A DNA stretch of 64,000 nt from an uncultured Desulfosarcina sp. (GTDB lineage: Bacteria > Desulfobacterota > Desulfobacteria > Desulfobacterales > Desulfosarcinaceae). The notes under the pieces were generated by a model. It ran no database searches and had not been told where the DNA came from. It saw only the letters and a program-made list of their open reading frames with translations. The stretch's first letter is position 1, and every line of letters starts with the position of its first letter. Below, piece after piece: positions 1 through 64,000 of this stretch. Position numbers and translations under genes: made by a program. The DNA lies in NCBI GenBank assembly GCA_963674945.2, contig CAXXWQ010000003.1, positions 832,001 through 896,000 of the forward strand. The letters are read 5' to 3'.

Positions 1-1700
1 CAAAATGACGAAGAGTTCGTTTTCTACTCTAACACATGATCGTTGCCTTTAGTGTGAAGTATACGGTTTGCACGTGTTTCGTTTAACTGCCCATATACAA
101 AGGAAATTGTCGTGAAAAAAAATTCTTGCATGATATTTTCCCGAGTTACGCAGACGTTCAACATGCCACTTGTCTCCACGGCTTCGGTTTCAATCGCGCT
201 TGATCCAGGAAGTCGAGAAAATGGATCATCGCGGGCGTTCTCGCATCGTGTACGGAGAACTTGACCTTGTCACGGTTTTGATCTTTGACAACTTTTGCGG
301 CAATGAAAAGCAGCTTCAACCTGGCGATCCGGATTGTATTGGATGCCACCGTTTTTAAATGCGGCATCTTTTTTCTGTCCTGGCTCATGGCGGCAAGCAT
401 CTTGATGTAACGCCAAATGTTATACGACAGCACTACAAGTTGAAAGAACGCATAATTGTTTTTGAACTTTGCTGATGGGATGGCCTCAAGCCCTTCACGT
501 TTGGCCTCACCCACCAGGTTTTCAACGTCAGCGCGTTTATCATACTTGCTGACCACCTCATGGGCCGGCCCTGAAAGGTTCGTGCAGAATATCCGGTATG
601 TATAGTTGTCGTCTTCAAAGAGTAGGCATTGCACTTGCTGGTTTGAAGTTGATTTGGCTTTCGGTATACGCATGGCCACAAACCGGCACGGGGTATCCCA
701 ACCAAGGGGCTGATAGACGCAGCTGTTATACTCAACATCCTTGCGTTTCCAGGGCCGATACCAACCTCTCGGATCAAAGGGCGGGTCGCATCTCTTGTTG
801 GCGATGATGAAGTCATAGCCGCAGTGTCTTGCAGTCTGGACACTTTCCCAGCTCAGGAACTCTCCATCGGCCCGCAGCAGGACTTGGCGAACACAACCGG
901 GTAAATGGGATTTTGTCTGGAGGATAAAGGCAGCGGTCTGTTTGCCACTGAGTGTTTCACCTTTTCGAAGCTTTCCGATAAGACACTCCCGGGTCTGCTC
1001 AATGAAGCACAGCACCGGACGGTAACCTTTCTTTCCCCGGTTTTTGGTGTTATGGCCTTTCCTGCCTCCTTGCTGATTGCCGTACAGCGTCTCGACGGTG
1101 GTGTCGATATCGATGCATATCCGGTAATAATTGAAACCCAGTTGTTGCCACACCCGTTCTCGCAGAATGCTCATGAGCTTCTGAAGGGACTGGGCTTGGT
1201 TAATTCCCAAGCTGTCAAGGTATCGCCAGAAGGTGCTCGACACCGGCAACTTTGTCAGTCGGAAAAATCCACACAGCATGGCATCGAGTCGGATGTAGGT
1301 AAAATGCCAGATTCTGTTAAAGCCTATAAACAGTAGCATCAGAAGTCCTGCCACCATCGAATAGTGGCCCAGCTTTGGCTGCCGGACAGGCGCATGATAG
1401 GTGGAGTTAAATATTTGTTTGAAATCGATCAAATCGAAAAATTTGATCATCGCTAAAAGCCCGCCAAATGGACTTAGTTGCTCGCTGCATGTCTCATGCG
1501 GCGTAGAAGCGTTGATTTTTCTGGCCTTGGCAGCGTTTTTCTTAAACCCTTTGTTCTTGCGGTTTTTACGGCTTTTTGATTTACTTGATTTTACCATCTG
1601 GGTACCTCCTGTTTTTATTGTGGAAGCATGTCACCTCCCTTTATAACAGGATTCCCAGATGGTTTCTTCCTTATTTATGATTCGTCGTGCAAAATTTAGG
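1..1700 (-). mobile_element. IS1380-family insertion sequence (left end probably cut by window edge)
   Basis: Contains IS1380-type transposase; candidate terminus ...GCAAAATTTAGG ending at 1700 (CC/GG-type end); partner IR and TSD not visible. Confidence 0.65.
158..1597 (-). CDS. IS1380-family DDE transposase
   Basis: 479 aa; DIDTTVETLYGNQQG..GYRP, LLRADGEF and Y..RADVENLVGEAK motifs typical of IS1380/IS4-clan transposases. Confidence 0.88.
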   Translation of the reverse strand: MVKSSKSKSRKNRKNKGFKKNAAKARKINASTPHETCSEQLSPFGGLLAMIKFFDLIDFKQIFNSTYHAPVRQPKLGHYSMVAGLLMLLFIGFNRIWHFTYIRLDAMLCGFFRLTKLPVSSTFWRYLDSLGINQAQSLQKLMSILRERVWQQLGFNYYRICIDIDTTVETLYGNQQGGRKGHNTKNRGKKGYRPVLCFIEQTRECLIGKLRKGETLSGKQTAAFILQTKSHLPGCVRQVLLRADGEFLSWESVQTARHCGYDFIIANKRCDPPFDPRGWYRPWKRKDVEYNSCVYQPLGWDTPCRFVAMRIPKAKSTSNQQVQCLLFEDDNYTYRIFCTNLSGPAHEVVSKYDKRADVENLVGEAKREGLEAIPSAKFKNNYAFFQLVVLSYNIWRYIKMLAAMSQDRKKMPHLKTVASNTIRIARLKLLFIAAKVVKDQNRDKVKFSVHDARTPAMIHFLDFLDQARLKPKPWRQVAC

Positions 1701-1969
1701 TATCAACAAACAAATTTGTGCAGTAGTGCAGATTGTTTTTTGGCAACGGCCTCATTTTTAGTGGATCTTAAGAATTTTTTTTCTGCCCCGCGTTGTTTTT
1801 ACCTCCCTGACGTTGAGATTCTTCTCATTCAGAACTGATCAAAAAAACGGAGCACTACTCAATCAAGATCTTTCAACCTGTAAAAAATTCTGACATGTAA
1901 GATTCACAGCAGACGATGACCATAGAAAAAATATAGTATAAAATCATGAATATAAGGATTCAAACGTTT

Positions 1970-1985
1970 TGGTACGCCATTTGCT
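1970..1985 (+). promoter_or_regulatory. Putative sigma-54 (-24/-12) promoter
   Basis: TGGTACG-CCAT-TTGCT matches TGGCACG-N4-TTGC(A/T) with GG-N10-GC spacing, upstream of the CDS at 2207. Confidence 0.5.
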
Positions 1986-2206
1986 GGCATGTTTTGATAG
2001 TGTTTTTGTTCCCCAATCAATACCATAAAAATCCATAGAGAAGATAATGTAGCCAAGAATTTTCAAGTTTTCACAAAAGAAAGCAGTAATCAATCCATAG
2101 TATTTCACCTGTTCGGCGATTTTGATGGGTCATCAGCCTGTTAAATTAATTCAATACTGCGGTAATGCGTAGTCGACAAAAACGATACAGTTAACGGAGA
2201 TAAACG

Positions 2207-2515
2207 ATGAGTATTCAAAAACAGTATCTGAAAAAGAAACCTGTGTGCAAGGTCACTTTTAAAATTTCGGAAAATGTTGAAAATTCAGCGAAAGAAGCGC
2301 ACGTGGTGGGCGAGTTCAACGATTGGTCAACTTCGGCGACACCGATGAAACGATTGAAAAACGGTGCGTTCAGGGCCATTTTGGAATTGGAAAAAGGCCG
2401 GACCTACCAGTTTCGATATTTGTTGGGGCAATCCCACTGGAAAAACGATCCCGATGCCGACGAATATTTACCAACCCCTTTTGGAGACAGTCAGAATTCG
2501 GTAATTCGCGTGTAG
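2207..2515 (+). CDS. Isoamylase early-set / CBM48-like glycogen-binding domain protein
   Basis: CKVTF..A..VVGEFNDW..PMKRLKNG.F...LEL..G..YQFRYL...W.ND..AD pattern; GGAG RBS. Confidence 0.85.
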   Translation: MSIQKQYLKKKPVCKVTFKISENVENSAKEAHVVGEFNDWSTSATPMKRLKNGAFRAILELEKGRTYQFRYLLGQSHWKNDPDADEYLPTPFGDSQNSVIRV

Positions 2516-2636
2516 TGAACCTTTCAGTTCTCTTTCTTGGTGCGGTGCCTTTTCCATATCCATATTGATCTGGTAGGTCATTTTGGCATTGGCACAAGGC
2601 GGGTCAACCATCTTTAAGAAGGAAGGGGGCTGGCAA

Positions 2637-2951
2637 ATGAATACAATTCTAAAAATCATCAGTGGAATTCTTTTAAGTGGTTCGATTACGGGGATCATTA
2701 TGTGTAACAATCCAATGACTTCAAAGATGTCAATTGCCAGCTTCAACAATACCGACACGAATGTTCAACCAGTTAATCCGATTAAATACGAAGACTACCC
2801 AACTGCTATGAGGGTGGTACTCTCACGGGTGATGTTTGACAGTGACGGACAGGCGATTGGGATTCTATTTTCGACATCGAAAAAAGAGTTTTGTGAAAAC
2901 AGAACTGGAGACCCCAAGGGCTTTTTCATCTCAAGGCGAACGGAACAGTAA
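2637..2951 (+). CDS. Hypothetical exported/membrane protein
   Basis: GGGGG RBS before ATG 2637; hydrophobic N-terminus. Confidence 0.4.
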   Translation: MNTILKIISGILLSGSITGIIMCNNPMTSKMSIASFNNTDTNVQPVNPIKYEDYPTAMRVVLSRVMFDSDGQAIGILFSTSKKEFCENRTGDPKGFFISRRTEQ

Positions 2952-3057
2952 CCGGAAAACGCCGCAATCTCATCGAATTAACAGAGGATTTATGGCCGAC
3001 ATCCATTTGGATGTGCTTCTTATAAAACACACATATTCTATAAAAGGAGAACCAGCC

Positions 3058-3519
3058 ATGTTTGATTTGATGCCTTACAGAAAAAGATCCGGAAGAGATC
3101 TGATCAATTTTAGGGATGAAATGGACCATTTGTTCAACCGTTTTTTTGGCATGGAGTCTCCGATCTCGCGACGACTTTTCGGAGATGGGGATTGGGTGCC
3201 GCGGCTTGATATCAGCGAAGCAAAGGACGAAATCACGGTAAAAGTCGAGATTCCGGGTTGTGAGGCCAAAGATATCGATGTGAAGCTTGATGGCCGGACT
3301 TTGAAGATCAGTGGCGAGAAAAAACAGGAGAAGGAAGAAAAGGGTGAAAATTTTCACCGCGTGGAAAGAACTTTTGGCAGTTTCTCCCGCATGGTGGAAC
3401 TGCCCGGTGAAGTCGATGTGAAAGCGATCGAGGCGACTTACAAGGAAGGGGTATTAAAACTGGTCTTCAAAAAAACCGAAACGACGGAAGCAAAAAAGAT
3501 CGAAATTAAAACCAGTTGA
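3058..3519 (+). CDS. Hsp20/alpha-crystallin small heat-shock protein
   Basis: WVPRLDISE..EIPG..DIDV..L.ISGEKK..HRVERTFGSFSR.VELP..ATYKEGVL; AGGAG RBS before ATG 3058. Confidence 0.95.
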   Translation: MFDLMPYRKRSGRDLINFRDEMDHLFNRFFGMESPISRRLFGDGDWVPRLDISEAKDEITVKVEIPGCEAKDIDVKLDGRTLKISGEKKQEKEEKGENFHRVERTFGSFSRMVELPGEVDVKAIEATYKEGVLKLVFKKTETTEAKKIEIKTS

Positions 3520-3639
3520 CCTCCTGGCAACCGGTTTTTTCGCAGCACGCCGGAGTTGAATCCTTTCGATGGGTGAAGTGAACGGCGTGCTGCATCGACA
3601 TTGAAGCAGATAGTATGATCCGTTAGAGGAGAAAACATA

Positions 3640-3978
3640 ATGAAGACGCCGGAAAAAAATAAAAGAACCAGATCTATACCGCGAATTTCCACAGATGCTG
3701 TTATTACATGCCGGCCTTTTGACAGCAGCGGATTCATCCATTCTGCCGATGGCATCATGCGCAATTTTTCTAACCAAGGAGTGTATATCGAAACAAATCG
3801 CGAATTCAAATCAGGTGCGATTTTGATCATGCGCATGCTTCGCTATCCGTCTATGCCTTCATCAACAGACGACGGAACACAGCCACGATCAATATGCATA
3901 GCAGAAGTCAAATGGCAGCAAGATTTGACTGACGATAATGCCACTCGTTTTGGCATGGGGTTGCGTTATCTTGACTAA
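3640..3978 (+). CDS. PilZ-domain protein
   Basis: RxxxR (RSIPR) and NxSxxG (NFSNQG) c-di-GMP motifs; C-terminal GMGLRY. Confidence 0.8.
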   Translation: MKTPEKNKRTRSIPRISTDAVITCRPFDSSGFIHSADGIMRNFSNQGVYIETNREFKSGAILIMRMLRYPSMPSSTDDGTQPRSICIAEVKWQQDLTDDNATRFGMGLRYLD

Positions 3979-4087
3979 ACGATAAAGACATGACGAACCA
4001 GTATGAAAACCTCCGAATTCTGGTGGTGACCCCGGAAGTTACTTTTATTTTCATTTTATTTCATCTCCGTTCCTACCGAATTCAAGC

Positions 4088-6283
4088 TTAAAATGTAAAT
4101 TCCGCCGCCATTTTGTTGAGCTCTTCTGCAAAAGCTGAAAGTTCTTTGGCACTGCTGCTGATTTGAGTGCTGCCACTGGCAATCTCTTGGACGGCTTGGT
4201 AAACTTCCTCAATATCCTGGGTAATCGTAACGGATACGTCGCTGCTATCTGTTACGTTCTTATTTAAATTTTCAATGCGTTGGGAGGCCTGTTGGACGTT
4301 TGTTGCAATTTCTTTGCTGACTGTTGACTGTTCCTCCATTGCAGCGGCTATGGTGTTGACGATTTCACTCAGATCGTGGATGATTACAGAAATTTGATCA
4401 ATCTTTCCAACCGTGTCTCTGGTTTTTGATTGAATGGTGGAAATGTTACTGCCGATTTCTTTTGTTGACTCGGCTGTTTGTTTAGCCAAATCTTTAATTT
4501 CATTCGCAACCACTGCAAACCCTTTTCCGGCCTCACCGGCCCGGGCTGCCTCGATTGTAGCGTTGAGAGCAAGTAGATTGGTTTGTTCCGATATTTCGGC
4601 GATTGCCTCTGTAACCTTTCCGATCTGGTCGACGGATGATCCCAATTCATTTACCTGTTTCGAAACTGTTTTTGATTGGTTAACCACGTCGTCGGCAATA
4701 AAGCGGCCTTTTTCCGTGGTCCTGGCAAGTTCTCCTACGGTTGCATGTATCTGTTCGGTAGCAGTTGCGACCAGTTGAACGTTGGTCGAAGCTTCTTGCG
4801 AGGATGAGGCGATACTTTGCAAGTTATTGCTCATATGATCAGCTGCCCCCGCCACGCTCTGGGCCTTCCCCGCACTTTGCTCGGATCCCGATGTCATTTG
4901 ATGTGAAACGGCAGAAAGCTCGTTGGAGGATGATGTCAGTGTTTTCACGCCTTCGGAAATATTTTTTAGCATTCCTCTGAGACTGTCGGACATGTGGTTT
5001 AACGCATTGACCAAGGTCCCGATCTCATCCTTTTGAACGAGATCCAATTTTTGTGAAAAATCGCCTTTTGCCATGGCTGCCGCAAAATCGACCGCTTTTT
5101 GAAGGGGGCTCACAATTCCGACAGAAACAAAACGCCAAACCAAGATGGTGGCGATTATCGTAACGGCTATCACTGCAATCGTTATCGATAGATTCGATCG
5201 GCTTATTGAGTCGATGTGGGCTTTGGATTGATTAAACTCATCACTGTAAGCACCAGCACCAATGATCCAGTCCCAATCCTTGAAATAGGCCAAACGTGCA
5301 ATCTTCAAGCGAGGATCTGGATCTTCCGGATTTTGCCAATCGTAGCTATGCTCGGCAGTTTGCCCGGGTTTTAGGGAGAGTGCTTTTTTGCATATTTCTT
5401 TAATGGGGTAGCCCCCATTGGCGTCTTTGACCTCGAATATGTTTTTTCCATCCTGTTCGCCGTTTTTTGAAATCACATAATGTCCCTTGGAATCGAAGAC
5501 ATAAACATATCCTGTTTTTCCAACTTTGGTGTCGATAATCGCCTGCCGCAAACTTTTTACACTTTCCTGAGGAATGCCGACATAAAGCATTCCAATCACC
5601 CGTTTGCCTGAATCAAAAATTGGCTCATAGGCGGTAATATACCACTGGTCCACAACGAATGCCCTCCCACGGAAGGTTTTTCCTTGTAAAACCTGTGAAA
5701 CAACCGGATTGGGATTTCCATCAGGATTAATCTTGGGTATGAAAGTGCCGATCGCGCGCGTACCATCTTTATTTATCACATTGGTTGAAATACGTAGCAT
5801 ATCTCCAACATCATTCATACGCTGGAAAATCGTACATGTCCCCCCGGCAATCTTTTTTACTTTGTCGACCATCGGAGATGGTTCATTCATGCTTGTAGTT
5901 TTTCCCAGCCACCTTTCGCCGAGGTTGAATTTTGGTAATTGAATGGACTGGACGGACTTTGTAAACTGGTTCACCGCCCTCCACTGTACAGTCTCTTCCG
6001 AAAAGCCCGCTTCTCCCGAATGGCTCAAAACCTCACGCGCCATGTTCAGGGAGTGGTCCACCATTTCTTGAACAACCTCTTGGTGGGCTTTGCACATGGC
6101 ATATACCCCTTGGACGATGTGGTCTAGGTCATTGGTGGCAATTGTGTTGATCTCTTGGTTAAAAACAGCGGATTTTTTATCTGACAAGAAAAAAGAGGTG
6201 CAAACTACGAGCAACAAGGGAATAACGCTAAGTGCAAGACCATAAGTTCGAAGCCGATTTTGCAAACGTAAATTTTTCAACAT
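4088..6283 (-). CDS. Methyl-accepting chemotaxis protein with Cache sensor and HAMP domains
   Basis: Two TM segments, Cache-like periplasmic region, HAMP (DEIGTL), signalling hairpin [31 protein letters not shown]. Confidence 0.95.
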
Positions 6284-6591
6284 CTCTCTTTCCTCATTGA
6301 TTTTAAACAAAATTAGATAGCACCAATACAGATAATAGGGAGATAACATACGATTGAGATTTCAAATCGGCACAAATGTTCAGAACTTTATGAGAAAATC
6401 TATAAAAATATTCGCTGACATTGAAAAGGCGATATCTTGGCTCGCCAACGATGATAATGAATTCGAAGCATTAATCAATTTTGTGAATAAAATAATCAAT
6501 AACGATCGTATACCAAGAATACGATGAATCAAACAAGCCACTATCCTTTCAAAACAATTCTTTTATTCGTAACTACGGGAGGTTAATACTT

Positions 6592-7074
6592 ATGAAAACA
6601 ATCAAAGGAGATCTGATCAAACTGGCCTTGGCCGGCCGGTTCGACATGATAATTCACGGATGCAACTGTTTCCATACCATGGGCGCCGGGATCGCCAAAC
6701 AGATCCGGAAAACCTTCCCAATCGCATATGAAGTGGATTTGGAAACCGAATATGGTTCAAGAAAGAAACTTGGCACCTTTTCATATATAATCGATATTCC
6801 CCGGAAACTCGTGATCGTCAATGCCTATACCCAGTATAATTTCCGAGGCCGGCGAAACGTTGATTATGTCGCCATTCGCAAAGCTTTCCGGGCAATTCGC
6901 CAGGCAATTCGCCAGGCAATTCGAAATTTTGACTTCGGCCAAAACTTTCCGATTGAGCGGATTGGTTATCCAAAGATCGGTGCCGGACTTGCCGGTGGTG
7001 ATTGGAATATCATTTCAAAGATTATCGAAGATGAACTGTTTGATCTGGACCACACCTTGGTTGAACTTCCATAA
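6592..7074 (+). CDS. Macro-domain protein (ADP-ribose binding/hydrolase)
   Basis: IKGDL..IIHGCNCFHTMGAGIAKQI and PKIGAGLAGGDW macro motifs; GGAGG RBS. Confidence 0.9.
   Translation: MKTIKGDLIKLALAGRFDMIIHGCNCFHTMGAGIAKQIRKTFPIAYEVDLETEYGSRKKLGTFSYIIDIPRKLVIVNAYTQYNFRGRRNVDYVAIRKAFRAIRQAIRQAIRNFDFGQNFPIERIGYPKIGAGLAGGDWNIISKIIEDELFDLDHTLVELP
6891..6923 (+). repeat. In-frame 12-bp tandem repeat (GGCAATTCGCCA x2.75) inside macro gene
   Basis: Directly visible; encodes AIRQAIRQAIR. Confidence 0.85.
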
Positions 7075-7372
7075 CGTACTTTTTTCAGGGAATTGAGATT
7101 TATCCCTACGCAAAACCACAATCACATCATTCTATCAACCTTCGCACCAGGCCATCCCGTAACGACACCCAAAGTGCAAGTGACGAGGCCGAGATATCGT
7201 CACCGGGCAGAATTATCTCAGTGGGTTTTCCACCGGACGCGGTGAAAACACTCGAAGGTTGCGGAAAAGAAAGGAGAATTTGTAATGCCGGAATTGGACG
7301 CTTTTATTGAACCATTTTTTTCTCAAATCACCACTTGCAAATAAACCATTGTTGAATTGATTTGGAGGGTAA

Positions 7373-7969
7373 ATGAAAGCCATTGTCGAATTGAAAAAAG
7401 ATATCGTAAGAGATTTGATTCAGGACTATTTCAAAAAACAAACTGGAACCGAATTTTCCTGCGCCAAAATTGCCATTGAATTCGAAGATGAGAATATGAC
7501 GGAAATTTCTCGTTTCATTGCCGAAATTGATCTCGAAAAACATTGTCCATCTTTTAAAACAGAAAAAAACCAAAGATCTGAACCTCTTGGCCCTTCAAAT
7601 AACGACATCATCGAAGATTGTGAATTCTGTAAAGAAGTAGGAAACCATGCATCAAACAAGAAATTGTTCGATTTTCCCCAAAAGCCGTTAGGCATGTTAC
7701 CGGGATGTAGTAGATTGAATCGCAGTTATGACGCTAAAACAAGCAAATGTCGAAAATGTGAATATGCCAAAAGATGTAGGAGCATGTTGGGGAAATACCT
7801 TCAATCAGCATTATGTTTATTGAACGATTTGGAATTTGTTGTAAAAAAACCTGCGTGTTTCGGCATGGGATCAAACAAGAGATTAGTCAGATGTAAACAC
7901 TGTGCAATTACAGAATATTGTGATCTTCAACGCGCCATATCTCTTGATTCAAAAAAAATGGCGGCATAA
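7373..7969 (+). CDS. Cys-rich hypothetical protein
   Basis: 198 aa, GGAGG RBS, several CxxC pairs and two similar C...CxxCxxxxxC units. Confidence 0.65.
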   Translation: MKAIVELKKDIVRDLIQDYFKKQTGTEFSCAKIAIEFEDENMTEISRFIAEIDLEKHCPSFKTEKNQRSEPLGPSNNDIIEDCEFCKEVGNHASNKKLFDFPQKPLGMLPGCSRLNRSYDAKTSKCRKCEYAKRCRSMLGKYLQSALCLLNDLEFVVKKPACFGMGSNKRLVRCKHCAITEYCDLQRAISLDSKKMAA

Positions 7970-7984
7970 AAAAAGAGGACGGTA

Positions 7985-8206
7985 ATGAAAAAAAAACAGT
8001 TTAAAGATGAAAGCGACTACGACCTCACCCATCGACAAATCTATAAGGCAATCTGGGCCGCCAAACTCTCGACCAATTTCATCCGAGAACATTTTGTTTT
8101 GACCGAAGATACCCATCAAGACGGATCACTCCGGCGGTTTTACATGATCAGCGATGAAGGCTACAAAGCCATTGAACCTCATTTGATAAACGAAAGGAGG
8201 ACATAG
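7985..8206 (+). CDS. Hypothetical protein
   Basis: 73 aa, GAGG RBS, tight spacing, followed by terminator. Confidence 0.55.
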   Translation: MKKKQFKDESDYDLTHRQIYKAIWAAKLSTNFIREHFVLTEDTHQDGSLRRFYMISDEGYKAIEPHLINERRT

Positions 8207-8242
8207 AAAGTAGAATATTATTAATCCCCATGAACCCTTAAT

Positions 8243-8277
8243 GCCCCGGCTACGGCCGGGGCGCCCTTTTTATTTAT
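8243..8277 (+). terminator. Rho-independent terminator
   Basis: GCCCCGGC-TACG-GCCGGGGC perfect stem with UNCG loop, then a T-rich tract. Confidence 0.75.
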
Positions 8278-8464
8278 TCGGTTTTTTCTTTATTCCAACA
8301 GTTCATCCTAATGAATTGCTGGGAATTGATGGGCAAAATCATCTCTTGCACATGAATAACCGCATTATTATCGACAAAAGACTTGATATTAATTATATTT
8401 ATATGATGTATGGATATCGATTATCTGATTCAAATTGCATAAAAAATATGTTTGAGGTGATCCA

Positions 8465-8671
8465 ATGAGCACATTTACCGCCGTTATCCACAAAGAAAAC
8501 GATCTCTATGTCGCCCAGTGTCCTGAGATCGGAACGGCCAGCCAGGGTGAAACCATTGAAGAAGCCGTCAATAACCTTCAGGAAGCGACAGAGCTTTATT
8601 TAGAGGAATTCCCGATTAAGACGAGCTTTCGCCCGATCATGACCACCTTCGAGGTACCAACCCATGCCTGA
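8465..8671 (+). CDS. hicB: HicB-family antitoxin (short form)
   Basis: YVAQCPEIGTASQGETIEEAVNNLQEATELYLE; overlaps the hicA start. Confidence 0.88.
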   Translation: MSTFTAVIHKENDLYVAQCPEIGTASQGETIEEAVNNLQEATELYLEEFPIKTSFRPIMTTFEVPTHA

Positions 8672-8888
8672 ACTTCCCAGAATTTCTGGAGATGAGGCTA
8701 TCAAGGTTTTTACCCGACTTGGATTTTATGAGGTCCGCCAAAAAGGCAGCCATGTGGTCATGAGGCGGCAAGACAAGGGGTGTGTGATACCGCGTCACAA
8801 AGAACTTGCCCTTGGCACTCTTCGAAGCGCCATCAGGCAGGCCGGTCTTACCATCGAGGAATTTATTGAAGCCTACAGCAAAAAGTAA
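8664..8888 (+). CDS. hicA: HicA-family mRNA interferase toxin
   Basis: LGFYEVRQKGSHVVM..VIPRHKELALGTLRSAIRQAG. Confidence 0.92.
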   Translation: MPELPRISGDEAIKVFTRLGFYEVRQKGSHVVMRRQDKGCVIPRHKELALGTLRSAIRQAGLTIEEFIEAYSKK

Positions 8889-8965
8889 TCCTTCAGCTCT
8901 GCTGAGGTTGAAATCGGGAACGTCCATTGCCATAACATGGAGGTTGGTGCATAGAAAGGGTTTTT

Positions 8966-9544
8966 ATGTCAGGTAATGGAAAATATACGCTCAAACCGTC
9001 AGAAGTGAAAAAGCTTCTTTTTTGCTGTGAAGACTTACGAGAAAGGATTATTGTCCGCTTAATGGTTCATTGTGGGTTGCGACGGGAAGAAGTCGCAAAT
9101 CTACTCATCGATCGAATCGATTGGAACAGAAATCGGATCTCTTTTATTGGTAAAGGGCGCCTGGCCGGCATCGTCCCGGTCCCCCCGGATCTTCTGCAAG
9201 ACATCAAATTCTTTATTGCCAACCGAAGATCCGGATATTTGTTTCCCGCAAAAAAACGGAAGAACGCCCCTTTGACGATCGTTCAAATTAACCGTATCGT
9301 CACCGAAGTCGGACGGCGCGCAAACTTGAGATCTCCCAACCCCAACACTAAGACGGGAAATATTAACCCGCATCTGCTGCGACATACATTCTGCCGTCTA
9401 TGCAAAGACTCCAAATTGAACATTGAAGAAGTTCAAGGCCTTATGCGACACAAATCATTCAAGACTACTTACGATATTTATGGCACTTTAAATTTTGATG
9501 AAATTCAAAAACGATATGAAGAAAAATTCCTCACCAGCATTTAA
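8966..9544 (+). CDS. Tyrosine recombinase, essentially catalytic domain only
   Basis: CGLRREE (R), GKG (K), HLLRH (HxxR), MRH (H), TYDIY (Y); only 192 aa. Confidence 0.88.
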   Translation: MSGNGKYTLKPSEVKKLLFCCEDLRERIIVRLMVHCGLRREEVANLLIDRIDWNRNRISFIGKGRLAGIVPVPPDLLQDIKFFIANRRSGYLFPAKKRKNAPLTIVQINRIVTEVGRRANLRSPNPNTKTGNINPHLLRHTFCRLCKDSKLNIEEVQGLMRHKSFKTTYDIYGTLNFDEIQKRYEEKFLTSI

Positions 9545-9827
9545 TTCATTCCTGATTGATTTAGGACCGCCTATCAAGGTTCGTTGTCGTATATGTAAAG
9601 AATGGTGTGATTCCATCCCCTTATCCGATTTTACAATGTTCTTTTGCAAATCGATATTTTGCACCAATGTATTTGAATTACGGTATCAAAAAGATGGTAC
9701 TTGGGAACCACACAATTATGGTTCCCAAGTAGATTTTTCCGTGGAAAAAGAAAAACAAGCTTTCATGAGTCTTTTACGAAAGCCTCAAAAAACCCGCAAT
9801 GTATTTATTCCACGTATTATTAAATAA
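9495..9827 (+). CDS. Hypothetical protein
   Basis: 110 aa ORF with CxxC pairs, overlapping the recombinase end; start uncertain. Confidence 0.35.
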   Translation: MMKFKNDMKKNSSPAFNSFLIDLGPPIKVRCRICKEWCDSIPLSDFTMFFCKSIFCTNVFELRYQKDGTWEPHNYGSQVDFSVEKEKQAFMSLLRKPQKTRNVFIPRIIK

Positions 9828-9829
9828 TT

Positions 9830-10222
9830 TCAATTCGTTATTTCGATAATTTCTTTTATGATATTTTTATGGCAAGATGTATAAGGTATATGAAGTGTGA
9901 AGTGTTTTCCACATGGAAGTTCATAATTGATGGGAGGATTTTTCCTTTTATGTCTCTGATATTCTAATATAATTTCTTTTTTAAATTCCAATTCATCCAA
10001 AAAAAATTCAAAAACAATCGCACCCCGATCATGAAGAACTGCTGTATATAATTGATCTTCACATATACGATAATAACCGTTTAAAAAGGTTTCCCCTTGA
10101 TACCAATCAAATTGAGCAAATTCATCATGTTCAAGAAATGAAATTCCCACTTTGATTTTCTTTTTATCTTCGTTTTCATTATCAATTTGACATCTTCGAT
10201 TGAACATAATTCCTGGTTTCAT
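9830..10222 (-). CDS. Hypothetical protein
   Basis: AAGGAG RBS before ATG at 10222 (MKPGIMF); AT-rich. Confidence 0.45.
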   Translation of the reverse strand: MKPGIMFNRRCQIDNENEDKKKIKVGISFLEHDEFAQFDWYQGETFLNGYYRICEDQLYTAVLHDRGAIVFEFFLDELEFKKEIILEYQRHKRKNPPINYELPCGKHFTLHIPYTSCHKNIIKEIIEITN

Positions 10223-10716
10223 TATCAAGCTCCTTTTGGTAACATTTGTATTTCTCAGGGCATGTAACAATTTTATTTTTATTTCCTTTCTTATGCAATT
10301 TTAAAAGTAGATTAAAAAAATGAAAATATTTTATCTCATTTTTTATCTTTGTAAATAAAAATAAATTTTGAACATAAATTTTAAATAAAAATCGAATATT
10401 TATTGAGCTTTTGAAAGAAAAAAGGAGATTAAAATGGATACTATTCAAATGCGGATGAATAATAAGTAATTCAATTGCCCGTATTTGTCGTTGAAAGATA
10501 TTTCATAACAAATTGTAACGTAAATTTTATTTAATTTCAAATTGATAGAAAATTTAAATTAACCGCAAAATAAAAAACATCAATTTTACCCCACGATATA
10601 AAACCCTTAATAACCTTTTCTCATGATAACACATTATCTGTTTATAAACCCATCAAATAAAAATAGACAAACGATAGCAAACATGCCACCACCTGTCTAT
10701 TTTATATCACAAAATA

Positions 10717-12282
10717 GTACGCATTCACAGGGTAACACCCATTGGATTAAATCCAGGAAAGGTTTGGCTCTAAATTTCGAAAATAGGAAGTAATGCACTC
10801 CACGAGAAAAGGAAAAGTCTGCTTTGCTTGTAAGCGACAGGTTTCTTTCAGTGACAATATCCGCTCAACCCAACGGTTTCCTTTCTCGCTTTGGGTGCCA
10901 AGGCTTCGTTTCCGCCACAATACACCAAAGCGTAGCGCTCTTTCGGCACGATTGTTTGTGGGATCGACGCCCTTGTGATCCATAAACACCCATAGGTTGT
11001 TCATTTCCCGGATGATCTGCCGAGCGAGTTTTCCTGCATCCGTTTTATCGGGTTCCCAAAGGGACACGGTAAACAAGAAGAATGTATAAAAATCCGACCA
11101 TTGCTTTGGGTCGGGTGGCTCTTTGGCAAACGATACCAGTTGTCTCAACCAAGCGGCGACGATTTCTCCGAAGCGACGTAAATCCGGCTTCTTTCTCTCC
11201 GCCAGAGAATCGGCCTTACGGATTAGATGAGCCAGGCACGTCTGGCGGTGAACCCATTTTTGATACAGGCCGTAACCGTCGCTGACCAGAATGCCGTTCC
11301 AGTCCTGGATGAGTGCTTCGAAAGCCACCTTGGAGCGATGCGGGTCTATGCGATAGAAAGCAACCCGCTCGTTGACCATGGCCCACAGCCAGTGCAGATC
11401 GTTTTCTGTAAACCAGGAGGTCTCATCGATATAATTGCACCAGAAACTTCTGGCGATACCCCCGATACGTTCATACACAGGCAAAATCGCCATTGAAGTG
11501 CGGTCAACGATTTTTTGGATCGTCCCCGTAGCAATGGGAATGTCTAACACAGAGTCGCATAACTGCTTTACGTCCATTCGGCTCATCCCTTTAATACCGC
11601 TTAATTCACCAACAAATGCGGTAAATCGGGGACCGTATCCGCTCGACAGGGCAGATGGCAGCTTGGCTTTGACAACCTTCCCGCAATTGGGGCAATCGCA
11701 CTTGTGCAGAATATAGTGGCTGACTTCCATTTCGATTTTGGGAAGTTCGATCTGTTGATGGGTGTAAAAAGGCTTCATCTTTTCCTGATCGAACACCGAA
11801 TGACCACAACTGCAGCATTTTGGCATCAACGAATGTTGCTTTGTCGGCTCGAGCAGTTGTTGCTGGTGCGGTTTGTGTCCTTTTTGTCCGCCTTTGGATC
11901 GCTTGCTCTTTTTCTGTTTTCTTTTCTGCTTGCTAAAAGGCGGATCGGATGAGGGCGGTTTACTGGAATTACGAGAATTCATTTTGGTCTGGACTTCAAG
12001 TTTCTCTATGCGTTTTTCATGGGTCTCAACCCATTTTTGCATATCATGAAGCGCCTGTTCCAGATATAGGATGTAATTTCTCACCGCCTCTGGTGTCAGT
12101 TGCCAATCGAGTTCTGAAAATGGTCTTTTGAGTGCCATGAAAAGCACTCTAACATAGTTAAAAGAAAAAATCTAGATTTATTTTAAATTATTTCAGGCAG
12201 TTACGGTGCACACAATTTATGCTTTGTTTTCAATGGGTTAAAGGCCATGATGTCAGCCCTAAAATGCCCCGTGAACGGTTAC
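10717..12282 (-). mobile_element. IS66-family element, single-ORF type
   Basis: Imperfect IRs GTACGCATTCACAGGG / GTAACCGTTCACGGGG; 8-bp TSD ACAAAATA at 10709-10716 and 12283-12290. Confidence 0.92.
10747..12147 (-). CDS. IS66-family transposase
   Basis: NSRNSSKPPSSD, GGQKGH, zinc finger, IDETSW, LVSDGY, QTCLAHLIR, TNNRAERALR. Confidence 0.93.
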   Translation of the reverse strand: MLFMALKRPFSELDWQLTPEAVRNYILYLEQALHDMQKWVETHEKRIEKLEVQTKMNSRNSSKPPSSDPPFSKQKRKQKKSKRSKGGQKGHKPHQQQLLEPTKQHSLMPKCCSCGHSVFDQEKMKPFYTHQQIELPKIEMEVSHYILHKCDCPNCGKVVKAKLPSALSSGYGPRFTAFVGELSGIKGMSRMDVKQLCDSVLDIPIATGTIQKIVDRTSMAILPVYERIGGIARSFWCNYIDETSWFTENDLHWLWAMVNERVAFYRIDPHRSKVAFEALIQDWNGILVSDGYGLYQKWVHRQTCLAHLIRKADSLAERKKPDLRRFGEIVAAWLRQLVSFAKEPPDPKQWSDFYTFFLFTVSLWEPDKTDAGKLARQIIREMNNLWVFMDHKGVDPTNNRAERALRFGVLWRKRSLGTQSEKGNRWVERILSLKETCRLQAKQTFPFLVECITSYFRNLEPNLSWI

Positions 12283-12298
12283 ACAAAATAAACTCAAA

Positions 12299-12595
12299 TT
12301 AATAATTGGAACTGATCCTGACAGTAGCAGTTTCCCCGGTGTTGCACACCAATGCTATTTTTTTGCACTGAACCTTCATTTTGACAAGACCATCGGCAAC
12401 CTTCAGTTTGAAATCATCCGTAGTCGCCCCGTCTTTATCAAACGCGAGAAAAACATCATTCGCCCCGTCATTCCGCAAATAAAGTGTCTTGGAGGCGGGA
12501 TTCAGCTCTTGAATTTGGGATACCTGGGTCGCACTTACGACATGGCTGTCAACATCAGAACGATAAAGCTGATCGGTTAAAGAATAGTGCCTCAT
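12299..12595 (-). CDS. Small hypothetical virion-associated protein (last gene of tail operon)
   Basis: ATGA overlap with upstream stop; 98 aa (MRHYSLTDQ...). Confidence 0.55.
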   Translation of the reverse strand: MRHYSLTDQLYRSDVDSHVVSATQVSQIQELNPASKTLYLRNDGANDVFLAFDKDGATTDDFKLKVADGLVKMKVQCKKIALVCNTGETATVRISSNY

Positions 12596-13269
12596 TTTGC
12601 CATCCCTCCCTTTTTTGTCATTATGCTTCTCAATGTAATTTCCGGCGCTGAATCGACATGCCTTACCGTGTCCCACTCGAATGCACTGATTTCATCCATT
12701 GTCGTCATGGATTCAATGCTGCCTTTGATCGAATAATAATCATCCAGCACTGATTGGATCCATTCCAGGACATTTACAGCATCGGCCTTGATATCCGCCG
12801 AACTGTTTGGAGTCATCAACAGAAATTGTAATGAAGCCTGAGTGTAAAGATCGTATCGTTCTGTGATAAGCTGGATAAGGGCTGCTTTCAATCTCTCTGT
12901 TTTCTCGGTTTTTAAAGCATCGATATCGTCAATCCATTCCTCTTTCGTTTCATCCCACTTACTGGTTTTTCCGGGCCTGCTCTCTGTCAAATTTCCATCT
13001 GGAGCAACCCCCAATTCCGCAATTTTCACTTCCTCTTTCGTATCGATGCGAAAAAAAGTTTCCCCTCTGTAATCCGGGACAACCGACCATTTTCCATTTT
13101 GAAAAACTGCTTTTTCATTCTCACCAGTGGCAGGAGGTTCTTCAAAAGTGGCACAGGCCGGCAAAAGAAAAACATTTTCCTTTCTTAACGCCGTTTCCAT
13201 CGGATCCAACCTCGCTTCGCTGCACGAGGTAAATTCATTGGTCTTTCGATCATAATTAAAAATTTTCAT
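12592..13269 (-). CDS. Tail-fibre assembly chaperone (Tfa-like)
   Basis: LPACATFEEPP..AVF..GKW..VPDYRGE pattern; directly follows fibre gene. Confidence 0.7.
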   Translation of the reverse strand: MKIFNYDRKTNEFTSCSEARLDPMETALRKENVFLLPACATFEEPPATGENEKAVFQNGKWSVVPDYRGETFFRIDTKEEVKIAELGVAPDGNLTESRPGKTSKWDETKEEWIDDIDALKTEKTERLKAALIQLITERYDLYTQASLQFLLMTPNSSADIKADAVNVLEWIQSVLDDYYSIKGSIESMTTMDEISAFEWDTVRHVDSAPEITLRSIMTKKGGMAK

Positions 13270-13283
13270 AATAACTCCACCTC

Positions 13284-14681
13284 TTAAAAATAACAGATCA
13301 AAAACATCACATTGACATTTCGCGGGCGCGCCTCATCCCCGCCAGAAGCACCTGTGCTTACCGAGGATGTATTAGCCCATCCAACGCCAGCGCCGCTTAA
13401 ACCGGCCAAAAGCTCATAATATTCATTCACTGTATGAGAATGTGTTTTATTTTGACTCATTTGTTTTGTTCCGACATTATCACCAGTCGTTCCGTCACCG
13501 CGATCGGTTCGAGAAAGTCTATCCGGATCATGCACGGTGCCGTGAGACCATCCACGAATAAATTCACCACGAAGATCGGGAAGGTTAAAAGTAGTCGAAC
13601 CGTCGCCGATACCGTAAGTCGTTCCAATGGCGGCAAAAAGAGCCGCATATGTCGTTCTGCTGACTGCGGAGCCATCACATTCCAGAAAACCCGCCGGTAC
13701 CGTCGATATCGAGCACACAAATATCATCCCGGTGAATCCGCCATACAATCTGTCTCGAATATCCTGTAGCGGCATCGGGAAAATCGTATTATTGTGCGAT
13801 GCTGATTCTCCAATTTCAACTTGGGCACAGATATAATTTATCGGATTTAAGGGCGGCCCTTCTCCTTCGGCTCGAACGTATCGACACCTGATATCACCAC
13901 TGGTATCGCGCCGGACAATCGCTTCTGCGATATTTTGCCACCTTGCACCATGGGGGCCGACAAGCGTTCCACCGCCGTCTATGTCAGCAACATGATCAAT
14001 CAACGTAGGAGACACTACCCGCTCGTCAACGATCATCGATGAATCTATAATAGAACTCATCAATCGATTCAAAGTTGCGATATGACAGGTGACATGTTGT
14101 ATGTTATTTCCATCGACGTAATCTCCGGGGGTAGTACCATTTTCGGCGACCTTGACTTCCCATCTCAAAGCGATCCGCCGGCTGGTTTCCAGGTTGATCG
14201 TGGTGTCTTTCATGTCGGAATCTTCCGACGAATCCACTTCATCATAGTAGACATCCAGATAAACCTCATCCGTCCGGCTGCCGGCAGGAGTTGTAAGGGT
14301 AGCCGCCCCGGATTGATCCGTATATTCAATTGAACTTGGAATGATCGGCATCCATCCCTTAACGAACATGAAACCGGCACCTGCGGGTGTTCCATCACCG
14401 CCAGTAATCGTGAAATTATTCACGTTACTGGTGCCCGATTCCACAATCTTGAAACCATTGTTCGTCGTACCGTTACCGAAAATTCGCTGGATGAACCGAC
14501 GAAGAAGCTGCAAAAAAATCTCACCTTGTTCATTCAATTCAAAATCGAGCAATGGGATATTAACCAAGGTTCCCGGCTCCCGAAACATTTTGGCGACCAG
14601 CATATACATTTTGGACTCATCAAAATTCCAATTGCTGTATTCACCACCCCAATCGGTTCCAATTTTACCTGTAAATGGCAT
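13284..14681 (-). CDS. Tail fibre protein with tail-collar domain
   Basis: PAGFLECDGSAVSRTTYAALFAAIGTTYG.GDGSTTFNLPDLRGEFIRGW collar motif; HSH and EARPRNV at C-terminus. Confidence 0.88.
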   Translation of the reverse strand: MPFTGKIGTDWGGEYSNWNFDESKMYMLVAKMFREPGTLVNIPLLDFELNEQGEIFLQLLRRFIQRIFGNGTTNNGFKIVESGTSNVNNFTITGGDGTPAGAGFMFVKGWMPIIPSSIEYTDQSGAATLTTPAGSRTDEVYLDVYYDEVDSSEDSDMKDTTINLETSRRIALRWEVKVAENGTTPGDYVDGNNIQHVTCHIATLNRLMSSIIDSSMIVDERVVSPTLIDHVADIDGGGTLVGPHGARWQNIAEAIVRRDTSGDIRCRYVRAEGEGPPLNPINYICAQVEIGESASHNNTIFPMPLQDIRDRLYGGFTGMIFVCSISTVPAGFLECDGSAVSRTTYAALFAAIGTTYGIGDGSTTFNLPDLRGEFIRGWSHGTVHDPDRLSRTDRGDGTTGDNVGTKQMSQNKTHSHTVNEYYELLAGLSGAGVGWANTSSVSTGASGGDEARPRNVNVMFLICYF

Positions 14682-14689
14682 GTGACCTC

Positions 14690-15559
14690 CTATAGATATT
14701 CACTCGAATAGCTTCCACTATCTTTCCAAAAAACCTTGGGCCGATATCCGGCAGCTTTAATCCTGTAAACCAATATTTTAAGTTCTGCTTTTTGCTCAGA
14801 TGTCCAACCGACATAAGTGCCATTTGGAAAGAACAAGCCAAAAGCCGCACGTTCAACACTGATTAGATCACTATCGAAAATCGGATAGCTTGCATTATGA
14901 ACCGGGGTTGACGAATTGTTCATCCACATCATTGTCCCGTAAACCTGATTCAGATCTTTGACTTCAATTTCATACCCGTAGAATCGCTCCAGAATCATTT
15001 CCATAGCGATATTATTGCTTTTGGGCAGCCTTATCTCATTGATAATTCGTTGACCGTAATCGATATCAGTTTCACCAGTCGATCGGGCGATGTTGAAATA
15101 CTCTCCCCAATAATCCAGGGCGAGACCGGTCGCGCTCGGTATGCTCAAATGGCGAAGCATCTCGTAACCGGCCTCCTCCGCCTGTCGCAATTCGTTGGCG
15201 ATAGGATCAAAGAAAGCAAAAAGCGGATTAGTGTAAGCGTATGCCCAATCCTCGCTTGAGTTCTCCACCTCAATAAGCGCCAAAGCCGATACATTCGTCA
15301 TGGCCGCCGGCGAACTTGCAGCATAACCGAAAACCGCATCAATGGCCGTCGCCACCTCGCCGATCGTCCTTCCTTCGAGGGTGATTTCAAAATCAGCGGT
15401 ATATTTCCCGAAGATCCTCGCGCTGATCACCCCATCTTTGACGGTGAATGTCATCCCGGCAGCCGGATCGCTGTAACTCAGCGCCAAAGCGTACTTGACC
15501 ATCGGATCCACATTGAAATAAGTCGGGAGAAAATCCAGAAGACGTTTTAGAACACTCAT
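14690..15559 (-). CDS. Baseplate wedge protein (P2 gpI-like)
   Basis: SATGLALDYWGEYFNIAR..GETDIDY..RII motif; follows baseplate J. Confidence 0.7.
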   Translation of the reverse strand: MSVLKRLLDFLPTYFNVDPMVKYALALSYSDPAAGMTFTVKDGVISARIFGKYTADFEITLEGRTIGEVATAIDAVFGYAASSPAAMTNVSALALIEVENSSEDWAYAYTNPLFAFFDPIANELRQAEEAGYEMLRHLSIPSATGLALDYWGEYFNIARSTGETDIDYGQRIINEIRLPKSNNIAMEMILERFYGYEIEVKDLNQVYGTMMWMNNSSTPVHNASYPIFDSDLISVERAAFGLFFPNGTYVGWTSEQKAELKILVYRIKAAGYRPKVFWKDSGSYSSEYL

Positions 15560-15566
15560 TTTTCAC

Positions 15567-16691
15567 CTATTCATATGAAAGAGATACGGTTCCTTTGGCG
15601 CAGATGTAATTCCAATCACTTGGGACGACATTCACCGCCGGAGCGGTCAGCTCGACATCGAGAACGCCCTCCATCTCCATGATCTCGTTGAGAAGCCTCG
15701 CCCAGACAAGAGTCTGTCCGATTTCAAGGCTCTGGAAATAGGTATCGATGGCGGTTTCGATATTCGAATCGACCATCGCTTCGGTGTAATCAGTCTTCAA
15801 CGTGATCGTTGCGGTCACATCCACCGTATCGATACTGACTGCATAGACCTTCAACACACAGCCCGCCGCTTTCTGGCCAGGCACCTTGACTCCATCTTCA
15901 TTCATATATCCGTGAAGAACCGTGCTGACTTCGGTGAGCAGATCCCCGCTGGCCCCGTTCACTCCATTCCAGAGATAGACATGAACTTCACCTACCGGGC
16001 CGGCCGGGTCTTCGTCCATACTCGGTTCGTGTACCAAGCTTTTCGATACTCTTTCGGTGATGGTTCCTGAATCGGTCAAATAGACCTGTGAGACCGCATA
16101 TTCGATAGAACCTTTGGTGGCTCGGGCCAATGTATTGAGCCATTTTTGAAAACGAACCTTGCGCTCGTTGGCCGTTTCTTCCTCCGTACCGTTGATGAAA
16201 GCGGAAGCGTTCGTAACCGATGCAATGCCACCAATGGCATCCACGATCACGGTGATCGTATTCACCAAACAATTTGAATCGGTCCCACTGATCGTCGCCG
16301 TGACCACGACATCGACGGTATTATCCCCATCTTCAAGAACAGTGTCGCTGTTCACAGTGTAGTAAAAAGACGAATTCAATACCTGTAGTCGTGTTCCCGC
16401 CGGAATAGTGATCTCTCCTGATCCCCCAGCCGTTCGGGTGAAAGTCACCAAGCCGGAAGCCGGGGTCGCCGCAAGCTTGTCGAAGCTGAACGATTTGTAA
16501 ATGGCAACCGGGACAGCCTCGTAAAGCCCCTTCAACAAAGATTGGTAATACTCATCGATCTCAACTGCCGCCGCTTCAAGAATGGTCCTGGTGACGCTCC
16601 CTTTGTTGAAATCCGTCAGTTTATTCGTTGTCGCCGTAATCCGGTTGATCATGGATGCAACGATCGAATCCGTATTTTTGATCTGAAACAT
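15567..16691 (-). CDS. Baseplate J-like protein
   Basis: TDFNKGSVTRTILEA, ASGLVTF, IPAGT, VTNASAFINGTEEET..RK.RF. Confidence 0.9.
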   Translation of the reverse strand: MFQIKNTDSIVASMINRITATTNKLTDFNKGSVTRTILEAAAVEIDEYYQSLLKGLYEAVPVAIYKSFSFDKLAATPASGLVTFTRTAGGSGEITIPAGTRLQVLNSSFYYTVNSDTVLEDGDNTVDVVVTATISGTDSNCLVNTITVIVDAIGGIASVTNASAFINGTEEETANERKVRFQKWLNTLARATKGSIEYAVSQVYLTDSGTITERVSKSLVHEPSMDEDPAGPVGEVHVYLWNGVNGASGDLLTEVSTVLHGYMNEDGVKVPGQKAAGCVLKVYAVSIDTVDVTATITLKTDYTEAMVDSNIETAIDTYFQSLEIGQTLVWARLLNEIMEMEGVLDVELTAPAVNVVPSDWNYICAKGTVSLSYE

Positions 16692-16693
16692 GA

Positions 16694-19123
16694 TTATTTC
16701 CCTCCGATCACGAAGTTTAAATCCGTCGGCGTGTTGGTCTCGATGGAATCAACCTGAATCGAGAACTTGATAGCGTCGCCAACCGCAAAAGAAGTCAATT
16801 CCCGGATATAGTCGAGTCGCGGCTCAAAGTTGATCGCTTCGATGATCGACGCCCTGGCAAGAGTATTGATCGCCGCCGTGTTTTTCTCTCCGATAATCGA
16901 CAGCAACCCGCACCCATATCGGGGATGAGTTGATAGGCTTTTGTAATCACTCTTGACCCGGTGCGTGATCGCTTGCTTCAGATTATCCAATCCGGAGACC
17001 ATCTCGATACCTCCGTTTTGGATGGACAGTGTACCGTCTTCTTTGAGCTTCACGTCCTGGCCGTAGACCTCACTTGCCGTTTGGATGATATTGCCCTTGT
17101 CTCCGGAAACCACCGGAATTTTCAAATGAGTTCCCGGAACCAAATGGGTCTGGCTTGTCTCTGTATTGAAAATCAGAATTTCAGCCCCGTTTGGAAACGC
17201 GATGCAAGGCTCAGTGGTCGTCACCTCTTTGGTCAGATAATCGACGTATTTCACGGTGTAGACCCGGGACTCGGTATCTTTGACGAGAAGAAGGTTGTAC
17301 CCCGGATAGATATTGCTGGCATCGACCACCGTTATCACTTCATCATCCGCGACCACTTCTACCGCCAAATTCGTTTCACCATCCAGTATCCCGTATTCAG
17401 TCAAATCCAGTTGCCGGGTTACGGTGATCGGCGCCGTGAAATTCTGGCTGAAGGTATCATGAAAGGTGATCGTATTTGTCACGATGGATTCGACCTTGAG
17501 GGCCTGCTTTTTCCCGAGAGAATCTTTGAGCAAGAGGGTATCGTTTTCCTTCGCGTAACTTCTCGGGACTGACAAAGCCAATTCGATAACCCGACTCCCT
17601 CCATACAGGTTCGAATTCACGATAAACGAAGTATATGGAAAAGAAGCCTCTTTCGCGTTTTCGATAAGGACATCATTGGCAGCGGCGATTTCATACCATC
17701 GAGAGATATCCCCGTATTCCCGGAAAGCGATACTCTGCAATGTTTCTCCGGGTTTCACGGTAACCGACTTGAATTGACTGATTTTTTTGAGATCTTCATC
17801 GGTGTCCGCTTCAACCATCAATTCAGGTTGAATCTCGATGGTTCCCATCGTATCGAGAATCGCATCGTAGCCCGCATCCACCCCGGAAATGGAACTGGTA
17901 TCCTGGGCGATCCCCGCCAGGTCCTGGAGCTTCTTCCCCAACGTGCTATCGATGACGATTGGTGTATTCGGCTGCTCAAAGGCGCTTTGCAGATTCGATT
18001 CTGTGTAAACGATCCCGATCACATCCCCCGAACCGTTCGCCTTGGATGCCTCGTTCAAAGCGACAATCCACTCTATGGCGTTCGCCGGACTATCGGCGAC
18101 AGTGCCAGATTGTATCCCGTGGGTAGCCGCACAATTCGTGATTCCGCAAACGCCGGAGAAATCCGGCAGCCATGATTCGGTTATTCCTTCTTTCAAGTAG
18201 CAGCCAAACTCTCCCACAACCGATGTCAATTCGTTCAGTTCGATGATCGCATCGAGGGGGAGCGCATTGATAAATGATTGAGTATCCCGGATAGCATCCA
18301 ACGTCAGTTTCACCGTATCCGTGACGCCACCCAAGAAATCGGCGATCTCCCCTACCCCGGATTTTGCATTTTCCAGAATAGACACGCCGCTGCCGATAAA
18401 TGCTGCCATGGTTTGACAGATCGGAGCTGTAAACGATTCGAGTTTAGCCACCATAGGCCCGACACGTTTTTTTAACCCGGACAACCAGTTTTGAGACTTG
18501 GGCACCGGGTCCAAGTCGACCACGGCTTCCTTGTTGATACCGTTCAGATCCGCCACGACGACGAAAGTGAGATCGTATTGGTACAGCAAAGGTTTCACCC
18601 GGCTCCGCAGCAACCGGAAATTCTGAGGAACCACTTGATAAGTCAGGCTATCAACGGAATTGACCACAACCAACTTAACATCATCCGGGTTATGACCATC
18701 TGCCTGTTTCTTCTGACGTTCGGCAAAATAGCGATCGATAAAATCCCGATGCAGCCGGCGAAACGCCTCATGGCCGTCAATGTTCTGATTTTTTATTCGC
18801 CTTGTGCGCCATCCTGTTATCCCTCGGATGGACAGTGTTGGAAGCCCGATTCCAAACTCATCGATGAAAGGTTCACCAAGGGTTTGGACCACCTGCACCC
18901 TCTCATTCCGGGAGACCGTAAATTCCTCGGGGTTAACCGGAAAGATGAACTCATTTTGGCTGCGGATATTCCCGCTGATCACACCATCCAAATACAGGCG
19001 CAAAATTACATTTTTCCCAAACTGACTATGCTGCGGTCCATTCGGATTCAAATTCGCATCTCGGCCGACTGAATCCAGCACTGCGGAAAGCCTTTTTATT
19101 TTCGTCAAACTGGGCGTTTCCAT
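16694..19123 (-). CDS. Multidomain baseplate protein: tube-initiator-like N-terminus, LysM, C-terminal gp25/gpW-like domain
   Basis: FPVNPEEF..VVQTLG at N-terminus; TVKPGETLQSIAFREYGDISRWYEIAAAN (LysM); GLDNLKQAI..HPRYGC..EPR (gp25-like). Confidence 0.7.
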   Translation of the reverse strand: METPSLTKIKRLSAVLDSVGRDANLNPNGPQHSQFGKNVILRLYLDGVISGNIRSQNEFIFPVNPEEFTVSRNERVQVVQTLGEPFIDEFGIGLPTLSIRGITGWRTRRIKNQNIDGHEAFRRLHRDFIDRYFAERQKKQADGHNPDDVKLVVVNSVDSLTYQVVPQNFRLLRSRVKPLLYQYDLTFVVVADLNGINKEAVVDLDPVPKSQNWLSGLKKRVGPMVAKLESFTAPICQTMAAFIGSGVSILENAKSGVGEIADFLGGVTDTVKLTLDAIRDTQSFINALPLDAIIELNELTSVVGEFGCYLKEGITESWLPDFSGVCGITNCAATHGIQSGTVADSPANAIEWIVALNEASKANGSGDVIGIVYTESNLQSAFEQPNTPIVIDSTLGKKLQDLAGIAQDTSSISGVDAGYDAILDTMGTIEIQPELMVEADTDEDLKKISQFKSVTVKPGETLQSIAFREYGDISRWYEIAAANDVLIENAKEASFPYTSFIVNSNLYGGSRVIELALSVPRSYAKENDTLLLKDSLGKKQALKVESIVTNTITFHDTFSQNFTAPITVTRQLDLTEYGILDGETNLAVEVVADDEVITVVDASNIYPGYNLLLVKDTESRVYTVKYVDYLTKEVTTTEPCIAFPNGAEILIFNTETSQTHLVPGTHLKIPVVSGDKGNIIQTASEVYGQDVKLKEDGTLSIQNGGIEMVSGLDNLKQAITHRVKSDYKSLSTHPRYGCGLLSIIGEKNTAAINTLARASIIEAINFEPRLDYIRELTSFAVGDAIKFSIQVDSIETNTPTDLNFVIGGK

Positions 19124-19133
19124 ATTTTCCTCA

Positions 19134-20294
19134 TCACGATGCTACTGTGTTTGTGGTAGCTACCATGCCGATCGCCGGCGGTGAAGCCAGGTTGGCAGTT
19201 TGATCCGGCTTGCTGGTAGGATTCCCATCCCCCTGTTCGGTATGAGTATGATTGTTAAGCCAAGTGTTCAGCGCCGTGATCAGGTCCACCAAATAGGTAT
19301 GGGTGCGTGAATCCAAAAGCGGCAAAGGCGTACCGCTTCCCAAGGAAACCGCAGGACTCACAACCGAAAAAGCCGGAGCGGTGACAGTTTTATTCCCCGT
19401 GAGCACTTCAGTTTGAGTTCCAACACCGGTTATGGTGATATTTCCACTCGCATCAATCGTAATGCTCGTTCCGGATGAATGACACAGATGAATCTGGACC
19501 GGCGAACTGGAGGCCGCCTCGGGTGGATCCGTCTCGCTATCCACTGACCCAATGGATACCGATTCAGCGGTCAATTCACCCGTATCGGGAGCGATCGAAA
19601 ACCAGGACCCTGTGTGATGGCAAATCTTGACTTCTCCATCATGTCCGATCCACACCCGGGTACCACTGGCATGCTGAAAGTAGAACCCTTTCCTGTCCTC
19701 TTTTTTCACGATGAAAGGCTGAGTATCTTTATCCCGATTTAACTGAGACAAATTAGTCAGAGACCGGCTCCCACCCGCCTTTACCACCTTCATATAACTG
19801 TTGTCGGGGTATCTGACTTCTTCCTCGCCCGAAACATCCTTTCCGCCGTTGGCTTTCACCGTGTCGCCGGTGATCCTGTGATATCGATCGGATTCATGTC
19901 GATCGATATGATGGTTGGCTCCAACCTCATTCGAAAAGGAGAGCTGGTTTTCCTCTGGATACCGGAACCCCAACACAATCGGCATGGTTCCGATCCCGGA
20001 AACAAATCCCACGATGGCAAAGATATCCCGGCCGCCGTATGCGATCGGTGCATCATATTCTTGTTCTTGATTCGTCTTCGGATTTTCCGGATCGGGTAAG
20101 TGGCTGATACCCGATGAAGTCGATACCATGGGGGCAAGCACCGGTACCGCCAGATGGACAGCCCCACCATTGATCATCGAAATATCCACCGTCTTTGCCG
20201 CCGCATCAACCCTGATCACCTTTCCCAACTGCAAGGTGTTCTGCCAATATTTAGGAGCCCGCTTTGGATTCCGTTCAAAACCCTTTTGCATCAT
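19134..20294 (-). CDS. Baseplate spike (gpV/gp5-like)
   Basis: OB-fold-like N-terminus (GKVIRVD...TVDI), HxSGT beta-helix repeats, terminal HTH metal-binding tip. Confidence 0.75.
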   Translation of the reverse strand: MMQKGFERNPKRAPKYWQNTLQLGKVIRVDAAAKTVDISMINGGAVHLAVPVLAPMVSTSSGISHLPDPENPKTNQEQEYDAPIAYGGRDIFAIVGFVSGIGTMPIVLGFRYPEENQLSFSNEVGANHHIDRHESDRYHRITGDTVKANGGKDVSGEEEVRYPDNSYMKVVKAGGSRSLTNLSQLNRDKDTQPFIVKKEDRKGFYFQHASGTRVWIGHDGEVKICHHTGSWFSIAPDTGELTAESVSIGSVDSETDPPEAASSSPVQIHLCHSSGTSITIDASGNITITGVGTQTEVLTGNKTVTAPAFSVVSPAVSLGSGTPLPLLDSRTHTYLVDLITALNTWLNNHTHTEQGDGNPTSKPDQTANLASPPAIGMVATTNTVAS

Positions 20295-21676
20295 TTCAGC
20301 GCCTGCCTCATAGCTTGGTCGGTATTATTGGCCATATCCCGGGTCTTCAAATAGCCGTCGCCCCGTTGCACTTCGACCGTCGTAAGAAAATGTTCCTGAT
20401 TATTCGTGAACGTCAACTCATGGCGAACGCCGACAATATAATATTCCGGGGTAACATTCGTTTGACGGTTGAAAATCATGTACCGCCCGGGCCTCAACTC
20501 CGCATTCCCTTTCAAAGTGAAGCTGCCGGATTCATAAGCGCTGTTGTATTTGAACGCCTCGTATAGCGCCAAGTTAAACTTTTCGGCAAGCTCCTGAGAA
20601 TTCACCATGTTCTTGATATCAAAATATTCACTGGTGTTTTCGAAGCGACGAAATCCAAACCGGTACGCCCCCGCATCCCTATCGGTGTATGGAATCATGT
20701 ACGGGTTTTTATTCAGATCTTCCTCGGTTTCCACATTCGGGAGAATACTTGCCTTGAACGGCGTTTTTGCTAAAATGGCATTCTGGACCGGGTAGGTGAA
20801 GAAATAGTTTTTTGTTTCGACATCGCTTCTTTGGAGATTGAAACTGACGATGCTCCCCGGAGGTATTTTGACCGATTCGCCGAGAGTCTTTTTATCGACT
20901 TCCGGATCAACGGCCTGAATATAATTACCATCCTTGTAATCTTTCCAGGGTGTTTCCCGAAAAACCAAATAGAAGCCATCCTCCAGATCGACGGTGAACA
21001 ATTCATTCCATGGGCTGTTGTCGAAGAACGACATCATATCCCATATCGAGCCGTCTTCCTGGGACAACGCGAATTGGTTCACTTCTCCAAGGATAGACGA
21101 ACTGGCCAGATATTTTATCTCCGGCAAGGCCGTCTGGGTCCGTCGGATTAACGAAAGCTGGTTCTTTGCCACATCGAACAGGGTTTTGATGATAGCTACA
21201 GGCTTGTCATCAACATTGTATCCGTATTTTTGCTCGAACTTCTTGAATCCAGGCAGATAGATCAATTGCAGATCTTTGGTGACTTCCTTGAGGTAATAGA
21301 TCCTGGTGATATCGAAAATCTTCCCCAGGTCGCTGCCCTGAATTGTATAAATTCGAATTGGTTTACCGTCATAATCCACCGAAGAAGTCATACCGACAGT
21401 TTCGACGAAGCCGCGCAAGACGATTGGAATTTTAGTGAGACGCCAATCACGGGTGAAACGGATCTCGATATAATCCATCGGGCTCGTGCGATAATACCAA
21501 GACGCCTTGTTCTTATCGAGACCCGGTAAAAGTTGAATCTCGAATTGTCCGGCATGCTGATAAAGACCTTTGGTGATCGTCAACCCTCGAACATGAGGTG
21601 TGAGATCGACCGCCTTTCCTTCCATGTAGGATTGTAGCGTTACCTTGCAACGAATTTTATCGACTTGGATCATCAT
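20291..21676 (-). CDS. Baseplate hub protein (gp27/gpD-like)
   Basis: Position between tape measure and spike; GSFTLKGNAELRPG..YYIVGVRH C-terminal pattern. Confidence 0.7.
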   Translation of the reverse strand: MMIQVDKIRCKVTLQSYMEGKAVDLTPHVRGLTITKGLYQHAGQFEIQLLPGLDKNKASWYYRTSPMDYIEIRFTRDWRLTKIPIVLRGFVETVGMTSSVDYDGKPIRIYTIQGSDLGKIFDITRIYYLKEVTKDLQLIYLPGFKKFEQKYGYNVDDKPVAIIKTLFDVAKNQLSLIRRTQTALPEIKYLASSSILGEVNQFALSQEDGSIWDMMSFFDNSPWNELFTVDLEDGFYLVFRETPWKDYKDGNYIQAVDPEVDKKTLGESVKIPPGSIVSFNLQRSDVETKNYFFTYPVQNAILAKTPFKASILPNVETEEDLNKNPYMIPYTDRDAGAYRFGFRRFENTSEYFDIKNMVNSQELAEKFNLALYEAFKYNSAYESGSFTLKGNAELRPGRYMIFNRQTNVTPEYYIVGVRHELTFTNNQEHFLTTVEVQRGDGYLKTRDMANNTDQAMRQALK

Positions 21677-23349
21677 CCCACCTTCACAGAACTTCCGTCG
21701 CCTGCCATCCTCTCATCGGTGATTTTGACATCCAATTTTAAATTCTTACCGATTTGATCACCGATTTTATCGAAGATAGACCCGATCCATTGAGCAATTG
21801 GCATATCCTCAACGGTTTTTTTCGTCATCGACATATCCTTGGTTTGTTTTTTCCATGCTTCTATTTGTTCGGGAGTCTTATATGGACCGCCTTCACCAGT
21901 AAGAGCCTCTGCAATATCCGCGACCGGTTTTAGAATCTTTTCCATCACTTTCAACAAATTTTGACCAACACTGAGCATCGAATTGTCGAGACGAGCCAAA
22001 TCCGACAACAAACCCTCGTTTTCCGTCGCCTCCATGGTCCCACCGGCAATTCCCCCAAGAATCTCTTGGATATCGGTTTGGGCCGTCCAACCCTTTTTCT
22101 TGGCCAAAGCGGAAATCCGGCTATCCCCGAGCAACGCCTCCCGCCGCCCCCCGCTGGCATTATAAATCTCGGCCATCAGCCCAAGCTTATCCGCACTCAC
22201 CCCGGATAAGTCCCCGCCGGTAGCCTTTTCCAGATCGCCAACAAATCTGCCGATCCCCGCCCCGCCAAGATTTAGCCCATCGATAGACTGAGCCTGATTC
22301 ATGGAGATGCCGAACATCTTGCTCATGGTGAACCAGCGGGCTTTCTCATTGGGCATGGTTTTCTTGAGATGACCCATGACAGCCTCAAGGTTACCCTTGC
22401 CGAAGATGCCTTGCTCTTTCCGCATCTGGTAATCGAAATAATCCCCACGGCCCAAGGCGTTATACATAAAGTACTCACCGAAATCCCCTTGGGGATTCAT
22501 GAACCCTTGATTCATCCGGGAAAGGACGTTTGCACCACGTACTCCCATCAACCCCGGCTGGCCGGAGGCATTCATGGCCGTCAGAGCACCGATCATCGCC
22601 CCACTGCTACCCGGAGCCAAACGGGTCATTACGTTGAGTTGGGCACCCATCAAAGACTGAATCGAAGAGAATAATTCAGCTTCACGCCCCTTCATTCCCC
22701 CACGGGCCACGGCATCGGCAATCGAAGCAGCAAACCGCTCCACCCGCATACCGCCGTATTGACCGTAGGCTCCCATTTGGGCCATACCGCCCATCGATGA
22801 AATCATGGTACCGGCATCAACACCCATCCCCTTTGAAAGCAATGAAGCGACGTTGACCTGCCTTGCAATTCTACCCCCCTGTTGCCCAGTCATTCCGACG
22901 TACATCTGGGTGAGGCGCATCATCTCGGTCTTGTTTTTACCGATCGCCTCGCCAGTACGCTCGATACTGGCAGCAAACCCGCCCTGTAAGGAATTTACGA
23001 TCGAAAGTTGTTTGGTAAGAGGATCGAGAACAGAAAGATATTGTTTCGCTCCTGCTACGGCATGGGTAATAATAGACAAAGCTCCCGTCGCTACGCCAAT
23101 GGCAGCAAAAGCCCCCGCACCCCCGCGCATCACACCGCGACCGGCCGAACCGAAAACCCCGCCGATGCCACCCCGCCCGCCTGTATGCCGCGGAGCTATA
23201 TAACCGTCTCCACCGGCCCCGGAAGCCCCAGACGACTGGTTTAACTTTTCAAGCTCTCGACCGAGATCTTTTACCTGCCGGATCGCCTGGGACAACCCTT
23301 GAGTATCAGATTGGAAGCCGACTCTTACGGTGGTTTTTTGATCAGTCAT
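21673..23349 (-). CDS. Tape measure protein (short)
   Basis: 558 aa, Gly/Ala/Met-rich, helical; canonical position after tail chaperones. Confidence 0.7.
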   Translation of the reverse strand: MTDQKTTVRVGFQSDTQGLSQAIRQVKDLGRELEKLNQSSGASGAGGDGYIAPRHTGGRGGIGGVFGSAGRGVMRGGAGAFAAIGVATGALSIITHAVAGAKQYLSVLDPLTKQLSIVNSLQGGFAASIERTGEAIGKNKTEMMRLTQMYVGMTGQQGGRIARQVNVASLLSKGMGVDAGTMISSMGGMAQMGAYGQYGGMRVERFAASIADAVARGGMKGREAELFSSIQSLMGAQLNVMTRLAPGSSGAMIGALTAMNASGQPGLMGVRGANVLSRMNQGFMNPQGDFGEYFMYNALGRGDYFDYQMRKEQGIFGKGNLEAVMGHLKKTMPNEKARWFTMSKMFGISMNQAQSIDGLNLGGAGIGRFVGDLEKATGGDLSGVSADKLGLMAEIYNASGGRREALLGDSRISALAKKKGWTAQTDIQEILGGIAGGTMEATENEGLLSDLARLDNSMLSVGQNLLKVMEKILKPVADIAEALTGEGGPYKTPEQIEAWKKQTKDMSMTKKTVEDMPIAQWIGSIFDKIGDQIGKNLKLDVKITDERMAGDGSSVKVG

Positions 23350-23680
23350 GGATATCTATTTCCTCCCAGGCCCCTGGGTAATCACGTAACGCATAGGCAT
23401 CCAAAAATTCGTCGTCTTCTTCAGCCCATCTGTTGAGCGCTTCGTCGATTTCATTCGTCTCGAACTCATCCAGATCAGGTTCCCGGCCTTTATCGAGAAT
23501 TTGACGGTATAAATGCGTCATGAATTCCATTTCGATTTCCGGGTTCGTCATTTCCAGATACCTGAGATCGGTTGACGGCAAATTGTATTTCTGACGAAAC
23601 CAATAGTTCAGGCTTTTAGCCGCCGACAGCGCCCTCTTTTTCAATTCCAGTTGGTTTTGCGAACGCAGATTGGCTACGAA
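23342..23680 (-). CDS. Tail assembly chaperone C-terminal (gpT-like) frame, probably reached by frameshift
   Basis: WFRQKYNLPSTDLRYLEMT motif; overlaps upstream chaperone in +1 frame; no convincing own RBS. Confidence 0.6.
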   Translation of the reverse strand, partial: FVANLRSQNQLELKKRALSAAKSLNYWFRQKYNLPSTDLRYLEMTNPEIEMEFMTHLYRQILDKGREPDLDEFETNEIDEALNRWAEEDDEFLDAYALRDYPGAWEEIDIHD

Positions 23681-23966
23681 AGGAATACACCGTGTCGATG
23701 AAAGCCTTGTAAACCGCTTCCAACTCCTCATAGCTGTAAATCTCGTTTAGATTAAAATCCTTCGGCTTATCGACGATTGCCACAGACAACGCACCGATCA
23801 TCGTGGCGGTATTGGCTGCCACGATCGCCGGTTGTTTATTCTCTCCGAGAAGACCTGCGGCAATGTTGTCTGCTCTGATCTCATCCTGGAGAGTTGGGAA
23901 ACGAAATGTGAACGTACCGATATTTTCAACGGTTTTCGTAAACTGTTTTTCAGAAGGTTTAAGCAT
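23616..23966 (-). CDS. Tail assembly chaperone (gpG-like)
   Basis: 116 aa, AAAGGA RBS, located between tube and tape measure genes. Confidence 0.7.
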   Translation of the reverse strand: MLKPSEKQFTKTVENIGTFTFRFPTLQDEIRADNIAAGLLGENKQPAIVAANTATMIGALSVAIVDKPKDFNLNEIYSYEELEAVYKAFIDTVYSFRSQSAFAKPTGIEKEGAVGG

Positions 23967-23983
23967 GAGACTTTCCTTTCATT

Positions 23984-23995
23984 GTAATTAATTAC
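23984..23995 (-). promoter_or_regulatory. GTAATTAATTAC palindrome, copy 1
   Basis: Exact copy, upstream of start at 23966. Confidence 0.75.
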
Positions 23996-24038
23996 TGTGA
24001 TTTTATTGCGTAAAAAATAGGCAATTGAAATTGACCTA

Positions 24039-24398
24039 TTAAATCATATTCGTGAAAAAAAATATTTTTACGGTTTCTTTTGGTATCAACAAGACTTCAA
24101 TTTTTTTTACAGTTCCTTTCGTCAATTTTCCTTGGATCGGTATCATTCCCGTTTCTATTTCAACACCATCTTTGTCATAATAAATGCTATCGATTGTGTT
24201 TAAGCCGCCCGAGCTTATATTTTTCTTTAACCGAATTTTAATTATCAACTCGTTATAACTACGAGACCGTGAATCTTCCGTAACCTCCAAAAACTCAACC
24301 AAACTCGACAGATGATCATCCAGCACGATCTCATATGCCTGCACATTTGCCGCCATCAACATTACAGCCGAAACCGCTAATAACAGTGAACGAAGCAT
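24039..24398 (-). CDS. Exported hypothetical protein (moron-like)
   Basis: Signal peptide MLRSLLLAVSAVMLMAANVQA; AT-richer than neighbours. Confidence 0.55.
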   Translation of the reverse strand: MLRSLLLAVSAVMLMAANVQAYEIVLDDHLSSLVEFLEVTEDSRSRSYNELIIKIRLKKNISSGGLNTIDSIYYDKDGVEIETGMIPIQGKLTKGTVKKIEVLLIPKETVKIFFFTNMI

Positions 24399-24577
24399 GA
24401 GATAAACCCTTTCATTTTGAGCCAGCAAAAACTTTTTTTATTCACTCATGGAGAGAAAGTATAATAGAACCCATTGGTTTATTATCGGCAAAAACGGAGT
24501 AAGCGGTTTATTAACCCCATCTTCACAAAATTGTTCAGGCATGGCAATGTGTTTCCCCAAAGAAAGGAGAAGATATC

Positions 24578-24907
24578 ATGCCTGAAGACTATGATTCATT
24601 CGATTCCAAGCAAAGGCGAAAATTTTGGGAAAATCATATCGAGAAATGGAAGATCAGCAGCCTAAGCCAAAGGGCCTATTGTAAAAAAAACGATCTCATT
24701 CTCCATCGGTTTTACGATTGGAAACGGCGCATCATGCCCGTTGATAAAACCCGAGTTACTTTTTTGCCGGTTGCGCTCAACGGATCAGCGACGAGGAAAC
24801 ATCCATCCGTTCGTATTCATACCCCCAACGGATTTACCATCGAAGTCGATGATCAAAACGGATCGATAGAAATCAACAAGCTTGTTGCAATGGTGGCTAC
24901 ATTATGA
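24578..24907 (+). CDS. tnpA: IS66 accessory protein TnpA
   Basis: W..HI..W..S.LSQ.AYC....L....FY.WKRR HTH pattern. Confidence 0.88.
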   Translation: MPEDYDSFDSKQRRKFWENHIEKWKISSLSQRAYCKKNDLILHRFYDWKRRIMPVDKTRVTFLPVALNGSATRKHPSVRIHTPNGFTIEVDDQNGSIEINKLVAMVATL

Positions 24908-25251
24908 TGTTGCCCACCAATCCCAAAAGGGTCTTTCTGGCCGTGGGTAATACCGATATGCGCAAATCGATCAACGGGCTTTCGGTTTTGGTGGAACAGG
25001 CCATGGATTTGAATCCCTTCGAAGGGGACCTGTTCGTCTTCTGCAATCGGCGTCGGAACATGATAAAAATTTTATACTGGGATAAAAATGGATTTGCTCT
25101 CTGGCTCAAACGGCTGGAGAAGCACCGTTTCCACTGGCCAACAACCACAAAAGAAGTCGTTTCCCTTAGTGCGAAAGAACTGGAATGGCTTCTCGCCGGA
25201 CTGGATTATACGAATGCTCATGTGCGTTTAAACTACCGTTATGCAAGCTGA
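24904..25251 (+). CDS. tnpB: IS66 accessory protein TnpB
   Basis: TDMRKSINGL..LFVFCNRRR..IKILYWD.NGFALW.KRLE. Confidence 0.93.
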   Translation: MMLPTNPKRVFLAVGNTDMRKSINGLSVLVEQAMDLNPFEGDLFVFCNRRRNMIKILYWDKNGFALWLKRLEKHRFHWPTTTKEVVSLSAKELEWLLAGLDYTNAHVRLNYRYAS

Positions 25252-25278
25252 GAACATCCACCTGGAAGTAAAATAAGT

Positions 25279-26874
25279 GTGTACAAATTCAATTGGTTAT
25301 GCTATGTATCAGGCATGCTTTCGGAATCGAACAACCTGCCCGATGACGCCCAATCGCTTAAGGAGATTATCTCTTCTCAGCAGCAGCAAATCGACCATCT
25401 GCAAGAAATGGTACGTCTGCTGAAGAACGAGCTGTTCGGTCGCAAAAGTGAAGTTTTGCCGGCCGTCAATCCCAACCAACTCCAGTTGTTCAAACCCGAC
25501 GAAACCGCAGAGCCCGTCCTTGCCGATGACGACATCACCGTCCCGGAGCACACCCGCAAAAAGCGTGGCCGCAAACCGTTGCCTGAGGATCTGCCCCGCG
25601 TCGAGGTCCTGCACGATATCCCTGAGGCCGAGAAACGGTGTGCTTGCGGAGTTGAACTGAGCCGTATCGGCGAAGAGACCTGTGAGAAGCTCGATTATAT
25701 CCCGGCAAAAATCCAGGTGATCCGTCACATCCGCCCCAAATACGCCTGCAAGGCCTGCGAAGGCGTCGAGGATGACGGCCCCACCGTTAGGATCGCTCCG
25801 CCGCCAGAACAACTGATTCCCAAGAGCAACGCCACTGAGGGACTGCTGGCCCACATCGCTGTCTCAAAATTCGCCGATGCGCTTCCCCTGCATCGCCAAC
25901 AAAAGATATTTGACCGTCTGGGCGTTGACATCTCACGGTCAACCATGGCCAATTGGATGATTCAGGCCGCCGGTTGCTGCCAGCCGATCGTCGAATTGAT
26001 GCATCAGGAGATTCGAAGCGGTCCTGTGATCAATATCGATGAAAGTCCGTTTCAGGTGCTTCAGGAACCGGGCCGCAGCAATACAACAAAATCGTATATG
26101 TGGGTGTTTTGTGGCGGCCCGTTGGATGCCCCTGTGGTGCTTTACCAGTATCATCCCACCCGTAGTGGGAAGGTAGTGCAAGATATGATAGAAGACTATT
26201 CGGGCTATGTTCAAAGCGACGGCTACAGCGGCTATGATCAGCTGTCCCAAAAGCAAGGGATCATCCATTTAGGTTGCCTGACCCATGCCCGACGTAAATT
26301 TGTCGAGGTGAACAAAGGGCGCAAGGCGCGCGGCAAACAAAAAGCAGCCAAGGGGCTTGCCGACGAGGCGCTGGATTACATTGGCGCATTGTATGGCATA
26401 GAACGGTATGCGCGAGACAAGGATTTGTCGTATGAACAGATCCGTGACCTGCGACAGGAAAAGGCCAAGCCGATTCTGAAACAATTTAAAACCTGGCTGG
26501 ACACCTACCATTGGCAAGCTCCTCCGAAAAGCCTTCTCGGCAAAGCGATCCAATATTGCCTAAACCAATGGGACAAACTGGTTGTCTATATCAATGCCGG
26601 ATTTCTGAAGCCCGACAACAATGTGGCTGAAAATGTCATCCGGCCATTCGTGTTGGGTCGCAAGAACTGGCTGTTTTCCGGCGCGCCCCGGGGTGCGGAA
26701 GCCAGCGCCACCTTCTTCGGTTTGATCGAAACGGCCAAAGCCAATGGGCTGGAACCCTATGCCTATCTTCGATACCTGTTCGCCAAACTTCCGCTGGCCA
26801 GGACGCGGGAGGACCATCTGGCGCTTTTGCCAAAAAATATCGACAAACAGACGCTGGCGATCCTTCGCTATTGA
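25279..26874 (+). CDS. tnpC: IS66 transposase TnpC (start may be 25315)
   Basis: LFGRKSE, RKPLP..LPR, zinc finger, IDES, QSDGY, CLTHARRKF, DNNVAEN.IRP..LGRKNWLF. Confidence 0.95.
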   Translation: MYKFNWLCYVSGMLSESNNLPDDAQSLKEIISSQQQQIDHLQEMVRLLKNELFGRKSEVLPAVNPNQLQLFKPDETAEPVLADDDITVPEHTRKKRGRKPLPEDLPRVEVLHDIPEAEKRCACGVELSRIGEETCEKLDYIPAKIQVIRHIRPKYACKACEGVEDDGPTVRIAPPPEQLIPKSNATEGLLAHIAVSKFADALPLHRQQKIFDRLGVDISRSTMANWMIQAAGCCQPIVELMHQEIRSGPVINIDESPFQVLQEPGRSNTTKSYMWVFCGGPLDAPVVLYQYHPTRSGKVVQDMIEDYSGYVQSDGYSGYDQLSQKQGIIHLGCLTHARRKFVEVNKGRKARGKQKAAKGLADEALDYIGALYGIERYARDKDLSYEQIRDLRQEKAKPILKQFKTWLDTYHWQAPPKSLLGKAIQYCLNQWDKLVVYINAGFLKPDNNVAENVIRPFVLGRKNWLFSGAPRGAEASATFFGLIETAKANGLEPYAYLRYLFAKLPLARTREDHLALLPKNIDKQTLAILRY

Positions 26875-27015
26875 TTCTTCTCTTACTTTCTACCGGCCGG
26901 TTCACAATCGTCTCCCATACACATTTTCATTGCCAAGCCTATGATGTCATAATATCTGGGCTATGTGAAGATGGGGTTTATTTGACCCTTACAAAACGGA
27001 AACAACTTAAACTCT

Positions 27016-27435
27016 CTACGGCTTGCCAGCGACATCGAGCGCCATCCACTGCGACTGGTAGCTGATGATCGCATGTTTCGACACCTCAATGCTCCCGGAG
27101 GCGAACGTACAACTCAAATACTTTTTCAAGACCTCACCGGTCGCTTTGTCCAAGATCTCAATATCCACGACGAGTCCTTTGAGTGCATCATCTCCGTTCT
27201 CAGGAACAATGCCCTTGGCGTAGAGGCCCTTTTTCCGCAAGGCCATCTTGGAACAGGAGATCGAATGGCGCGCCATGGTCGGGACATGCTCTTGAACGTG
27301 GATATCACCGATTCCAGAAGCCGGCTCGGGGCTGTAATCATCCGACATGGAGATGTTTTGCATCAACCCGACTTCCTCGCCATCGATCATCACTCGGGCC
27401 AGGTTTGCCGAACGAACTTTCAGATTCTCTTTCAT
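27016..27435 (-). CDS. Tail tube protein
   Basis: 139 aa directly after sheath; VG.MQNIS..DDY.PEPASGIGDIHVQEHVP. Confidence 0.8.
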   Translation of the reverse strand: MKENLKVRSANLARVMIDGEEVGLMQNISMSDDYSPEPASGIGDIHVQEHVPTMARHSISCSKMALRKKGLYAKGIVPENGDDALKGLVVDIEILDKATGEVLKKYLSCTFASGSIEVSKHAIISYQSQWMALDVAGKP

Positions 27436-27485
27436 GTTTTCCCCCTATTGGATAAAGGGGGTCCGAAAACCCCCATAAAGCGAAT

Positions 27486-27497
27486 GTAATTAATTAC
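27486..27497 (-). promoter_or_regulatory. GTAATTAATTAC palindrome, copy 2
   Basis: Exact copy; followed on minus strand by GGGGGTT-TTCG-GACCCCC hairpin and tube RBS. Confidence 0.75.
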
Positions 27498-27515
27498 TTC
27501 AAATCATTGACAAAA

Positions 27516-29489
27516 TTAAATACTGGCTGTCCCGCTGTAGGGAACGATGGCAATACCAACCGGGATATAGTTCACCGGAACAACCGGACTGCATTGGAAA
27601 TAAACCCGGAGGACATCTCCTTCAAGTTCGGCCGTAATGTTCTTGTAAGCGGGATTCGCATCATCACCGGTGATCACCTCCGGACCGAGCGGGGCCGGCC
27701 GGGCCAATTCCTTCAGCGCGTTTTCCGTAATGGAAACCGCACGACCAAGAATCGTCGGTGTACCCTTTTGGCCAATCAACACTTGAAGGGCATTTCGGAC
27801 ATTCCTTGTCACGAAGTCAACGGCAAATCCGGTGGCCATCTCGACGCGGTTATAATTCCCATTGGTCAACCAAGTCGAAACCGATTGAACCACCTTGTAA
27901 ATGCCTCGGATATCCGCCATCGCAATGACTCCACCTTCAATCAGTACATCGGTATCGGCCGGAATACGGAATGATTGCAGAAACCCGGCAACCGAAACGG
28001 ATTTGTTCGTCAAGGAGGTACCCGGATCGCTGCCGGTTATCATCCCGCCGAGCATTGCGGCGGCCATGTACGGTGCATAACTGGTGAGAACCCCGACATT
28101 ATCATAAGCCTGATACGCAGGGGCGACCAAGTAAACCCGATCATGGTTCAGTGCCTTGGCTCGGGCCACCAACTCGGCAACGGTTTCGCCAGTGGCTCCG
28201 CCGACGATGGTGCGCCTTTCCATTCCCGCCGTATCACTCATGTATTGGCAATGGGTCAAAGCCATCGCATGAATCGAAGCCGAATTTGACAGCGGCACGA
28301 CACATTGCACATCCTCCGTTTGCAAGGCATCGAAACAGGCTTGCCAATCCGTATTCGTCGGAGTTGTCGTGGTTCCACCTTGCAGATACGAGAAAACGCA
28401 GTTTGCCGGCGCCTTGCCAGCTTCCGTCGGCCGATAGACATCGATGAGAGGTTCGCTTATCCCAGCGATCCAATCCACAATGGCTTGCAGGTTGGCCGTG
28501 ACGTTCGTCGTGGTACCGGTTTTGATATCCAATCCGGCGGAATTGTAATCCAGTTTGGCGGCAACCGGATAGTCCGTGTAATCGGAAACAGCTTCAGCGG
28601 TGATATTGGTGATCGAATTCAAGAAATCGACAACCTTCGAAACCGTATCGTGAACAGTGAAGTCACAGGTTCCCAAGATATTTGTTCCGCCATCCGTTTC
28701 CTCAACCACGATTTGAGTAGCCGAAATTTTGAGCACGCATGCCGTTCCACCACCCGAATAATGAGCGGTGAAATACGTCGCCGCCAAGTTATCCTTGACA
28801 TATTCCGTCCCATCGAATGCAACCGTAACGCACTTTCCGGAAACCGTCCCCGCCTCGATCTTGACCTTGATCCGGTTCGTATTGATGCCGTAATCGGTCG
28901 AATCCAAGCAGAAAGAACACGGAACAATGGAAAGCGTATCGCCTGCCGAGGGAACATTTTCCCACGCATAACGAACATCACATGTGCCCAGATCACTCTC
29001 TCTGACAAAAGTGGTGATCAAATTGGTTTCACCGATTGCATTCCCGGATGTCATGGTGATCAGATATCCATCATAAGCACCATTGACCGGAGTAGCTTCA
29101 TCGAGGTCAAGCACGATTTGTTTGTTTGCATTATCGACAGAATCAACCACGTAGTCAGTGATCGGAGTTCCGCCATCCTCTCCCACAACCAAATGGGATT
29201 GGGTCGCCGGCTGCACTCGCAAGGCATGAATGTATTGCGGCGCCCCGGTCTCCGCCGACGGCGCAAATGCTTTTTCAATGGCCGTTACCAGTTCACCGGT
29301 GGCGAAGATCTCTCTGGCCTCCAGGGGGCTGCCGATCCTGACGACGGTTTGCGGAATACCGCTATCAGCCTTTCCAATGATCGCCAGGTTATTCGCAACC
29401 GTCAGGTTTTTATTTGCCATTGCACTATCGTCGATCCGCGTGGCGACAGTCGGCGTGGTCAGTAATTTTCCGTTAAAAAATACAGGCAT
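27516..29489 (-). CDS. Contractile tail sheath protein
   Basis: 657 aa; AIIGKADSGIP, LQGGT..W..CFDAL, SLTNK, C-terminal CSPVVPVNYI. Confidence 0.9.
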   Translation of the reverse strand: MPVFFNGKLLTTPTVATRIDDSAMANKNLTVANNLAIIGKADSGIPQTVVRIGSPLEAREIFATGELVTAIEKAFAPSAETGAPQYIHALRVQPATQSHLVVGEDGGTPITDYVVDSVDNANKQIVLDLDEATPVNGAYDGYLITMTSGNAIGETNLITTFVRESDLGTCDVRYAWENVPSAGDTLSIVPCSFCLDSTDYGINTNRIKVKIEAGTVSGKCVTVAFDGTEYVKDNLAATYFTAHYSGGGTACVLKISATQIVVEETDGGTNILGTCDFTVHDTVSKVVDFLNSITNITAEAVSDYTDYPVAAKLDYNSAGLDIKTGTTTNVTANLQAIVDWIAGISEPLIDVYRPTEAGKAPANCVFSYLQGGTTTTPTNTDWQACFDALQTEDVQCVVPLSNSASIHAMALTHCQYMSDTAGMERRTIVGGATGETVAELVARAKALNHDRVYLVAPAYQAYDNVGVLTSYAPYMAAAMLGGMITGSDPGTSLTNKSVSVAGFLQSFRIPADTDVLIEGGVIAMADIRGIYKVVQSVSTWLTNGNYNRVEMATGFAVDFVTRNVRNALQVLIGQKGTPTILGRAVSITENALKELARPAPLGPEVITGDDANPAYKNITAELEGDVLRVYFQCSPVVPVNYIPVGIAIVPYSGTASI

Positions 29490-29514
29490 TTTGTGTACCT
29501 CCTACTTTGAAGGA

Positions 29515-29685
29515 TTAAGCCGGAATCGTACAGAATTCAGCATAATATTTTTTGAACTGAGGCTCGGTACCAGTTCTGATTTTCCTTTCATTTTTCATCC
29601 AGTGATGAAATCCGCCGATCAACTCCACACGTTTATCGGTTAAGGAAAGCTTTTTACAGAAATCGTCTAACGTCATCTTGTCCAT
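29515..29685 (-). CDS. Small hypothetical protein preceding sheath (not in ORF track)
   Basis: 56-aa ORF MDKMTLDDFCKKLSLTDKRVELIGGFHHWMK... with AGGAGG RBS, fills the gap. Confidence 0.7.
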   Translation of the reverse strand: MDKMTLDDFCKKLSLTDKRVELIGGFHHWMKNERKIRTGTEPQFKKYYAEFCTIPA

Positions 29686-29697
29686 TTTTATGTCCTC

Positions 29698-30330
29698 CTA
29701 CACCTCTAAAAATTCCTCGTTGGGATTAAATTTTGCAAAGAGTTCTGTACTCTTGATGATCGGAAAACTCGTCGACCAAGAATTCAGCCCCCGGAAATTC
29801 AAAACGGTGCTGCGATAAAAAAGACTTTCTGGGAGATATTGGTAAATCGGATCCAAGTCTGTAGCCGAAATACCCATCTCAGAAAAACCATATGTATCAT
29901 CCAGCGTCTGTCTCGATGAGAAAAGGATGTATCTTGCAATGGCCTCGATGGCCATGGAAACATCACCATTGTTCGAGGCGCTAATCACTCTCATCGAATA
30001 ACTTGAGTAACTTCCCTCATAGACTTCGCCGGTCGTGGCCAATTCCGTCGGATCATCATCCGAAACAAGCTCACCGATGAATTCCTCATTGGGTGCGACA
30101 TTCGCTGAAATTACATACCACCCGGGCAAATGGTTTTCATCGATACCAAAACCTTGGGCGATCTTTATCGAATTGGCTGTCAAAAAGGTCGTCCATTTGG
30201 TTATGACGGATTGACCGAACACATCGGTATCAAAAACATTCGGCAAATAGATAGCCGGAGCAGCCTTTATCGTCGTCAAACCCGAAGCCAAGATGGCACA
30301 GATAATTTTTTCAGGCATTAAAATCGACAT
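29698..30330 (-). CDS. Neck/tail-terminator-like protein
   Basis: Position before sheath; 210 aa. Confidence 0.5.
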   Translation of the reverse strand: MSILMPEKIICAILASGLTTIKAAPAIYLPNVFDTDVFGQSVITKWTTFLTANSIKIAQGFGIDENHLPGWYVISANVAPNEEFIGELVSDDDPTELATTGEVYEGSYSSYSMRVISASNNGDVSMAIEAIARYILFSSRQTLDDTYGFSEMGISATDLDPIYQYLPESLFYRSTVLNFRGLNSWSTSFPIIKSTELFAKFNPNEEFLEV

Positions 30331-31094
30331 CAGAAAACCCTTTCAACCATACTTGAGATGTAACTGCTGACCTTCGTCACGAGCTTCTTTGCTTTGATCC
30401 CGGGATGCCACCATGAATTCGGATCGCTATTGTCACTCACCCGGCGGAACGTCGCATATTGATTCTGGGTCGCCTTTTTATAGGTCTTTGCGATCTTGAC
30501 CATTCCTGCATAGGGACTGAATTTCCACTTATAAGCCCCAGGGCGCCCCCCTTTCACCGCGGGCTGAGTCTTGATACCGAATCCGCCGAAATCTCCCGCT
30601 CTTCCTCCCCACACTGTCTTTCCACCCACTCCCTCAACACTCGGCGAAAGCTTCCTGGCCTCCGTATAGATCATACTCGTCTGCTTTCCCTTTGCATTGA
30701 CACCGGTGAACGGCATCGGGGTTCCCACTCGCTTGCCGGTCGTACCGGGAGTGCCATGGCGGAACGGCACCGTATTGTACCTCTTACCGGCCTTGGTCCT
30801 TTTAGCATTGGGTCCAGCCAGAAGCCCCGGTTTCATATCGAAAGGGGCTTTTCCATTTTCGATGGCATTGGGCAACTCACCAACCAAGTGGACGGCCGCC
30901 CAGTTTCCATCCATCTCAACGGGCTGGATGCCGGCGATGTAATCCGCGGCGCTGCCGCCCAGGTTCTGCTGGGCCAGCCGGACCCATTCCGACCGGGCCA
31001 TCTCCGCCAAGGTGTAAACCCGTTCCCGGATCTCGTCTTCATCGACTCCGACGGCCGGCAGATGGCCCGATATGTCTACGCTGATGATCGACAT
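30330..31094 (-). CDS. Neck/tail-completion protein
   Basis: LPNAIENG..PFDMK, VPFRHGTP, YATFRRVSDNSDPNSWWHPG, as in A511/Twort-like neck clusters. Confidence 0.6.
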   Translation of the reverse strand: MSIISVDISGHLPAVGVDEDEIRERVYTLAEMARSEWVRLAQQNLGGSAADYIAGIQPVEMDGNWAAVHLVGELPNAIENGKAPFDMKPGLLAGPNAKRTKAGKRYNTVPFRHGTPGTTGKRVGTPMPFTGVNAKGKQTSMIYTEARKLSPSVEGVGGKTVWGGRAGDFGGFGIKTQPAVKGGRPGAYKWKFSPYAGMVKIAKTYKKATQNQYATFRRVSDNSDPNSWWHPGIKAKKLVTKVSSYISSMVERVF

Positions 31095-32776
31095 TATTCA
31101 GTATGTTCCAGGTTTTTCTTGGGGATCTTTTCAAGGACACCATGCGTATGTCTGACATAGGCATGATCACCATCTGTTGATTCGACAGTACCAACCGTGC
31201 CATGGGTATTCCGACGGGCGTCATTCACTTTGACCTTATGGCCTTTGGCAAAATCACCACGAGCTTTGGCTTCCTTGCGAGCTTTTTCCTCCCGAACTTC
31301 TTGAGAAGATCGTCGCGTTGACGTCTTTTTATCAACCGCCGCACCCTTTTTCTCTTCGGGTTTGTAGATCGTAACCGCCTTGCTCGCGGCATCGAAATAA
31401 GCTACACTTTTGCCATCCTTTTCGAACATAGTTCCGCCAGAAGACCCGGACATCGTTTTATCCCAGATGACCCCGGATCCCTTCAAAACCCTTTCAGCTT
31501 CTTTTGGTGTATGAACATCCCTCACGATCCGATCGCCGGCAGGTTTATCTACAGCTTTTTTCTTTGCTTCCGCAGTTTTCGAAGCAATCCGTTGATGTTT
31601 CGACGAAAAAGTCTTCTTGGCAGTCGAATCTTTTTTATCCCAATCCGGATCTGCGTTTTTGGCCTTATCCAACATCTCTTTGATTTTTTTGCCATCAGAA
31701 AATGGAATCTTTCCAACGTCAAAAATGGGATTTCCGGCCTGTTCTCCCATCCCGTAAAACATCACATATTTTTCGTTGGTATCGACTGAAGCGGTGACGC
31801 CATCTATCTTGTAAGTCGAACCACCCCCGTGGACTTTTCCGGAATAAGCCCACCCCTCTTTTTTAAGAAGGGATTTCAGTGAACTTTCCGTTAATGATTC
31901 CTGATCCGCTTTCGATGTTTTACTGGCCGCATCCTTTGCCGCCTTCCGGCGCTTCACTTCCTCAGTCACCTTGTTCATCAGATCGGCGAAAAGTTTTTTC
32001 CCGGCGGCATCCAGCTTATCCTTGTTCTCGTTTCCCAGCTTAACCAACGTATTGCTATACTCAGTCAACTGTTGATCGGACATCTTTTTGTAATCTTTCA
32101 TGAAACCGTCGAGATTGGAACTTTTGGAGTCTTTCTTTTCAACCGCATTTTTCAAACCAGCAAGAGCAGGAGCAGCATTCTTATCCTTTCCGTCTTTTTT
32201 GTTCTCCGATCCCTTGATATCGGAAGGATCAACAGTATAGCTCCCGGAGCCAACTTTCACATTTACCTTGCCGGGAGCCACATATTCGACCACCCCTTCG
32301 ATCGACTTATCTGACGCCAACGCATCATACTTTCGAGGGTTGGTTATTGTGACTCTATCCCCTGGTTTGAAGGAACCCTCCTTCGAATCCGCCACCTTTG
32401 CGGTGCCCGCATCCTTCGAATCGTGGTGTTCCAAATGATCGGCATGGAAGTCGACAGCATGTTTCTCTCCCTCAATCTTCCCCCGAACGACATCGTATTT
32501 ATCCGAATACCCGGACACCTCCATGGTCTTGCCATGGTGCTTGCTCTTCGGATTGTTGACCTTTACCTTATGGCCTTTATGAAAAGACACGGCGACCTCA
32601 TCCTTATGTCGCGCATCATCGTAATCTTTGATAAATTCCCGGCGACCAGTCTTGGGATTCACTCGAAAATGGGCTTTAATATGAGCCTTTATGAGATCCC
32701 CACCAAGCAACCGACCAAGATCTTTGCAGTCACCAGTATCTATGCTTTTCGCCAACGCTTCATCGTATGCGCCCAT
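31094..32776 (-). CDS. Lys-rich protein with shared N-terminal motif and three KOW/SH3-like repeats
   Basis: DLIKAHIKAHFRVNPKTGRREFIKDYDD; FHKGHKVKVNNP, FKPGDRVTITNP, FAKGHKVKVND. Confidence 0.7.
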   Translation of the reverse strand: MGAYDEALAKSIDTGDCKDLGRLLGGDLIKAHIKAHFRVNPKTGRREFIKDYDDARHKDEVAVSFHKGHKVKVNNPKSKHHGKTMEVSGYSDKYDVVRGKIEGEKHAVDFHADHLEHHDSKDAGTAKVADSKEGSFKPGDRVTITNPRKYDALASDKSIEGVVEYVAPGKVNVKVGSGSYTVDPSDIKGSENKKDGKDKNAAPALAGLKNAVEKKDSKSSNLDGFMKDYKKMSDQQLTEYSNTLVKLGNENKDKLDAAGKKLFADLMNKVTEEVKRRKAAKDAASKTSKADQESLTESSLKSLLKKEGWAYSGKVHGGGSTYKIDGVTASVDTNEKYVMFYGMGEQAGNPIFDVGKIPFSDGKKIKEMLDKAKNADPDWDKKDSTAKKTFSSKHQRIASKTAEAKKKAVDKPAGDRIVRDVHTPKEAERVLKGSGVIWDKTMSGSSGGTMFEKDGKSVAYFDAASKAVTIYKPEEKKGAAVDKKTSTRRSSQEVREEKARKEAKARGDFAKGHKVKVNDARRNTHGTVGTVESTDGDHAYVRHTHGVLEKIPKKNLEHTE

Positions 32777-32801
32777 GATTGTTTTCTCCTATTGATTGAT
32801 C

Positions 32802-33455
32802 CTACATTAAATACTCCAACTTGCAGACTGCCTGAATAGGAAGACGATAATGTTCAGGCGCTGGTTTCCGAAATTTAATATGCGTATCCCTAACGATGTG
32901 AATATGTGATAGAACTCCCCATGATGGATGCATCCGATAAGCAACCGAAAAATATGCACCGGCCACCGGGCTCGTCCCCCCGGTCACCCACTGAATCTTG
33001 CCATTGGAAATCACATAATCCGTAACAGGTGCGTAAACCACACCACCCGGGCCGACCACACGCAAGATGTCAAGCATCGCAAAACGTGCAGTATCTTGCG
33101 TACCGCTACCCCGCGTAAGCAATTCTGAATAGGCGATCACCGATTTATTATTGACAATCCGATCATGGTAACCCAGTTCCACCTCAGCCTTGACCGTCAA
33201 ATTCATTGTTCCGATCAACATCCCGCCGGTGTCCATGAATTGTTTTTCCGTCGTAATACTGGTCATGATGCCCTGGATCTCTTCAGCCCCATAGTACTGC
33301 CATCCCCTATCGCAATAGAGGCAGTTCGGATCAGGATGACCAGTTTGCGAATCCAGACAAGGACACTGTATGGCGTGATAATGGGTAAAAAAATACCCAT
33401 GCTTTTCGATCATCTCATCGAAAGAGCCAACTCTGAAATCAACCCGGCCGGCCAT
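32802..33455 (-). CDS. Head-closure/neck protein
   Basis: CPC...C..C..GW.Y zinc site, GT..LT...LGYHDRI; position after adaptor. Confidence 0.6.
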   Translation of the reverse strand: MAGRVDFRVGSFDEMIEKHGYFFTHYHAIQCPCLDSQTGHPDPNCLYCDRGWQYYGAEEIQGIMTSITTEKQFMDTGGMLIGTMNLTVKAEVELGYHDRIVNNKSVIAYSELLTRGSGTQDTARFAMLDILRVVGPGGVVYAPVTDYVISNGKIQWVTGGTSPVAGAYFSVAYRMHPSWGVLSHIHIVRDTHIKFRKPAPEHYRLPIQAVCKLEYLM

Positions 33456-34192
33456 TATGCCACCGCCAATCGAATACCCTTGTACCGATCTCGAAGATTC
33501 GGCAATTGGGTTTTGATCTGTCGCTCGTATTGACGGATACGGGCACTGTATGCCGAGTTCTCGGCAGACTGGGTTGTTCCAATGCTTTCACTCAACCCGT
33601 CAATGGAAATGCTCTGGGACGCGATACCGGCACCAAGCAGAATATCACCCATAATGTTCATGACACCGATACACGCCTTCATGGCGATGATGTCAACGAT
33701 ATCGCCGGGCACAGCTTCATCTGCAAATCCGGCTGTGTAGTCGACTTTGAACAAATGCGGCATCTGTGTCAGCCGACTGGTGATCAGTGGCAGCAAGACA
33801 CCATTCCCCTGTCCCAACAGCACTTGCGACAGGCTCCCGGTGGTCGGCACCAATTGAAGCTGTCCTGAATTTTTATAGACGTGGATCCAGTCCGCGGGAA
33901 AAGTCATGACCGGCTGGCCCGCATACTCGGCGATCAGACTTTCAACACTGACCACCGGGTAATTGTAAAGCTGGATGTAACAAAATTCTTGATATTCATC
34001 GAGATGATAGTCATGCGTTTCGCTAATGGATGTCGGAGCAATCTTGATATGAAGCTCGTTCTCCAACCAGCTTACGCTTTTGGCAATCCATTTATCGATA
34101 TTTCTCGTCGGATATTCATTTCCATCATCATCGACGAGAGGAATGCCAAAAAGATAGTCTTGTTTTATATCTGCGGCTGTTGGAAGTTTCAT
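33455..34192 (-). CDS. Head-tail adaptor protein
   Basis: YLFGIPL, E.EL.I.I.P, L..YPV.SV, VDYTAGF..VP.DI, SISIDGLSES. Confidence 0.7.
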   Translation of the reverse strand: MKLPTAADIKQDYLFGIPLVDDDGNEYPTRNIDKWIAKSVSWLENELHIKIAPTSISETHDYHLDEYQEFCYIQLYNYPVVSVESLIAEYAGQPVMTFPADWIHVYKNSGQLQLVPTTGSLSQVLLGQGNGVLLPLITSRLTQMPHLFKVDYTAGFADEAVPGDIVDIIAMKACIGVMNIMGDILLGAGIASQSISIDGLSESIGTTQSAENSAYSARIRQYERQIKTQLPNLRDRYKGIRLAVA

Positions 34193-34211
34193 TCAAAATT
34201 GCTCCTTTCCA

Positions 34212-34694
34212 TTAACCGATGATTTTCTTGAACAGTGTCATTAGAAGAGTAAATAACCCACCCCCGATCAAACCATAGAACATGAGAGTGGCAGCCTGTT
34301 TTGCCTGAGTAACGCTTTGCCCTTGAACCTTTTCCGAGACAATCTTCAAATCAACTGCGGCGGCTTTATCAGAAAGACCAGACCTTAATTCGTCATAATT
34401 ACTTTTTAAATCCTTCGATTCAGCCTTTTTAACCAATGCGGCGCGGCAAACTTCCACATCGTTTTTTACAGTAATCAAATCATCTTTTGAACTTTTGGCA
34501 TTCGACACTTTTTCACATCGATCACGACAAGCTTGTTGTTGCGATCGAATTGTTTCGATCACTTTCCATTGTTCAAGGTCTTCTTCGTGAAGATGCGTTA
34601 ACTTCTCCCGGATATAATCCAGGGCCGCAGAAACGGTGCCACGCCATTCAACAAAACGAGTCAGTTCATTGAAATTGGAATTTTTTTCGCTCAT
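34212..34694 (-). CDS. Coiled-coil protein with single C-terminal TM helix (possible holin-like)
   Basis: Heptad-like body plus LMFYGLIGGGLFTLLMTLF-KK. Confidence 0.5.
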   Translation of the reverse strand: MSEKNSNFNELTRFVEWRGTVSAALDYIREKLTHLHEEDLEQWKVIETIRSQQQACRDRCEKVSNAKSSKDDLITVKNDVEVCRAALVKKAESKDLKSNYDELRSGLSDKAAAVDLKIVSEKVQGQSVTQAKQAATLMFYGLIGGGLFTLLMTLFKKIIG

Positions 34695-34697
34695 TTC

Positions 34698-35120
34698 CTA
34701 TTGCATTGCCGGATCTGCTGGAACTGTCACCAAAACAGCCGCGCACTCATCGGTAATTGGAAAAATCGTATGTGACATCATCGGATTGATCGTCATACGG
34801 CGGCCTTTTGTAAGAATCGTTTTTCCATCTTGAGTTTCAATTTCGATGACCCCTTTACTACAGACAATCCATTTCTTTTGAGTATGGGTGACCGCAGGAA
34901 AGGGGTTATTGTCATGACGAGACCGCACAATGAAACCAACTGAGAAACCATCCAAGCCATGTGCCCAGATGTGAAAATCCCAGTCACCAGCCTCATGGAT
35001 ACTTTTGCCCTTGGTGACAACCAATCCAAGGGCAAAAAGAGTATCCAAATAACGAAGTTCGGGTTCAATTTCATTGATACGTTCGATCGCTTTATCCAAC
35101 GGATTTTTGTCCTTATTCAT
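34698..35120 (-). CDS. Cupin-fold protein
   Basis: Start MNKDKNP at 35120; H...WIVCSKG.IEI...L..G....I.P...H.I cupin pattern. Confidence 0.55.
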   Translation of the reverse strand: MNKDKNPLDKAIERINEIEPELRYLDTLFALGLVVTKGKSIHEAGDWDFHIWAHGLDGFSVGFIVRSRHDNNPFPAVTHTQKKWIVCSKGVIEIETQDGKTILTKGRRMTINPMMSHTIFPITDECAAVLVTVPADPAMQ

Positions 35121-35487
35121 CGTTCGACGCCTTTTTTGGACGACCTTTCCGCCTGGTGATTGCTTTACCATTCTCAGTAATTGGATTACGGGTTCCCTCG
35201 ACTTTCTCCGGAGTAATTTCCTCAGCTCCTTCAGGACCGATTCCCTCGACTTTCTCCGGAGTAGGGATAACCACCTCCAGCTCCGTTTGTTCAGGGGTGG
35301 GAATGGTTGCCTCCGGCTCTTTCTTTTCCTCAAAAAAATCAAGAACGGTAAAACCATTCAATTTGCGAACATTTTGTGCAACCTCAGTCGGAACTGTGGC
35401 TACCCCATTTTCATCGTAATCGACGATATAAGAGCCAATTACGGCACCCTTGATTCCCTTGAAGGCCTCATTTTGGATTCTTGCCAT
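35113..35487 (-). CDS. Hypothetical head-region protein
   Basis: 124 aa, AAGGGG RBS, TPEKVEG repeated twice, basic RRKGRPKK tail. Confidence 0.6.
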   Translation of the reverse strand: MARIQNEAFKGIKGAVIGSYIVDYDENGVATVPTEVAQNVRKLNGFTVLDFFEEKKEPEATIPTPEQTELEVVIPTPEKVEGIGPEGAEEITPEKVEGTRNPITENGKAITRRKGRPKKASNDE

Positions 35488-35536
35488 AACATTCCCCTTT
35501 TCAACTATTTTATTGAATCATTGCTTGCCCACCGGA

Positions 35537-36118
35537 TCAGGCAATGGCGGCCGCCTGTTTCTCAAACAAGGTATCCGCTTCATAGAAAACGATATTGTCG
35601 TCTGCCACCAGAGAAGTTGTTCCGGGGCTCACAACCGTGGCGGCTTTTCCAACGACAGCCCAACCAAGAATGGCATGATCGGCGTTCGGAGCAACGGCTT
35701 GAATCGCAGCAAGTGCATCGGCGGCAGTATCATACCCGGCGGCGGCATTGGTTACTTCTATGAGATCCACGGTGCCGTTGATTCCCACCTCGAAACGCCA
35801 ACCATTGTATTTGCCGGATACCGTTGCCGCCAAAGCATCCGGGGCGACACCGGCGGCATTTGCAGCTAACCTGTACCCGACACCATTGATAAGATAATGA
35901 ACAAGATTGTGAGCGATATCGGTATTCGTTGTCCCTGGAGCAAGACCGACCACATGCAGGATTTCATCTCCCCCTGCCAAGGCCAATGCTGTTTGAAATT
36001 GATTGTTACTGGCAATCAAAGCGTCGATCAGATCGGAAACGCCCGCCTCTTTAAGTACGGGATCGTATTCTTTCAACAGTCTTTTTTGTATTGCGGTTAA
36101 TGCAGATAAAGTAGCCAT
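35537..36118 (-). CDS. Putative capsid decoration/minor head protein
   Basis: Ala-rich 193 aa directly downstream of major capsid gene; AGGAGG RBS. Confidence 0.5.
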   Translation of the reverse strand: MATLSALTAIQKRLLKEYDPVLKEAGVSDLIDALIASNNQFQTALALAGGDEILHVVGLAPGTTNTDIAHNLVHYLINGVGYRLAANAAGVAPDALAATVSGKYNGWRFEVGINGTVDLIEVTNAAAGYDTAADALAAIQAVAPNADHAILGWAVVGKAATVVSPGTTSLVADDNIVFYEADTLFEKQAAAIA

Positions 36119-36137
36119 GATTTTCCTCCTACTTTTA

Positions 36138-36177
36138 GAAGAGAAAAGCCCAGGAGCCTACGCGACCCCCGGGCTTT
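36138..36177 (-). terminator. Terminator-like hairpin after major capsid gene
   Basis: Minus strand AAAGCCCGGGGG...CTCCTGGGCTTT then TCTCTTCT. Confidence 0.55.
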
Positions 36178-36210
36178 CGGGTTAAAACCGGTTATTCACT
36201 CCGGGGCATA

Positions 36211-37650
36211 TTAAATGAGATCGACTTTCTCACTGCCTCCGACATTGATGAACTGTACCCATTTCTTGGGCGCATAGATGATGAAGGTCAAATAACAGAG
36301 AATCATCCATCGATATGCGGGAGCCAAGACAGCCAGATCCATTTTCATCAATGGAGCAAGCTGTTTGACAGCAAGAACCTGAGAACTCAACTCGCCAACG
36401 AAAGCCTTGGTGGTGCCGGCCATATTCTTGCCGGTATCATCCCAGGTCGTGGTGCCACTGCCAGCCTGACTGGTTGCTCGAACACGGGCGACCAACATTT
36501 TGACCGAACCACCGACTTTGGTCTTGTAGATATTGAAATACTCGGGTTCAATGGTAACCGAACCCGCATTTGTGATGGTGAACGGAATGTGTTTTGCCAC
36601 ATCATCGGAACCAACGGTAACCGGGGAACCGATGGCCACGGCGGCCGATTCACCGTACCGGTTAACGGCGGAAACGGCGTAATTGTAAACACCGGCACCG
36701 CCATGGGTTGTCCAGACACCATCGGTACCCGTCATCGATCCGGCCGCAATGGAGGCCGGGGGCGTCGGTGCTTTACCACTGGTTGCCGAAGCCGGCGCGA
36801 TTTTCCCAGCGTTCAAGAACACATCGGGATTCAGATTCACCTTACCGAAAGGCGTATTCACGTCGGGAATATTGGCGCCGACGGTATAACCACCCTGTCC
36901 GGTCGGCAGGGGCACACGCTCTTTGGGCAACATGGTGTCACAGAAGGCCTGATGGGCCGCAAAACTCAAGAATACATCCGTGGGATTCCCGTAGTTACTG
37001 GCGACCATCTGGGCGGCCAAGGAGAACGCACCTTCGGACAAAGCGGCGCCCTTGAGGTCGATGACATTGCCGGAATCGATCTGTTTCTCGATGCCATTGA
37101 ATTCCACACCCTCACGATGGGTGGAATCGGTGGCCGCTCCCAGATAACACATGTCGGCGTCGCCGTTGAGCAGACCCCACTCCAGATTTTTGAGAATCCA
37201 GAGAATACCGTTGGTGTTTTCCTGGGCCGTCACATCCCCGATATTGGTTTTTACCAAAGTCATGGGATGGGAAATGCTCCTGGTCGTACCCAGAAATTTC
37301 ACCAGGGAGGTCTGTCGGTTATAGGTGGAATCCACGGTTTCGGGCAGGGTTCCTTCGGGAAGAAAGGCTCCGCTCTCATCACCGACCGCCGACAACTGGT
37401 TAAACTCTTCGACGGTGGAGTACGCAGGCAGCTTGGGCACTCTTTGCCAGAAGGCACAGTGTTTGGCCTGATGGGTCAGAACCTTCAAAGAGGCTTCCAG
37501 GGACTCGACACGCAATGCCCCACCACCGGAAACGGGCGGATTGTCATAGCCGGCGGTCAGAGCTTTGTTGAGATCCTCGACTTCCCGCATGCTGGTGAAT
37601 CCCATGGTATGGATATCTTCATACTGGGCAAGGGTGATAATATCGTTCAT
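36211..37650 (-). CDS. Major capsid protein (A511/Twort-like, HK97 fold)
   Basis: KALTAGY..GGGALRVESLE, AYSTVEEF, GAFLPEG, LVKFLG, LEWGL..GD, EFNGI, LAPLMKMDLA. Confidence 0.88.
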   Translation of the reverse strand: MNDIITLAQYEDIHTMGFTSMREVEDLNKALTAGYDNPPVSGGGALRVESLEASLKVLTHQAKHCAFWQRVPKLPAYSTVEEFNQLSAVGDESGAFLPEGTLPETVDSTYNRQTSLVKFLGTTRSISHPMTLVKTNIGDVTAQENTNGILWILKNLEWGLLNGDADMCYLGAATDSTHREGVEFNGIEKQIDSGNVIDLKGAALSEGAFSLAAQMVASNYGNPTDVFLSFAAHQAFCDTMLPKERVPLPTGQGGYTVGANIPDVNTPFGKVNLNPDVFLNAGKIAPASATSGKAPTPPASIAAGSMTGTDGVWTTHGGAGVYNYAVSAVNRYGESAAVAIGSPVTVGSDDVAKHIPFTITNAGSVTIEPEYFNIYKTKVGGSVKMLVARVRATSQAGSGTTTWDDTGKNMAGTTKAFVGELSSQVLAVKQLAPLMKMDLAVLAPAYRWMILCYLTFIIYAPKKWVQFINVGGSEKVDLI

Positions 37651-37674
37651 TTTAAGATCCTCCTAATAATTGGT

Positions 37675-37686
37675 GTAATTAATTAC
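37675..37686 (-). promoter_or_regulatory. GTAATTAATTAC palindrome, copy 3
   Basis: Exact copy, just upstream of capsid RBS AGGAGG. Confidence 0.75.
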
Positions 37687-37707
37687 TTTGTTTTAAAGCG
37701 AAATTTT

Positions 37708-38505
37708 TTACTCGCTGGTGAGTTTTTTGATCAAATGCGGCGAAAGTGAACCACCGGACTCGAATCTGACGATATCCATGGATGTCACAGCCGGATCACC
37801 CCTCTCAAACATCGATGTCAGGGACTTGAGGATTTGATCTTTGCTCATCTCTTTTTTTTCACCCTCACCACCCTCGAAAGACTTCTGTAAAACTGTGGTT
37901 TTAGACTTCGGAGTCCGAAGAGGTTGCTTGGCCAATTCATTGTTCAAGGCTTCCACGGACTTGCGAAGGTCTTCGGTCTGACGATCCGTTCGATCCGCTA
38001 CGGACTGAAAAGACTTCTTCAATGTATCGACGATGGAAAGGGCAATATTCTGATTAGCCTCGGTGGCCTTGAACAGACTCTTCTCGATGGCGTCAAGCCT
38101 CTCAGTTTGCGCCTGACGGATTCCATCGATGGCCTCGCCGACTTTATCGACAAGGGCGGCCAAGAAATCACTCACTTCGACGGCTTTTTGGATATCCTCA
38201 TTGTCGTTAATGAGATCTTCCGTGAAAGGACTGTCTTCGGAACCGGCTTCGGCGCTTTGACTTTTCTCGACACCTTCATCGTCGTTTCCATCTTCATCTT
38301 CATCTTCATCGCCATCGCCGCTTTTTTCCAGGTCGCCGCCGCAGCCCTTGTCCAAATCCTCGATGCCACCATCGGTTTGACTCTTTTCCAAATCCTCGTT
38401 CTCTCCATCACCCGATGGAATCAGTCCTTTGGCGAGTTTTTCAAGCTCATCCAAAGCCGCGAAGAAAGAATTTTCGGGGATGGCTTTTTCTTTTTGTTCA
38501 AGCAT
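37708..38505 (-). CDS. Capsid scaffolding protein
   Basis: Acidic coiled-coil protein between protease and capsid genes; many (L/I/V)xK(S/A/G) motifs; AAGGAGG RBS. Confidence 0.7.
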   Translation of the reverse strand: MLEQKEKAIPENSFFAALDELEKLAKGLIPSGDGENEDLEKSQTDGGIEDLDKGCGGDLEKSGDGDEDEDEDGNDDEGVEKSQSAEAGSEDSPFTEDLINDNEDIQKAVEVSDFLAALVDKVGEAIDGIRQAQTERLDAIEKSLFKATEANQNIALSIVDTLKKSFQSVADRTDRQTEDLRKSVEALNNELAKQPLRTPKSKTTVLQKSFEGGEGEKKEMSKDQILKSLTSMFERGDPAVTSMDIVRFESGGSLSPHLIKKLTSE

Positions 38506-38521
38506 GATTACCTCCTTGTAA

Positions 38522-39415
38522 TTATGATTTGACACTTGCCAAAAATTTCTGCATGACAGAATTGAAAACCATTTGTACCAACCGTCTGGCTTTTTCCTCG
38601 GAATAGCCTCTTTCTTTCATCAGACGTTCAATGGCTTCTTTTTCAGTGATTTCGCCGCCGGCTCCAGGCATATCCAAATTGGTAAGCCCTTCTTCGATAG
38701 ATTCTTTACGAAGCGCAGACCCTCCGCTTTGCGGTGGATTCTGATTTCCGGCTTCCATCATTTTGGCCAGATCTCCAGACATTTTTTCCGGACCACGAGA
38801 AAAAATCTTTCTGAAAGCCGATAATATGACGTTCTCCATCCGCTCCCAGTACCCCAAAGGTTCGGGCTCCTTGGGTGTCTCTTCCTCATCTTCAACGTAA
38901 CCGTTGACTTCAATGTCGTTGGAAATACTTTTGATCACATCAAGGAAAGTATCGGGGTGCATCGGCTCGGCGGTGATGGCGATATCTTTGATCCAGCTTC
39001 TCTTGACGATCTTGCCGTCTCTTTTGAGTGTTTTTCCTTCGACACTGAGACCAAGCCGACGATCACTGCCAGATTTTTGCAGAGCATCGGCAAGTTCAAC
39101 GATACCTTGGGCGCGAGGCGTGTCGAACAGATATCCTCTAACCCTCAAACCTTCAGGGGTAACCGCAGCTTCTGTAGGCACACCAACTTTCCCGTCGGTC
39201 GTCTTGGAATGGTTGTCGTTGAAATAACCCCGGGAGAGAAGATACGAAAGATCCATCCCAGCCAAAATCACCGTCTCACCAACAAGGTCAGGGGACTCGA
39301 CGGAAGCGACACCATCGATCCAGGTTTTTCCGTCCTTTCCCTTTTTCAGATCGAGCGGAACATGAAACCGGAACGATCCGTCATCGTGAATGCCTAATGG
39401 TATTTGTGATTCCAT
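38522..39415 (-). CDS. Prohead protease
   Basis: IDGVAS.ESPDLVGE, GYFNDNH (His), LGLSVEG (Ser), IAITAEP. Confidence 0.85.
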   Translation of the reverse strand: MESQIPLGIHDDGSFRFHVPLDLKKGKDGKTWIDGVASVESPDLVGETVILAGMDLSYLLSRGYFNDNHSKTTDGKVGVPTEAAVTPEGLRVRGYLFDTPRAQGIVELADALQKSGSDRRLGLSVEGKTLKRDGKIVKRSWIKDIAITAEPMHPDTFLDVIKSISNDIEVNGYVEDEEETPKEPEPLGYWERMENVILSAFRKIFSRGPEKMSGDLAKMMEAGNQNPPQSGGSALRKESIEEGLTNLDMPGAGGEITEKEAIERLMKERGYSEEKARRLVQMVFNSVMQKFLASVKS

Positions 39416-39430
39416 GGTTTTGGCCTTTCC

Positions 39431-39481
39431 AAATAAAAAAGGGAGTAAAAGAGATGCACGAATGCACCCGATTACTCCCTT
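39431..39481 (-). terminator. Terminator/attenuator hairpin directly before protease RBS
   Basis: Minus strand AAGGGAGTAA...TTACTCCCTT followed by TTTTATTT. Confidence 0.6.
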
Positions 39482-39597
39482 AAAAACGAAGCTTAACGCC
39501 GCCCGTCTGGCAGCACCAAATTTTATCCGAACCTATTATTCGCTGTTACATTTCGAAAAACCTCTTTTAAAATACAAAAGAAGAAACGCTTTTCAAT

Positions 39598-39609
39598 GTA
39601 ATTAATTAC
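39598..39609 (-). promoter_or_regulatory. GTAATTAATTAC palindrome, copy 4
   Basis: Exact copy ~180 nt upstream of protease start. Confidence 0.75.
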
Positions 39610-39620
39610 TTTAATTATAG

Positions 39621-39863
39621 TCAGGTTGTTTTCCGCCTGTCAACACCAAAAACGACATGAATCTGTTTTTTTCTTCCACCGGTTTTCCCAGAGGATTGCA
39701 AATGAATCGGCAAAGGTACGTCATCCCCGCATTTACAGCATTTCCCAATGCACTGGTCGCCCTCCCAGACCAAGATCTTAGCTCGCAGCTTTGTCTTGCC
39801 ATCCGGATACTTCTGGATCATCTCGGTACCGCATTGGGGACAACGTAATATACCGACTGTCAT
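39621..39863 (-). CDS. Small zinc-ribbon protein
   Basis: CPQCG...CCKCG; ATGA coupling with upstream HAD gene. Confidence 0.6.
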   Translation of the reverse strand: MTVGILRCPQCGTEMIQKYPDGKTKLRAKILVWEGDQCIGKCCKCGDDVPLPIHLQSSGKTGGRKKQIHVVFGVDRRKTT

Positions 39864-40240
39864 TTTACCCCCGTGGCCAAAAGATGCAAAATCAGCTCGA
39901 CAGATGAATCCCAATCGGTGAACCGTATTCCTCGGTCATCCAGATACACATCGGCAACAACCTTTCTCGAATTATCATCCGGAGATTGAATATCCGGATG
40001 GACATCTGCATTGATCGCATCGAATCCAATCCCGTATTTCTCCAGATATGCGCTCAAGACCGGTTCATTATTTCTGCATGTCCAGATGATCACCTTGATC
40101 CCGTGAGACCGGAGGATGTCGATCGCCTCCCTGGCCCCCGGCTTCGGCGGTAGAAAATGATCTTCCCCTTTCCATCCGTCGTATTCTGCAATTACCCCAT
40201 CAAAATCGATAGCCACGATAAACGGCACGCTGTTTTCCAT
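39860..40240 (-). CDS. HAD-superfamily phosphatase
   Basis: DFDGV motif I, WTCR motif II, K, ADVYLDDR motif IV. Confidence 0.85.
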   Translation of the reverse strand: MENSVPFIVAIDFDGVIAEYDGWKGEDHFLPPKPGAREAIDILRSHGIKVIIWTCRNNEPVLSAYLEKYGIGFDAINADVHPDIQSPDDNSRKVVADVYLDDRGIRFTDWDSSVELILHLLATGVK

Positions 40241-40242
40241 AA

Positions 40243-41082
40243 TTATTTACCCTTGGGCTTTTTGAAAACGATTCGACCATCGTTATCGAACTCATGAAGT
40301 TTTGGATTGAAATATGCCACTTCACAGAAACAGTGAGGATGAAGGGGTGGAAGCCCCGGTGCCCGCCGGATCTCCGCAGCCGTCCGGTCGACGTTGTTCC
40401 TGGCGGCTAAATCGGCAAGTTTGAATACTCGTGGTTTTCCCCTCAACAGAAAAGCCGATCGACAGAGATCACAACAATCCGGGTGCGGGCGGACAATCAC
40501 GCAGGACTCAGCCCCGAACTGTTTTGTAATGCCATGGGCGATGCCATTTGTCCGGGCGCCATGCAATTCAGTATTGACGATCCGGTGCCAATCCCTTTGG
40601 ACATCTTCGGTCGCCCGCCGTAGCAAAGCGATCATCTCTCCCCGGGCTTTCCTCTCCCGGGCCGCATTCGACATTGTTTCCTGAATAATCCCCCGCATGG
40701 CCGTTTCCTTGGCCGCATCCTGAACGATCCTCAACGTAGTCGATTCGATCCGGTTCCCCAGGCCCTGGCAATAAAGGGCAGCCGAATCATTCAACCATTT
40801 GATTGAAGCCTTTTCGATATCGCTCAATGGCAGCCGGCGAATGGTATCCTTGATCATGTCAAAAGACGCCCCGGCCAGCCTCGGGTCCAGTGAACTGAGC
40901 ACACCGAATAAATAGGCATCAGCGACGGCGCTATCCGGTACGGATGGATCGATAATACCTGCCGCCTGGAGTTTGCGAATATCGATTCCAGATGGAGGGC
41001 TGCCGGTAAATTGATAGATGGCGATCCCCACATGCTCCCGGATGATTCGGGCGATTTCTTCGATCTGTTCTTTATTCAGCAT
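40243..41082 (-). CDS. MuF/SPP1 gp7-like head morphogenesis protein
   Basis: RIVNTELHGARTNG, CCDLC, PPLHPHCFC. Confidence 0.8.
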   Translation of the reverse strand: MLNKEQIEEIARIIREHVGIAIYQFTGSPPSGIDIRKLQAAGIIDPSVPDSAVADAYLFGVLSSLDPRLAGASFDMIKDTIRRLPLSDIEKASIKWLNDSAALYCQGLGNRIESTTLRIVQDAAKETAMRGIIQETMSNAARERKARGEMIALLRRATEDVQRDWHRIVNTELHGARTNGIAHGITKQFGAESCVIVRPHPDCCDLCRSAFLLRGKPRVFKLADLAARNNVDRTAAEIRRAPGLPPLHPHCFCEVAYFNPKLHEFDNDGRIVFKKPKGK

Positions 41083-41299
41083 GATTCATCTTTCCGTGGG
41101 CCAAACCTTTTTCGTACCAATGATATTGGATGCCATCGATATCCCCGCCACAGATCTTGCAACGGTATTTTTTCCGAAATCCGCCGATGGCTTCAATCAA
41201 TTCAAACTCATGAGGACCAGGACATCCATTCAACCGTCGAAGGTTTTTCTTCACTTCAGTCAGGATGCTCCGCATATCCGCTTTCGTCAGTTGTCCCAT
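41072..41299 (-). CDS. Small Cys/His hypothetical protein
   Basis: 75 aa, C..PH.F...CKICG; overlaps MuF start. Confidence 0.55.
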   Translation of the reverse strand: MGQLTKADMRSILTEVKKNLRRLNGCPGPHEFELIEAIGGFRKKYRCKICGGDIDGIQYHWYEKGLAHGKMNHAE

Positions 41300-41311
41300 G
41301 GCAAAATAAAC

Positions 41312-41323
41312 CTAATTAATTAC
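41312..41323 (-). promoter_or_regulatory. GTAATTAATTAC palindrome, copy 5 (one mismatch)
   Basis: CTAATTAATTAC, upstream of start at 41299. Confidence 0.6.
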
Positions 41324-41345
41324 AATGATTTTGGGGTATAAAAAA

Positions 41346-41561
41346 TCACTTGCGAATTACATCTTCGATTCGCCCCATCATTTTCTTGAGCTGGATATTG
41401 AACCCGACAGTAACACGGGAAACAAACGCCTCCATGGCCGGTTGCCTGAATTTACGCCCAGGGCGCTGGATCTTTGTTCGGACACTGCCCAAAGCCTTTT
41501 CGAGCGTTTCTTCCAATTCATAATCGGCAAGGTTATATTCGATCATCACTGGCTTTTGCAT
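41346..41561 (-). CDS. Hypothetical protein
   Basis: Probable start MQKPVM at 41561 next to upstream stop; contains LEKAL. Confidence 0.5.
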   Translation of the reverse strand: MQKPVMIEYNLADYELEETLEKALGSVRTKIQRPGRKFRQPAMEAFVSRVTVGFNIQLKKMMGRIEDVIRK

Positions 41562-41562
41562 A

Positions 41563-42060
41563 TCAATCTTCGCTGTCCAAGTCATAATCGCCGAACAGAT
41601 AATCGCGGGCGGGGTTGAATGGTTTGAGATATTCCTCGGAAAATGGCTCGCCATGTTCTTTCTCATATTCTCGAACATTATGAATGGCGTTATTTGATAA
41701 AACATACTCCATGCGCCTACGCAGTTCGTCCAATTCAGAATAATGTATTGCCGTTTCAACCATATCTATCGGAATCAAGTCCATGATCAAATCATCTGGA
41801 TCACCAGGCCCATTATAGGTGCCATGTACCATTTCTTTAAGTATCTTTTCAGCCGCTTTTGTCCGACGATACATATCGGCAAACATATCCCCTTTCTCGT
41901 CATATTTATCCATATATCGGGTCGTGGATAGAATCGCCAATATCGCTTTTGCCCCATCACTGAGTGTTTCAGGAGATTCTTCGTATTTACGACGAAGCTG
42001 CTGATAGATATTGTCGCGCATTTCCTTAATTTCGTCATCGGTCAAATCATCTTCAGCCAT
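41563..42060 (-). CDS. Acidic hypothetical protein
   Basis: 165 aa, AGGGGG RBS. Confidence 0.65.
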   Translation of the reverse strand: MAEDDLTDDEIKEMRDNIYQQLRRKYEESPETLSDGAKAILAILSTTRYMDKYDEKGDMFADMYRRTKAAEKILKEMVHGTYNGPGDPDDLIMDLIPIDMVETAIHYSELDELRRRMEYVLSNNAIHNVREYEKEHGEPFSEEYLKPFNPARDYLFGDYDLDSED

Positions 42061-42144
42061 GCTGCCCCCTGTATGTTGTAGTATGATACCATTTCAGACC
42101 ATTCCATATGGTATGTCTACGTGAAATTTAAACCGCCGTCAATA

Positions 42145-44226
42145 TTAAATATCCACCGTTTTCCTTTCCCGGGCAAGGTTTCTGGAAGCCGCTTGCCTCT
42201 GAGCCTCTTTTTCTCTTTCCTCATTGGCGATCGCCGCTTTGATCGGCTTTTCGACATCGAACCGCGAAGGCAGATTTAAAGCCGCAGCCCGCTTCCCGGA
42301 AAAGACCGATGCAGGCAACCTTTCTTTAAACCAAGCCGTCAACGCCTTCGATCCGGTTTCCCAAAGCCTTCGGGGAAGCATCGTATGATATTTGGACGGA
42401 ACCGCTGAACCGGCCAAAATCCGATCGCCGATTTGCATAATCGTCGGAGCGTCCTTGGGCGCTATTCCCAACCTTATCATTTGGGCCGCATATTCCGCCC
42501 GATGATCCGGTTTCTTCATTTCCGTTCGCACTTCCTTTATCACTCTCTCATCCTTCGGATGAACCGGTGCGAGCTTTCTTTTCCGCTCCATCGCGCTTCT
42601 CAGCGAAACATCCTTTTTCAATGTTGCTTTGAAATCGGGATAACTCGACGCCTCGGCCTTGAACGCTTCCTTGATTCGCTCCAATTCCTTCGGTAACAGC
42701 ACTGTTTCAATAGTGGAGGTCGCATACGGTTTCATGGTCTTCGGATTGTAAACATAACCGGCCAGCTCTTCGGCTGCCTGCCTTCGCGTAAGCGTTGCTT
42801 GAAATACGCCGATACCGGTCCATCGTTTCATAACATCGAGAATCTTTTGATCTTCATAAAGCCAACTCATCAAATCCGCTTCATCGGCAAGACCTTCCTC
42901 CAAGAGTATAGCCTCTTCCTTCGAAACAAATGGCGAAGCGATGATGTCATTCGAATCACCGGCTAAGAACTCATCGACCGCCGTCTTGTCAATAGACGAT
43001 AACGGACTCTTTTTATCCGTATCGTCCGGTAAAAAATCATCACGAACGGTAGACATCTCCCTTTCATGAATCTTTACCGCTTCACTCCGGGCGTACGAAC
43101 GTGCATATTGCCGCAACCGCTCTTCAATCCCGCTTCCCTCGCCCAACAAAGGTTCGTAGCTGGCCACAGCCTTAACCAAAGCATCAATGAAAGTCGCAGG
43201 TGTGACATCCCCTTCAGTAACGCTGGGATATTTCATAGTTGTCGCGGACACTGTTTTTTCGAGCATCGGCCAATGTTCAGCCAGAATCCGCCGGGCAATA
43301 TCTTCATCTTCCTTGGTTGCTTGTCGGTAACCGCCGGCGGCGTACTTGAAATGGCCTTTCCGATGCAATTCCCCAGTTTCCAGCTCGATACTTAACGGTT
43401 TACCAACAGCTTTAGGATTATGTAACCGTGGAACCCGCTCATATTTCTGATTTTTTAGTGTGGATTGAAGAAGACTGTCTCCGATGGTTTTCGTAATAGT
43501 TGTCTTTATCCCCGGAACATGAAAATCAACCTCATATTCCATTTTGGTGCCAACCTTTCGCGTAGATTTCACAACAAAAACCCTACCATCCGGGCGTCGA
43601 TATGTTCCTCCGACCGTTAGTTTAGTCTTTTCCTCTGCAACCCGCTCCTGGATGGTTTTCTTCCGCTCCTTGTCTTTGTAATACATTTCGTAATCGCCAC
43701 GATCGACCAGAGTGGTTTCACCCTTTGCATTGGTCACCTCGACAGTTTTACGTTCGACCACTTTCTTTGTAACATCATTGGCCCGATGAACCAGTTCGAT
43801 GTGGTTGACATTCATGGTCTTGGCTTCATGCTTCCCGGTCTTTGGATTGAGAAAAGCAACCGACACCCTCGGCGAAGGACCCGCAATAGACCCGCGGAAA
43901 ACCCCCTCACGCCCCTTTTCGCTGCCCCAGGTTATCTTCACTTTGTCGCCTTCAGAAAACCGCACCATATCCTTGCTATCAATTACATGATCCCGTTTAA
44001 TATCCTCGTGATGATCCTTTTCCTCTCCTTCACGATGATGGACTACCCGAGTCAATTTCGGCTTTTTCCCGGCATCCGGCTTCACCCAATAGATCCGTTC
44101 GACCCCATCCTTTCCAACGATCTTTTTCGGGACCAGATTAGTAAAATACCCGTGTTTGAACCCGGCCTTCTCCAAAAGCAGTTCATCCACTGACACGACT
44201 ACAAAATTCGACGCATCAAGGAACAT
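42145..44226 (-). CDS. Multidomain protein: LEKA leader, KOW-like repeat, sigma-70-like regions 2 and 4
   Basis: LLEKAG; FSEGDKVKITWG..KGREG; ALVKAVASYEP....LRQYAR; VMKRWTGIG....LTRRQAAEEL...ELERIK. Confidence 0.55.
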   Translation of the reverse strand: MFLDASNFVVVSVDELLLEKAGFKHGYFTNLVPKKIVGKDGVERIYWVKPDAGKKPKLTRVVHHREGEEKDHHEDIKRDHVIDSKDMVRFSEGDKVKITWGSEKGREGVFRGSIAGPSPRVSVAFLNPKTGKHEAKTMNVNHIELVHRANDVTKKVVERKTVEVTNAKGETTLVDRGDYEMYYKDKERKKTIQERVAEEKTKLTVGGTYRRPDGRVFVVKSTRKVGTKMEYEVDFHVPGIKTTITKTIGDSLLQSTLKNQKYERVPRLHNPKAVGKPLSIELETGELHRKGHFKYAAGGYRQATKEDEDIARRILAEHWPMLEKTVSATTMKYPSVTEGDVTPATFIDALVKAVASYEPLLGEGSGIEERLRQYARSYARSEAVKIHEREMSTVRDDFLPDDTDKKSPLSSIDKTAVDEFLAGDSNDIIASPFVSKEEAILLEEGLADEADLMSWLYEDQKILDVMKRWTGIGVFQATLTRRQAAEELAGYVYNPKTMKPYATSTIETVLLPKELERIKEAFKAEASSYPDFKATLKKDVSLRSAMERKRKLAPVHPKDERVIKEVRTEMKKPDHRAEYAAQMIRLGIAPKDAPTIMQIGDRILAGSAVPSKYHTMLPRRLWETGSKALTAWFKERLPASVFSGKRAAALNLPSRFDVEKPIKAAIANEEREKEAQRQAASRNLARERKTVDI

Positions 44227-44246
44227 ATCTCAACCTCCGCATAAAA

Positions 44247-44258
44247 GTAATTAATTAC
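44247..44258 (-). promoter_or_regulatory. GTAATTAATTAC palindrome, copy 6
   Basis: Exact copy, extended to 16-bp palindrome AAGTAATTAATTACTT; upstream of GGAGG RBS of the CDS starting at 44226. Confidence 0.75.
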
Positions 44259-45021
44259 TTGGATTTATAGGTAAAATTAACTGTTTTTCTTTCAATTCAC
44301 CAGTATCAGCACTGGGTGATCGTGACTTCAGATCGTCAATGGCATCAAGCACCTCTTTCGGGTCCCGGCCGGAAGCCTTCACATCCGCCTGGTGGAGAGC
44401 AAGCAATGGTTCGAAATGTTCATGTGCCATGAATTTTCGCGCATCTCTTTCGCCCGATCGGAGAAACTTGGTCCGCAGGTTCCCATGGTGGAGAACCAGG
44501 TGCCTGATCTCCTTTTTATCATCACGGGAGAAACCCAGGCGATCCAAAACCTTTCCCACCATTTTGTAGCCGGCGTACTCATGGCCATCGAAGACAATAC
44601 CGCGATCGGGATCTGCCTTTTGGGTTTCCGCCTTTCCGATGTCATGCAGCAAAGCCGCCCACCGCACGTTATCGCTGGCATCCGCCGGCAAATGTTTGAT
44701 GACCTGCATCGTATGATCAAACGCATCCCGGTAAGGGTGATGGGCGCCCTGCTCCACCCCGTACAAGGTGACCACCTCGGGCAGAGAATTCATGAAGCCG
44801 CCGGTCTTGATCTTCGTCTCCAGCTCTTTCAACCCATCCGGGCTTTGAAGCAGTTTCGTCACGGTTTCCCGGATCTTCACCATCCCCTTGTCAGGTGCAA
44901 CGAAATGACGAACCTTTTGTTTCGATGAATGAGAACCCCTTTTATCCCGCTTGTCATCGTGCTCTTTGACGACCTGGAGCTTTCCCTGCCGATATCGAGT
45001 GTATTGCTTAACGTGGGACAT
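44251..45021 (-). CDS. HD-domain phosphohydrolase (CCA-adding-enzyme C-terminal type) with basic N-terminal motif
   Basis: LPE...L.GVEQ..HHP..DAFDHT, WAALLHDIGK, FDGHEYAG, LVLHH, ADVKAS; no nucleotidyltransferase domain. Confidence 0.85.
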   Translation of the reverse strand: MSHVKQYTRYRQGKLQVVKEHDDKRDKRGSHSSKQKVRHFVAPDKGMVKIRETVTKLLQSPDGLKELETKIKTGGFMNSLPEVVTLYGVEQGAHHPYRDAFDHTMQVIKHLPADASDNVRWAALLHDIGKAETQKADPDRGIVFDGHEYAGYKMVGKVLDRLGFSRDDKKEIRHLVLHHGNLRTKFLRSGERDARKFMAHEHFEPLLALHQADVKASGRDPKEVLDAIDDLKSRSPSADTGELKEKQLILPINPSN

Positions 45022-45030
45022 AAACCTCCG

Positions 45031-45324
45031 CTACTTCTTGACGATGAATTTCCTCGATCGGCGTTCGTCTTCCATGGGAATTGCCTTTCGGCGTTTTTCG
45101 ACAAATTCCCATGGACTCGAAATGGTAACCATGTCACCGTCTTTGACCGTCGAATCCTCGTACTGGCACTCAACGCCTTGATTTTGAATCGTACCGGCAA
45201 AAAGAGGACAGGCAGCACAGTAATTTTTCTGATGTGTTTCATCCAAAACGGCAACCTGCCTGAGATATTCACAATAGATTTGATTATTCAAATCGGGATA
45301 GTTCAAATGCAGAACGTTTTTCAT
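45031..45324 (-). CDS. Small Cys-containing hypothetical protein
   Basis: 97 aa, GGGGG RBS, directly downstream of PARP-like gene. Confidence 0.6.
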   Translation of the reverse strand: MKNVLHLNYPDLNNQIYCEYLRQVAVLDETHQKNYCAACPLFAGTIQNQGVECQYEDSTVKDGDMVTISSPWEFVEKRRKAIPMEDERRSRKFIVKK

Positions 45325-45852
45325 GCTTTCCCCCTTACGGCCGACTGGTGTTACCGAATCGATCCGTCAATTCCAGATCAACCCAATACATCGGAATGAC
45401 GCCATTCGGATCTTTGACAACATGTTCATCATTCACCACGGCGCTGCTGTATCCTGGGACCATTTTTCCTTTTGGAGCAAAAATCGAATCTGCCTTGGTG
45501 ATATCTGCTATTTCATGCCTTTTACTGTTCGACGCACCAGTGGATTTATCGTGCACCTTGCCCAAGGAAATTTTATTGATCAAAAAGACCCCGCGGGTCC
45601 CGGGTTGCCTGGTCACATGACAATCCCCTTTGAGATATTGCGCAGATTTGGAACTCATGTCTGTGACATACACACCCCCGCCAAGCATCCCACCGCTTGA
45701 AGCCCGGTACGCAGACTTCACGATACCGGCTGCAGCAGCAAAATTGGTGGAATGGTAACCGAACATGATATTGTCTCGATCTTTTTCAATTCTCTTGAAT
45801 TTATCGTACTGATCCATGCCTCCAATCTGATAAATGCCATGAACCTTAAAAT

Positions 45853-48308
45853 CAGGAAACTTGATTTCCTAATTGTTGCATATGGCAAGCAAAACATAAT
45901 GTAAGTGGTTGAAAAACAGAAAGATAGGAGTCTGAATCCAGCAGGCCGGTAAGGTATTGCAACCGGAAAATGAACATGGCACCTTTAACCTTATTATCTT
46001 GGCGGATAAATGAAAGGAAAAGGATGCCATGCCTCAACAGATACTACCACTTATTCCTCGGGGTGCAAGACAAATCAACGGGCTTGTCAGTGTATTTCGT
46101 GACGATACGACCTGGACCTATTTTCTATCGACCGTTCCGATTTATTCTCACAGACAAGGCGATCAACGAATGTTTCGGATGATAACAGCCCAACTGGTTG
46201 AATCCGGAGCTTGCCGCCAGATCGATATCCAAAACACATTCGGCGTATCCAAGAGCAATGTCATCCGATCCGTGAACAAACTCAGGTCCGGCGGCGCCGA
46301 GGCATTTTTCGTTCAGCGGCGGGGACGACGCGGCGGCAAGGTTTTCAAACCTGAGGTGCTTGAACAAGCCCAACGTTTACTGGATCAAGGGTGCTCGAAA
46401 AAAGATGCCGCCCTGGAACTTGGCATTAAATACGATACGTTTCGCAAAGCTATAGATGATGGTCGGTTAATCGAATCAAGGATTGGTGAACCGTGTCTAA
46501 CCAAATCAGATCGGGACATGGTCGACATGGCTGCTGCCGATGGTATGGGGACGGCTTGCAACCGAGTCGGGGAACGCATATTGGCATCATTGGGCAAAAT
46601 GGTTGGTGCGCCGGTTCGTTTTGACAGATGCCTGGACGTTCCCAAAGCAGGCGTTCTTTGTGCGATACCGTCATTGGTGGCAAACGGGTTGTTTACCGGC
46701 GCAAAACAGTTCCTCGGCCAAGTCAAAGGCTATTACACGATCTTTCATGTCTTGTTGCTGCTTTCGTTTATGGCCTTATGCAGGATCAAGACGACAGAAA
46801 AAATACGAGGCCATGCTCCGGGAGAATTTGGTAAGTTATTGGGCTTGGATCGTGCACCGGAGGTTCGCTGTTTGCGTTACAAGATGGATGCGTTGAGCGC
46901 AGACCACGGCGCGGAAAAGTGGGCCGCATACCTCGGTAAATACTGGATGGAACAGGCGCCCGAATCGGTTGGCGCGCTTTATGTTGACGGGCATGTACGT
47001 GTTTATCATGGAAAATTGACCCGACTACCGCGCCGCTACGTGTCCCGGGAACGATTGTGCATGAGGGGCATTACCGACTATTGGGTTAACGATGCGATTG
47101 GCCGACCTTTTTTTGTCGTCGAAAAGCAGATCGATCCTGGATTATTGGCGGTTTTAAGAGACGATATCGTTCCCCGGTTGTTGCAAGACGTTCCGAATCA
47201 ACCCGGTTTGCAGCAACTACAAGAGAACCCATGTTTATGCCGGTTCGTTCTTGTTTTCGACAGGGAAGGATATAGTCCCGCATTCTTCAAGGAAATGTGG
47301 GATCGCCATCGAATCGGCTGCATGACGTATCATAAGCATCCTGGTGAATCATGGCCGGAGCATTGGTTCACCGAGTATGAAGTTGCGATGCCAAACAAAG
47401 AGGTGGTGAAGATGCGGCTTTGCGAAATGGGTAGTTTGGTGGGATCTGGTAAGGGTGCAACATGGATGCGACAAGTGCGAAAACTGACCGATTCCGGACA
47501 CCAGACCAGCGTAATCAGCACCGCTTTCGATTTGCCGCATACTCAATTGGCAGCACGCATGTTCAGCCGGTGGTGTCAGGAAAACTTTTTCAACTATATG
47601 ATGCAACATTTTGATATCGATGTGCTTTTAGATTATGGTGTCGTTGAATTTCCTGATACCGAACGGGTAATCAACCCCGTTTGGCGGCAATTGAATCAAT
47701 CCCGTAATTCGTTGCAGAACAAGCTACGATATCGTCGTGCCTGTTTTGCCGAGATGACCATTCACCCTGAAAATGAAGACAAACCGGTAAAGTTTAAGAA
47801 GTGGATAGAGAAAAAGGCCGAGCTGTTAGAAGAAATCGAAAAGATGGAGTATCAACTCAGCGAGTTGAAAGAAAAACGAAAACAGACAAGTAAACACATC
47901 ACGTGGGGAGAACTTGAAGCAAAAGATAAATTTTTACGTTTACAACCGGGCAGAAAACGCCTGATGGACACGGTTCGTATGATTGCATATCGTGCAGAGA
48001 CGGCAATGGTTGGGTTGCTCACGGGTCCGACGGTAAACTCGTCGGATGCACGGAGTCTTCTCCAGACACTGTTCCAGACCGAAGGCGATGTACTGCCCGA
48101 TATTGAAAATCAGCAATTGAATATACGATTGCACGGCGCTTCGTTCCCAGCGGCCAATCGGGCTCTTTGCCAACTGTTTGCGCATCTGAACAGTGCGCAG
48201 GTAAAATACCCCGGTACCGAGCTGCAAATGATATTCGAACTAAATGGCTGCAGCACCTCAAATCATGCCGGAGGTGTCACATAGTTTTCCCGGAGATGCA
48301 GTGTTCTG
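45853..48308 (+). mobile_element. Insertion sequence (2456 bp, family not assigned)
   Basis: Imperfect IRs CAGGAAACTTGATTTCC / CAGAACACTGCATCTCC; 5-bp TSD AAAAT at 45848-45852 and 48309-48313. Confidence 0.88.
46029..48284 (+). CDS. Large DDE transposase with N-terminal HTHs
   Basis: 751 aa; YVDGH, VFDREGY, RW.QENFF motifs; fills the IS. Confidence 0.85.
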   Translation: MPQQILPLIPRGARQINGLVSVFRDDTTWTYFLSTVPIYSHRQGDQRMFRMITAQLVESGACRQIDIQNTFGVSKSNVIRSVNKLRSGGAEAFFVQRRGRRGGKVFKPEVLEQAQRLLDQGCSKKDAALELGIKYDTFRKAIDDGRLIESRIGEPCLTKSDRDMVDMAAADGMGTACNRVGERILASLGKMVGAPVRFDRCLDVPKAGVLCAIPSLVANGLFTGAKQFLGQVKGYYTIFHVLLLLSFMALCRIKTTEKIRGHAPGEFGKLLGLDRAPEVRCLRYKMDALSADHGAEKWAAYLGKYWMEQAPESVGALYVDGHVRVYHGKLTRLPRRYVSRERLCMRGITDYWVNDAIGRPFFVVEKQIDPGLLAVLRDDIVPRLLQDVPNQPGLQQLQENPCLCRFVLVFDREGYSPAFFKEMWDRHRIGCMTYHKHPGESWPEHWFTEYEVAMPNKEVVKMRLCEMGSLVGSGKGATWMRQVRKLTDSGHQTSVISTAFDLPHTQLAARMFSRWCQENFFNYMMQHFDIDVLLDYGVVEFPDTERVINPVWRQLNQSRNSLQNKLRYRRACFAEMTIHPENEDKPVKFKKWIEKKAELLEEIEKMEYQLSELKEKRKQTSKHITWGELEAKDKFLRLQPGRKRLMDTVRMIAYRAETAMVGLLTGPTVNSSDARSLLQTLFQTEGDVLPDIENQQLNIRLHGASFPAANRALCQLFAHLNSAQVKYPGTELQMIFELNGCSTSNHAGGVT

Positions 48309-50756
48309 AAAATAGAATCCACCATGGGCCTTTTTATCCCACCGATTTTCAATCTTCTTCATGATGAAATCGTGAGTCTTTTGGTCAACCGATTTAAAAG
48401 TGCACCCCAGATTATTTGGCGGCGGCTCCCCTTGATTTTTGGCAGGAGCATTTACATCCACCCCTTTTGCCTTGAGCTTTTTCTGCTTCTCGACCTCTTT
48501 CCAATATCTCTTGGACATCTGATCGACGACGCCATCATAGGAGCCAGATTTTCTAGCGATCTTCATGCCGATAGCCCGGGGACCTTCCTTATCCATCAAC
48601 CCTTTGGGAAAAACTCGAGCCGTGAATTCACGGTCGTAATTTTTCGATATTCTCGTAGAGCCCTCTTTGGCAACATAATTTGCCGCAAACTGATCCCGCA
48701 TCATGTCATTGGCCTGAATCTTTTCATCGACCTTATCACTCATGGATTCAGTCACTTTTGTTGCCAGCGAAATATCAAAAATTTCAGTATGAGTTCTCCA
48801 ATGATTTGTCGGATCCGGTTTAGAACCATCTGCAAGCAGATATTGAACCAAATCATGATGTTCACTTATCCAATAGCTGCTACGATTGAACATGTTTCTT
48901 ATTATACTGTTTCTGTTATAATGAGACCCAAAATTACCCACCACTTCTTTGACAATACTGCTCTTTAACTCCAAATGATTCATGTACGAATCGGTATTGT
49001 AAATTTTTGCTCCTGGTTTTGTTTTTGTCGACGGATTATCGGCGATAAATTTTTCATAGCCGGTAAGAAAATCCCTTAATGTCATCTGGTCAGCCGGCTT
49101 GCCAAAGTCTGGGCCGGCCATGGCGTGCATCAAAGTTAAACATGAATCATGATCAAACCTGGGCGCATGATCCAGTAAAGAGTAATGCTTCAAAGTATTT
49201 GAGACATTACTGTCGAGATGAACATGATCCTCCATTTGTTCAGAGAAGCCTCCGGTGACCTTTTTGGAAATACGTTTATATGTATATTCAAGCACATGAT
49301 TGATCACATCAAAAGCCTTATGCTCTCGACCCTTTTCCGCCATACTCTTCAAATCAGTTTGGATATCTTCGATATGTGGCTTGACGTCTTTGTCATAATC
49401 GTATCCGGCCTTTTCCCAATCATCCTTGCTGTAGAACGCAAAACCAACCAGGTTACTTGAAACCTCCGGATCATTTATCGACCAATCATTAGGCGGCCGA
49501 TAAGCCAAAATTTTGAATGAACGCCGGCTGTACCTTGAATTCAAATCAGAATTCACCCATTGCGGAACCGTATAACCAGTTCGAGTTTTAATCCCATACC
49601 AGCTCCCATTGCTTTTGTTGTAACCTTGATAACTTGACCGCCCACTGCTGCCCCTTTTGGCCGTAATCAATTGAAGATTCTTTTCGATGTACTCGGCAGC
49701 AGCAGGATCCAGCGGAACCATGCCAGTGACCTTGGCTATAGATCGCTGTTTCTCGGTTGAATATTTCCAAGCCTCCCTTTTATCGTGAGGAAAATCCTGG
49801 GCCGTTTTGATAGGTTCAACCTTTTTCGGCTCCGGTTTCGCATCGGGTTTGATATCGACTGCAGGTGTATTGCCTGGGGTCAACGACGGCTGCCCGGACA
49901 AATTGACCAATGCCTTCGGACTTGCATCGGTATAAGTTCCATCATCCAGCTTCATTCGAACGACATCGTATTTGTCGGAATAGGAAGTGACCACTCCCTC
50001 TTTATCATGATGCTTGCTGCGAGGATTGCTGATGCGAACCTTGTCACCCGGATCGAAAGTGGTTTTGGGAGGTGCCGCCGGAGCCGGTTTACTATCCGGA
50101 GCTGCACTTTTGGCTTTTTTCGGTGTTTGGTTCTGGGCCCGCTTAATCAATTCGGCTTCGATCTTCTTGGCAACATCCCTTTTGTCTTGGCTGTTTGCCC
50201 ACTCCAGAAGTGCACGCATGAAATTGTAAAGCTTCTGGTCGCCCTTGATTTTCCCGATCCGGGCTTCCAATTGCTTGGCATCCATTCCCTCGACACGTTG
50301 CTTTTCATGCTTCATGTCATTATGAACGAAAGACACCCCAACCAGGCCAAGGGCCAGCTTTGCACCATCCAGATCCGTCACCCCGGGCGCCGGCGTAGCG
50401 GCGGGCGCCGTCGGCGCTGCCGCCGGTGTGGGAGCCGCACCCGTATGGGGTTCAAGTAAATGAGGCTCGAAATCGGCCGTATGACTCTTCCCGGGGATCT
50501 CCAGTCGGATGACATCGTATTTGTCAGAGTAATGCTTAACCTTCATCACCTGGTCATGGAATTTGCTCCGAGGATTATTCACTCGGACCATATGCCCCTG
50601 GTGAAACTCGGCATCCGCCTTGCCATGGATCTTCGAATCATAATCTTTGATATGAATCAGTTTTCCGGTTTTCGGATCTCTTCGGAAATGAGATTTCACA
50701 TGGGCTTTTTCAAGATCGATGGTGATGTAATGGCGCATACCCCCCCCTCCATCATT

Positions 50757-50768
50757 GTAATTAATTAC
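50757..50768 (-). promoter_or_regulatory. GTAATTAATTAC palindrome, copy 7
   Basis: Exact copy upstream of the PARP-like gene start at 50738. Confidence 0.75.
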
Positions 50769-50792
50769 TTTTGCCAGATGATAAAAAAATAG

Positions 50793-51575
50793 TTACACGA
50801 ATAAGACACACAGTACGTCTCTTCGACAGTTGGACCTCTCCATCCCATCCAAATCGAGGGCTTTCTTTATTGACTCCTTGAGACGGTCATACTCAGCCTT
50901 GATCTTGTCGCGCTCCGGACCAGCCTTTGAATGGGCCAGAATTTCCTCCAGGTTCTCCAGATAATCAGCTTTCGAAATACGAAATTTACTGGCACATCGA
51001 CAAGGTTTTTCACTCCCACAGGCAGAGCAAATTGTATTGTATTTTTGAAGATAATCCGACTTGCTCAACCCGGTGAAAGACAATGACTTGATCATCCCCT
51101 TGGACTGAATGGCAAGGCGCTGCTTAAAGACTGACATGTCCATCTCGGTCATCCCACCGAACAACTTTTGGCCGATCTTGTCGTAATTCGCCATGAAGGC
51201 CGCTTTCGCATCTTCCTTGGAATCGAAACAAAGAAAAACCTTATCCTCGTCGAACTTCCCATTGTCAGCCCGGTTCATGTGGACCACGAAAACTCTCTCA
51301 GAACCCCGTGACGGCCCGATAAAGCAATCGATATGATCATCGTCGGCACCCTTTCGCCGAACCTCATCAGAAAGACGGATATACCCGTAAGCATGCTTCA
51401 TTTTGGTTCGCCACTCGTGGCCATCCTTATCGACACCTTTGCGGACAGATCCCTTGCGATTCTCGATCGAAATATTCAGTCCTTGAAAATCCGTCCGCCC
51501 TTGGAGCTTATAGGCTTTTTTTTCAAGATCGATGATCAATTTTGTCATTGCGGGTCCCTCTCTATTTATACTCAT
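50793..51575 (-). CDS. InPase (inorganic-pyrophosphatase-like, polyvalent-protein type) domain protein; start may be 51548
   Basis: GLNISIENRKGSVRKGVD.DG.EW...M...YGYI, GADDDHID.FIGP, FDEDKV...F.S...A..A...NY. Confidence 0.78.
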   Translation of the reverse strand: MSINREGPAMTKLIIDLEKKAYKLQGRTDFQGLNISIENRKGSVRKGVDKDGHEWRTKMKHAYGYIRLSDEVRRKGADDDHIDCFIGPSRGSERVFVVHMNRADNGKFDEDKVFLCFDSKEDAKAAFMANYDKIGQKLFGGMTEMDMSVFKQRLAIQSKGMIKSLSFTGLSKSDYLQKYNTICSACGSEKPCRCASKFRISKADYLENLEEILAHSKAGPERDKIKAEYDRLKESIKKALDLDGMERSNCRRDVLCVLFV

Positions 51576-51576
51576 T

Positions 51577-51588
51577 GTAATTAATTAC
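51577..51588 (-). promoter_or_regulatory. GTAATTAATTAC palindrome, copy 8
   Basis: Exact copy, one base from ATG at 51575. Confidence 0.75.
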
Positions 51589-51649
51589 TTTAACATGAAA
51601 CAATGTTATTCCGCAATAATTTTTAAAATCTGAAGTCATATTTTGCCCC

Positions 51650-51677
51650 TTGACAATAGTACCAATATTGATACTAT
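51650..51677 (+). promoter_or_regulatory. Sigma-70 promoter with overlapping operator palindrome for hicAB
   Basis: TTGACA-N16-TACTAT; near-perfect inverted repeat ATAGTACCAATATTGATACTAT at 51656-51677; ATG 5 nt downstream. Confidence 0.7.
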
Positions 51678-51682
51678 AAGCC

Positions 51683-51943
51683 ATGGTAAAAATCGATGAC
51701 CTACTATTGATATTGAAGCGAAATCCGAAGGATATCCGATTTTCAGATTTGTGCAAAGTATGTGACCATTTTTTTGGAGAGGCGCGACAGAAAAAAAGCA
51801 GTCATCGAATTTACAAGACACCTTGGCAAGGCGATCCAAGGGTAAATATCCAAAATGAAAAAGGAAAGGCCAAAGCATATCAAGTAAAGCAGGTGCTTTT
51901 GGCTATCGAGAAATTGGAGGTAAGCCATGGCCAAAAAAAATGA
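51683..51943 (+). CDS. hicA: HicA-like toxin
   Basis: NPKDIRFSDL.KVC..FFG...SSH.IYKTPW.GDPRVNIQ...GKAKAYQVKQV. Confidence 0.8.
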   Translation: MVKIDDLLLILKRNPKDIRFSDLCKVCDHFFGEARQKKSSHRIYKTPWQGDPRVNIQNEKGKAKAYQVKQVLLAIEKLEVSHGQKK

Positions 51944-52259
51944 TAAATATACATACAGGGTTACCTGGTCTGAAGATGATACAGAGTATGTGGGCCTATG
52001 TGCTGAGTTTCCCAGCTTGAGTTGGCTGGCCGATACACCTGAAAAAGCCTTAAAAGGCATCCGAAATCTTGTAGCAGAGGTGTTATTAGACATGACCCAA
52101 ACCAGCGAACCAATTCCCAAACCAATAGCAAGTAAACATTTTAGCGGGAAATTTATGGTCCGGATACCTCCAGAGGTGCATAGAAAATTAGCCATACAAG
52201 CTGCTGAATCCGGCATAAGTCTCAATCGTATTATCAGCTCCAAATTGAGCCAGATGTGA
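51927..52259 (+). CDS. hicB: HicB-family antitoxin with RHH domain
   Basis: YVGLCAEFPSLSWLA.TPE.AL; FSGKFMVRIPPEVHRKLAIQAAE.GISLN. Confidence 0.88.
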   Translation: MAKKNDKYTYRVTWSEDDTEYVGLCAEFPSLSWLADTPEKALKGIRNLVAEVLLDMTQTSEPIPKPIASKHFSGKFMVRIPPEVHRKLAIQAAESGISLNRIISSKLSQM

Positions 52260-52287
52260 TAATCCCGGTTTTCAAAACCAAGAAAAA

Positions 52288-53304
52288 TCACACCCGGCTG
52301 TACATAAATGACTCAACGACGAAATGTGGATATCTCTCCTTGTATGATTTATGGTCGCTATTCACCGTCGTACCTGCGTTATAATAGGGAATTCCCTCAT
52401 CCAAAAACTTTTTGAGATACCAAAGATCCGTCGCTCCCATTAACCGGTTGAACTTCGGGTCCCAAATATTGCCGAACATCGCCAGGCCGTAGCTTTTCCC
52501 TTTTTCAACCGACATGACATTGACGCCGACGATCTCCCCCTCGAATCGAAATGCCAATCCTTCATAGCGCACACCCGGCAACCCCTCTACCATCCCCTTG
52601 GCGGCCTTTTCCGCACAGCGGAGATATCTCCGCCGGGGGAACATGATCTGAAAGGTTCTCTCATCCTGCAGTTTATACTCAACCCACCTGTCATGCAGGA
52701 CCCGGCAATCACCCAAGTTATCCACCGACACCGGCTCGACGATGAACCCGTTATTCCGGATATACGTCAACGGATGCCGGATCTTGTTTTTCCTCTTTTT
52801 CGTATTCGGATAGGATGCCGGATCGAACACCGCCCCGATATTGTATGCAATCTCCTTGAACTTCGACTGTTTTGGTAACCCCGGGATCACACTGAGCGAA
52901 TAAACCACTCCCATTGTTTGAAGCATCTGGAGGGTGGCAAAATCCTCGTGAACATATTCATAGACAAAAGTTTTCCAGCCGCCGGTTCTCGAAGGCATGA
53001 CCAGTACCCTGCCCCGATACAGAAAGGCCCGACCATCTTTGACGTACTCGCCGAGATAGAAATAGGCGTCCAGACATCCAATGGAAAAATTATGAATTCC
53101 CCGGTTGTCGAGACCTTCCATCTCCCCGATATCCACAGCCTCTGATCGGAGAGACAGAACCTTGTCCACTTCCAGCTCTTTGGCCTGCTCTTGTTTTTTC
53201 CGTAAGCTGGCAAGAAACTGTTTGGCCATCTGAGGACATTTCTTTTTCAATCCCCCATAGTAAGCTGCCTGTTGATCGTTTAGAGCTATCCCGCTAACTT
53301 GCAT
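52288..53304 (-). CDS. Hypothetical protein, possible GNAT/Fem-like (DUF2156-like) transferase fold
   Basis: KKRKNKIR, GLAFRFEGEIVG, YYNAG.....K.YK..Y.P weakly match aminoacyl-tRNA-dependent GNAT proteins. Confidence 0.4.
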   Translation of the reverse strand: MQVSGIALNDQQAAYYGGLKKKCPQMAKQFLASLRKKQEQAKELEVDKVLSLRSEAVDIGEMEGLDNRGIHNFSIGCLDAYFYLGEYVKDGRAFLYRGRVLVMPSRTGGWKTFVYEYVHEDFATLQMLQTMGVVYSLSVIPGLPKQSKFKEIAYNIGAVFDPASYPNTKKRKNKIRHPLTYIRNNGFIVEPVSVDNLGDCRVLHDRWVEYKLQDERTFQIMFPRRRYLRCAEKAAKGMVEGLPGVRYEGLAFRFEGEIVGVNVMSVEKGKSYGLAMFGNIWDPKFNRLMGATDLWYLKKFLDEGIPYYNAGTTVNSDHKSYKERYPHFVVESFMYSRV

Positions 53305-53318
53305 AATCTGCCTTTCGG

Positions 53319-53672
53319 TTATTCAGTTGGCTCAACAGGCGGTGTCTCGACGGTCACCGGAAAAGTTCCCCAAAAAATCCCATCCGGATGATCCCAGGAA
53401 AAAACATCCACCCTGGCGTCATAAAGCCCTGGATCTGGTGTCGGATCGTTTTTACCAAGAAGCATGATGACCTTTCCAGTCGGCCCGGATTCCAAGACAG
53501 ACCATTTAATCGGCCAATCGTTGTATGTCTCACCTTCAATCACGATATCCCCGATAGTGATCCGGATCTTGTTTACCGATTCCAATTCTTGAGCCACCAA
53601 ATCCCCGTCATCGTTTTCCGCTTTAAGGATCACATCGATGGTATTGTCTCGCCCAGGGTAGATATATTCCAT
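53319..53672 (-). CDS. Ig-like structural protein (BppU-N-like)
   Basis: 117 aa beta-rich, TGKV...L, PGLY.A.V.V; follows fibre genes. Confidence 0.45.
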   Translation of the reverse strand: MEYIYPGRDNTIDVILKAENDDGDLVAQELESVNKIRITIGDIVIEGETYNDWPIKWSVLESGPTGKVIMLLGKNDPTPDPGLYDARVDVFSWDHPDGIFWGTFPVTVETPPVEPTE

Positions 53673-53687
53673 GCCACACCTCTCAAT

Positions 53688-53699
53688 GTAATTTATTAC
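53688..53699 (-). promoter_or_regulatory. GTAATTAATTAC palindrome, copy 9 (one mismatch)
   Basis: GTAATTTATTAC, upstream of start at 53672. Confidence 0.6.
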
Positions 53700-53731
53700 A
53701 TTGTCATCAACACAATTTTTTTTGATTGAGA

Positions 53732-54526
53732 TTATGTCAAAGTGATTGTCAACGCTTCCGCTTGAAAGCGAACTACATCTCCGGAACCCGCCGTTTCGTC
53801 AGCGATATTGTAATACATGATCATGTTCCCGGCCGTCAGCGCATCACAGATCGCCATATAGGCAAGCGTCCAGTCACCGGTTGGTGACGCAAACAGTATG
53901 ATATCGGCATTATTAACCACCCCGGCCGAGGCCAAATTCCATACCGGACTTGAACCGCCATTCGGATTGACCTGCACCCGGGCATAGTCATTGCTCGGCT
54001 CCCCGGCAATCTCTGTCGTTTCATCCGTCAGGGCGACCGAGCACAATGCGACGTATGTATCCGGCTTTCCGGTGCCGGTTGTAATATTCCTGAAAAACCG
54101 GCTAAGCAGATGATGAGCCCAGGTATTTGAAATGGCGCCAGCGGAGAATTGAATGATAATCTCCCCTGCAATGACCAACGGTACTCGACCGACTGCACAA
54201 TCTTTACCCGTAATGAAATCTCCCGTAGCCAGGCAATTACCGCCAGTCAGTGCATCAAAGATTGCCCAGTTGGTCATTGTACCCCACCCAGTCGTTGCCA
54301 CTGGACCGAATTGGACATCAGCGGCCTGAACAACCTGGCGGGAAGCAGCCGCATTGAATGTGATCGGCCGCCGGGCATAACCGTTACCGGAAGGTTCCCC
54401 CGATAATCCAGTGTCATCCACACTGGTTCCAAGGGCCAGATAGACCGTTGCCACTGGTGTTTTTTCCTCATTGCAAATATGATCCAGAAATAAATTTTCT
54501 GCATAATCAGAGATCGATCCAGGCAT
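53732..54526 (-). CDS. Virion fibre-associated protein with internal two-domain duplication
   Basis: ISDYAEN..YLAL..GEPSGNGYAR..AIFDALTGGN repeated as ISNTWAH..YVAL..GEPSNDYAR..AICDALTAGN. Confidence 0.6.
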   Translation of the reverse strand: MPGSISDYAENLFLDHICNEEKTPVATVYLALGTSVDDTGLSGEPSGNGYARRPITFNAAASRQVVQAADVQFGPVATTGWGTMTNWAIFDALTGGNCLATGDFITGKDCAVGRVPLVIAGEIIIQFSAGAISNTWAHHLLSRFFRNITTGTGKPDTYVALCSVALTDETTEIAGEPSNDYARVQVNPNGGSSPVWNLASAGVVNNADIILFASPTGDWTLAYMAICDALTAGNMIMYYNIADETAGSGDVVRFQAEALTITLT

Positions 54527-54537
54527 TTTGCCACCTC

Positions 54538-56814
54538 CTAAATGTTACTTTGAACAACTCGTTTTGGCGTTACGGAAACGATCTTCAATTCCGGCGTCAC
54601 AGAAACGATCGCATATTCTTTTGTGACGCATTGAATCTTCGAATCGATAACATCCCCCAAAATCGTTAAGAGGAATAACGAATTATCAGTTGAAGTTTGA
54701 ATTACCGGAGATGCCTGAAGATTCCTTTCAACCATCAGAAAAACTTCAGGCGTCAACGTCCTCGGCGCCGGGTTAGCGACAATGTTTCGAATGATATTCA
54801 TCTCAGCCGACGGAGTATATGTCACAGGTTGAATATTGGCTAAGAGATCCCACAGAAATTTTAATTGAGCATCCAGCGTCCTGGTATTGATCGAAACATT
54901 CGATTCCAGGTTAATGGGAAACAAAAGCCTGGCATCCGGCGTTATTGTCTGAATCTGAATTGACCCACCCAAGTCATATGGAATAGAAAGATTACTATTT
55001 GGCGTAACCGTACCGATTTGAATCGGAGACGATAAATTCCAAAGAAACCGCAACGAAGAATCTGGAATAACCGTAACGAGATTGGGGGTGGCAATCAAAT
55101 CATAAGTAGTGCTACTACCTGGATCAGTCGCACTGTATGTAAGAAGAGAATCATTCAACACATGGAACATTGCCCGAATCCACGCGGGCGAACGAATAGA
55201 TTTCGACACACGCACAAGGCCAATTTTACCGTCAAAATTTGAGCCATTTGTAGATGCTCTCAAACGACCAATTGATATATCAGCAATTGAAGATGGCGAT
55301 TCGTCACCAATCCCACTTATCCAAGATCCAGAAACATAAGTACCATTTTTATAGATTTTGGTTGACGCTTCATCACCAAAATTATGACAAACAACAAAGT
55401 ATGAATATACACCAGTTTCAAGTAGATCAGAACCGGATTCAAAATTGCCAGCTTCTCCCGAATCATCCCGGTTATCGTATCCAAACCAAAATCTTTCGTT
55501 CCCATTCCATGGTTCGGAATCATATCCGGCACGTAAAATAAAACGGGCCTGATTAGTTTCATTCCGTTTTGAAATAAATGTATCGCTATCAGAAATGGTA
55601 TCTAACGATAAAAATAATTCTATCGTCAAATTTTCAGAATTAAAATCTGTATGGTGTGGAATTATAACAGCGTCATCATTTCCATCAAGATTGAGCGCCT
55701 TTCCAAAGCCGCCGGCAACCAAATCCTCACTTGTCATCGACCCAGTTGGCGTGCCGTGGTTTTCGTGGCTGGTCGAATCGAGAATACAATCGGTGCCGCC
55801 GCTGGGATCTTGTGCCATATTGTAAACTGCAACAAAGCTTTCATCATATACGCTTTGTGCCTCCACATCCCCGGTTAATCCGACATAACCAGCTCCAATA
55901 TAAGAGATGCCATCACAAGAATTAATTTGAAAATCATCGGCATAGACTTGCAATTTTGTATAAGGATCTTGCCACAGTAATTTTATGATAACGTCTTCAT
56001 TATTGCTATACGCAAGAGTAAGTCCATTGATATCTCCATTCCATTCCCAGCGGCCAACAGAGTCATAATAATAGCATTTCAGCACCCCACTTGTCCGAAC
56101 CATACGAATATGAGAATCATCTACCCCCCGTTTGCATGATGTACCTTCTTCATCGATTCCCCCCGCACTATAACGAGCGTCTTTGTAATAAGGAGCAATA
56201 TGCCCGATAGTAGCATCGTCGGAAGCTTGACTCACAAACATACGAGGGAAAAGATGTACTGAGGAAGAAGGAGACGAATACTGGAAAACATCAAAAAACA
56301 ATTGAACATCGAAATCACCAGATAAAATAAATTTCCCAGTCAGACGGACTTGACATAAATAATCGGTATTCAAACACCAAAAAGCAAGTTGGTTATCAGA
56401 AATAAAAAGATAATCCTCGCCGGATAAAACCTCTTTTTCCCATAGATCCGGATTCGGATCATCCCCATCAGTCCCAGAAAAATCATCGTAAATAGTAGGA
56501 GATGTAATTTCTACAGGATCGGAATAACCTATATCATTTCGTGTTTCAGTGATTTCTATCTTGATAACCGTATTAATCGATGCCAGAACAGTTGAAACTT
56601 TAACCCATAAAACAGCCTTTTCGTTTGCGATATCCCAGGTGACGACTTCGACATAACATTCAACATCATTGACCGTGGCATGCAAATATCGCCAATCATC
56701 AGTACCCAATCCAGACATAAAACCGGTTACCGCACTGATTTTGATACCAACCGCAAAATTTGATTGATCCTCATCGATCTTGTTGTGATCGATAGTGTAA
56801 TAGGCAACGGCCAT
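54538..56814 (-). CDS. Fibre/adhesin-like protein with LamG (ConA-like) domain and C-terminal 21-aa repeats
   Basis: DST...NHGT, GKALNLDGNDD, LTIE, IYKNG, ISIGR..FDGKIGLVRVS..IRS..WI LamG pattern. Confidence 0.7.
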   Translation of the reverse strand: MAVAYYTIDHNKIDEDQSNFAVGIKISAVTGFMSGLGTDDWRYLHATVNDVECYVEVVTWDIANEKAVLWVKVSTVLASINTVIKIEITETRNDIGYSDPVEITSPTIYDDFSGTDGDDPNPDLWEKEVLSGEDYLFISDNQLAFWCLNTDYLCQVRLTGKFILSGDFDVQLFFDVFQYSSPSSSVHLFPRMFVSQASDDATIGHIAPYYKDARYSAGGIDEEGTSCKRGVDDSHIRMVRTSGVLKCYYYDSVGRWEWNGDINGLTLAYSNNEDVIIKLLWQDPYTKLQVYADDFQINSCDGISYIGAGYVGLTGDVEAQSVYDESFVAVYNMAQDPSGGTDCILDSTSHENHGTPTGSMTSEDLVAGGFGKALNLDGNDDAVIIPHHTDFNSENLTIELFLSLDTISDSDTFISKRNETNQARFILRAGYDSEPWNGNERFWFGYDNRDDSGEAGNFESGSDLLETGVYSYFVVCHNFGDEASTKIYKNGTYVSGSWISGIGDESPSSIADISIGRLRASTNGSNFDGKIGLVRVSKSIRSPAWIRAMFHVLNDSLLTYSATDPGSSTTYDLIATPNLVTVIPDSSLRFLWNLSSPIQIGTVTPNSNLSIPYDLGGSIQIQTITPDARLLFPINLESNVSINTRTLDAQLKFLWDLLANIQPVTYTPSAEMNIIRNIVANPAPRTLTPEVFLMVERNLQASPVIQTSTDNSLFLLTILGDVIDSKIQCVTKEYAIVSVTPELKIVSVTPKRVVQSNI

Positions 56815-56837
56815 TTTTCTTCCTCGACTTCGAAATC

Positions 56838-56878
56838 AAATAAAAAGAACCCCGGAGCCTATTGGTACGGCCCCGGGG
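56838..56878 (-). terminator. Rho-independent terminator
   Basis: Minus strand CCCCGGGGCC-loop-GGCTCCGGGG then TTCTTTTTATTT. Confidence 0.7.
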
Positions 56879-56931
56879 CATTCCCAAGGTAGCGAAAAGG
56901 GACGAACACACAGCCCCGGCGGTGGGAACTA

Positions 56932-57471
56932 TCAAATAAATATCCGGATGAAATCTTGCGGTAAATAACTCAAGACCAAAAATGGCATCAATACCTTCCG
57001 TTGAGCGGCAAAATGTCGGGATATCATGCCGAAATCATAATCCGTCAATTTGACCAATTGAATCTCTGGAATATCAATCAACTTGAAATCCTCAAGAATA
57101 ACGAACAAGGCTTGCACCTCGGGAGGAAGCGCATTGTATTCTTTTGTAATGAAAATGACAAAATCCGCATAAGTGATCCCGCTGATTTGAACATCTTTAA
57201 GGATAATTTCCATTCGATCGATGAACGCCAACGCCTGCGATACCGTATACGTTTTTGAAGCAACACCTGCCAAATTTGCAATTTTCAACACACCGGATAC
57301 TGCCTCGGGCGTGACATTGACTTTCTCTGAAATCTGACAAATCACGGATGTTTGGCCATCCGGAATCTTGGCGCACACGGATTCGTTGCTTGCAAAGTTT
57401 GTGGCACAGGCACACACGAGTAAAAAAACAACCGACATGAAAAGCAAACCAACTCGTTTTGTATTAAACAT
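56932..57471 (-). CDS. Putative lipoprotein
   Basis: GGAGG RBS; MFNTKRVGLLFMSVVFLLVCAC lipobox-like signal. Confidence 0.55.
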   Translation of the reverse strand: MFNTKRVGLLFMSVVFLLVCACATNFASNESVCAKIPDGQTSVICQISEKVNVTPEAVSGVLKIANLAGVASKTYTVSQALAFIDRMEIILKDVQISGITYADFVIFITKEYNALPPEVQALFVILEDFKLIDIPEIQLVKLTDYDFGMISRHFAAQRKVLMPFLVLSYLPQDFIRIFI

Positions 57472-58420
57472 GATCATTCCTCCTGAATTCATTAATATAG
57501 TTTTCGAAATCCCATTTTTTGAAAAACTGAGCTGCCGCCATGGCGCCAGAGTCATACAGACGGTCCCGCGTGGCATTGTCCATCCCGAAATTGACAAAGG
57601 AATTACCCATAGTATCGATATGGATTGTCCGGACTCTCTCAGACGCTTCCATGGCCCGGGCGTCGTGAGCATCAAGCATCGTATTGACAAGAGCCATGCA
57701 CAGATCTATCGGACCACTGATTTTTGAATAATGATCAATTGGAAGCCCCTGACGAAAATCTTCCAACTTGAAACCGAACGTCGGCCACCTGGGAGGAAGA
57801 TTGTCCTTCCTATCGAATAACCAGACGGGATAATTGGAAAGCACACCACCATCGACGATATGACAAGGACCTTGAGAGTGATGCAAACAAACTGTCTCAA
57901 AAAAGACCGGTACCGACATGGACATTCTTACAGCCAATGCGATTTCAAACGCATCTGGATCAATACCGTATTCGGCTATGTCACCGGGAAATATCAGCAT
58001 CTTCCGGCGGGAAATATCCGTTGCGATCATCTGCAAGGGATAACCACCATCTTCACGCTTGATGAGATCCCCGAACGTCCGCGCCCTGCTCGGTGAACGT
58101 TCCAGGTGCCCCCGCATCCAATTAAGAAAGTAATCCCCTTCATAAAAACCATTCTCGAAAAGAATTGACAAAACGGGGCCAAGCACCGGAATCCTGTCGA
58201 TCGCCCCTTTGTCACAGAATTTCTGATAATTGGTATTGGAGACGATATCGGAAATTGTATTGGCATCATATCCGCCGGCGATCAGTGCGGCCACGATCGA
58301 TCCCGCCGATGTTCCTGCCACGCGATTGAACTCGTATCCCATGGCTTCAGTAACCGCGACAGCGCCACACAAACCGACACCGTTTACCCCACCCCCTTCG
58401 AACACAGCATCACATTTCAT
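57464..58420 (-). CDS. Patatin-like phospholipase
   Basis: EGGGVNG, GTSAG (catalytic Ser), VDGG (catalytic Asp). Confidence 0.92.
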   Translation of the reverse strand: MKCDAVFEGGGVNGVGLCGAVAVTEAMGYEFNRVAGTSAGSIVAALIAGGYDANTISDIVSNTNYQKFCDKGAIDRIPVLGPVLSILFENGFYEGDYFLNWMRGHLERSPSRARTFGDLIKREDGGYPLQMIATDISRRKMLIFPGDIAEYGIDPDAFEIALAVRMSMSVPVFFETVCLHHSQGPCHIVDGGVLSNYPVWLFDRKDNLPPRWPTFGFKLEDFRQGLPIDHYSKISGPIDLCMALVNTMLDAHDARAMEASERVRTIHIDTMGNSFVNFGMDNATRDRLYDSGAMAAAQFFKKWDFENYINEFRRNDHV

Positions 58421-58495
58421 CCATTACCCCCGTATTTTACTCATTTCCATCAGAGAAAAACGTATCGATGAAACAATGACCGAAGACTTTTTTAA

Positions 58496-58879
58496 CTACT
58501 CGACGGAACCCCTTATCTTCACGATCGACGGGTTCCCCACTTGGAAAGGGACGGTCCAGTTCCCCCCTGAGAACACGATGCCAAATTCCTCCCCGTCACT
58601 GAATTCCAAATCATAAATGGGCAGCTTGGCCCCGATACTCACGTAATAGATTCCATCCGGTAGGTCTGAAATTGTTGCAATCCGGGCGGTTGCATCGACG
58701 GTTACTGCCGGATCACCCAGTTCGGCGCCATCCGGCCTGGCATAGATGTAGAATTCACTCACCTTACCCTGATCAGCTACCGAAAATTCCCACTCGACAA
58801 TGATTGAATTGGCAGCCATGGCACCGGCAGCCATGACCATTGCGACAATTAAAACGACAAAAAAAATGAGTCTTTTCAT
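58496..58879 (-). CDS. Exported fibronectin-type-III-like protein
   Basis: Signal peptide ending AMA; V.W...F.IY...ATISDL.DG.YY.SI.A. Confidence 0.6.
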   Translation of the reverse strand: MKRLIFFVVLIVAMVMAAGAMAANSIIVEWEFSVADQGKVSEFYIYARPDGAELGDPAVTVDATARIATISDLPDGIYYVSIGAKLPIYDLEFSDGEEFGIVFSGGNWTVPFQVGNPSIVKIRGSVE

Positions 58880-58881
58880 GA

Positions 58882-59268
58882 TTAGTTTTCTCCTTTGATT
58901 CTTTTAATTCCTGGTACTGTGATTGAATATTCTTTATTTAATTCTGACGTTCCGATTAATGTCACTTCCTCTGAATCCGCGCTTTCCAGATCACCCTCGA
59001 AAGCACGAACGACAAAATAATAGGTTGTATCTTCCTCTACTGCCGGCAGAAATATTTCTGCCATGGTGCCGGCTCCGCTCCATGCCGGTTTCTGATAATC
59101 GAACTCTTGACCCTCAACTCGAACGAAAACCCGATATCCATCAGGCGCTGGCTCATTCGCATCCCAAGTTAATCTGACACCGATACCTGTAACTGTGATG
59201 GTTGTGGCGGAAACCATTGCCGGTAAAAGCAAAATGAAAATGAAGACAAAGAAGAAACGCTTCTTCAT
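58882..59268 (-). CDS. Exported fibronectin-type-III-like protein
   Basis: Signal peptide ending VSA; VRLTWDAN...DGYRVF...TYYFVVRAF...ESADSEEV. Confidence 0.75.
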   Translation of the reverse strand: MKKRFFFVFIFILLLPAMVSATTITVTGIGVRLTWDANEPAPDGYRVFVRVEGQEFDYQKPAWSGAGTMAEIFLPAVEEDTTYYFVVRAFEGDLESADSEEVTLIGTSELNKEYSITVPGIKRIKGEN

Positions 59269-59762
59269 TTCACGCCTTTCAGCGCCCGGTTAATCCATCC
59301 AAGCAAATACTTTTTCTGACTTGGTTTCCGGTTACAGATTGAGGCATAGTACTTAACCTTGGCCACAAAAAAAGCATTGAAGAAAAACTTCGGATTTTCG
59401 AACTCAAATTCGGTATTCAACACGCCAAGGGTTTTGACACCCATGATTCCATCCGGATAAGTGCCGGCTGCCTTTTGAGTCATCCGGATCGCCGTATAGA
59501 CACCCATGTTTACCGCCGTATCGAAAATCACCTCGGCGATATCCTGCCGCTCAACATCATCACCTCGAATCGGATCCCAGTAATTAGCTCGATAAATCTC
59601 CTTGGCTCGATCCTCAGTAAGATTCGCAATATCCTCTTTTGGGTGGGCGGCCTTGCTGATTCCGAATTTGGTTTCCCCGCCAGGATCCTCCGGATCATTG
59701 GTATAAGTGCTACCGCCTTCCCTTTCCAAAATTTTACTGACTGCTAATTCAAAATTCGCCAT
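59265..59762 (-). CDS. Glycoside hydrolase family 108 endolysin with PG-binding C-terminus
   Basis: EGG..NDPEDPGGETKFGIS, YW, FDTAVNMG, DGIMG.KT, YLLGWINRA. Confidence 0.9.
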   Translation of the reverse strand: MANFELAVSKILEREGGSTYTNDPEDPGGETKFGISKAAHPKEDIANLTEDRAKEIYRANYWDPIRGDDVERQDIAEVIFDTAVNMGVYTAIRMTQKAAGTYPDGIMGVKTLGVLNTEFEFENPKFFFNAFFVAKVKYYASICNRKPSQKKYLLGWINRALKGVK

Positions 59763-59763
59763 T

Positions 59764-59775
59764 GTAATTAATTAC
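59764..59775 (-). promoter_or_regulatory. GTAATTAATTAC palindrome, copy 10
   Basis: Exact copy, one base from endolysin ATG; no RBS. Confidence 0.75.
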
Positions 59776-59806
59776 TTTTATTTGAAGATAATTTTTTTTG
59801 AACCGA

Positions 59807-61444
59807 TCAACTGGCGAGCATGATTTGGAGATACTTACTCTCAGCACCGACAAGCGCCTTTTCCATTTCCTCGCCATTCAGCTCATCCTCTGCCGAAATC
59901 TCCTGATTTTCCTGTCCTCCACCCCCTTCCTGACCCTGTTCCTGGCTATTCTCTTCTTCTGAACCTTCCTCCGATTCTCCACCTTCACCGCCGCCCCCCA
60001 TCATACCAGCCATGGCTTGCTGGTTTAACCACATGACATATTGAGGATTCAAGATAAGGCCGCCGCCCTTATCTTCCCCAAGCGGTTCGCGCCCAGCTTC
60101 AATCCGTGCCTCATCGACGGTAAGGTATGACCCCACTTCTTTTGTCCGAAGATCGATAACCTCTTTCTCATCTTTGGAGTCGATGCCGACCCAAACGAAT
60201 CGAAACTCATCCGTTAAGGGCTCGATGATGTAATGATTCACCCATCGGCCAACAGACGCAAGAAGAGGCCGAAGGCCTTTATCCTTCGACATCTTGAGCT
60301 TGGCTTCCTGATTGGATTCGAACAACGGTGCAGAACCACCGCTGCCGGCTGACATGAAGAACCCGATTTCTCCGGCGTCAATCGAATAAACAGCGCAAGC
60401 AATTTTTACAAGAAAATCAAGGTATTGTGTAAACTCCATTTCGCGGTTCGTCGAACCCATGTTGACGAATTCCACCCCATCCGTCTGAAGAATCGGCGTC
60501 GACCAGGCGTTTTTAGTTCCAGTAACCATCGCCCGCCACGCCCGCTTAAACGCTTCAAGCTGATCACCCATGACACCTGACTGGGCCTTGCCGGTTTTAA
60601 TATTGATCAATCCCTTCACGGCCGCTCCATTCTGGAAAAACTGACTGTTATGGGTCATGGCGTTGAAGATATTGGTCACGATCGACACGAGCTGCTCAAG
60701 CTCGCTCACCCCGTAACCATTATTCTTGATATTGGTCGTGGGATTCCGGATGCCGTACAAAATCTCATCCGGTTCGTATTCAGTGACTATTTGGCCATTG
60801 AGAACCTGGACGTACTTCTTGTCATCCAACCCTTCGTCATCTTTTTGAGCCAATGCCAAACGGATAGTCGCCGCATCAACAGCATAAAAAGAATGAAGAC
60901 CGCCTTTCCGGGTCGGAAGCAGCTCAGTCACAGCCGCATCGAATGTAAGTGAATCCCTCACCGTCTTTTTCAACCAGGTGTCGAAGTTATCTCTACCGGC
61001 ACGAGTCTGCTTGGGGTCGACATAACCACATCGACGAATGAAATTTTCTAAATCTTTGACATACTGCTCTTCGCTTTTGGACAACTTCTTATTCGGATCT
61101 TTGTGTGCGACACGGAAGCCAAGCTGATCATTGCCAGTGGTTTCCATCTCGCTGACGGGTGCCGAAAAAACTCCGACCTGCCGAATCCTCGTATTAACGA
61201 TCGAACTGATAATAGGATTCTTTTCGGCCATCACCCGAAGAGTATCCCAAGTTAAATTGCTCCGCCGTTCACGCCAGAGACCATATTGACTCGTAAAATC
61301 ATAAGGATTGACAAAAAAGGTTTGTGGAGTATCTCGACGTGCGGGGAGTTTTTCACCACTGACGCTTTCTTTTTTGGCTTTTGCCAATTCCTCCGCCGCG
61401 AACTCGTTCAACAGTTCAAAAAACTCTTGGTTTTCCATTGCCAT
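59807..61444 (-). CDS. Phage portal protein
   Basis: 545 aa; VRDSLTFD, YGVSELE, N..FFQNG..KG.I, MEF..YL..L...CAVY.ID..EI, LTVDEAR...GREPL..GG..ILNP. Confidence 0.9.
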   Translation of the reverse strand: MAMENQEFFELLNEFAAEELAKAKKESVSGEKLPARRDTPQTFFVNPYDFTSQYGLWRERRSNLTWDTLRVMAEKNPIISSIVNTRIRQVGVFSAPVSEMETTGNDQLGFRVAHKDPNKKLSKSEEQYVKDLENFIRRCGYVDPKQTRAGRDNFDTWLKKTVRDSLTFDAAVTELLPTRKGGLHSFYAVDAATIRLALAQKDDEGLDDKKYVQVLNGQIVTEYEPDEILYGIRNPTTNIKNNGYGVSELEQLVSIVTNIFNAMTHNSQFFQNGAAVKGLINIKTGKAQSGVMGDQLEAFKRAWRAMVTGTKNAWSTPILQTDGVEFVNMGSTNREMEFTQYLDFLVKIACAVYSIDAGEIGFFMSAGSGGSAPLFESNQEAKLKMSKDKGLRPLLASVGRWVNHYIIEPLTDEFRFVWVGIDSKDEKEVIDLRTKEVGSYLTVDEARIEAGREPLGEDKGGGLILNPQYVMWLNQQAMAGMMGGGGEGGESEEGSEEENSQEQGQEGGGGQENQEISAEDELNGEEMEKALVGAESKYLQIMLAS

Positions 61445-61668
61445 TAGAAATCCTCTATTGGTTTATTGAAAAGAGTGCGCGCCGCATACGGCAATTCACC
61501 GGTTGACTGTTCATCCAAATCCGCCCGGACGAGGCTCACATCCAAACCAGGAATATGAACATGCTGCCGATGACGACACTTGTTACACTCGACAACAGAA
61601 CCCTCAAGATTTATAGGATTAGTTTCCCCACCACATTCATTACACGCCATCTCTCCATCCGCTTTCAT
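61444..61668 (-). CDS. Small zinc-ribbon protein, first gene of the cluster
   Basis: CNECGG...CNKC; stop overlaps portal start. Confidence 0.55.
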   Translation of the reverse strand: MKADGEMACNECGGETNPINLEGSVVECNKCRHRQHVHIPGLDVSLVRADLDEQSTGELPYAARTLFNKPIEDF

Positions 61669-61669
61669 T

Positions 61670-61681
61670 GTAATTAATTAC
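61670..61681 (-). promoter_or_regulatory. GTAATTAATTAC palindrome, copy 11
   Basis: Exact copy, one base from ATG at 61668; marks right edge of cluster. Confidence 0.75.
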
Positions 61682-61882
61682 TTAAATTCTATAACATGGC
61701 GCAGGATGGTGTCAACTGGAAAGGTGAAATGCTATTATAAAATGTAGCGGCAAAAAGTTTGATACTACCTGTAGTTAAGGAATTTCCAAAAAACAGACGA
61801 CCGGTGCCTCCTGATCATGATTGCTTCAGGAGCCTTGTCCTGATACAGATGAAGGAAATAAGTGAACAAAGGAGGTCAGGAA

Positions 61883-62200
61883 TTGAAAGTGGCAATGATC
61901 ATCTGTCAGGACACGACCGAGGTTATTTGGAATGCCTTCAGGCTCGGCAACATGATGCTTGAGGGAATGGATGATGTCAGCATCTTTTTAAATGGTCCCT
62001 CTGTCAAATATGAGTCATTCGATTCTGACCAATTTCCCTTAAAGGAACTGGCAAAGATATTCACGCTTTCCGAAGGTCAGCTTCTTGCCTGAGGGAAATT
62101 ACTGGACCTTCACGGTGTGAAGGAAGGATACCATAAAAGGGGTACTCAGAAAGACCTTTATGATTTAATAAAAGAAAGTGATAAGGTGATTTCATTCTGA
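61883..62200 (+). CDS. DsrE-family protein, probable selenoprotein (in-frame TGA 62090-62092)
   Basis: GGAGG RBS + TTG start; WNAFRLGN..V.IFL.G..V, then LLA-TGA-G..DLYDLIKESDKVISF continues in frame; hairpin 62107-62123. Confidence 0.8.
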
Positions 62201-62358
62201 TTCATTCGAAAAAACAGAGGAGCTAACATGGGATGTTGCCATTCAGCTCCTTCGCGCTAAAGCCCGCTGGGATTAATAAAAATATGAAACAGGACATTTT
62301 GATAAACCAAACTACGGCCAGAACCTGCCAGGCAAATCGGTAGATGAGGAGTGATAAA

Positions 62359-62751
62359 ATGAAGAAATTAAAAATCAGATGGCAAAGGCTTGTCAATGAA
62401 ACTGGTAACACTTGCCCACGTTGTAGCGACACGGGCGATAATGTTGAAAGAGTGTTTAATAAACTTGAACAATCTTTGTCCAGCCTCAATATAGAAGTTG
62501 AATTAAAAAAAGAGACTTTGGATCTTTCAATTTTTACGAAAGACCCTCTTCAGTCCAACCGTATTTGGATTAAGGGGAAACCTATGGAAGAATGGATTGG
62601 CGCTACGGTTGGCAAAAGTCAGTGTTGCGATGTCTGTGGAGATGCCGAGTGTCGAACAATATCAATTGGCTCAAATACTTTTGAGACAATCCCGGAAAAT
62701 TTAATTATCAGAGCATGCCTCTTGGCGGCAGCAGAACTGTTTATCGATTAA
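62359..62751 (+). CDS. DUF2703-like thioredoxin-fold protein
   Basis: WQRLV...TCPRC..TG, SNRIWI.GKP.EEW, CCDVCGD.ECR. Confidence 0.75.
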   Translation: MKKLKIRWQRLVNETGNTCPRCSDTGDNVERVFNKLEQSLSSLNIEVELKKETLDLSIFTKDPLQSNRIWIKGKPMEEWIGATVGKSQCCDVCGDAECRTISIGSNTFETIPENLIIRACLLAAAELFID

Positions 62752-62856
62752 ATAAAAACATTTAACGATGTAAATTAACTCGGACTGCAAAAAATCGTGC
62801 CACTTAGCTCTCGGTTATTTGCACCGTTCTGGAGCACAAAAAAGGAGGAGATAAAC

Positions 62857-63390
62857 ATGCAAGCACGCGGTCCACTCATGATAGAGCATCGTCTGATTGA
62901 ACGAATGATTTCAGTTATTGAAAGAGTCCTATCCCAAATTGAATCGCAACACGAGGTAGATCCTGCTTTCGTTGATATATCCATTGATTTTATCCGGATT
63001 TACGCCGATCGCACTCATCACGGCAAGGAGGAAGATATTCTTTTTCGAGAATTGAATAAAAAACCAATGATCGAAAAAGACAGAAAAATCATGAAGGAGC
63101 TGATCGAGGAACACATATTTGGTCGCCAAATAACCAAATCGCTTTTTGAAGCCAATGCCCGCTACCGGAAAGGAGATGAGACTGCCTTGACCGAGATCGT
63201 CGCCAAGCTAAAAACCCTTATCGATTTTTATCCCAAACATATCGTGAAGGAAGACAAGGTGTTTTTCCCGGCCGCCAGAGCATATTTCACCGATGCGGAA
63301 GACCAAGCCATGCTATCAGAGTTTTGGGAATTTGATCGAAAAATGATTCATGAAAAATACAAATCGGTGGTTGAAGGATTGGAAACGTAA
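62857..63390 (+). CDS. Hemerythrin/HHE cation-binding domain protein
   Basis: LMIEHRLI, HHGKEEDILF, EEH..GR, HIVKEDKVFFP; AGGAGG RBS. Confidence 0.9.
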   Translation: MQARGPLMIEHRLIERMISVIERVLSQIESQHEVDPAFVDISIDFIRIYADRTHHGKEEDILFRELNKKPMIEKDRKIMKELIEEHIFGRQITKSLFEANARYRKGDETALTEIVAKLKTLIDFYPKHIVKEDKVFFPAARAYFTDAEDQAMLSEFWEFDRKMIHEKYKSVVEGLET

Positions 63391-64000
63391 CATTGTCGGA
63401 ATTTAATCGGCAACCTTCTACATTCTCCGGATCAAAACAGTCTGCATTTATCCTTTTACAAAAAATTGTTGTTCCCGGTACCAATTTCATGTTTGTGGTA
63501 AAACAAATTTCTTGTTCGCTAATATTAACCAATCGGGCCTTAATTTTTTTTGGACACCCCTTGAAAACAAGAAGATCGATCCTTCAGTCAGGCAGCGGTT
63601 AGACAGACGTTTTTCCGATAATCGACATCAAGACCACTAAGAATTGAACCCTGTAGCATGTCGGAATTTTTTAACCGGATGTTAAAATTTTTGCCGCTCT
63701 CACCATCACCACAATTCGATAATTCGATTTTTTTCACAACGAATTCGATATCGAAGGAATTCTCTTGAACTTTTTCACTTTCTCAATTCTATTAGAGAAA
63801 TAAAACTTTTAGGCAAGGACTCGATTCCACCAATATAGGTCACATCACTGGCGATTAAATCCCAGAAAAATTTGGGGGTATTAAAAAGTAAATCAGAACT
63901 ATCGAAGCGGTGTAAATAATACTTCAAAAGTTTGAGCTAAAAAACGGTGTCGAAAAGAGCCTATGATGTTCAGAGATTTGCCATTGTTTGATTGATATTT

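Follow-up and report, generated by a model that had tools for sequence, protein, structure and literature searches.

A 161-kb tRNA-Leu prophage of an uncultured Desulfosarcina likely belongs to a new lineage of temperate myoviruses with SPO1/SP-10-related virion genes

Introduction

The Bacillus phages SPO1, SP-10 and Nachito (Herelleviridae, Spounavirinae) are the best isolated matches to the locus described here, with which they share the gene order capsid, neck, sheath, tube, chaperone, tape measure and baseplate. According to the ICTV profile (PMC7414437), Herelleviridae are described only from Firmicutes, have genomes of 125-170 kb with DNA polymerase I as a core gene, and package linear, terminally redundant, non-permuted DNA.

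Contractile tail genes amid host-type genes are a feature of GTAs, eCIS and tailocins, and also of the 64,000-nucleotide stretch of Desulfosarcina DNA that we analysed and call the window (contig C3, positions 832001-896000). Prophages that target tRNA genes by a tyrosine integrase have the 3' end of the tRNA duplicated and carry integrase and excisionase beside att. We conclude, with a probability of about 0.93, that the window is the virion arm of a 161-kb prophage in a tRNA-Leu gene, likely a temperate myovirus of a new lineage related to SPO1 and SP-10.

Results and Discussion

The window lies inside an integrated element

The prophage occupies C3:802604-963880 (161.3 kb) of the 7.08-Mb genome, is inserted in a tRNA-Leu gene and contains the whole window. 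It is bounded by 75-bp att repeats of 96% identity, one being the 3' end of tRNA-Leu (C3:802604-802678) and the other lying at C3:963806-963880, which adjoins genes for an excisionase (HTH_17) and an integrase (PF00589, 65 bits; C3:962168-963571). The integrase retains R-K-HxxR-H-Y, which we take to be its catalytic pattern. In its tRNA 3'-end duplication and its att-linked integrase and excisionase, the element resembles other tRNA-targeting prophages, but it and a relative (G892) are very large (138-161 kb) and have their own near-complete replisome and an SPO1-type virion. A short tyrosine recombinase inside the window (8966..9544, plus strand) is conserved in G401, G404 and G892. The host shares its order with G016, a genome with a capsid protein that carries the label Desulfobacterales bacterium.

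The earlier note had considered a segment of a dispersed giant prophage or phage-plasmid; the prophage part stands, but the element is contiguous and chromosomally integrated rather than dispersed. A phage-plasmid captured into the chromosome, or misassembled onto it, would fit the ParA and small partner gene at one end of the element (C3:805361-806238), found in G000 and G892 alike. On the other hand, tRNA 3'-end duplications lie beside integrases in two independent genomes, and contigs from two public runs match the right junction on both sides, phage and host, with no other letters, although these contigs stop at the repeat and could themselves be the source data. We therefore give this explanation only a slim chance, while an episomal phase may exist alongside integration. 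Contig depths inside and outside the right att were 20.1 versus ~16.5 in one run and 14.5 versus ~14 in the other, and no attP-type loose end was among the contig ends listed for their assembled contigs. The listing of public runs contained no RNA holder.

A full set of virion genes on one strand

Pfam and PHROG profile matches across the 72 ORFs scanned in the window confirmed the co-oriented structural genes, from portal to fibres, that had been recognised by reading the sequence; all lie on the minus strand. The fibre end (12299..14681) comprises a conserved 125-aa ORF and, at 12592-14681, a tail fibre with a collar domain and a fibre assembly protein, and is followed by the baseplate genes (14690..21676), namely baseplate J, a tube initiator/LysM/sheath initiator group and the hub. 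A 558-aa ORF at 21673-23349 had no Pfam or PHROG match and is likely the tape measure, given its position and conservation. Next come tail assembly chaperones (to 23966, one at 23616-23966), tail tube (27016-27435), sheath (27516-29489), and terminator, neck and adaptor genes (29698..34192). The major capsid protein (36211-37650), scaffold (37708-38535) and prohead protease (38522-39415) are of SPO1/SP-10 type, and the portal gene lies at 59807-61444. Although the cluster had been described as intact and its genes are indeed present, it is not unbroken: an IS66 element (24578..26874, plus strand) and a foreign ORF interrupt the tube-chaperone interval at about 24039-26874, and another IS sits at 46029-48284 within an ADP-ribosyltransferase (ART) gene.

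The arrangement reported upstream of the portal was also borne out, with a conserved 74-aa ORF (61444-61668, minus strand), a palindromic GTAATTAATTAC site directly before it (61670-61681), and then host-type genes encoding DUF2703 and hemerythrin proteins (62344..64000, plus strand), which begin a variable cargo slot between portal and terminase.

Packaging and replication genes lie just outside the window

Within the 72 scanned ORFs, in line with the earlier note, no terminase, helicase, primase or polymerase family matched, but beyond the window all of these are present on the element. A large terminase (TerL) of the GpA_ATPase type lies at C3:903300-904907 (phrog_675, E 7.5e-123), 7.3 kb beyond the window end and 9.9 kb upstream of the portal on the same strand. 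A likely small terminase (C3:905123-905755), a 7-deazaguanine block (C3:905825-912349) and a replication arm (C3:913587-959775) follow; DnaB, primase, ligase, DnaE, SSB, RecA, SbcCD, RNR, Xis and Int are encoded outside the window, and all phage modules lie on one contiguous element. Since TerL and the replication arm are found just outside it, these modules seem to be missing only because of where the window ends. Searching the whole genome for a terminase, as had been proposed, gave no match with Pfam Terminase_6N, a false negative because the enzyme belongs to another family (GpA_ATPase/phrog_675). No sequence in the PDB matched TerL at E 0.1, and no family A polymerase matched among the ORFs scanned, the polymerase being DnaE. 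An Xre HTH protein (C3:935486; 59% in G403, a match of only E 0.005 in G892) is a candidate repressor; no repressor was securely identified on the element and no holin was named there.

These positions bear on the idea of a domesticated headed particle, GTA-like or protein-delivering and maintained by the host. Host-type genes flanking the portal and effector-type enzyme domains in the head block would suit it, as would a terminase missing from the vicinity of the portal, where it was held normally to lie. That expectation fails for this lineage, with TerL-portal gaps of 11.9 kb in SP-10, 17.5 kb in Nachito, 22 kb in G403 and 3.6 kb in G892. Moreover, terminase, replication arm, integrase and att sites all belong to the element itself, the cognate terminase and replication module lying just outside the window between att repeats flanked by an integrase, a finding that the earlier note had named as refuting the idea. 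Unlike GTAs, eCIS and tailocins, the element combines head, terminase, replication and integration modules and has a sporadic distribution: its own replication and integration modules, and its not being kept across the host clade searched, separate it from GTAs, and its capsid, portal and terminase from eCIS and tailocins.

Relatives are collinear and sit at different tRNA genes

In G892, from another family of the same order, a 137.8-kb copy lies between 56-bp repeats (94.6%) at tRNA-Thr and has its own, different integrase (PF00589, 99.5 bits); integrases of relatives at different tRNAs are only 21-23% alike, which argues against a host-maintained particle. Collinear relatives include an IMG/VR provirus; G403 is collinear from RNR to fibre (TerL 82%, capsid 82%). 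In the proposed comparison of substitution rates, 13 of 13 genes tested against G403 had pN of 0.09-0.30 and pS of 0.61-0.77. Taken together, the second copy, the collinear provirus and the TerL-portal gaps in relatives, SP-10 and Nachito point to a prophage and not to a GTA or eCIS.

The capsid was found in 1 of 400 other genomes of the order and 1 of 400 other genomes of the class, and in none of the genomes searched from its own family (0 of 12 and 0 of 25), which also speaks against domestication; we consider that explanation very improbable, slighter still than the phage-plasmid. A capsid scan of genome contigs returned one match, spurious and partial, and a phylum scan with phrog_752 returned, besides G000, two weak partial matches (E 3e-4 and 5e-4). 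With the TerL query, neither G016, whose assembly has 170 contigs, nor any of the fragments G401, G402 and G404 gave a match.

The lineage is related to, but probably distinct from, the Herelleviridae

Identities to Spounavirinae reach 44-49% for the capsid and 35-39% for TerL. Like the SP-10/Nachito/SPO1 group, the element has TerL far from the portal, a MuF-like gene near the portal and a similar genome size. It encodes the herellevirus virion core (capsid, protease, portal, TerL, sheath, tube, baseplate J and, by position, tape measure), and its 161.3 kb, as well as the 137.8 kb of the G892 copy, fall within the size range of that family. However, its host is one of the Desulfobacterales and not of the Firmicutes, it possesses integrase, Xis and att, DnaE (also present in G403 and G892) replaces polymerase I, and 20 kb separate portal from protease, which are neighbours in SP-10 and Nachito. 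Despite the SPO1/SP-10-like virion genes, membership in the Herelleviridae therefore fails on DnaE, integrase and host.

In the capsid tree, the element falls in a separate clade of 29 clusters; with the midpoint root of this capsid-only tree, the clade is on the Spounavirinae side of a 100/100 branch and outside the 96/90 Spounavirinae group. The SPO1-type phages, known from Gram-positive hosts, likely have temperate cousins in the element and its relatives. What is new here is the lineage itself: integrated phages of 138-161 kb that combine SPO1-type virions with integrase and DnaE modules in Desulfobacterales, which shows that such a virion can be paired with these modules in Gram-negative anaerobes, beyond the Firmicutes and polymerase I to which the ICTV ties herelleviruses (PMC7414437). 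The 29 metagenome capsid clusters thereby gain a likely host order and lifestyle, and the idea of a domesticated headed particle without terminase falls. The listings and abstract openings of the literature searched show no description of the lineage.

This copy is damaged

Upon induction, the prophage would be excised, copied by a DnaE, DnaB and primase of its own, and packaged by its own terminase. A superfamily 2 helicase with an in-frame stop codon, three genes split by IS elements and nine IS transposases, from families with 9-28 copies genome-wide, argue against full activity of this copy; in G892, the ART and methyltransferase genes are unsplit. These lesions would suit a defective, decaying prophage that can no longer complete a lytic cycle and persists as cargo (CRISPR-Cas, HicAB and signalling genes). 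Against this, no stop or frame change interrupts the alignments of portal, protease, capsid, sheath, tube, baseplate, TerL, DnaE and primase with their G403 counterparts, and the intact integrase pattern and both att sites are kept. We see the chances of such decay as even; it is compatible with a phage origin and concerns only the state of this copy, which is damaged and, at somewhat under even odds, still makes infectious particles.

Within this cargo, a type I-Fv CRISPR-Cas locus (C3:809124-821926) is missing from the G892 copy, so that its belonging rests on its position: it lies inside the att repeats, with the ParA pair of the phage on one side and early genes on the other. Its spacers had no full-length match in the relatives compared, G892 not being among them.

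The portal-protease block probably encodes head proteins

About 20 kb of enzymatic cargo had been noted between portal and protease. The length is right (20.4 kb), but "cargo" is mostly a misnomer for a block of head proteins conserved in relatives plus lysis, fibre and decoration genes. On the minus strand, the block contains a MuF-like minor head protein (40243..41082; 28-31% to Nachito and SP-10 genes upstream of the portal), a 693-aa protein (42145..44226), an HD-domain protein with an HVK-type N-terminal motif (44251..45021), a KOW/ART protein (45335..50738) that is split by the IS and measures 978 aa in G403 and 1005 aa in G892, and an InPase-domain protein (50793..51575). A variable part (52288..59762) adds a 338-aa protein, gp80 and LamG/DUF2341 fibre or decoration genes, patatin, fn3 and a GH108 endolysin.

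Packaging and injection are predicted for MuF and polyvalent proteins, T4 Alt being the prototype (Iyer et al., PMC5512222, main text). Like the systems described there, the element encodes a MuF-like protein together with InPase and ART domains in its head region, but mostly in separate genes with a common N-terminal motif, one of them with a predicted sigma fold; the word "sigma" does not occur in that main text. As a caveat, the N-terminal cut-site pattern is short; it is present in 8 of 21 head-zone ORFs (some by chance or in the wrong frame) versus 93 of 1127 host ORFs, and a 560-aa protein of the neck/adaptor zone also bears the head-protein motif. Position, domains and this motif make it likely that the block proteins are present in the virion, where they would be taken into the head, processed by the prohead protease at hydrophobic-x-K|A/S sites and injected together with the DNA. 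That the block holds delivered proteins is thus plausible, as ordinary phage head proteins.

A probable phage-wide regulatory site and a predicted sigma factor

Extending the search for GTAATTAATTAC to the whole genome, as had been suggested, gave 18 exact sites, all within the 161-kb element, versus 0 in the other 6.91 Mb, far beyond chance; allowing one mismatch gave 25 versus 5. Besides the palindrome before the 74-aa ORF, exact sites in the window lie at 23984, 27486, 37675, 39598, 44247, 50757, 51577 and 59764. GTAATTAATTAC is likely a phage-wide regulatory site at operon starts. For its role, an operator is our tentative first choice and a promoter for a phage sigma factor a close second, with any other role unlikely. 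AATG follows 11 of 25 sites on one strand versus 1 of 25 on the other, which lends a strictly polar motif no more than partial support, but the sites in G892 are close to symmetric.

A 240-aa ECF-like sigma factor of the element was considered as the reader of GTAATTAATTAC and set aside because it has no match in the G403 and G892 stretches, though both keep the motif. The 693-aa protein is the only sigma-like gene found in common among the element, G403, G892 and G016, all of which retain GTAATTAATTAC, and the site also precedes its gene. It has an N-terminal LEKA site, a protease site of the capsid type, as well as a KOW domain and a predicted sigma region 2 and 4 fold. In a VIA fold search, the top 28 rows were sigma or holoenzyme entries by title, with a best Z of 7.1 (rmsd 2.9, 96 aligned), a middling value where folds are helical; the ESM lead was 0.94-0.95, and the best Foldseek match had an E of 0.64. 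No Pfam sigma family matched in 15 homologues, no profile match to the 240-aa protein was detectable, and isolated phages gave no match.

The predicted sigma factor may possibly be loaded into the phage head. The fuller proposal, that the lineage would inject it with the DNA and that the protein would read GTAATTAATTAC as a phage-specific promoter, starting lytic transcription at once, appears doubtful as a whole; if true, it would be an unusual start of phage transcription. On head-loaded phage sigma factors, a phrase search of literature that excluded most subscription journals offered only papers listed as reovirus-type. As a separate observation, whole-length fold searches with the 693-aa protein were dominated by KOW matches.

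The virion genes lie within a probable 161-kb prophage

Pfam and PHROG scans covered 72 ORFs of the window, which sits within a 7.08-Mb genome of four contigs. They confirmed the portal, protease, scaffold, capsid, neck, sheath, tube, chaperone, baseplate and fibre genes claimed from the sequence, all on the minus strand, and a putative tape measure gene is assigned from its position alone. The 74-aa ORF and the 12-base palindrome at 61670-61681 were likewise as described. The cluster had been called intact; its genes are present, but an IS66 interrupts it, as does an IS inside the ADP-ribosyltransferase (ART) gene. The tube-chaperone junction carries insertions in two genomes, namely the IS66 plus one ORF here (24039-26874) and ~21 kb in the related genome G892 (C1:4595401-4616348).

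The genome contains 18 copies of the palindrome, all of them inside C3:823001-961012 (C3, contig CAXXWQ010000003.1, of which the window spans 832001-896000), which pointed to an element larger than the window. We found a large terminase gene at C3:903300-904907, on the same strand as the portal and 7.3 kb beyond the window end (phrog_675, E 7.5e-123; GpA_ATPase, 41 bits), although a Terminase_6N search did not detect it; a small terminase subunit likely adjoins it. Beyond the terminase lies a 7-deazaguanine block (C3:905825-912349), followed on the opposite strand by a replication arm encoding a helicase, DnaB, primase, NAD ligase, GyrB, DnaE, SSB, RecA, SbcCD, an ECF-like sigma factor, thymidylate synthase, RNR, an excisionase and an integrase. 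The particle cluster without terminase or replication genes perceived in the earlier note was thus an edge effect, and the element falls outside the definitions of GTAs and of eCIS.

A 75-bp direct repeat (96%) at C3:802604 and 963806, the duplicated 3' end of tRNA-Leu(GAG), encloses 161,277 bp with a GC content of 46.1%, compared to 51.1% in the remainder of the contig. We put the probability that the element is a prophage at about 0.93. A third, degenerate att-like copy, perhaps a remnant of an older island, lies 1.1 kb beyond the right end (C3:964949-964996). In this copy, the genes for the virion, the terminase and the main replication functions align unbroken to those of G403, a 119.7-kb IMG/VR provirus, while a helicase carries an in-frame stop and three genes are split by IS. 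Nine transposase ORFs total 15.7 kb, all from families with 9-28 host copies.

Related proviruses share the gene order and differ in integrase and cargo

G403 is collinear with the element from RNR to fibre, and its integrase, located at the same end, is a different one. In G892, a 5.77-Mb genome in one contig from the same order and another family, a 137.8-kb copy lies at tRNA-Thr(CGT), flanked by 56-bp repeats; it has a third integrase and, at its far end, the same ParA pair. The integrases of the three are 21-23% alike. The 7-deazaguanine block is common to G403, and at that place G892 retains only two parB genes. The terminase-portal gap measures 9.9 kb in the element, 3.6 kb in G892, 22 kb in G403, and 11.9 and 17.5 kb in the Bacillus phages SP-10 and Nachito. 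Its gene content differs in each: the element carries signalling genes there, G403 has genes for type III restriction-modification, GmrSD, HNH and ankyrin proteins, and G892 encodes Vsr, a C5 methylase and a SmaI-like nuclease. The "host-type genes" upstream of the portal therefore sit in a phage slot of variable content.

The element is sporadic, with relatives in 1 of 400 other genomes of the order and 1 of 400 other genomes of the class. We infer Desulfobacterales as the host order from G016, a related genome of the same order, whose capsid protein carries the label Desulfobacterales bacterium. When capsid hits were grouped (121 rows; hits <440 aa excluded), 29 clusters at at least 57% identity, the element's included, formed one group with support of 100. 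Between the element and G403, amino-acid changes were far rarer than silent ones in 13 of 13 genes, with silent sites near saturation, a pattern that does not show current selection on the element's own copy.

Herelleviridae phages are reportedly virulent. The nearest capsid and terminase relatives of the element are in the Spounavirinae, with other herelleviruses at 26-31%. In a capsid tree of 39 rows (13 of the clade's 29 rows, 14 further metagenomic rows and 12 named phages), the clade fell outside the Spounavirinae group, although on its side of the tree. The ICTV Herelleviridae profile gives Firmicutes hosts and polymerase I and names no lifestyle (PMC7414437). Since the element departs from both the host and the polymerase criterion, we do not file it in this family. 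It would work like an SPO1-type virion combined with a tRNA-integrating temperate cycle. The words "prophage," "temperate" and "integrase" are absent from the accessible text of PMC7409376, and the temperate lineage appears undescribed in the open-access literature searched.

The portal-protease block may contribute head proteins

The 20 kb between portal and protease had been described as enzymatic cargo. The stretch divides in two: the portal-proximal lysis, fibre/decoration and patatin genes vary among relatives, whereas the protease-proximal part (an InPase, a KOW/ART, an HD, a 693-aa and a MuF-like protein) is kept in G403, G892 and G016. The MuF-like protein matches a Nachito "minor capsid protein" (E 3e-24). 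A hydrophobic-x-K|A/S motif lies close to the N-terminus of the capsid, 693-aa, ART and 560-aa proteins, and was present in 8/21 head-zone, 2/35 replication and 93/1127 host ORFs, and in 6/19 in G403; an HVK-type motif is common to three proteins in the element and G403 alike. In SPO1-like phages, the capsid is reportedly cut at a site of this type. InPase, ART and MuF-linked proteins are predicted to be packaged and injected, according to the accessible part of Iyer et al. (PMC5512222).

For residues 280-560 of the 693-aa protein (42145..44226, minus strand), the predicted fold had a mean pLDDT of 80 and a pTM of 0.44. When compared to 48,161 chains, its top 28 rows were, judging by their titles, sigma-factor or holoenzyme entries; the best match, a middling one, lay over region 2 (Z 7.1, rmsd 2.9, 96 residues), and those over region 4 were weaker (Z 4.8-5.0). 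An ESM search among named clusters also pointed to sigma (0.94-0.95), while Foldseek gave no significant match and Pfam detected a sigma domain in 0/15 homologues. Searching 1.84 billion representatives with a profile returned 13 proteins only. From these models, the protein likely has a divergent sigma fold. A sigma factor loaded into the phage head, which we consider unlikely, is the lead most deserving pursuit.

The palindrome may be a promoter or an operator

In both arms, many palindrome sites immediately precede start codons. Exact matches numbered 9 in G403, 4 in the related fragment G401 and 1 in G016, with none in fragments G402 and G404; in G892, 12 of 13 places fall within its prophage. 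According to the accessible text of PMC10383478, Kayvirus late promoters consist of a single -10 block without a -35, and by analogy the palindrome would fit a promoter, while its symmetry would fit an operator. At window sites 51577, 59764 and 61670, a single base separates the palindrome from the ATG of the called ORF, a spacing that suggests leaderless messages; the ORF called from 51575 may begin further downstream.

Accessory genes of the prophage

A CRISPR-Cas system of type I-Fv (C3:809124-821926; 104 repeats, 103 distinct spacers) lies inside the att limits and is missing from the G892 copy. Its cas6f, cas5fv, cas7fv and cas1 were assigned by family match, and a 973-aa ORF occupies the cas2-3 position. 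The spacer at C3:809572 matches 32/33 bases in two copies of another element of the same genome (C1:418079 and C3:1996453), which neighbours an AAA/TniB ATPase and DUF3164 and which we take to be Mu-like; this match hints at a possible conflict between prophages. A second array, the host's, has ~23 copies of a different repeat (~C3:669.7-671.3 kb).

The phage GyrB (C3:931378-935004), also found in G403 and G892, contains inteins, one of which harbors the palindrome site at contig position 933031. Both genomic GyrA/ParC matches fall outside the element, so the phage GyrB may pair with host GyrA. The prophage also holds host-type CBM48, Hsp20, PilZ and chemoreceptor genes (window 2207-6349), a HicAB pair (window 8465-8888) and, inside its left end, a cation/H+ antiporter-CBS gene (C3:803146-804858) with a 94% copy at C3:1413198-1414878.

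Follow-up and report, generated by a model that had tools for sequence, protein, structure and literature searches.

Outside T4 and P1, little is known of how a phage selects the proteins that travel in its head. A prophage of an uncultured Desulfosarcina sp. raises this question in the 64,000-nucleotide stretch of DNA analysed here (the window; features lie on its minus strand unless stated otherwise). An earlier note on this DNA had proposed that several proteins with unrelated C-termini share a modular leader, made of a protease site, a basic hairpin and a KOW-like nucleic-acid-binding unit, which loads them into the head in the manner of the T4 capsid-targeting sequence (CTS).

A common N-terminus on unrelated proteins

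The sequence strings on which that proposal was built are all present on the minus strand of the window, and the central comparison holds: the N-termini of the PARP-like and neck-region proteins are 54% identical over 92 residues, and their hairpins start 18,019 bp apart, in agreement with the spacing of 18 kb first given. Residues 8-98 of the open reading frame at 48258-50738 align with residues 27-118 of that at 31094-32776 (tblastn E 6e-24, 7.1-Mb genome), and in both proteins a hydrophobic-x-K|A site is followed by a 26-residue basic His hairpin and then a KOW barrel. The DNA of the two leaders shows no meaningful similarity (best match 15/16 nt), so the pair is not a recent duplication. 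The HD protein begins MSHVKQYTR, as reported. A lysine-free hairpin HMM applied to the whole genome returned exactly the PARP-like, neck-region and HD proteins among 12,721 open reading frames of at least 120 aa, and these unrelated tagged proteins are encoded among head genes of the prophage.

No family in Pfam, PHROG or NCBIfam describes the hairpin; two weak PHROG matches concern the KOW part only. In a model of the 98-aa leader (mean pLDDT 82), strands E13-18 and E25-27 fall in the hairpin, and the barrel is five-stranded, of the NusG/Spt5 KOW type. Its fold matches are NusG, NdhS, PsaE and Spt5 KOW (E 0.007-0.05), the Foldseek match to NdhS having an rmsd of 1.8 over 56 residues and a probability of 1.0 but an E of 0.008. 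Against PDB and BFVD the leader model gave no Foldseek match at E<=0.001, and the top row, the TraI translocation-signal domain 4l0j, was not accepted (E 0.007, rmsd 11.8).

The N-terminal part of the PARP-like ADP-ribosyltransferase gene (48311..50738) encodes the leader, hairpin, KOW, a helical module and a second KOW. Its predicted prohead-protease site, L-E-K|A (50703..50714), has the motif found in the scaffold and capsid protein, and we infer cleavage there. The basic His beta-hairpin tag follows at residues 13-38 (50625..50702; hairpin HMM 40 bits) and the first KOW/SH3-type barrel, identified by model and fold matches, at residues 45-97 (50448..50606). The YSDKYDV KOW-like unit does recur in this protein, at residues 228-266 (49893..50057; tblastn 45% over 56 aa, HMM 55 bits), and a weak match (11.7 bits) lies C-terminally in the neck-region protein, at residues 509-541. 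The label "PARP-like protein" fits only in part: the leader-bearing frame, which extends into an insertion sequence to 48258, has no PARP domain, but a PARP catalytic part lies at 45335..45851 (Pfam PARP E 7.7e-10), with H, Y and E at the triad positions. The gene is broken in this genome by a 2,459-bp insertion sequence on the plus strand (45852..48310; Transposase_29 in Pfam), of which there are 27 further genome copies, >99.6% identical. With an X at the break, the split gene aligns with an intact relative (P0003) at 52.8% identity across 1000 columns, and the gene is likewise uninterrupted in P0002, P0006 and P0007; no insertion-free joint was found among the matches listed in 4 runs of one study.

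The neck-region gene (31094..32776) is polymorphic. Its helical leader has two predicted sites, L-A-K|S (32744-32755) and L-I-K|A (32684..32695), ahead of the basic His hairpin (32606..32683; 44 bits), the KOW barrel (32426..32584) and a variable C-terminus. Among 21 orthologues some 30 residues of the leader show strong conservation, and only 19/210 pairs are alike beyond leader and KOW; G076 has an internally deleted remnant of the gene.

In the HD-domain phosphohydrolase gene (44251..45021; Pfam HD E 3.5e-10) the hairpin tag (44938..45021) starts as M-S-HV with no protease site, a "pre-cut" variant. The start is M-[SA]-H-V in 5/5 cases, the window and 4/4 relatives (L001, L002, L004, L008), and corresponds to the N-terminus expected from a K|[SA] cut. 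A search for such starts gave 4 matches, 2 real and 2 by chance; the start was found only in HD orthologues, plus P0121, and it may reflect one single event. Synthesis by read-through from the upstream gene was set aside, given a ribosome-binding-like GGAGG directly before the ATG (window and L008) and a junction that lacks K[SA]; a stop codon stands in frame at 4/5 loci.

Two further cargo proteins, InPase and a sigma-like protein, have sites without the His hairpin, which counts against reading the hairpin as a packaging tag. The InPase gene (50793..51575, just past the range of the earlier note; Pfam InPase E 3e-41) has a site-type leader, IIDLEKKA here and LEK|A in relatives. The KOW and sigma-region-2-like protein (42145..44226) has a LEK|A site (44164-44175) and, by alignment, a second hairpin type (44077-44136), LVP..GKDG..RI.WV.P, differing from the His hairpin and with columns invariant in 5/5 relatives. 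The related KOW unit claimed for this protein stands as a fold but not as a sequence relationship: the modelled barrel (43786-43965), in which NPKTGK forms a turn, matches NusG with Z 8.8 (rmsd 1.5, 56 aligned), but no sequence kinship with the leader KOW is detectable (0.6 bits). Its modelled sigma-2-like helices (43030-43413) match the RsiG-WhiG complex 7lq4 (VIA; Z 7.4, rmsd 2.8, 101 aligned) and sigmaE region 2 (VIA; Z 6.8, rmsd 3.5, 98 aligned), both in a Z range that the search tool classes as common. The best host match (E 0.0025) is to a protein that we take to resemble a sigma-28-type factor; there was no Pfam sigma match in 5/5 members of the family, and Foldseek with the 693-aa model returned KOW matches only. 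Each cargo gene of the window has one recognised enzyme domain.

The predicted cutter and its sites

The likely cutter is the prohead (head maturation) protease encoded at 38522..39415 (phrog_1028 E 8e-43). The acidic scaffold (37708..38535; pI 4.4, phrog_15087) contains 10 hydrophobic-x-K-[SA] motifs against 0.6 expected (P 1e-9), and the scaffolds of four relatives contain 7, 8, 11 and 10. In the SPO1/Twort-type major capsid protein (36211..37650; phrog_752), which is SPO1/SP-10-like at 44-49% identity and was found in only 1/100 related genomes, L-N-K29|A30 (37561-37572) is in register with VVK24|S25 of 5lii. A deposited Herelleviridae-type capsid chain, 9row, begins at residue 25 (439 aa, or 463 minus 24), although this start is perhaps the depositors' choice. 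In A511 the cut reportedly falls at Lys-23/Ser-24; the literature within our search, outside which most subscription papers lay, leaves a lysine cut in Herelleviridae unstated. The SPO1/Twort-type head, phrog_1028 protease and hydrophobic-x-K|[SA] motif set this system apart from T4, whose gp21-type protease is glutamate-specific. K[SA] also precedes other, unrelated N-termini in the same head clusters.

The cargo cluster sits between the protease gene and the portal gene (59807..61444; Pfam Phage_portal, phrog_12), the upstream end of the head cluster. A further gene (40243..41082) had no Pfam, PHROG or NCBIfam match; we presume it to be a MuF-like head morphogenesis gene from a Cys/His motif, and its homologues adjoin portal genes in related loci.

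The hairpin tag across databases

Among 1.84 billion representatives, the hairpin profile matched 355 clusters at E<=0.001. Tag counts refer to 148 of 155 fetched proteins, the other seven (P0036, P0089, P0119, P0126, P0145, P0148, P0152) being left out before counting as false matches: four have VFRRDP/YRVDP with no leading H-V-K, and three gave no lysine-free match at 12 bits. Directly behind K[SA] stand 247/269 hairpins and 105/121 secondary copies (background 2%), proportions of 92% and 87% that are inflated, K[SA] having been part of the protein search profile. The remaining 22/269 include seven behind KG and three behind L-S, the latter all in P0132, for which a phage-context search gave ART-domain matches only. 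Lysine-free DNA patterns in viral contigs placed 22/23 matches behind K[SA] (12 distinct contexts), and a further one placed 4/4 behind K[SAT], though the numbers here are low and kinship among the phages means that they do not count as independent cases. Only 44/269 hairpins are followed by KOW. Of the three-part leader first proposed, site and hairpin are thus general but KOW is not: the barrel, recognised by Pfam in P0108, P0058 and P0040, is a clade add-on and optional, its nucleic-acid binding putative.

More than half of the hairpins (146/269) are internal. Pfam was run on 126 of the 148 tagged proteins, and over half of these 126 have no usable domain or a DUF only; the joint test used the 63 that have a domain other than KOW, and the weak single matches in P0124, P0043 and P0083 were omitted from it. 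Only 1/88 internal hairpins lies inside a Pfam domain against 15.4 expected (P 4e-7), and further sites are enriched in the regions outside domains (221 vs 142), though not within domains (29 vs 35). The attached domains are as diverse as the idea of unrelated effectors would have it, comprising ART/PARP, InPase, SNF2, ParB, LPD1, SAM lyase and Acb1, and also topoisomerase IB, zeta kinase, Nudix, HD and helicases.

The association with phage head clusters extends beyond the window, a head or terminase gene occurring in the fetched flank at 25/28 lysine-type loci. One locus (L032) encodes a MuF-like chain with two tags, and cultured P. putida and E. coli phages carry the tag as well; Dolphis and ECML-606-1 are two cultured phages that have it. 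Tagged gp131 of phage fHe-Yen8-01, which starts MLKA, is labelled "particle associated protein" in GenBank, as are 52/136 genes including the primase; we found no paper on this label, which makes it weak evidence. P0122 had no match among GenBank phages, and the pattern K[SA]HVKxHTR gave three matches in GTDB, none confirmed. A literature search, with most subscription papers outside it, found no description of the hairpin tag.

Proposed packaging and its alternatives

Directly seen are the motif, the way it crowds the scaffold, its N-terminal position in the capsid protein, the modular fusions, the repeats at domain joints and the head context. From these we consider it reasonably probable that the tagged proteins are head-packaged effectors, their site cut by the prohead protease, the hairpin kept and the units injected with the DNA. 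Late-made precursors would enter the prohead, where cuts by the protease behind the lysine would shorten leaders and break multi-enzyme precursors up into individual tagged units. The working tag would be the hairpin that is kept, rather than the leader that is discarded, because leaders can be 2-4 residues long, HD arrives at [SA]-H-V merely by losing its Met and each internal unit retains a hairpin of its own. At the new N-terminus the basic hairpin would likely tie the freed unit to packaged DNA and so lead to its injection, and freed units may act early in the next host, in ADP-ribosylation, nucleotide breakdown, anti-restriction and possibly transcription. A more specific version is tentative, and we hold it to be possible: a retained and transferable load-and-eject tag of temperate phages with SPO1/Twort heads, active only at a free [SA]-H-V, with precursors chopped in the capsid into tagged anti-defence units and with cargo that includes a virion-delivered KOW-sigma-like transcription factor. 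In this load-and-eject reading, either a cut by the prohead protease or loss of the Met would expose the free [SA]-H-V.

The closest comparison is T4, where the CTS on IPI, IPII, IPIII and Alt was established by experiment as 10-20 residues before the cut, removed by gp21; SPN3US likewise has removable propeptides, according to the accessible text of these sources (PMC9026906, PMC7411985). As far as that text goes, both systems place a short N-terminal element with the prohead-protease motif of scaffold and capsid on unrelated cargo including an ADP-ribosyltransferase, the cut here being predicted from a motif match. The analogy drawn in the earlier note stands for the shared motif-bearing element, but not for its conserved part, which comes behind the predicted cut and would stay on the protein: here 26 conserved residues follow the site, and the tag recurs internally in multi-enzyme proteins. 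An address of the T4 kind would instead have the pre-lysine stretch bind the prohead core, with the hairpin a mere DNA-binding passenger and HD unpackaged or partner-borne. We regard this as unlikely, even though removable propeptides exist in T4 and SPN3US, the site-type leader of InPase and of the sigma-like protein comes with no His hairpin, the neck-region leader is strongly conserved over some 30 residues in its 21 orthologues and hydrophobic residues are somewhat over-represented at positions -12 to -8 of N-terminal copies (0.28-0.46 vs 0.21; no excess upstream of internal copies). Pre-site stretches vary in length, with 2 residues at the short end and 40 or more at the long end, and those of different cargo genes are alike only in hydrophobic-x-K; some have just 2, 4 or 6 residues, as in the MLKA start of gp131, and HD lacks one in 5/5 cases.

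It is less likely still that nothing is packaged, the hairpin being a generic binding module as in cells, K[SA] a mere component of its phage form and the proteins acting late in the producing cell. Such a reading draws on GTDB, where 44/46 matches to H-[VI]-K-x-Y-T-R-x-D-G-T are cellular look-alike proteins, several with signal-peptide-like starts by eye; with its look-alike so common in a phage-free cellular context, the hairpin alone is evidently not a capsid address. However, K[SA] precedes the His in 0/45 cellular copies, the fetched flank includes a head or terminase gene at 0/45 cellular-type loci, the hairpin ends differ (cellular mostly H-x-R-S vs phage H-[DE]-[DT]-[KSN]), the K[SA] motif also marks the scaffold, the capsid protein and other N-termini of the clusters, and HD loses exactly the part before [SA]. 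Neutral mosaicism, with the shared N-termini mere duplication or recombination remnants of accessory genes, is very improbable: KOW and helical modules do shuffle among PARP, InPase and neck-region genes (P0017, L008, L017) and the prophage is riddled with insertion sequences, but 54% protein identity persists where DNA similarity is gone, and 355 clusters, as well as the copies at domain joints, preserve the 26-residue pattern.

If the packaging reading is true, a five-residue site and a 26-residue tag would allow the injected proteome of a large and mostly uncultured myophage group to be predicted from sequence, and tagged domains of no known family would stand next to Acb1 and SAM lyase as candidates for early anti-defence factors. 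The reading would also account for the splitting of polyvalent proteins into working units, and the tag could offer a new protein-loading handle for phage capsids. Polyvalent proteins, encoded near portal and MuF, have been predicted to be packaged and injected and likened to polyproteins (PMC5512222, PMC9503650), their release being proposed to occur via embedded MPTase domains (PMC5512222). The repertoire of InPase, ART-PolyVal, LPD1, ddrB-ParB, SNF2 and 2H is shared, whereas neither a prohead-protease site nor a hairpin tag is mentioned for the joints in the accessible parts of these papers (PMC5512222, PMC9503650). The cargo genes of the window also differ in being mostly single-enzyme; many tagged relatives have two or more polyvalent conflict domains per chain, for example P0067 and P0023 (InPase, ART-PolyVal and SAM lyase). 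In P1, the available text reports that a reporter enters the head when it carries the first 30 residues of DarB, that Dar N-termini have no consensus and that cleavage of the capsid protein falls at E120|S121 (PMC9024508). Anti-restriction cargo is common to both, packaged in P1 and predicted to be so here, while the clear shared tag and lysine site distinguish the present system (PMC9024508).

The neck-region gene, in which a constant N-terminus is joined to a varying C-terminal effector among head genes, has a further parallel. MuF-fused effectors of temperate phages were reportedly described by Jamet et al. in 2017. They are also treated in the accessible part of a later source (PMC9503650), relative to which the constant part here is a 30-120-residue leader, hairpin and KOW with no MuF domain. 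In the window, the MuF-like gene at 40243-41082 is separate from the cargo genes.

A leader shared by cargo proteins of the prophage

The PARP-like protein (N-terminal part, 48258-50738) and the neck-region protein (31094-32776), both on the minus strand, share the N-terminal module that an earlier note had proposed: residues 8-98 of the former and 27-118 of the latter are 54% identical (E 6e-24), with no match found between the two leaders at the DNA level. Common to both are a hydrophobic-x-K-A site, predicted to be cut by the prohead protease after the lysine, a basic His β-hairpin of 26 residues (the tag) and a KOW-type barrel. The leader stretch was modelled with a mean pLDDT of 82, and structure comparison suggests that the barrel of this model weakly resembles NusG, Spt5 and NdhS. 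Across 12,721 ORFs of the genome, a lysine-free hairpin HMM at 10 bits matched only the PARP-like, neck-region and HD proteins, and the InPase protein (50793-51575, minus strand) carries the site alone. The HD protein (44251-45021, minus strand) starts with M-S-H-V, as had been claimed, and M-[SA]-H-V is found in 4/4 relatives. The initial methionine is removed before an N-terminal Ser or Ala, leaving the N-terminus that cleavage at K|[SA] would create, and the HD protein is thus a natural 'pre-cut' form. This form is rare: a scan for ATG-started hairpin copies returned two HD orthologues and two chance matches, and the database protein P0121 holds a further one.

Two of these genes are altered. 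The PARP-like gene is broken by a 2,459-bp IS (45852-48310), which cuts the catalytic part (45335-45851) off from the rest; intact homologues of 965-990 aa exist, and none of the contigs listed for four sequencing runs within a single study showed an IS-free joint. The neck-region gene, in turn, is polymorphic: 21 orthologues retain the KOW, the hairpin and a helical leader of ~30 residues that bears two sites, and anything downstream of the KOW is shared in only 19 of 210 pairs. In the genome G076, internal deletion has apparently left a remnant (L007:8357-8646) made up of the opening 16 codons and, around a 10-bp direct repeat, a tail resembling DUF7717, so that the gene looks accessory rather than structural.

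These genes belong to a large prophage morphogenesis module on the minus strand (about 12,600 to 61,700 of the window), on a contig of 2.6 Mb from a bacterial genome of 7.1 Mb. Family matches identify a portal, protease (phrog_1028), scaffold (phrog_15087), major capsid protein (phrog_752), adaptor and sheath, and the capsid protein shares 44-49% identity with its SP-10 and SPO1 counterparts. Beyond the window, judged by eye, terminase-like and replication-like genes come next. The gene order recurs in four IMG/VR loci (two near-identical) and in G076. Several IS elements interrupt the prophage; transposase-like insertions in and around it lie at 158-1597, 10747-12147, 24578-26874 and 45852-48310 of the window and at C3:917002, 920116 and 936172 of the source genome (G000), one of them among tail genes, and their number suggests that the element may be decaying. 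Also beyond the window (G000 C3:908000-912400), ParB-like genes and a terminase adjoin a run resembling, by eye, 7-deazaguanine synthesis genes, which we take to be QueC, QueD, QueE, QueF and FolE-like; this run suggests DNA modification.

Distribution of the tag and a cellular look-alike

With a 40-column profile and a cutoff of E<=0.001, 355 matches were obtained among 1.84 billion cluster representatives. From a tag sample of 155 proteins, 7 false matches were dropped and 148 kept, in which the lysine-free HMM located 269 hairpins. Most directly follow K[SA] (247), 7 follow KG, in 4 the site lies one to three residues further upstream, and 11 have none; L, I, M, F or V occupies the second position upstream of the lysine in 253. 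In P0132, three hairpins (residues 13, 138 and 395) flanking two ART domains follow L-S instead of K-S, and this protein possibly comes from a phage with a protease of different specificity.

The profile itself contained the lysine, which inflates these K[SA] fractions. Two lysine-free DNA patterns served as a control: in viral contigs, K[SAT] preceded 4/4 matches to the first, and K[SA] preceded 22/23 matches to the second, in 12 distinct contexts. In GTDB genomes, the second pattern gave 46 matches, 2 of lysine type and 44 from a cellular family, whose hairpins are preceded by V or I and end mostly in H-x-R-S. A head or terminase gene was present in the fetched flank of 25/28 lysine-type loci vs 0/45 cellular-type loci. 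In the samples examined, the hairpin core is thus not phage-specific, whereas the pair of site and hairpin is; as to the possibility raised earlier, that the leader occurs mostly outside head clusters, the core alone is also widespread outside phages, and none of the 45 cellular copies has K[SA] before it. The cellular family (45 loci within L039-L085; V-HVKGYTRKDGTYVxPHTRSAP) often sits at the C-terminus of proteins from Chryseobacterium, Pedobacter and Flavobacterium, or directly follows a signal-peptide-like start, and no Pfam model matched it in three proteins tested.

Two to five hairpin copies occur in 87 of the 148 proteins, and P0023 is one example of a multi-tag protein; 146 copies are internal, with a median unit of 271 residues. 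Of the 88 internal hairpins in the 63 proteins that had usable Pfam domains, only 1 lies within a domain (15.4 expected), and sites lacking a hairpin exceed expectation outside domains (221 vs 142) but not inside (29 vs 35). Were an N-terminal address enough, internal hairpins could decay; they are retained. The proposal of a modular leader on diverse effectors is borne out by the many unrelated domains attached: ADP-ribosyltransferase types (PARP, ART-PolyVal, VIP2-like ART), InPase, SNF2 and Strawberry-notch helicases, ParB, ddrB-ParB, LPD1, SAM lyase, zeta kinase, topoisomerase IB, JAB, Acb1, DarA_C, Nudix and several DUFs. The KOW, proposed as part of the leader, is present in both window leaders but follows only 44 of the 269 hairpins.

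Predicted cleavage and comparison with known systems

The 275-aa scaffold (37708-38535, minus strand) contains 10 hydrophobic-x-K-[SA] motifs, where the frequency in 729 long host ORFs predicts 0.6 (P 1e-9); four related scaffolds contain 7, 8, 11 and 10. In the capsid protein (36211-37650, minus strand), LNK29-A30 lines up with VVK24-S25 of PDB 5lii; PDB 9row is the same protein, 24 residues shorter, and by alignment offset starts at S25. This alignment fits a cut after lysine by the protease family. Our literature search found no published statement of such a cut by this family; in A511, a Lys/Ser cut has reportedly been observed.

The tag is also present in the cultured 90-95-kb phages fHe-Yen8-01, Dolphis, ECML-606-1, PHB04 and Touem01, where its carriers are Nudix, HD-type and function-unassigned proteins. 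In Dolphis, a P. putida phage, the products concerned are gp116, gp117 and gp119, and in the E. coli phage ECML-606-1 they are encoded by genes 45 and 47. In fHe-Yen8-01, the scaffold-position and capsid proteins hold the same predicted sites. Two of its proteins, gp131 (Nudix, tagged) and gp129 (ART, led by a site), bear the label 'particle associated', which gives weak support: it is borne by 52/136 genes (hand count), and the literature search found no publication behind it.

Most likely, cargo precursors would enter the prohead and then be cut after hydrophobic-x-K, so that the basic hairpin would become the new start of each freed unit and tether it to the DNA to be injected. Charge could also drive loading, since every cargo protein in the window is basic (pI 9.0-9.4) and the scaffold, at pI 4.4, is acidic. 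Judging from sequence, we consider the tag system real and its role in loading and cutting a proposal. Its logic is like that of T4 internal proteins and P1 DarB (PMC9026906, PMC7411985, PMC9024508). The suggested analogy to the T4 capsid targeting sequence (CTS) holds to this extent, but the CTS lies before the cut and is removed, whereas the conserved part of tagged cargo follows the predicted cut and would be kept (for T4, PMC9026906 and PMC7411985); the tag is thus no CTS of the T4 kind. Tag carriers overlap with polyvalent proteins, multi-domain phage conflict proteins (Iyer 2017); in the accessible text of PMC5512222 and PMC9503650 we found this overlap and no mention of the site or hairpin tag, although the 2017 supplements may bear on the point. 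Nothing on the tag was found in the accessible text of PMC3601020, PMC3170307 and PMC9503643, nor a description elsewhere in the literature search, and the system would appear to be a variation on known capsid-loaded cargo for which we found no prior description.

The sigma-like protein and further ORFs

In the sigma-like protein (42145-44226, minus strand), LEK|A is followed by a different hairpin, a KOW and helices resembling sigma region 2 at modest scores. The KOW and sigma-2-like arrangement behind a predicted site is conserved in 5/5 loci, making the product a candidate for a transcription factor delivered by the virion. In other loci, still more N-terminal types follow the predicted site. 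Residues about 215-245 of the protease (38522-39415, minus strand) copy the N-terminal arm of the capsid protein (LAK..AG.Q.PP.SGGSALR.ES.E vs LNKALTAG..NPPVSGGGALRVESLE), as they do in L004 and L007, and through this copy, in its C-terminal part, the protease might dock into the lattice of the shell. Finally, a small ORF at 41346-41546 (about 66 aa from MIEYNL) contains an HNL/YNL...LEKAL helix, which in L031, L032 and L034 starts a MuF-like protein, so that the MuF N-terminus looks to have been split off in the window.

Follow-up and report, generated by a model that had tools for sequence, protein, structure and literature searches.

Results

An insertion sequence interrupts a large ART gene in a prophage head cluster

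The window analyzed here, a stretch of 64,000 nucleotides from an uncultured Desulfosarcina sp., contains the head cluster of an SPO1-like prophage of a Desulfobacterales host, and within this cluster lies the gene for a large protein with a C-terminal ADP-ribosyltransferase (ART) domain (Table 1). The gene sits between the portal and capsid genes, among those for head morphogenesis, in the window as well as in loci L016 and L019, where the HD-domain gene also holds the identical position. In phages YungSlug, Nachito, and LysYB1 the ART gene directly precedes the portal gene, beside which it also lies in LysYB2, and in Bacillus-type phages the "minor capsid protein" homologue adjoins the four-cysteine partner gene. 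The prophage carries an integrase and encodes an NAD-dependent ligase, and G061 is classed as a provirus. We found neither a direct repeat of at least 13 bp between the presumed prophage ends nor a tRNA gene in the prophage region.

Table 1. Features of the head cluster, with positions in the window
Feature	Position	Strand	Remarks
560-aa head-cluster protein	31094..32776	-	N-terminal leader-plus-barrel module of ~100 residues in common with the ART protein
Major capsid protein, SPO1/SP-10-like	36211-37650	-	
Scaffold	37708-38535	-	12 [LIV]xK[ASG] sites
Prohead protease	38522-39415	-	Protease, scaffold, and capsid genes together span 36211..39415
279-aa gene	40243..41082	-	Homologous to Nachito gene annotated "minor capsid protein"
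HD-domain gene	44251..45021	-	Downstream of partner; similar H-V-K leader at start
Four-cysteine partner gene, 97 aa	45031..45324	-	10 bp after ART stop; own purine-rich ribosome-binding site
3' part of split ART gene	45335..45847	-	170 codons plus stop
Target-site duplication AAAAT, left copy	45848..45852	.	Right copy 48309-48313
Insertion sequence (IS), 2456 bp	45853..48308	+	Transposase_29 gene at 46029-48284
5' part of split ART gene	48309..50738	-	810 codons including one AAAAT copy
InPase-domain gene	50793..51575	-	Directly upstream of ART gene; domain described as likely virion-packaged
Portal gene	59807..61444	-	Opens the head cluster

The IS, whose ends read CAG...CTG with AAAAT on each side, occurs 28 times at full length across the genome, with 99.8 to 100% identity; the two ends are identical in all copies, and a 5-bp target duplication flanks 23. 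Its transposase gene encodes 751 aa and matches Transposase_29 with 567 bits. When translated separately, the halves of the interrupted gene gave 808 codons, one split codon, and 171 aa, i.e., 980 aa with no internal stops. The single split gene (810 + 170 codons) proposed in the first-pass annotation was thereby reproduced in length, and both its AAAAT duplication and its IS boundaries were confirmed. The 5' part encodes, in order, L-E-K-A at residue 9, a basic leader, two KOW/SH3-like barrels, a helical middle, and the first ~40 residues of the ART domain, and its open frame continues into the IS to 48258 (826 aa). The break thus falls within the C-terminal domain, most of which, including the H-Y-E triad, is encoded by the 3' part, where a 160-aa open reading frame (ORF) spans 45335-45817. 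A search across the junction found five uninterrupted homologues of 965 to 974 aa, whose absence would have refuted the first-pass proposal. Intact homologues overall measure 965 to 1030 aa and are collinear across the break: in the five, the N-half covers residues 1 to ~800 at 31 to 49% identity, and the alignment of the C-half picks up immediately thereafter at 61 to 76%.

A core strand begins where the break falls, and two strands and a helix of the structural model are missing from the 160-aa ORF downstream, which supports the inactivation proposed for the gene in this genome. No promoter-like site was found in 45300-46100. Among the sequencing runs listed as holding the sequence, none was of RNA. 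Contigs of four of the six runs listed, the best of which may be the source sample, had no joint skipping the IS, and hence no IS-free allele was seen. The prophage holds seven multicopy elements, another long frame in it is likewise split by a copy of this IS, and three copies in ~122 kb exceed the 0.48 expected (P = 0.013), as would fit selection being relaxed over the prophage as a whole. Here the enzyme has very likely been lost as part of general prophage decay, which is most likely what the broken copy reflects, and the break in itself is an ordinary event.

The C-terminal domain has a predicted PARP fold

The 160-aa ORF, where the motifs quoted in the first-pass annotation were located, passed the Pfam PARP cut-off (PF00644; 39 bits versus 26.7), as did six of seven full-length close homologues, with P0004 below it. 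The structure predicted for the ART domain of an intact homologue (pLDDT 95.2, pTM 0.90) resembled tankyrase-2 (Z 19.6, 177 aligned, rmsd 3.3), PARP2 (Z 18.8), and PARP1 (Z 18.4), as against at most 6.4 for bacterial toxins and below 5 for R-S-E enzymes, and Foldseek matched it to PARP1 (E = 7e-15, TMq 0.72). A full-length model was of lower confidence (pLDDT 64) with a poor ART part; its only PDB matches were PARPs, and BFVD gave nothing clear. Clustering at 50% identity divides the family into more than 100 groups, across which the active site hardly varies. Of 133 family domains, 130 retain the H-Y-E triad, which the window copy also has, and 132 end at most 30 aa from the C terminus. The PARP-like domain and triad asserted earlier are thus supported, the predicted fold scoring Z of 18 to 20 to PARP1, PARP2, and tankyrase. 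The residue after the catalytic His is Ser in the window copy; among the 133 relatives it is Gly in 122 and Ser in 8. We found no Pfam match to a MuF domain on the ART proteins, the "minor capsid" homologue being a separate gene, and no Pfam or Atlas match for residues 295-760 of P0001, the middle of the protein, leaving the ART as the sole enzymatic domain identified. The intact protein is very probably active as an ART.

Whether such an enzyme would make polymer bears on one alternative, in which SPO1-like phages inject a true poly(ADP-ribose) polymerase that acts on itself, incoming DNA ends, or host proteins, under the control of the four-cysteine protein as a separate, probably zinc-binding, activating or sensing subunit. 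The family profile over the whole ART domain ranks PARP2 and PARP1 best (89 to 73 bits), above PARP3 (66) and the tankyrases (59 to 56). The S-K-S motif Lys is invariant (133/133), and 112 of the 133 domains have the Met that corresponds to the acceptor-site Met of PARP1, residues whose roles we assume to be those assigned in PARP1. However, Asn stands two residues before the catalytic Glu in 117 of 133 domains, where PARP1 and PARP2 have Tyr, and PARP3 and PARP4 keep H-Y-E, yet are mono-transferases. The scanned family members gave no Pfam match to a WGR or PARP_reg domain, and although a stand-alone WGR gene occurs in the prophage and in G061, it was not found in four Bacillus-type ART-bearing genomes. 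In favor of polymer, bacterial H-Y-E PARPs form it in vitro (PMC8120803). We regard a polymerase as unlikely; if true, it would constitute a virion-borne PARP system in a widespread phage family and a candidate source for both the poly(ADP-ribose) and the PARG enzymes that are unexplained in bacteria.

Alternatively, an injected domain might mainly hydrolyze NAD+ or make a soluble ADP-ribose product, its target then being host metabolism or NAD-based immunity and not a macromolecule. The neighboring InPase and HD phosphohydrolase genes point to nucleotide chemistry, and ART folds include NADases (PMC9503650, section 3.7.1). On the other hand, the fold is of the full PARP type, with Z below 6 to small-molecule and NADase-type ARTs, and an early NAD+ drain would hinder a phage with an NAD-dependent ligase, which makes this reading highly unlikely.

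A four-cysteine gene accompanies the ART gene

The conserved four-cysteine gene directly downstream of the ART gene had been overlooked in the first-pass annotation. Among loci scoring at least 90 bits in the branches sampled, those with this leader, a threshold fixed after the data were seen, the partner gene was present up- or downstream in 25 of 28, directly adjacent in 24, and the remaining 3 loci are cut by contig ends. It was found in none of the 67 loci of the C-terminally extended phage PARP type, nor in five weakly scoring C-terminal-type loci. The partner is duplicated together with the enzyme gene in L036, L033 and L174 each have two ART genes but a single partner, and the partner lies 1 kb from the ART gene in L171. 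Of 50,697 phage records, 4 contain the ART gene, and these four are also the ones with the partner gene; neither was found at the portal of SP-10 and SPO1. A search of 400 further genomes from the phylum did not find the pair and gave one marginal ART match (E = 9e-4), and the ART was found in 1 of 60 relatives. Pattern scans of the other-leader branches returned leader-only loci, none of 65 having the ART or the partner gene. The partner loci are kin, and a quick, unfinished tree with unevenly clipped rows, only a rough guide, is compatible with a single origin.

The partner protein had no convincing match in Pfam, PHROG, or the PDB and belongs to no known family; its Atlas matches were unnamed clusters at 0.91-0.93, and a word-index search returned only itself. 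When the ART domain (211 aa, 59 rows) and the partner (98 aa, 18 rows) were modeled as a complex, the score was 0.01, with the controls not folded, and gave no answer. Two other ideas were rejected: a stand-alone WGR as obligatory partner, being present in one of five records, and the 693-aa protein of the window as carrier of the Bacillus-type leader, with no HMM match among 167 ORFs.

The tight linkage of a large enzyme gene with a conserved small gene, adjacent in most strongly scoring loci, and the occurrence of the pair in an integrase-carrying prophage and in a provirus would suit a pair that the lysogen expresses for toxin-antitoxin function or superinfection exclusion, the insertion being selected because the enzyme harms the host. 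But the genes lie inside a late head cluster and are also present in phages described as lytic (YungSlug; PMC12474458), and the excess of insertions described above fits relaxed selection. We consider this the most improbable of the readings weighed here.

An N-terminal motif points to prohead-protease processing

Of 30 head-module ORFs, 7 carry an L-x-K-[ASG] motif within their first 40 aa, compared with 2 of the remaining 112 (Fisher p = 2.7e-4, for a motif chosen after being seen). The scaffold has 12 sites versus 1.14 in shuffles, none of 2,000 shuffles being as high, and the site is conserved near the start in all seven capsid proteins. The 808-aa N-half contains a single site, at residue 9, and a site of this type is present in 11 of 12 close homologues; among long family members, however, only 42 of 106 have it in the first 70 aa versus 13 in a control stretch. 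Bacillus-type members have a different leader without an L-x-K site. In a scan of 21 other proteins, 6 joined the N-terminal module of the ART protein to a helicase, InPase-helicase, ART-PolyVal, or DUF7717 domain. Together, the L-x-K-A site and the scaffold repeats point to prohead-protease processing and packaging, in agreement with the gene context, and packaging of the intact protein is probable. Of phage ARTs, 44% are in packaging contexts (PMC9503650, section 3.7.1). In the literature, we found neither virion proteomics of any family member nor confirmation of the cleavage site in SPO1-like phages.

The virion-delivered effector proposed earlier is thus well supported by the head-cluster position and the protease-type site, while delivery itself we can only infer. 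These two features indicate prohead association at most, and the enzyme might instead be a late, non-injected protein or a structural head component whose ART acts in assembly, packaging, or lysis, e.g., on phage proteins or DNA; an alternative named for such ARTs is that they protect the packaging apparatus (PMC9503650, section 3.7.1). However, SP-10 and SPO1 share these head genes but lack the pair, which is therefore accessory, and the leader is common to typical injected conflict domains, so that a non-injected role appears decidedly unlikely.

Discussion

The split gene is best explained as an IS-interrupted member of a phage family, and we moderately favor the reading that the intact protein is an injected mono- or oligo-ADP-ribosyltransferase with a small regulator. 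The protein would be expressed late, packed into the prohead, trimmed at the L-x-K-A site, and injected into the host, where the enzyme would use host NAD+ to ADP-ribosylate host targets. Taking T4 Alt as the analogue, we expect host proteins to receive mono- or short oligo-ADP-ribose in the service of early takeover or counter-defence. The four-cysteine protein, whose first 40 residues contain no L-x-K site, would not enter the head and is likely a regulator: its most likely role, which we put forward tentatively, is to keep the enzyme off in the producing cell, followed by that of an activator or targeting subunit, which is doubtful. Our literature searches found nothing on the activity or target of any family member, nor a test of a phage PARP-like gene.

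Viral PARP-like genes and head-packaged ARTs have already been described (PMC4245714, PMC9503650), and "PARP polymerase" is the existing annotation of the YungSlug orthologue; the first-pass annotation had therefore rated the novelty of PARP-like phage genes too highly. YungSlug was absent from one part of the PMC9503650 supplement, so that the family may be listed in its remainder. What is new is the four-cysteine gene accompanying the enzyme, together with the motif and repeats that point to prohead-protease processing and packaging. The intact gene is present in four cultured phage records, and through the partner gene and the protease-type site, what was no more than an annotation becomes open to specific tests of the virion, the target, the polymer, and the role of the small protein.

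Comparison with known systems

YungSlug (QKE56383), Nachito (UXR28848), and LysYB1 (WAB25175) encode the same C-terminal H-Y-E PARP-like domain at 29 to 36% identity. Such Bacillus-type phages share the head-cluster position and the partner gene with the window type, which differs in its leader and two KOW/SH3-like barrels and in that its host is Gram-negative and carries it in an integrated prophage. Proteins of the Moby/Menderavirus type extend ~110 residues further at the C terminus and are not accompanied by a partner gene; we found no characterization in the literature of phage PARP-like (PART) proteins, including the Aeh1 and Menderavirus types. Eukaryotic PARP1, PARP2, PARP3, and tankyrase, together with bacterial PARPs that contain WGR (Herpetosiphon, C. 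difficile CD160), have the same full ART fold (Z 17 to 20), with signature motifs in register and H-Y-E, whereas the window type has no WGR or regulatory domain by Pfam and differs in the Asn in place of Tyr before the catalytic Glu.

T4 Alt is likewise a large protein with a C-terminal ART that is packed into the head and trimmed by the prohead protease (PMC9958956), and the window type likely works in a similar way. Alt, which acts at once on host proteins (PMC8120803), belongs to the R-S-E class, in contrast to the H-Y-E triad and predicted PARP fold here, and the window type has a dedicated partner gene. The window type resembles the polyvalent proteins and MuF-fused ARTs (PMC5512222, PMC9503650) in head-gene context, InPase neighbor, and a modular N terminus that helicase and ART-PolyVal proteins also have. 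In contrast to them, the window type has one identified enzymatic domain and no fused MuF by Pfam, and its effector domains are on separate genes, several with their own leader.

An insertion sequence interrupts a PARP-like gene

The first-pass annotation had proposed that two neighboring ORFs are one PARP-like ADP-ribosyltransferase (ART) gene split by an insertion sequence (IS), and the split gene proved to be real: the IS has exact ends with the same 5 bp on both sides, and rejoining the N- and C-terminal parts (N-half and C-half) gives 980 codons. We found 28 full-length copies of this IS in the genome (99.8 to 100% identity; a 751-aa Transposase_29 product), 23 of them with a 5-bp target duplication. 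With the C-half as query, 251 candidates among longer proteins yielded 5 intact ones of 965 to 974 aa, and both halves are collinear with them across the junction; in one, P0002, the N-half aligns to residues 1 to 800 (48%) and the C-half to 802 to 969 (75%). The genome has no further copy of the ART gene. An intact one is present in another genome of the same order, Desulfobacterales.

The break falls at about residue 42 of the domain model, the start of a core strand, and the remaining 160-aa ORF, whose GGAGG lies one base from its ATG, begins at model residue 54 without two strands and a helix. The enzyme is thus very likely dead in this genome, in agreement with the inactivation first proposed. 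The break looks like general decay rather than selection on the ART gene, because the prophage carries seven multicopy elements, another copy of this IS disrupts a 554-codon frame there, and copies of it are in excess (3 observed in 122 kb versus 0.48 expected; P = 0.013).

Coordinates of the features in the window and on the same contig beyond it (G000:C3)
Feature	Window	Strand	G000:C3	Remarks
Split ART gene	45335-50738	-		
Insertion sequence	45853-48308			2456 bp; AAAAT flanking both ends
Partner gene	45031-45324	-		
SPO1/SP-10-like prophage	~9000-61500		to ~963,600	integrase near 963,600
Macro-domain-like gene	6592-7074	+		near left prophage end; phrog_335, E 3e-55; Pfam 21.8 bits, just below cut-off
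IS66-type element	10714-12282			
IS66-type element	24499-26992			8-bp duplication; just past tail-tube gene; no long frame split
Small gene and HicB-family gene	51683-52259	+		opposite strand within head cluster; absent there in L016
Patatin-like phospholipase gene	57464-58420	-		within portal-proximal cluster
Host-like genes	61500-64000 and beyond		~893,500-903,000	DUF2703, hemerythrin, hybrid sensor kinase; between portal and terminase
Que-type cluster			908010-912349	QueF-like, QueC, GTP cyclohydrolase I, radical SAM, PTPS
WGR cluster			938662-942403	stand-alone WGR gene, then AAA ATPase, then CobT/vWA gene; same prophage

The C terminus is a predicted PARP-type domain

Searching with a profile made from 7 homologues gave 1746 representatives at E ≤ 0.001 (107 at 1e-30), of which the best 150 were taken. 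The C-terminal profile matched 136 of 159 proteins, 133 over at least 120 aa, a set that includes a few redundant cluster members and two unrelated repeat proteins. The H-Y-E triad is kept in 130 of these 133 domains, and 132 form the very C terminus. The model of an intact homologue's domain (112 rows; pLDDT 95.2) matched tankyrase-2, PARP2, and PARP1 with Z scores of 19.6, 18.8, and 18.4, with bacterial toxins reaching at most 6.4, and the family profile spans the entire PARP1/2 ART domain (E ~1e-22). By predicted fold and triad, the product is of the PARP-type catalytic family, as initially claimed. Kinship with cyanophage A4 pre-ejectosome protein 9k3a chain B (PDB), a weak match, was rejected because its Z score of 5.5 is too low. 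A second motif, G-x2-3-D-x2-[AT]-x2-Y, found in the window N-half and at about residues 325 to 345 of the intact homologue P0001, is carried by 55 of the 106 long members of the family, versus 1.1 in shuffles.

The sequence evidence on polymer synthesis is mixed. The Lys of S-K-S and the next Tyr are invariant among the 133 domains, and 112 keep the acceptor-site Met. In 117 of 133, Asn occupies the position two residues before the catalytic Glu at which PARP1/2 have Tyr. In PARP1, these residues have roles in polymer synthesis. We regard a true polymerase as unlikely, and a domain acting as an NADase as very unlikely. The best explanation overall, which we somewhat favor, is mono- or short oligo-modification of proteins.

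A four-cysteine partner gene accompanies the ART gene

The adjoining 97-aa gene (the partner) has four cysteines invariant in 18 aligned homologues, and we failed to find a known family for it. It matches 4 of 50,697 GenBank phage records; these are also the 4, out of 15 with an ART match, in which more than 80% of the ART query is covered. In the related phage SP-10, a "minor capsid" gene adjoins the portal gene with neither ART nor partner between them, and both are absent from the SPO1 portal site.

We fetched 143 loci with an ART match, 103 of them distinct (34 C-terminal ART, 67 C-terminally extended, 2 cut); the partner survey covers the C-terminal and extended loci, with branches having other leaders left out. 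The partner is present in 25 of 28 C-terminal ART loci of at least 90 bits, the other 3 being cut by contig ends, in 1 of 6 weaker ones, and in 0 of 67 extended ones (43 with at least 500 bases on both sides). The last are a second phage PARP-like type (L014, most of L040-L084 and of L176-L233), with Stenotrophomonas phage Moby among them; this type differs from that of the window in running ~110 residues further at the C terminus and in lacking the partner.

In 11 cases the partner precedes the ART gene and in 16 it follows, and only one case is not directly adjacent. Paired PARP-like genes occur within one head cluster at three loci, with a partner after each at L036 and a single partner at L033 and L174. 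The 18 sequences behind the partner profile came mostly from these loci, and ten distinct loci outside it were still found (L011-L013, L165, L166, L169, L171, L172, L174, L200). The partner loci are kin, possibly of single origin. That linkage is kept through order changes and 25 to 60% identity argues for a functional pair. Most likely the partner would hold the enzyme in check while still inside the producing cell, with activation of the enzyme as the next option; a lysogen toxin-antitoxin pair is the least probable reading we considered.

Prophage setting and a candidate packaging signal

Most of the window corresponds to the structural module of a prophage of about 122 kb with a contractile tail; phage genes beyond the window include those for terminase, helicase, primase, ligase, and DNA polymerase III alpha. 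The prophage capsid protein shares 44 to 49% identity with its counterparts in the Herelleviridae/Spounavirinae phages Nachito, SP-10, LysYB1, YungSlug, and SPO1. This is a Herelleviridae-type phage with an integrase, integrated in a Gram-negative Desulfobacterales chromosome; its cultured relatives are Bacillota phages (YungSlug is described as lytic), and a related genome, G061, is of provirus class. An intact locus from a record classed as provirus, L016, has the window's gene order: portal ... InPase, ART, 98-aa gene, HD, 700-aa gene, 165-aa gene, 279-aa gene, protease, scaffold, capsid. The WGR gene is also in G061 and was not found in four Bacillus-type genomes. The macro-domain-like gene is possibly an ADP-ribose eraser, and the Que-type cluster suggests 7-deazaguanine DNA modification.

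The ART protein starts with I-D-L-E-K-A, then a basic H-V-K-x-H motif. Of 30 head-module ORFs, 7 (portal, protease, scaffold, capsid, ART protein, and two others) carry L-x-K-[ASG], a motif chosen post hoc, in their first 40 residues, versus 2 of the 112 ORFs outside the module. We counted 12 [LIV]xK[ASG] sites in the scaffold versus 1.14 in shuffles; the scaffolds of SPO1, SP-10, YungSlug, and L016 have 8 to 13 each, and L-[NS]-K-A near the start is kept in 7 of 7 capsid proteins. Judged by sequence, this distribution is what a prohead-protease site would be expected to show. We found no paper proving a cleavage site for SPO1-like phages, and the available part of PMC3601020 gives none.

The N-half has a single L-x-K site, at residue 9; one also lies within the first 30 residues in 11 of 12 close homologues, and none was found in the partner's first 40. 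The N-terminal stretch of ~100 residues is shared with the window's 560-aa protein. Among 21 scanned proteins sharing only this N terminus were 2 helicases (one with InPase), 1 ART-PolyVal, 3 DUF7717, 14 without a family, and 1 with a weak coiled-coil match. The packaging-signal argument is limited by the Bacillus-type members, whose different leader lacks the site. Another leader of some members, G-G-x-G-S-G-N-x-G-H, occurs at 65 viral loci (L096-L160), several per genome, with no ART gene found near it there.

We propose that the ART protein would be made late, taken into the prohead by its basic leader, trimmed after L-x-K, and injected to ADP-ribosylate host targets. A role without injection seems decidedly improbable, though less so than NADase activity.

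Comparison with known systems

Phage PARP-like genes as a kind are already known; the partner gene and the candidate processing signal are new. In the portions of the sources available, four dsDNA viruses, including two phages, are listed as having PARP genes (PMC4245714), PART ranks with the commonest viral ART families and 44% of phage ARTs lie in packaging contexts (PMC9503650), viral PARP-like proteins are called putative with function unknown (PMC10789625), and the Menderavirus PARP gene is only noted (PMC9025141). Neither "PARP" nor "ADP-ribos" occurs in the available text of the YungSlug paper (PMC12474458). Subscription papers and part of one supplement aside, we found no study in the literature that had tested a phage PARP and none that mentioned the partner. 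InPase has been treated as likely virion-packaged in the part available (PMC5512222).

Earlier work has described T4 Alt as well as bacterial PARPs that contain WGR domains (PMC8120803 and PMC5966428, in part). Unlike the WGR-containing PARP1-like enzymes, the ART family had no WGR or regulatory domain detected in the members scanned and is not a member of that group. Alt is packaged and trimmed (PMC9958956, in part), and by analogy the ART protein likely works like it.
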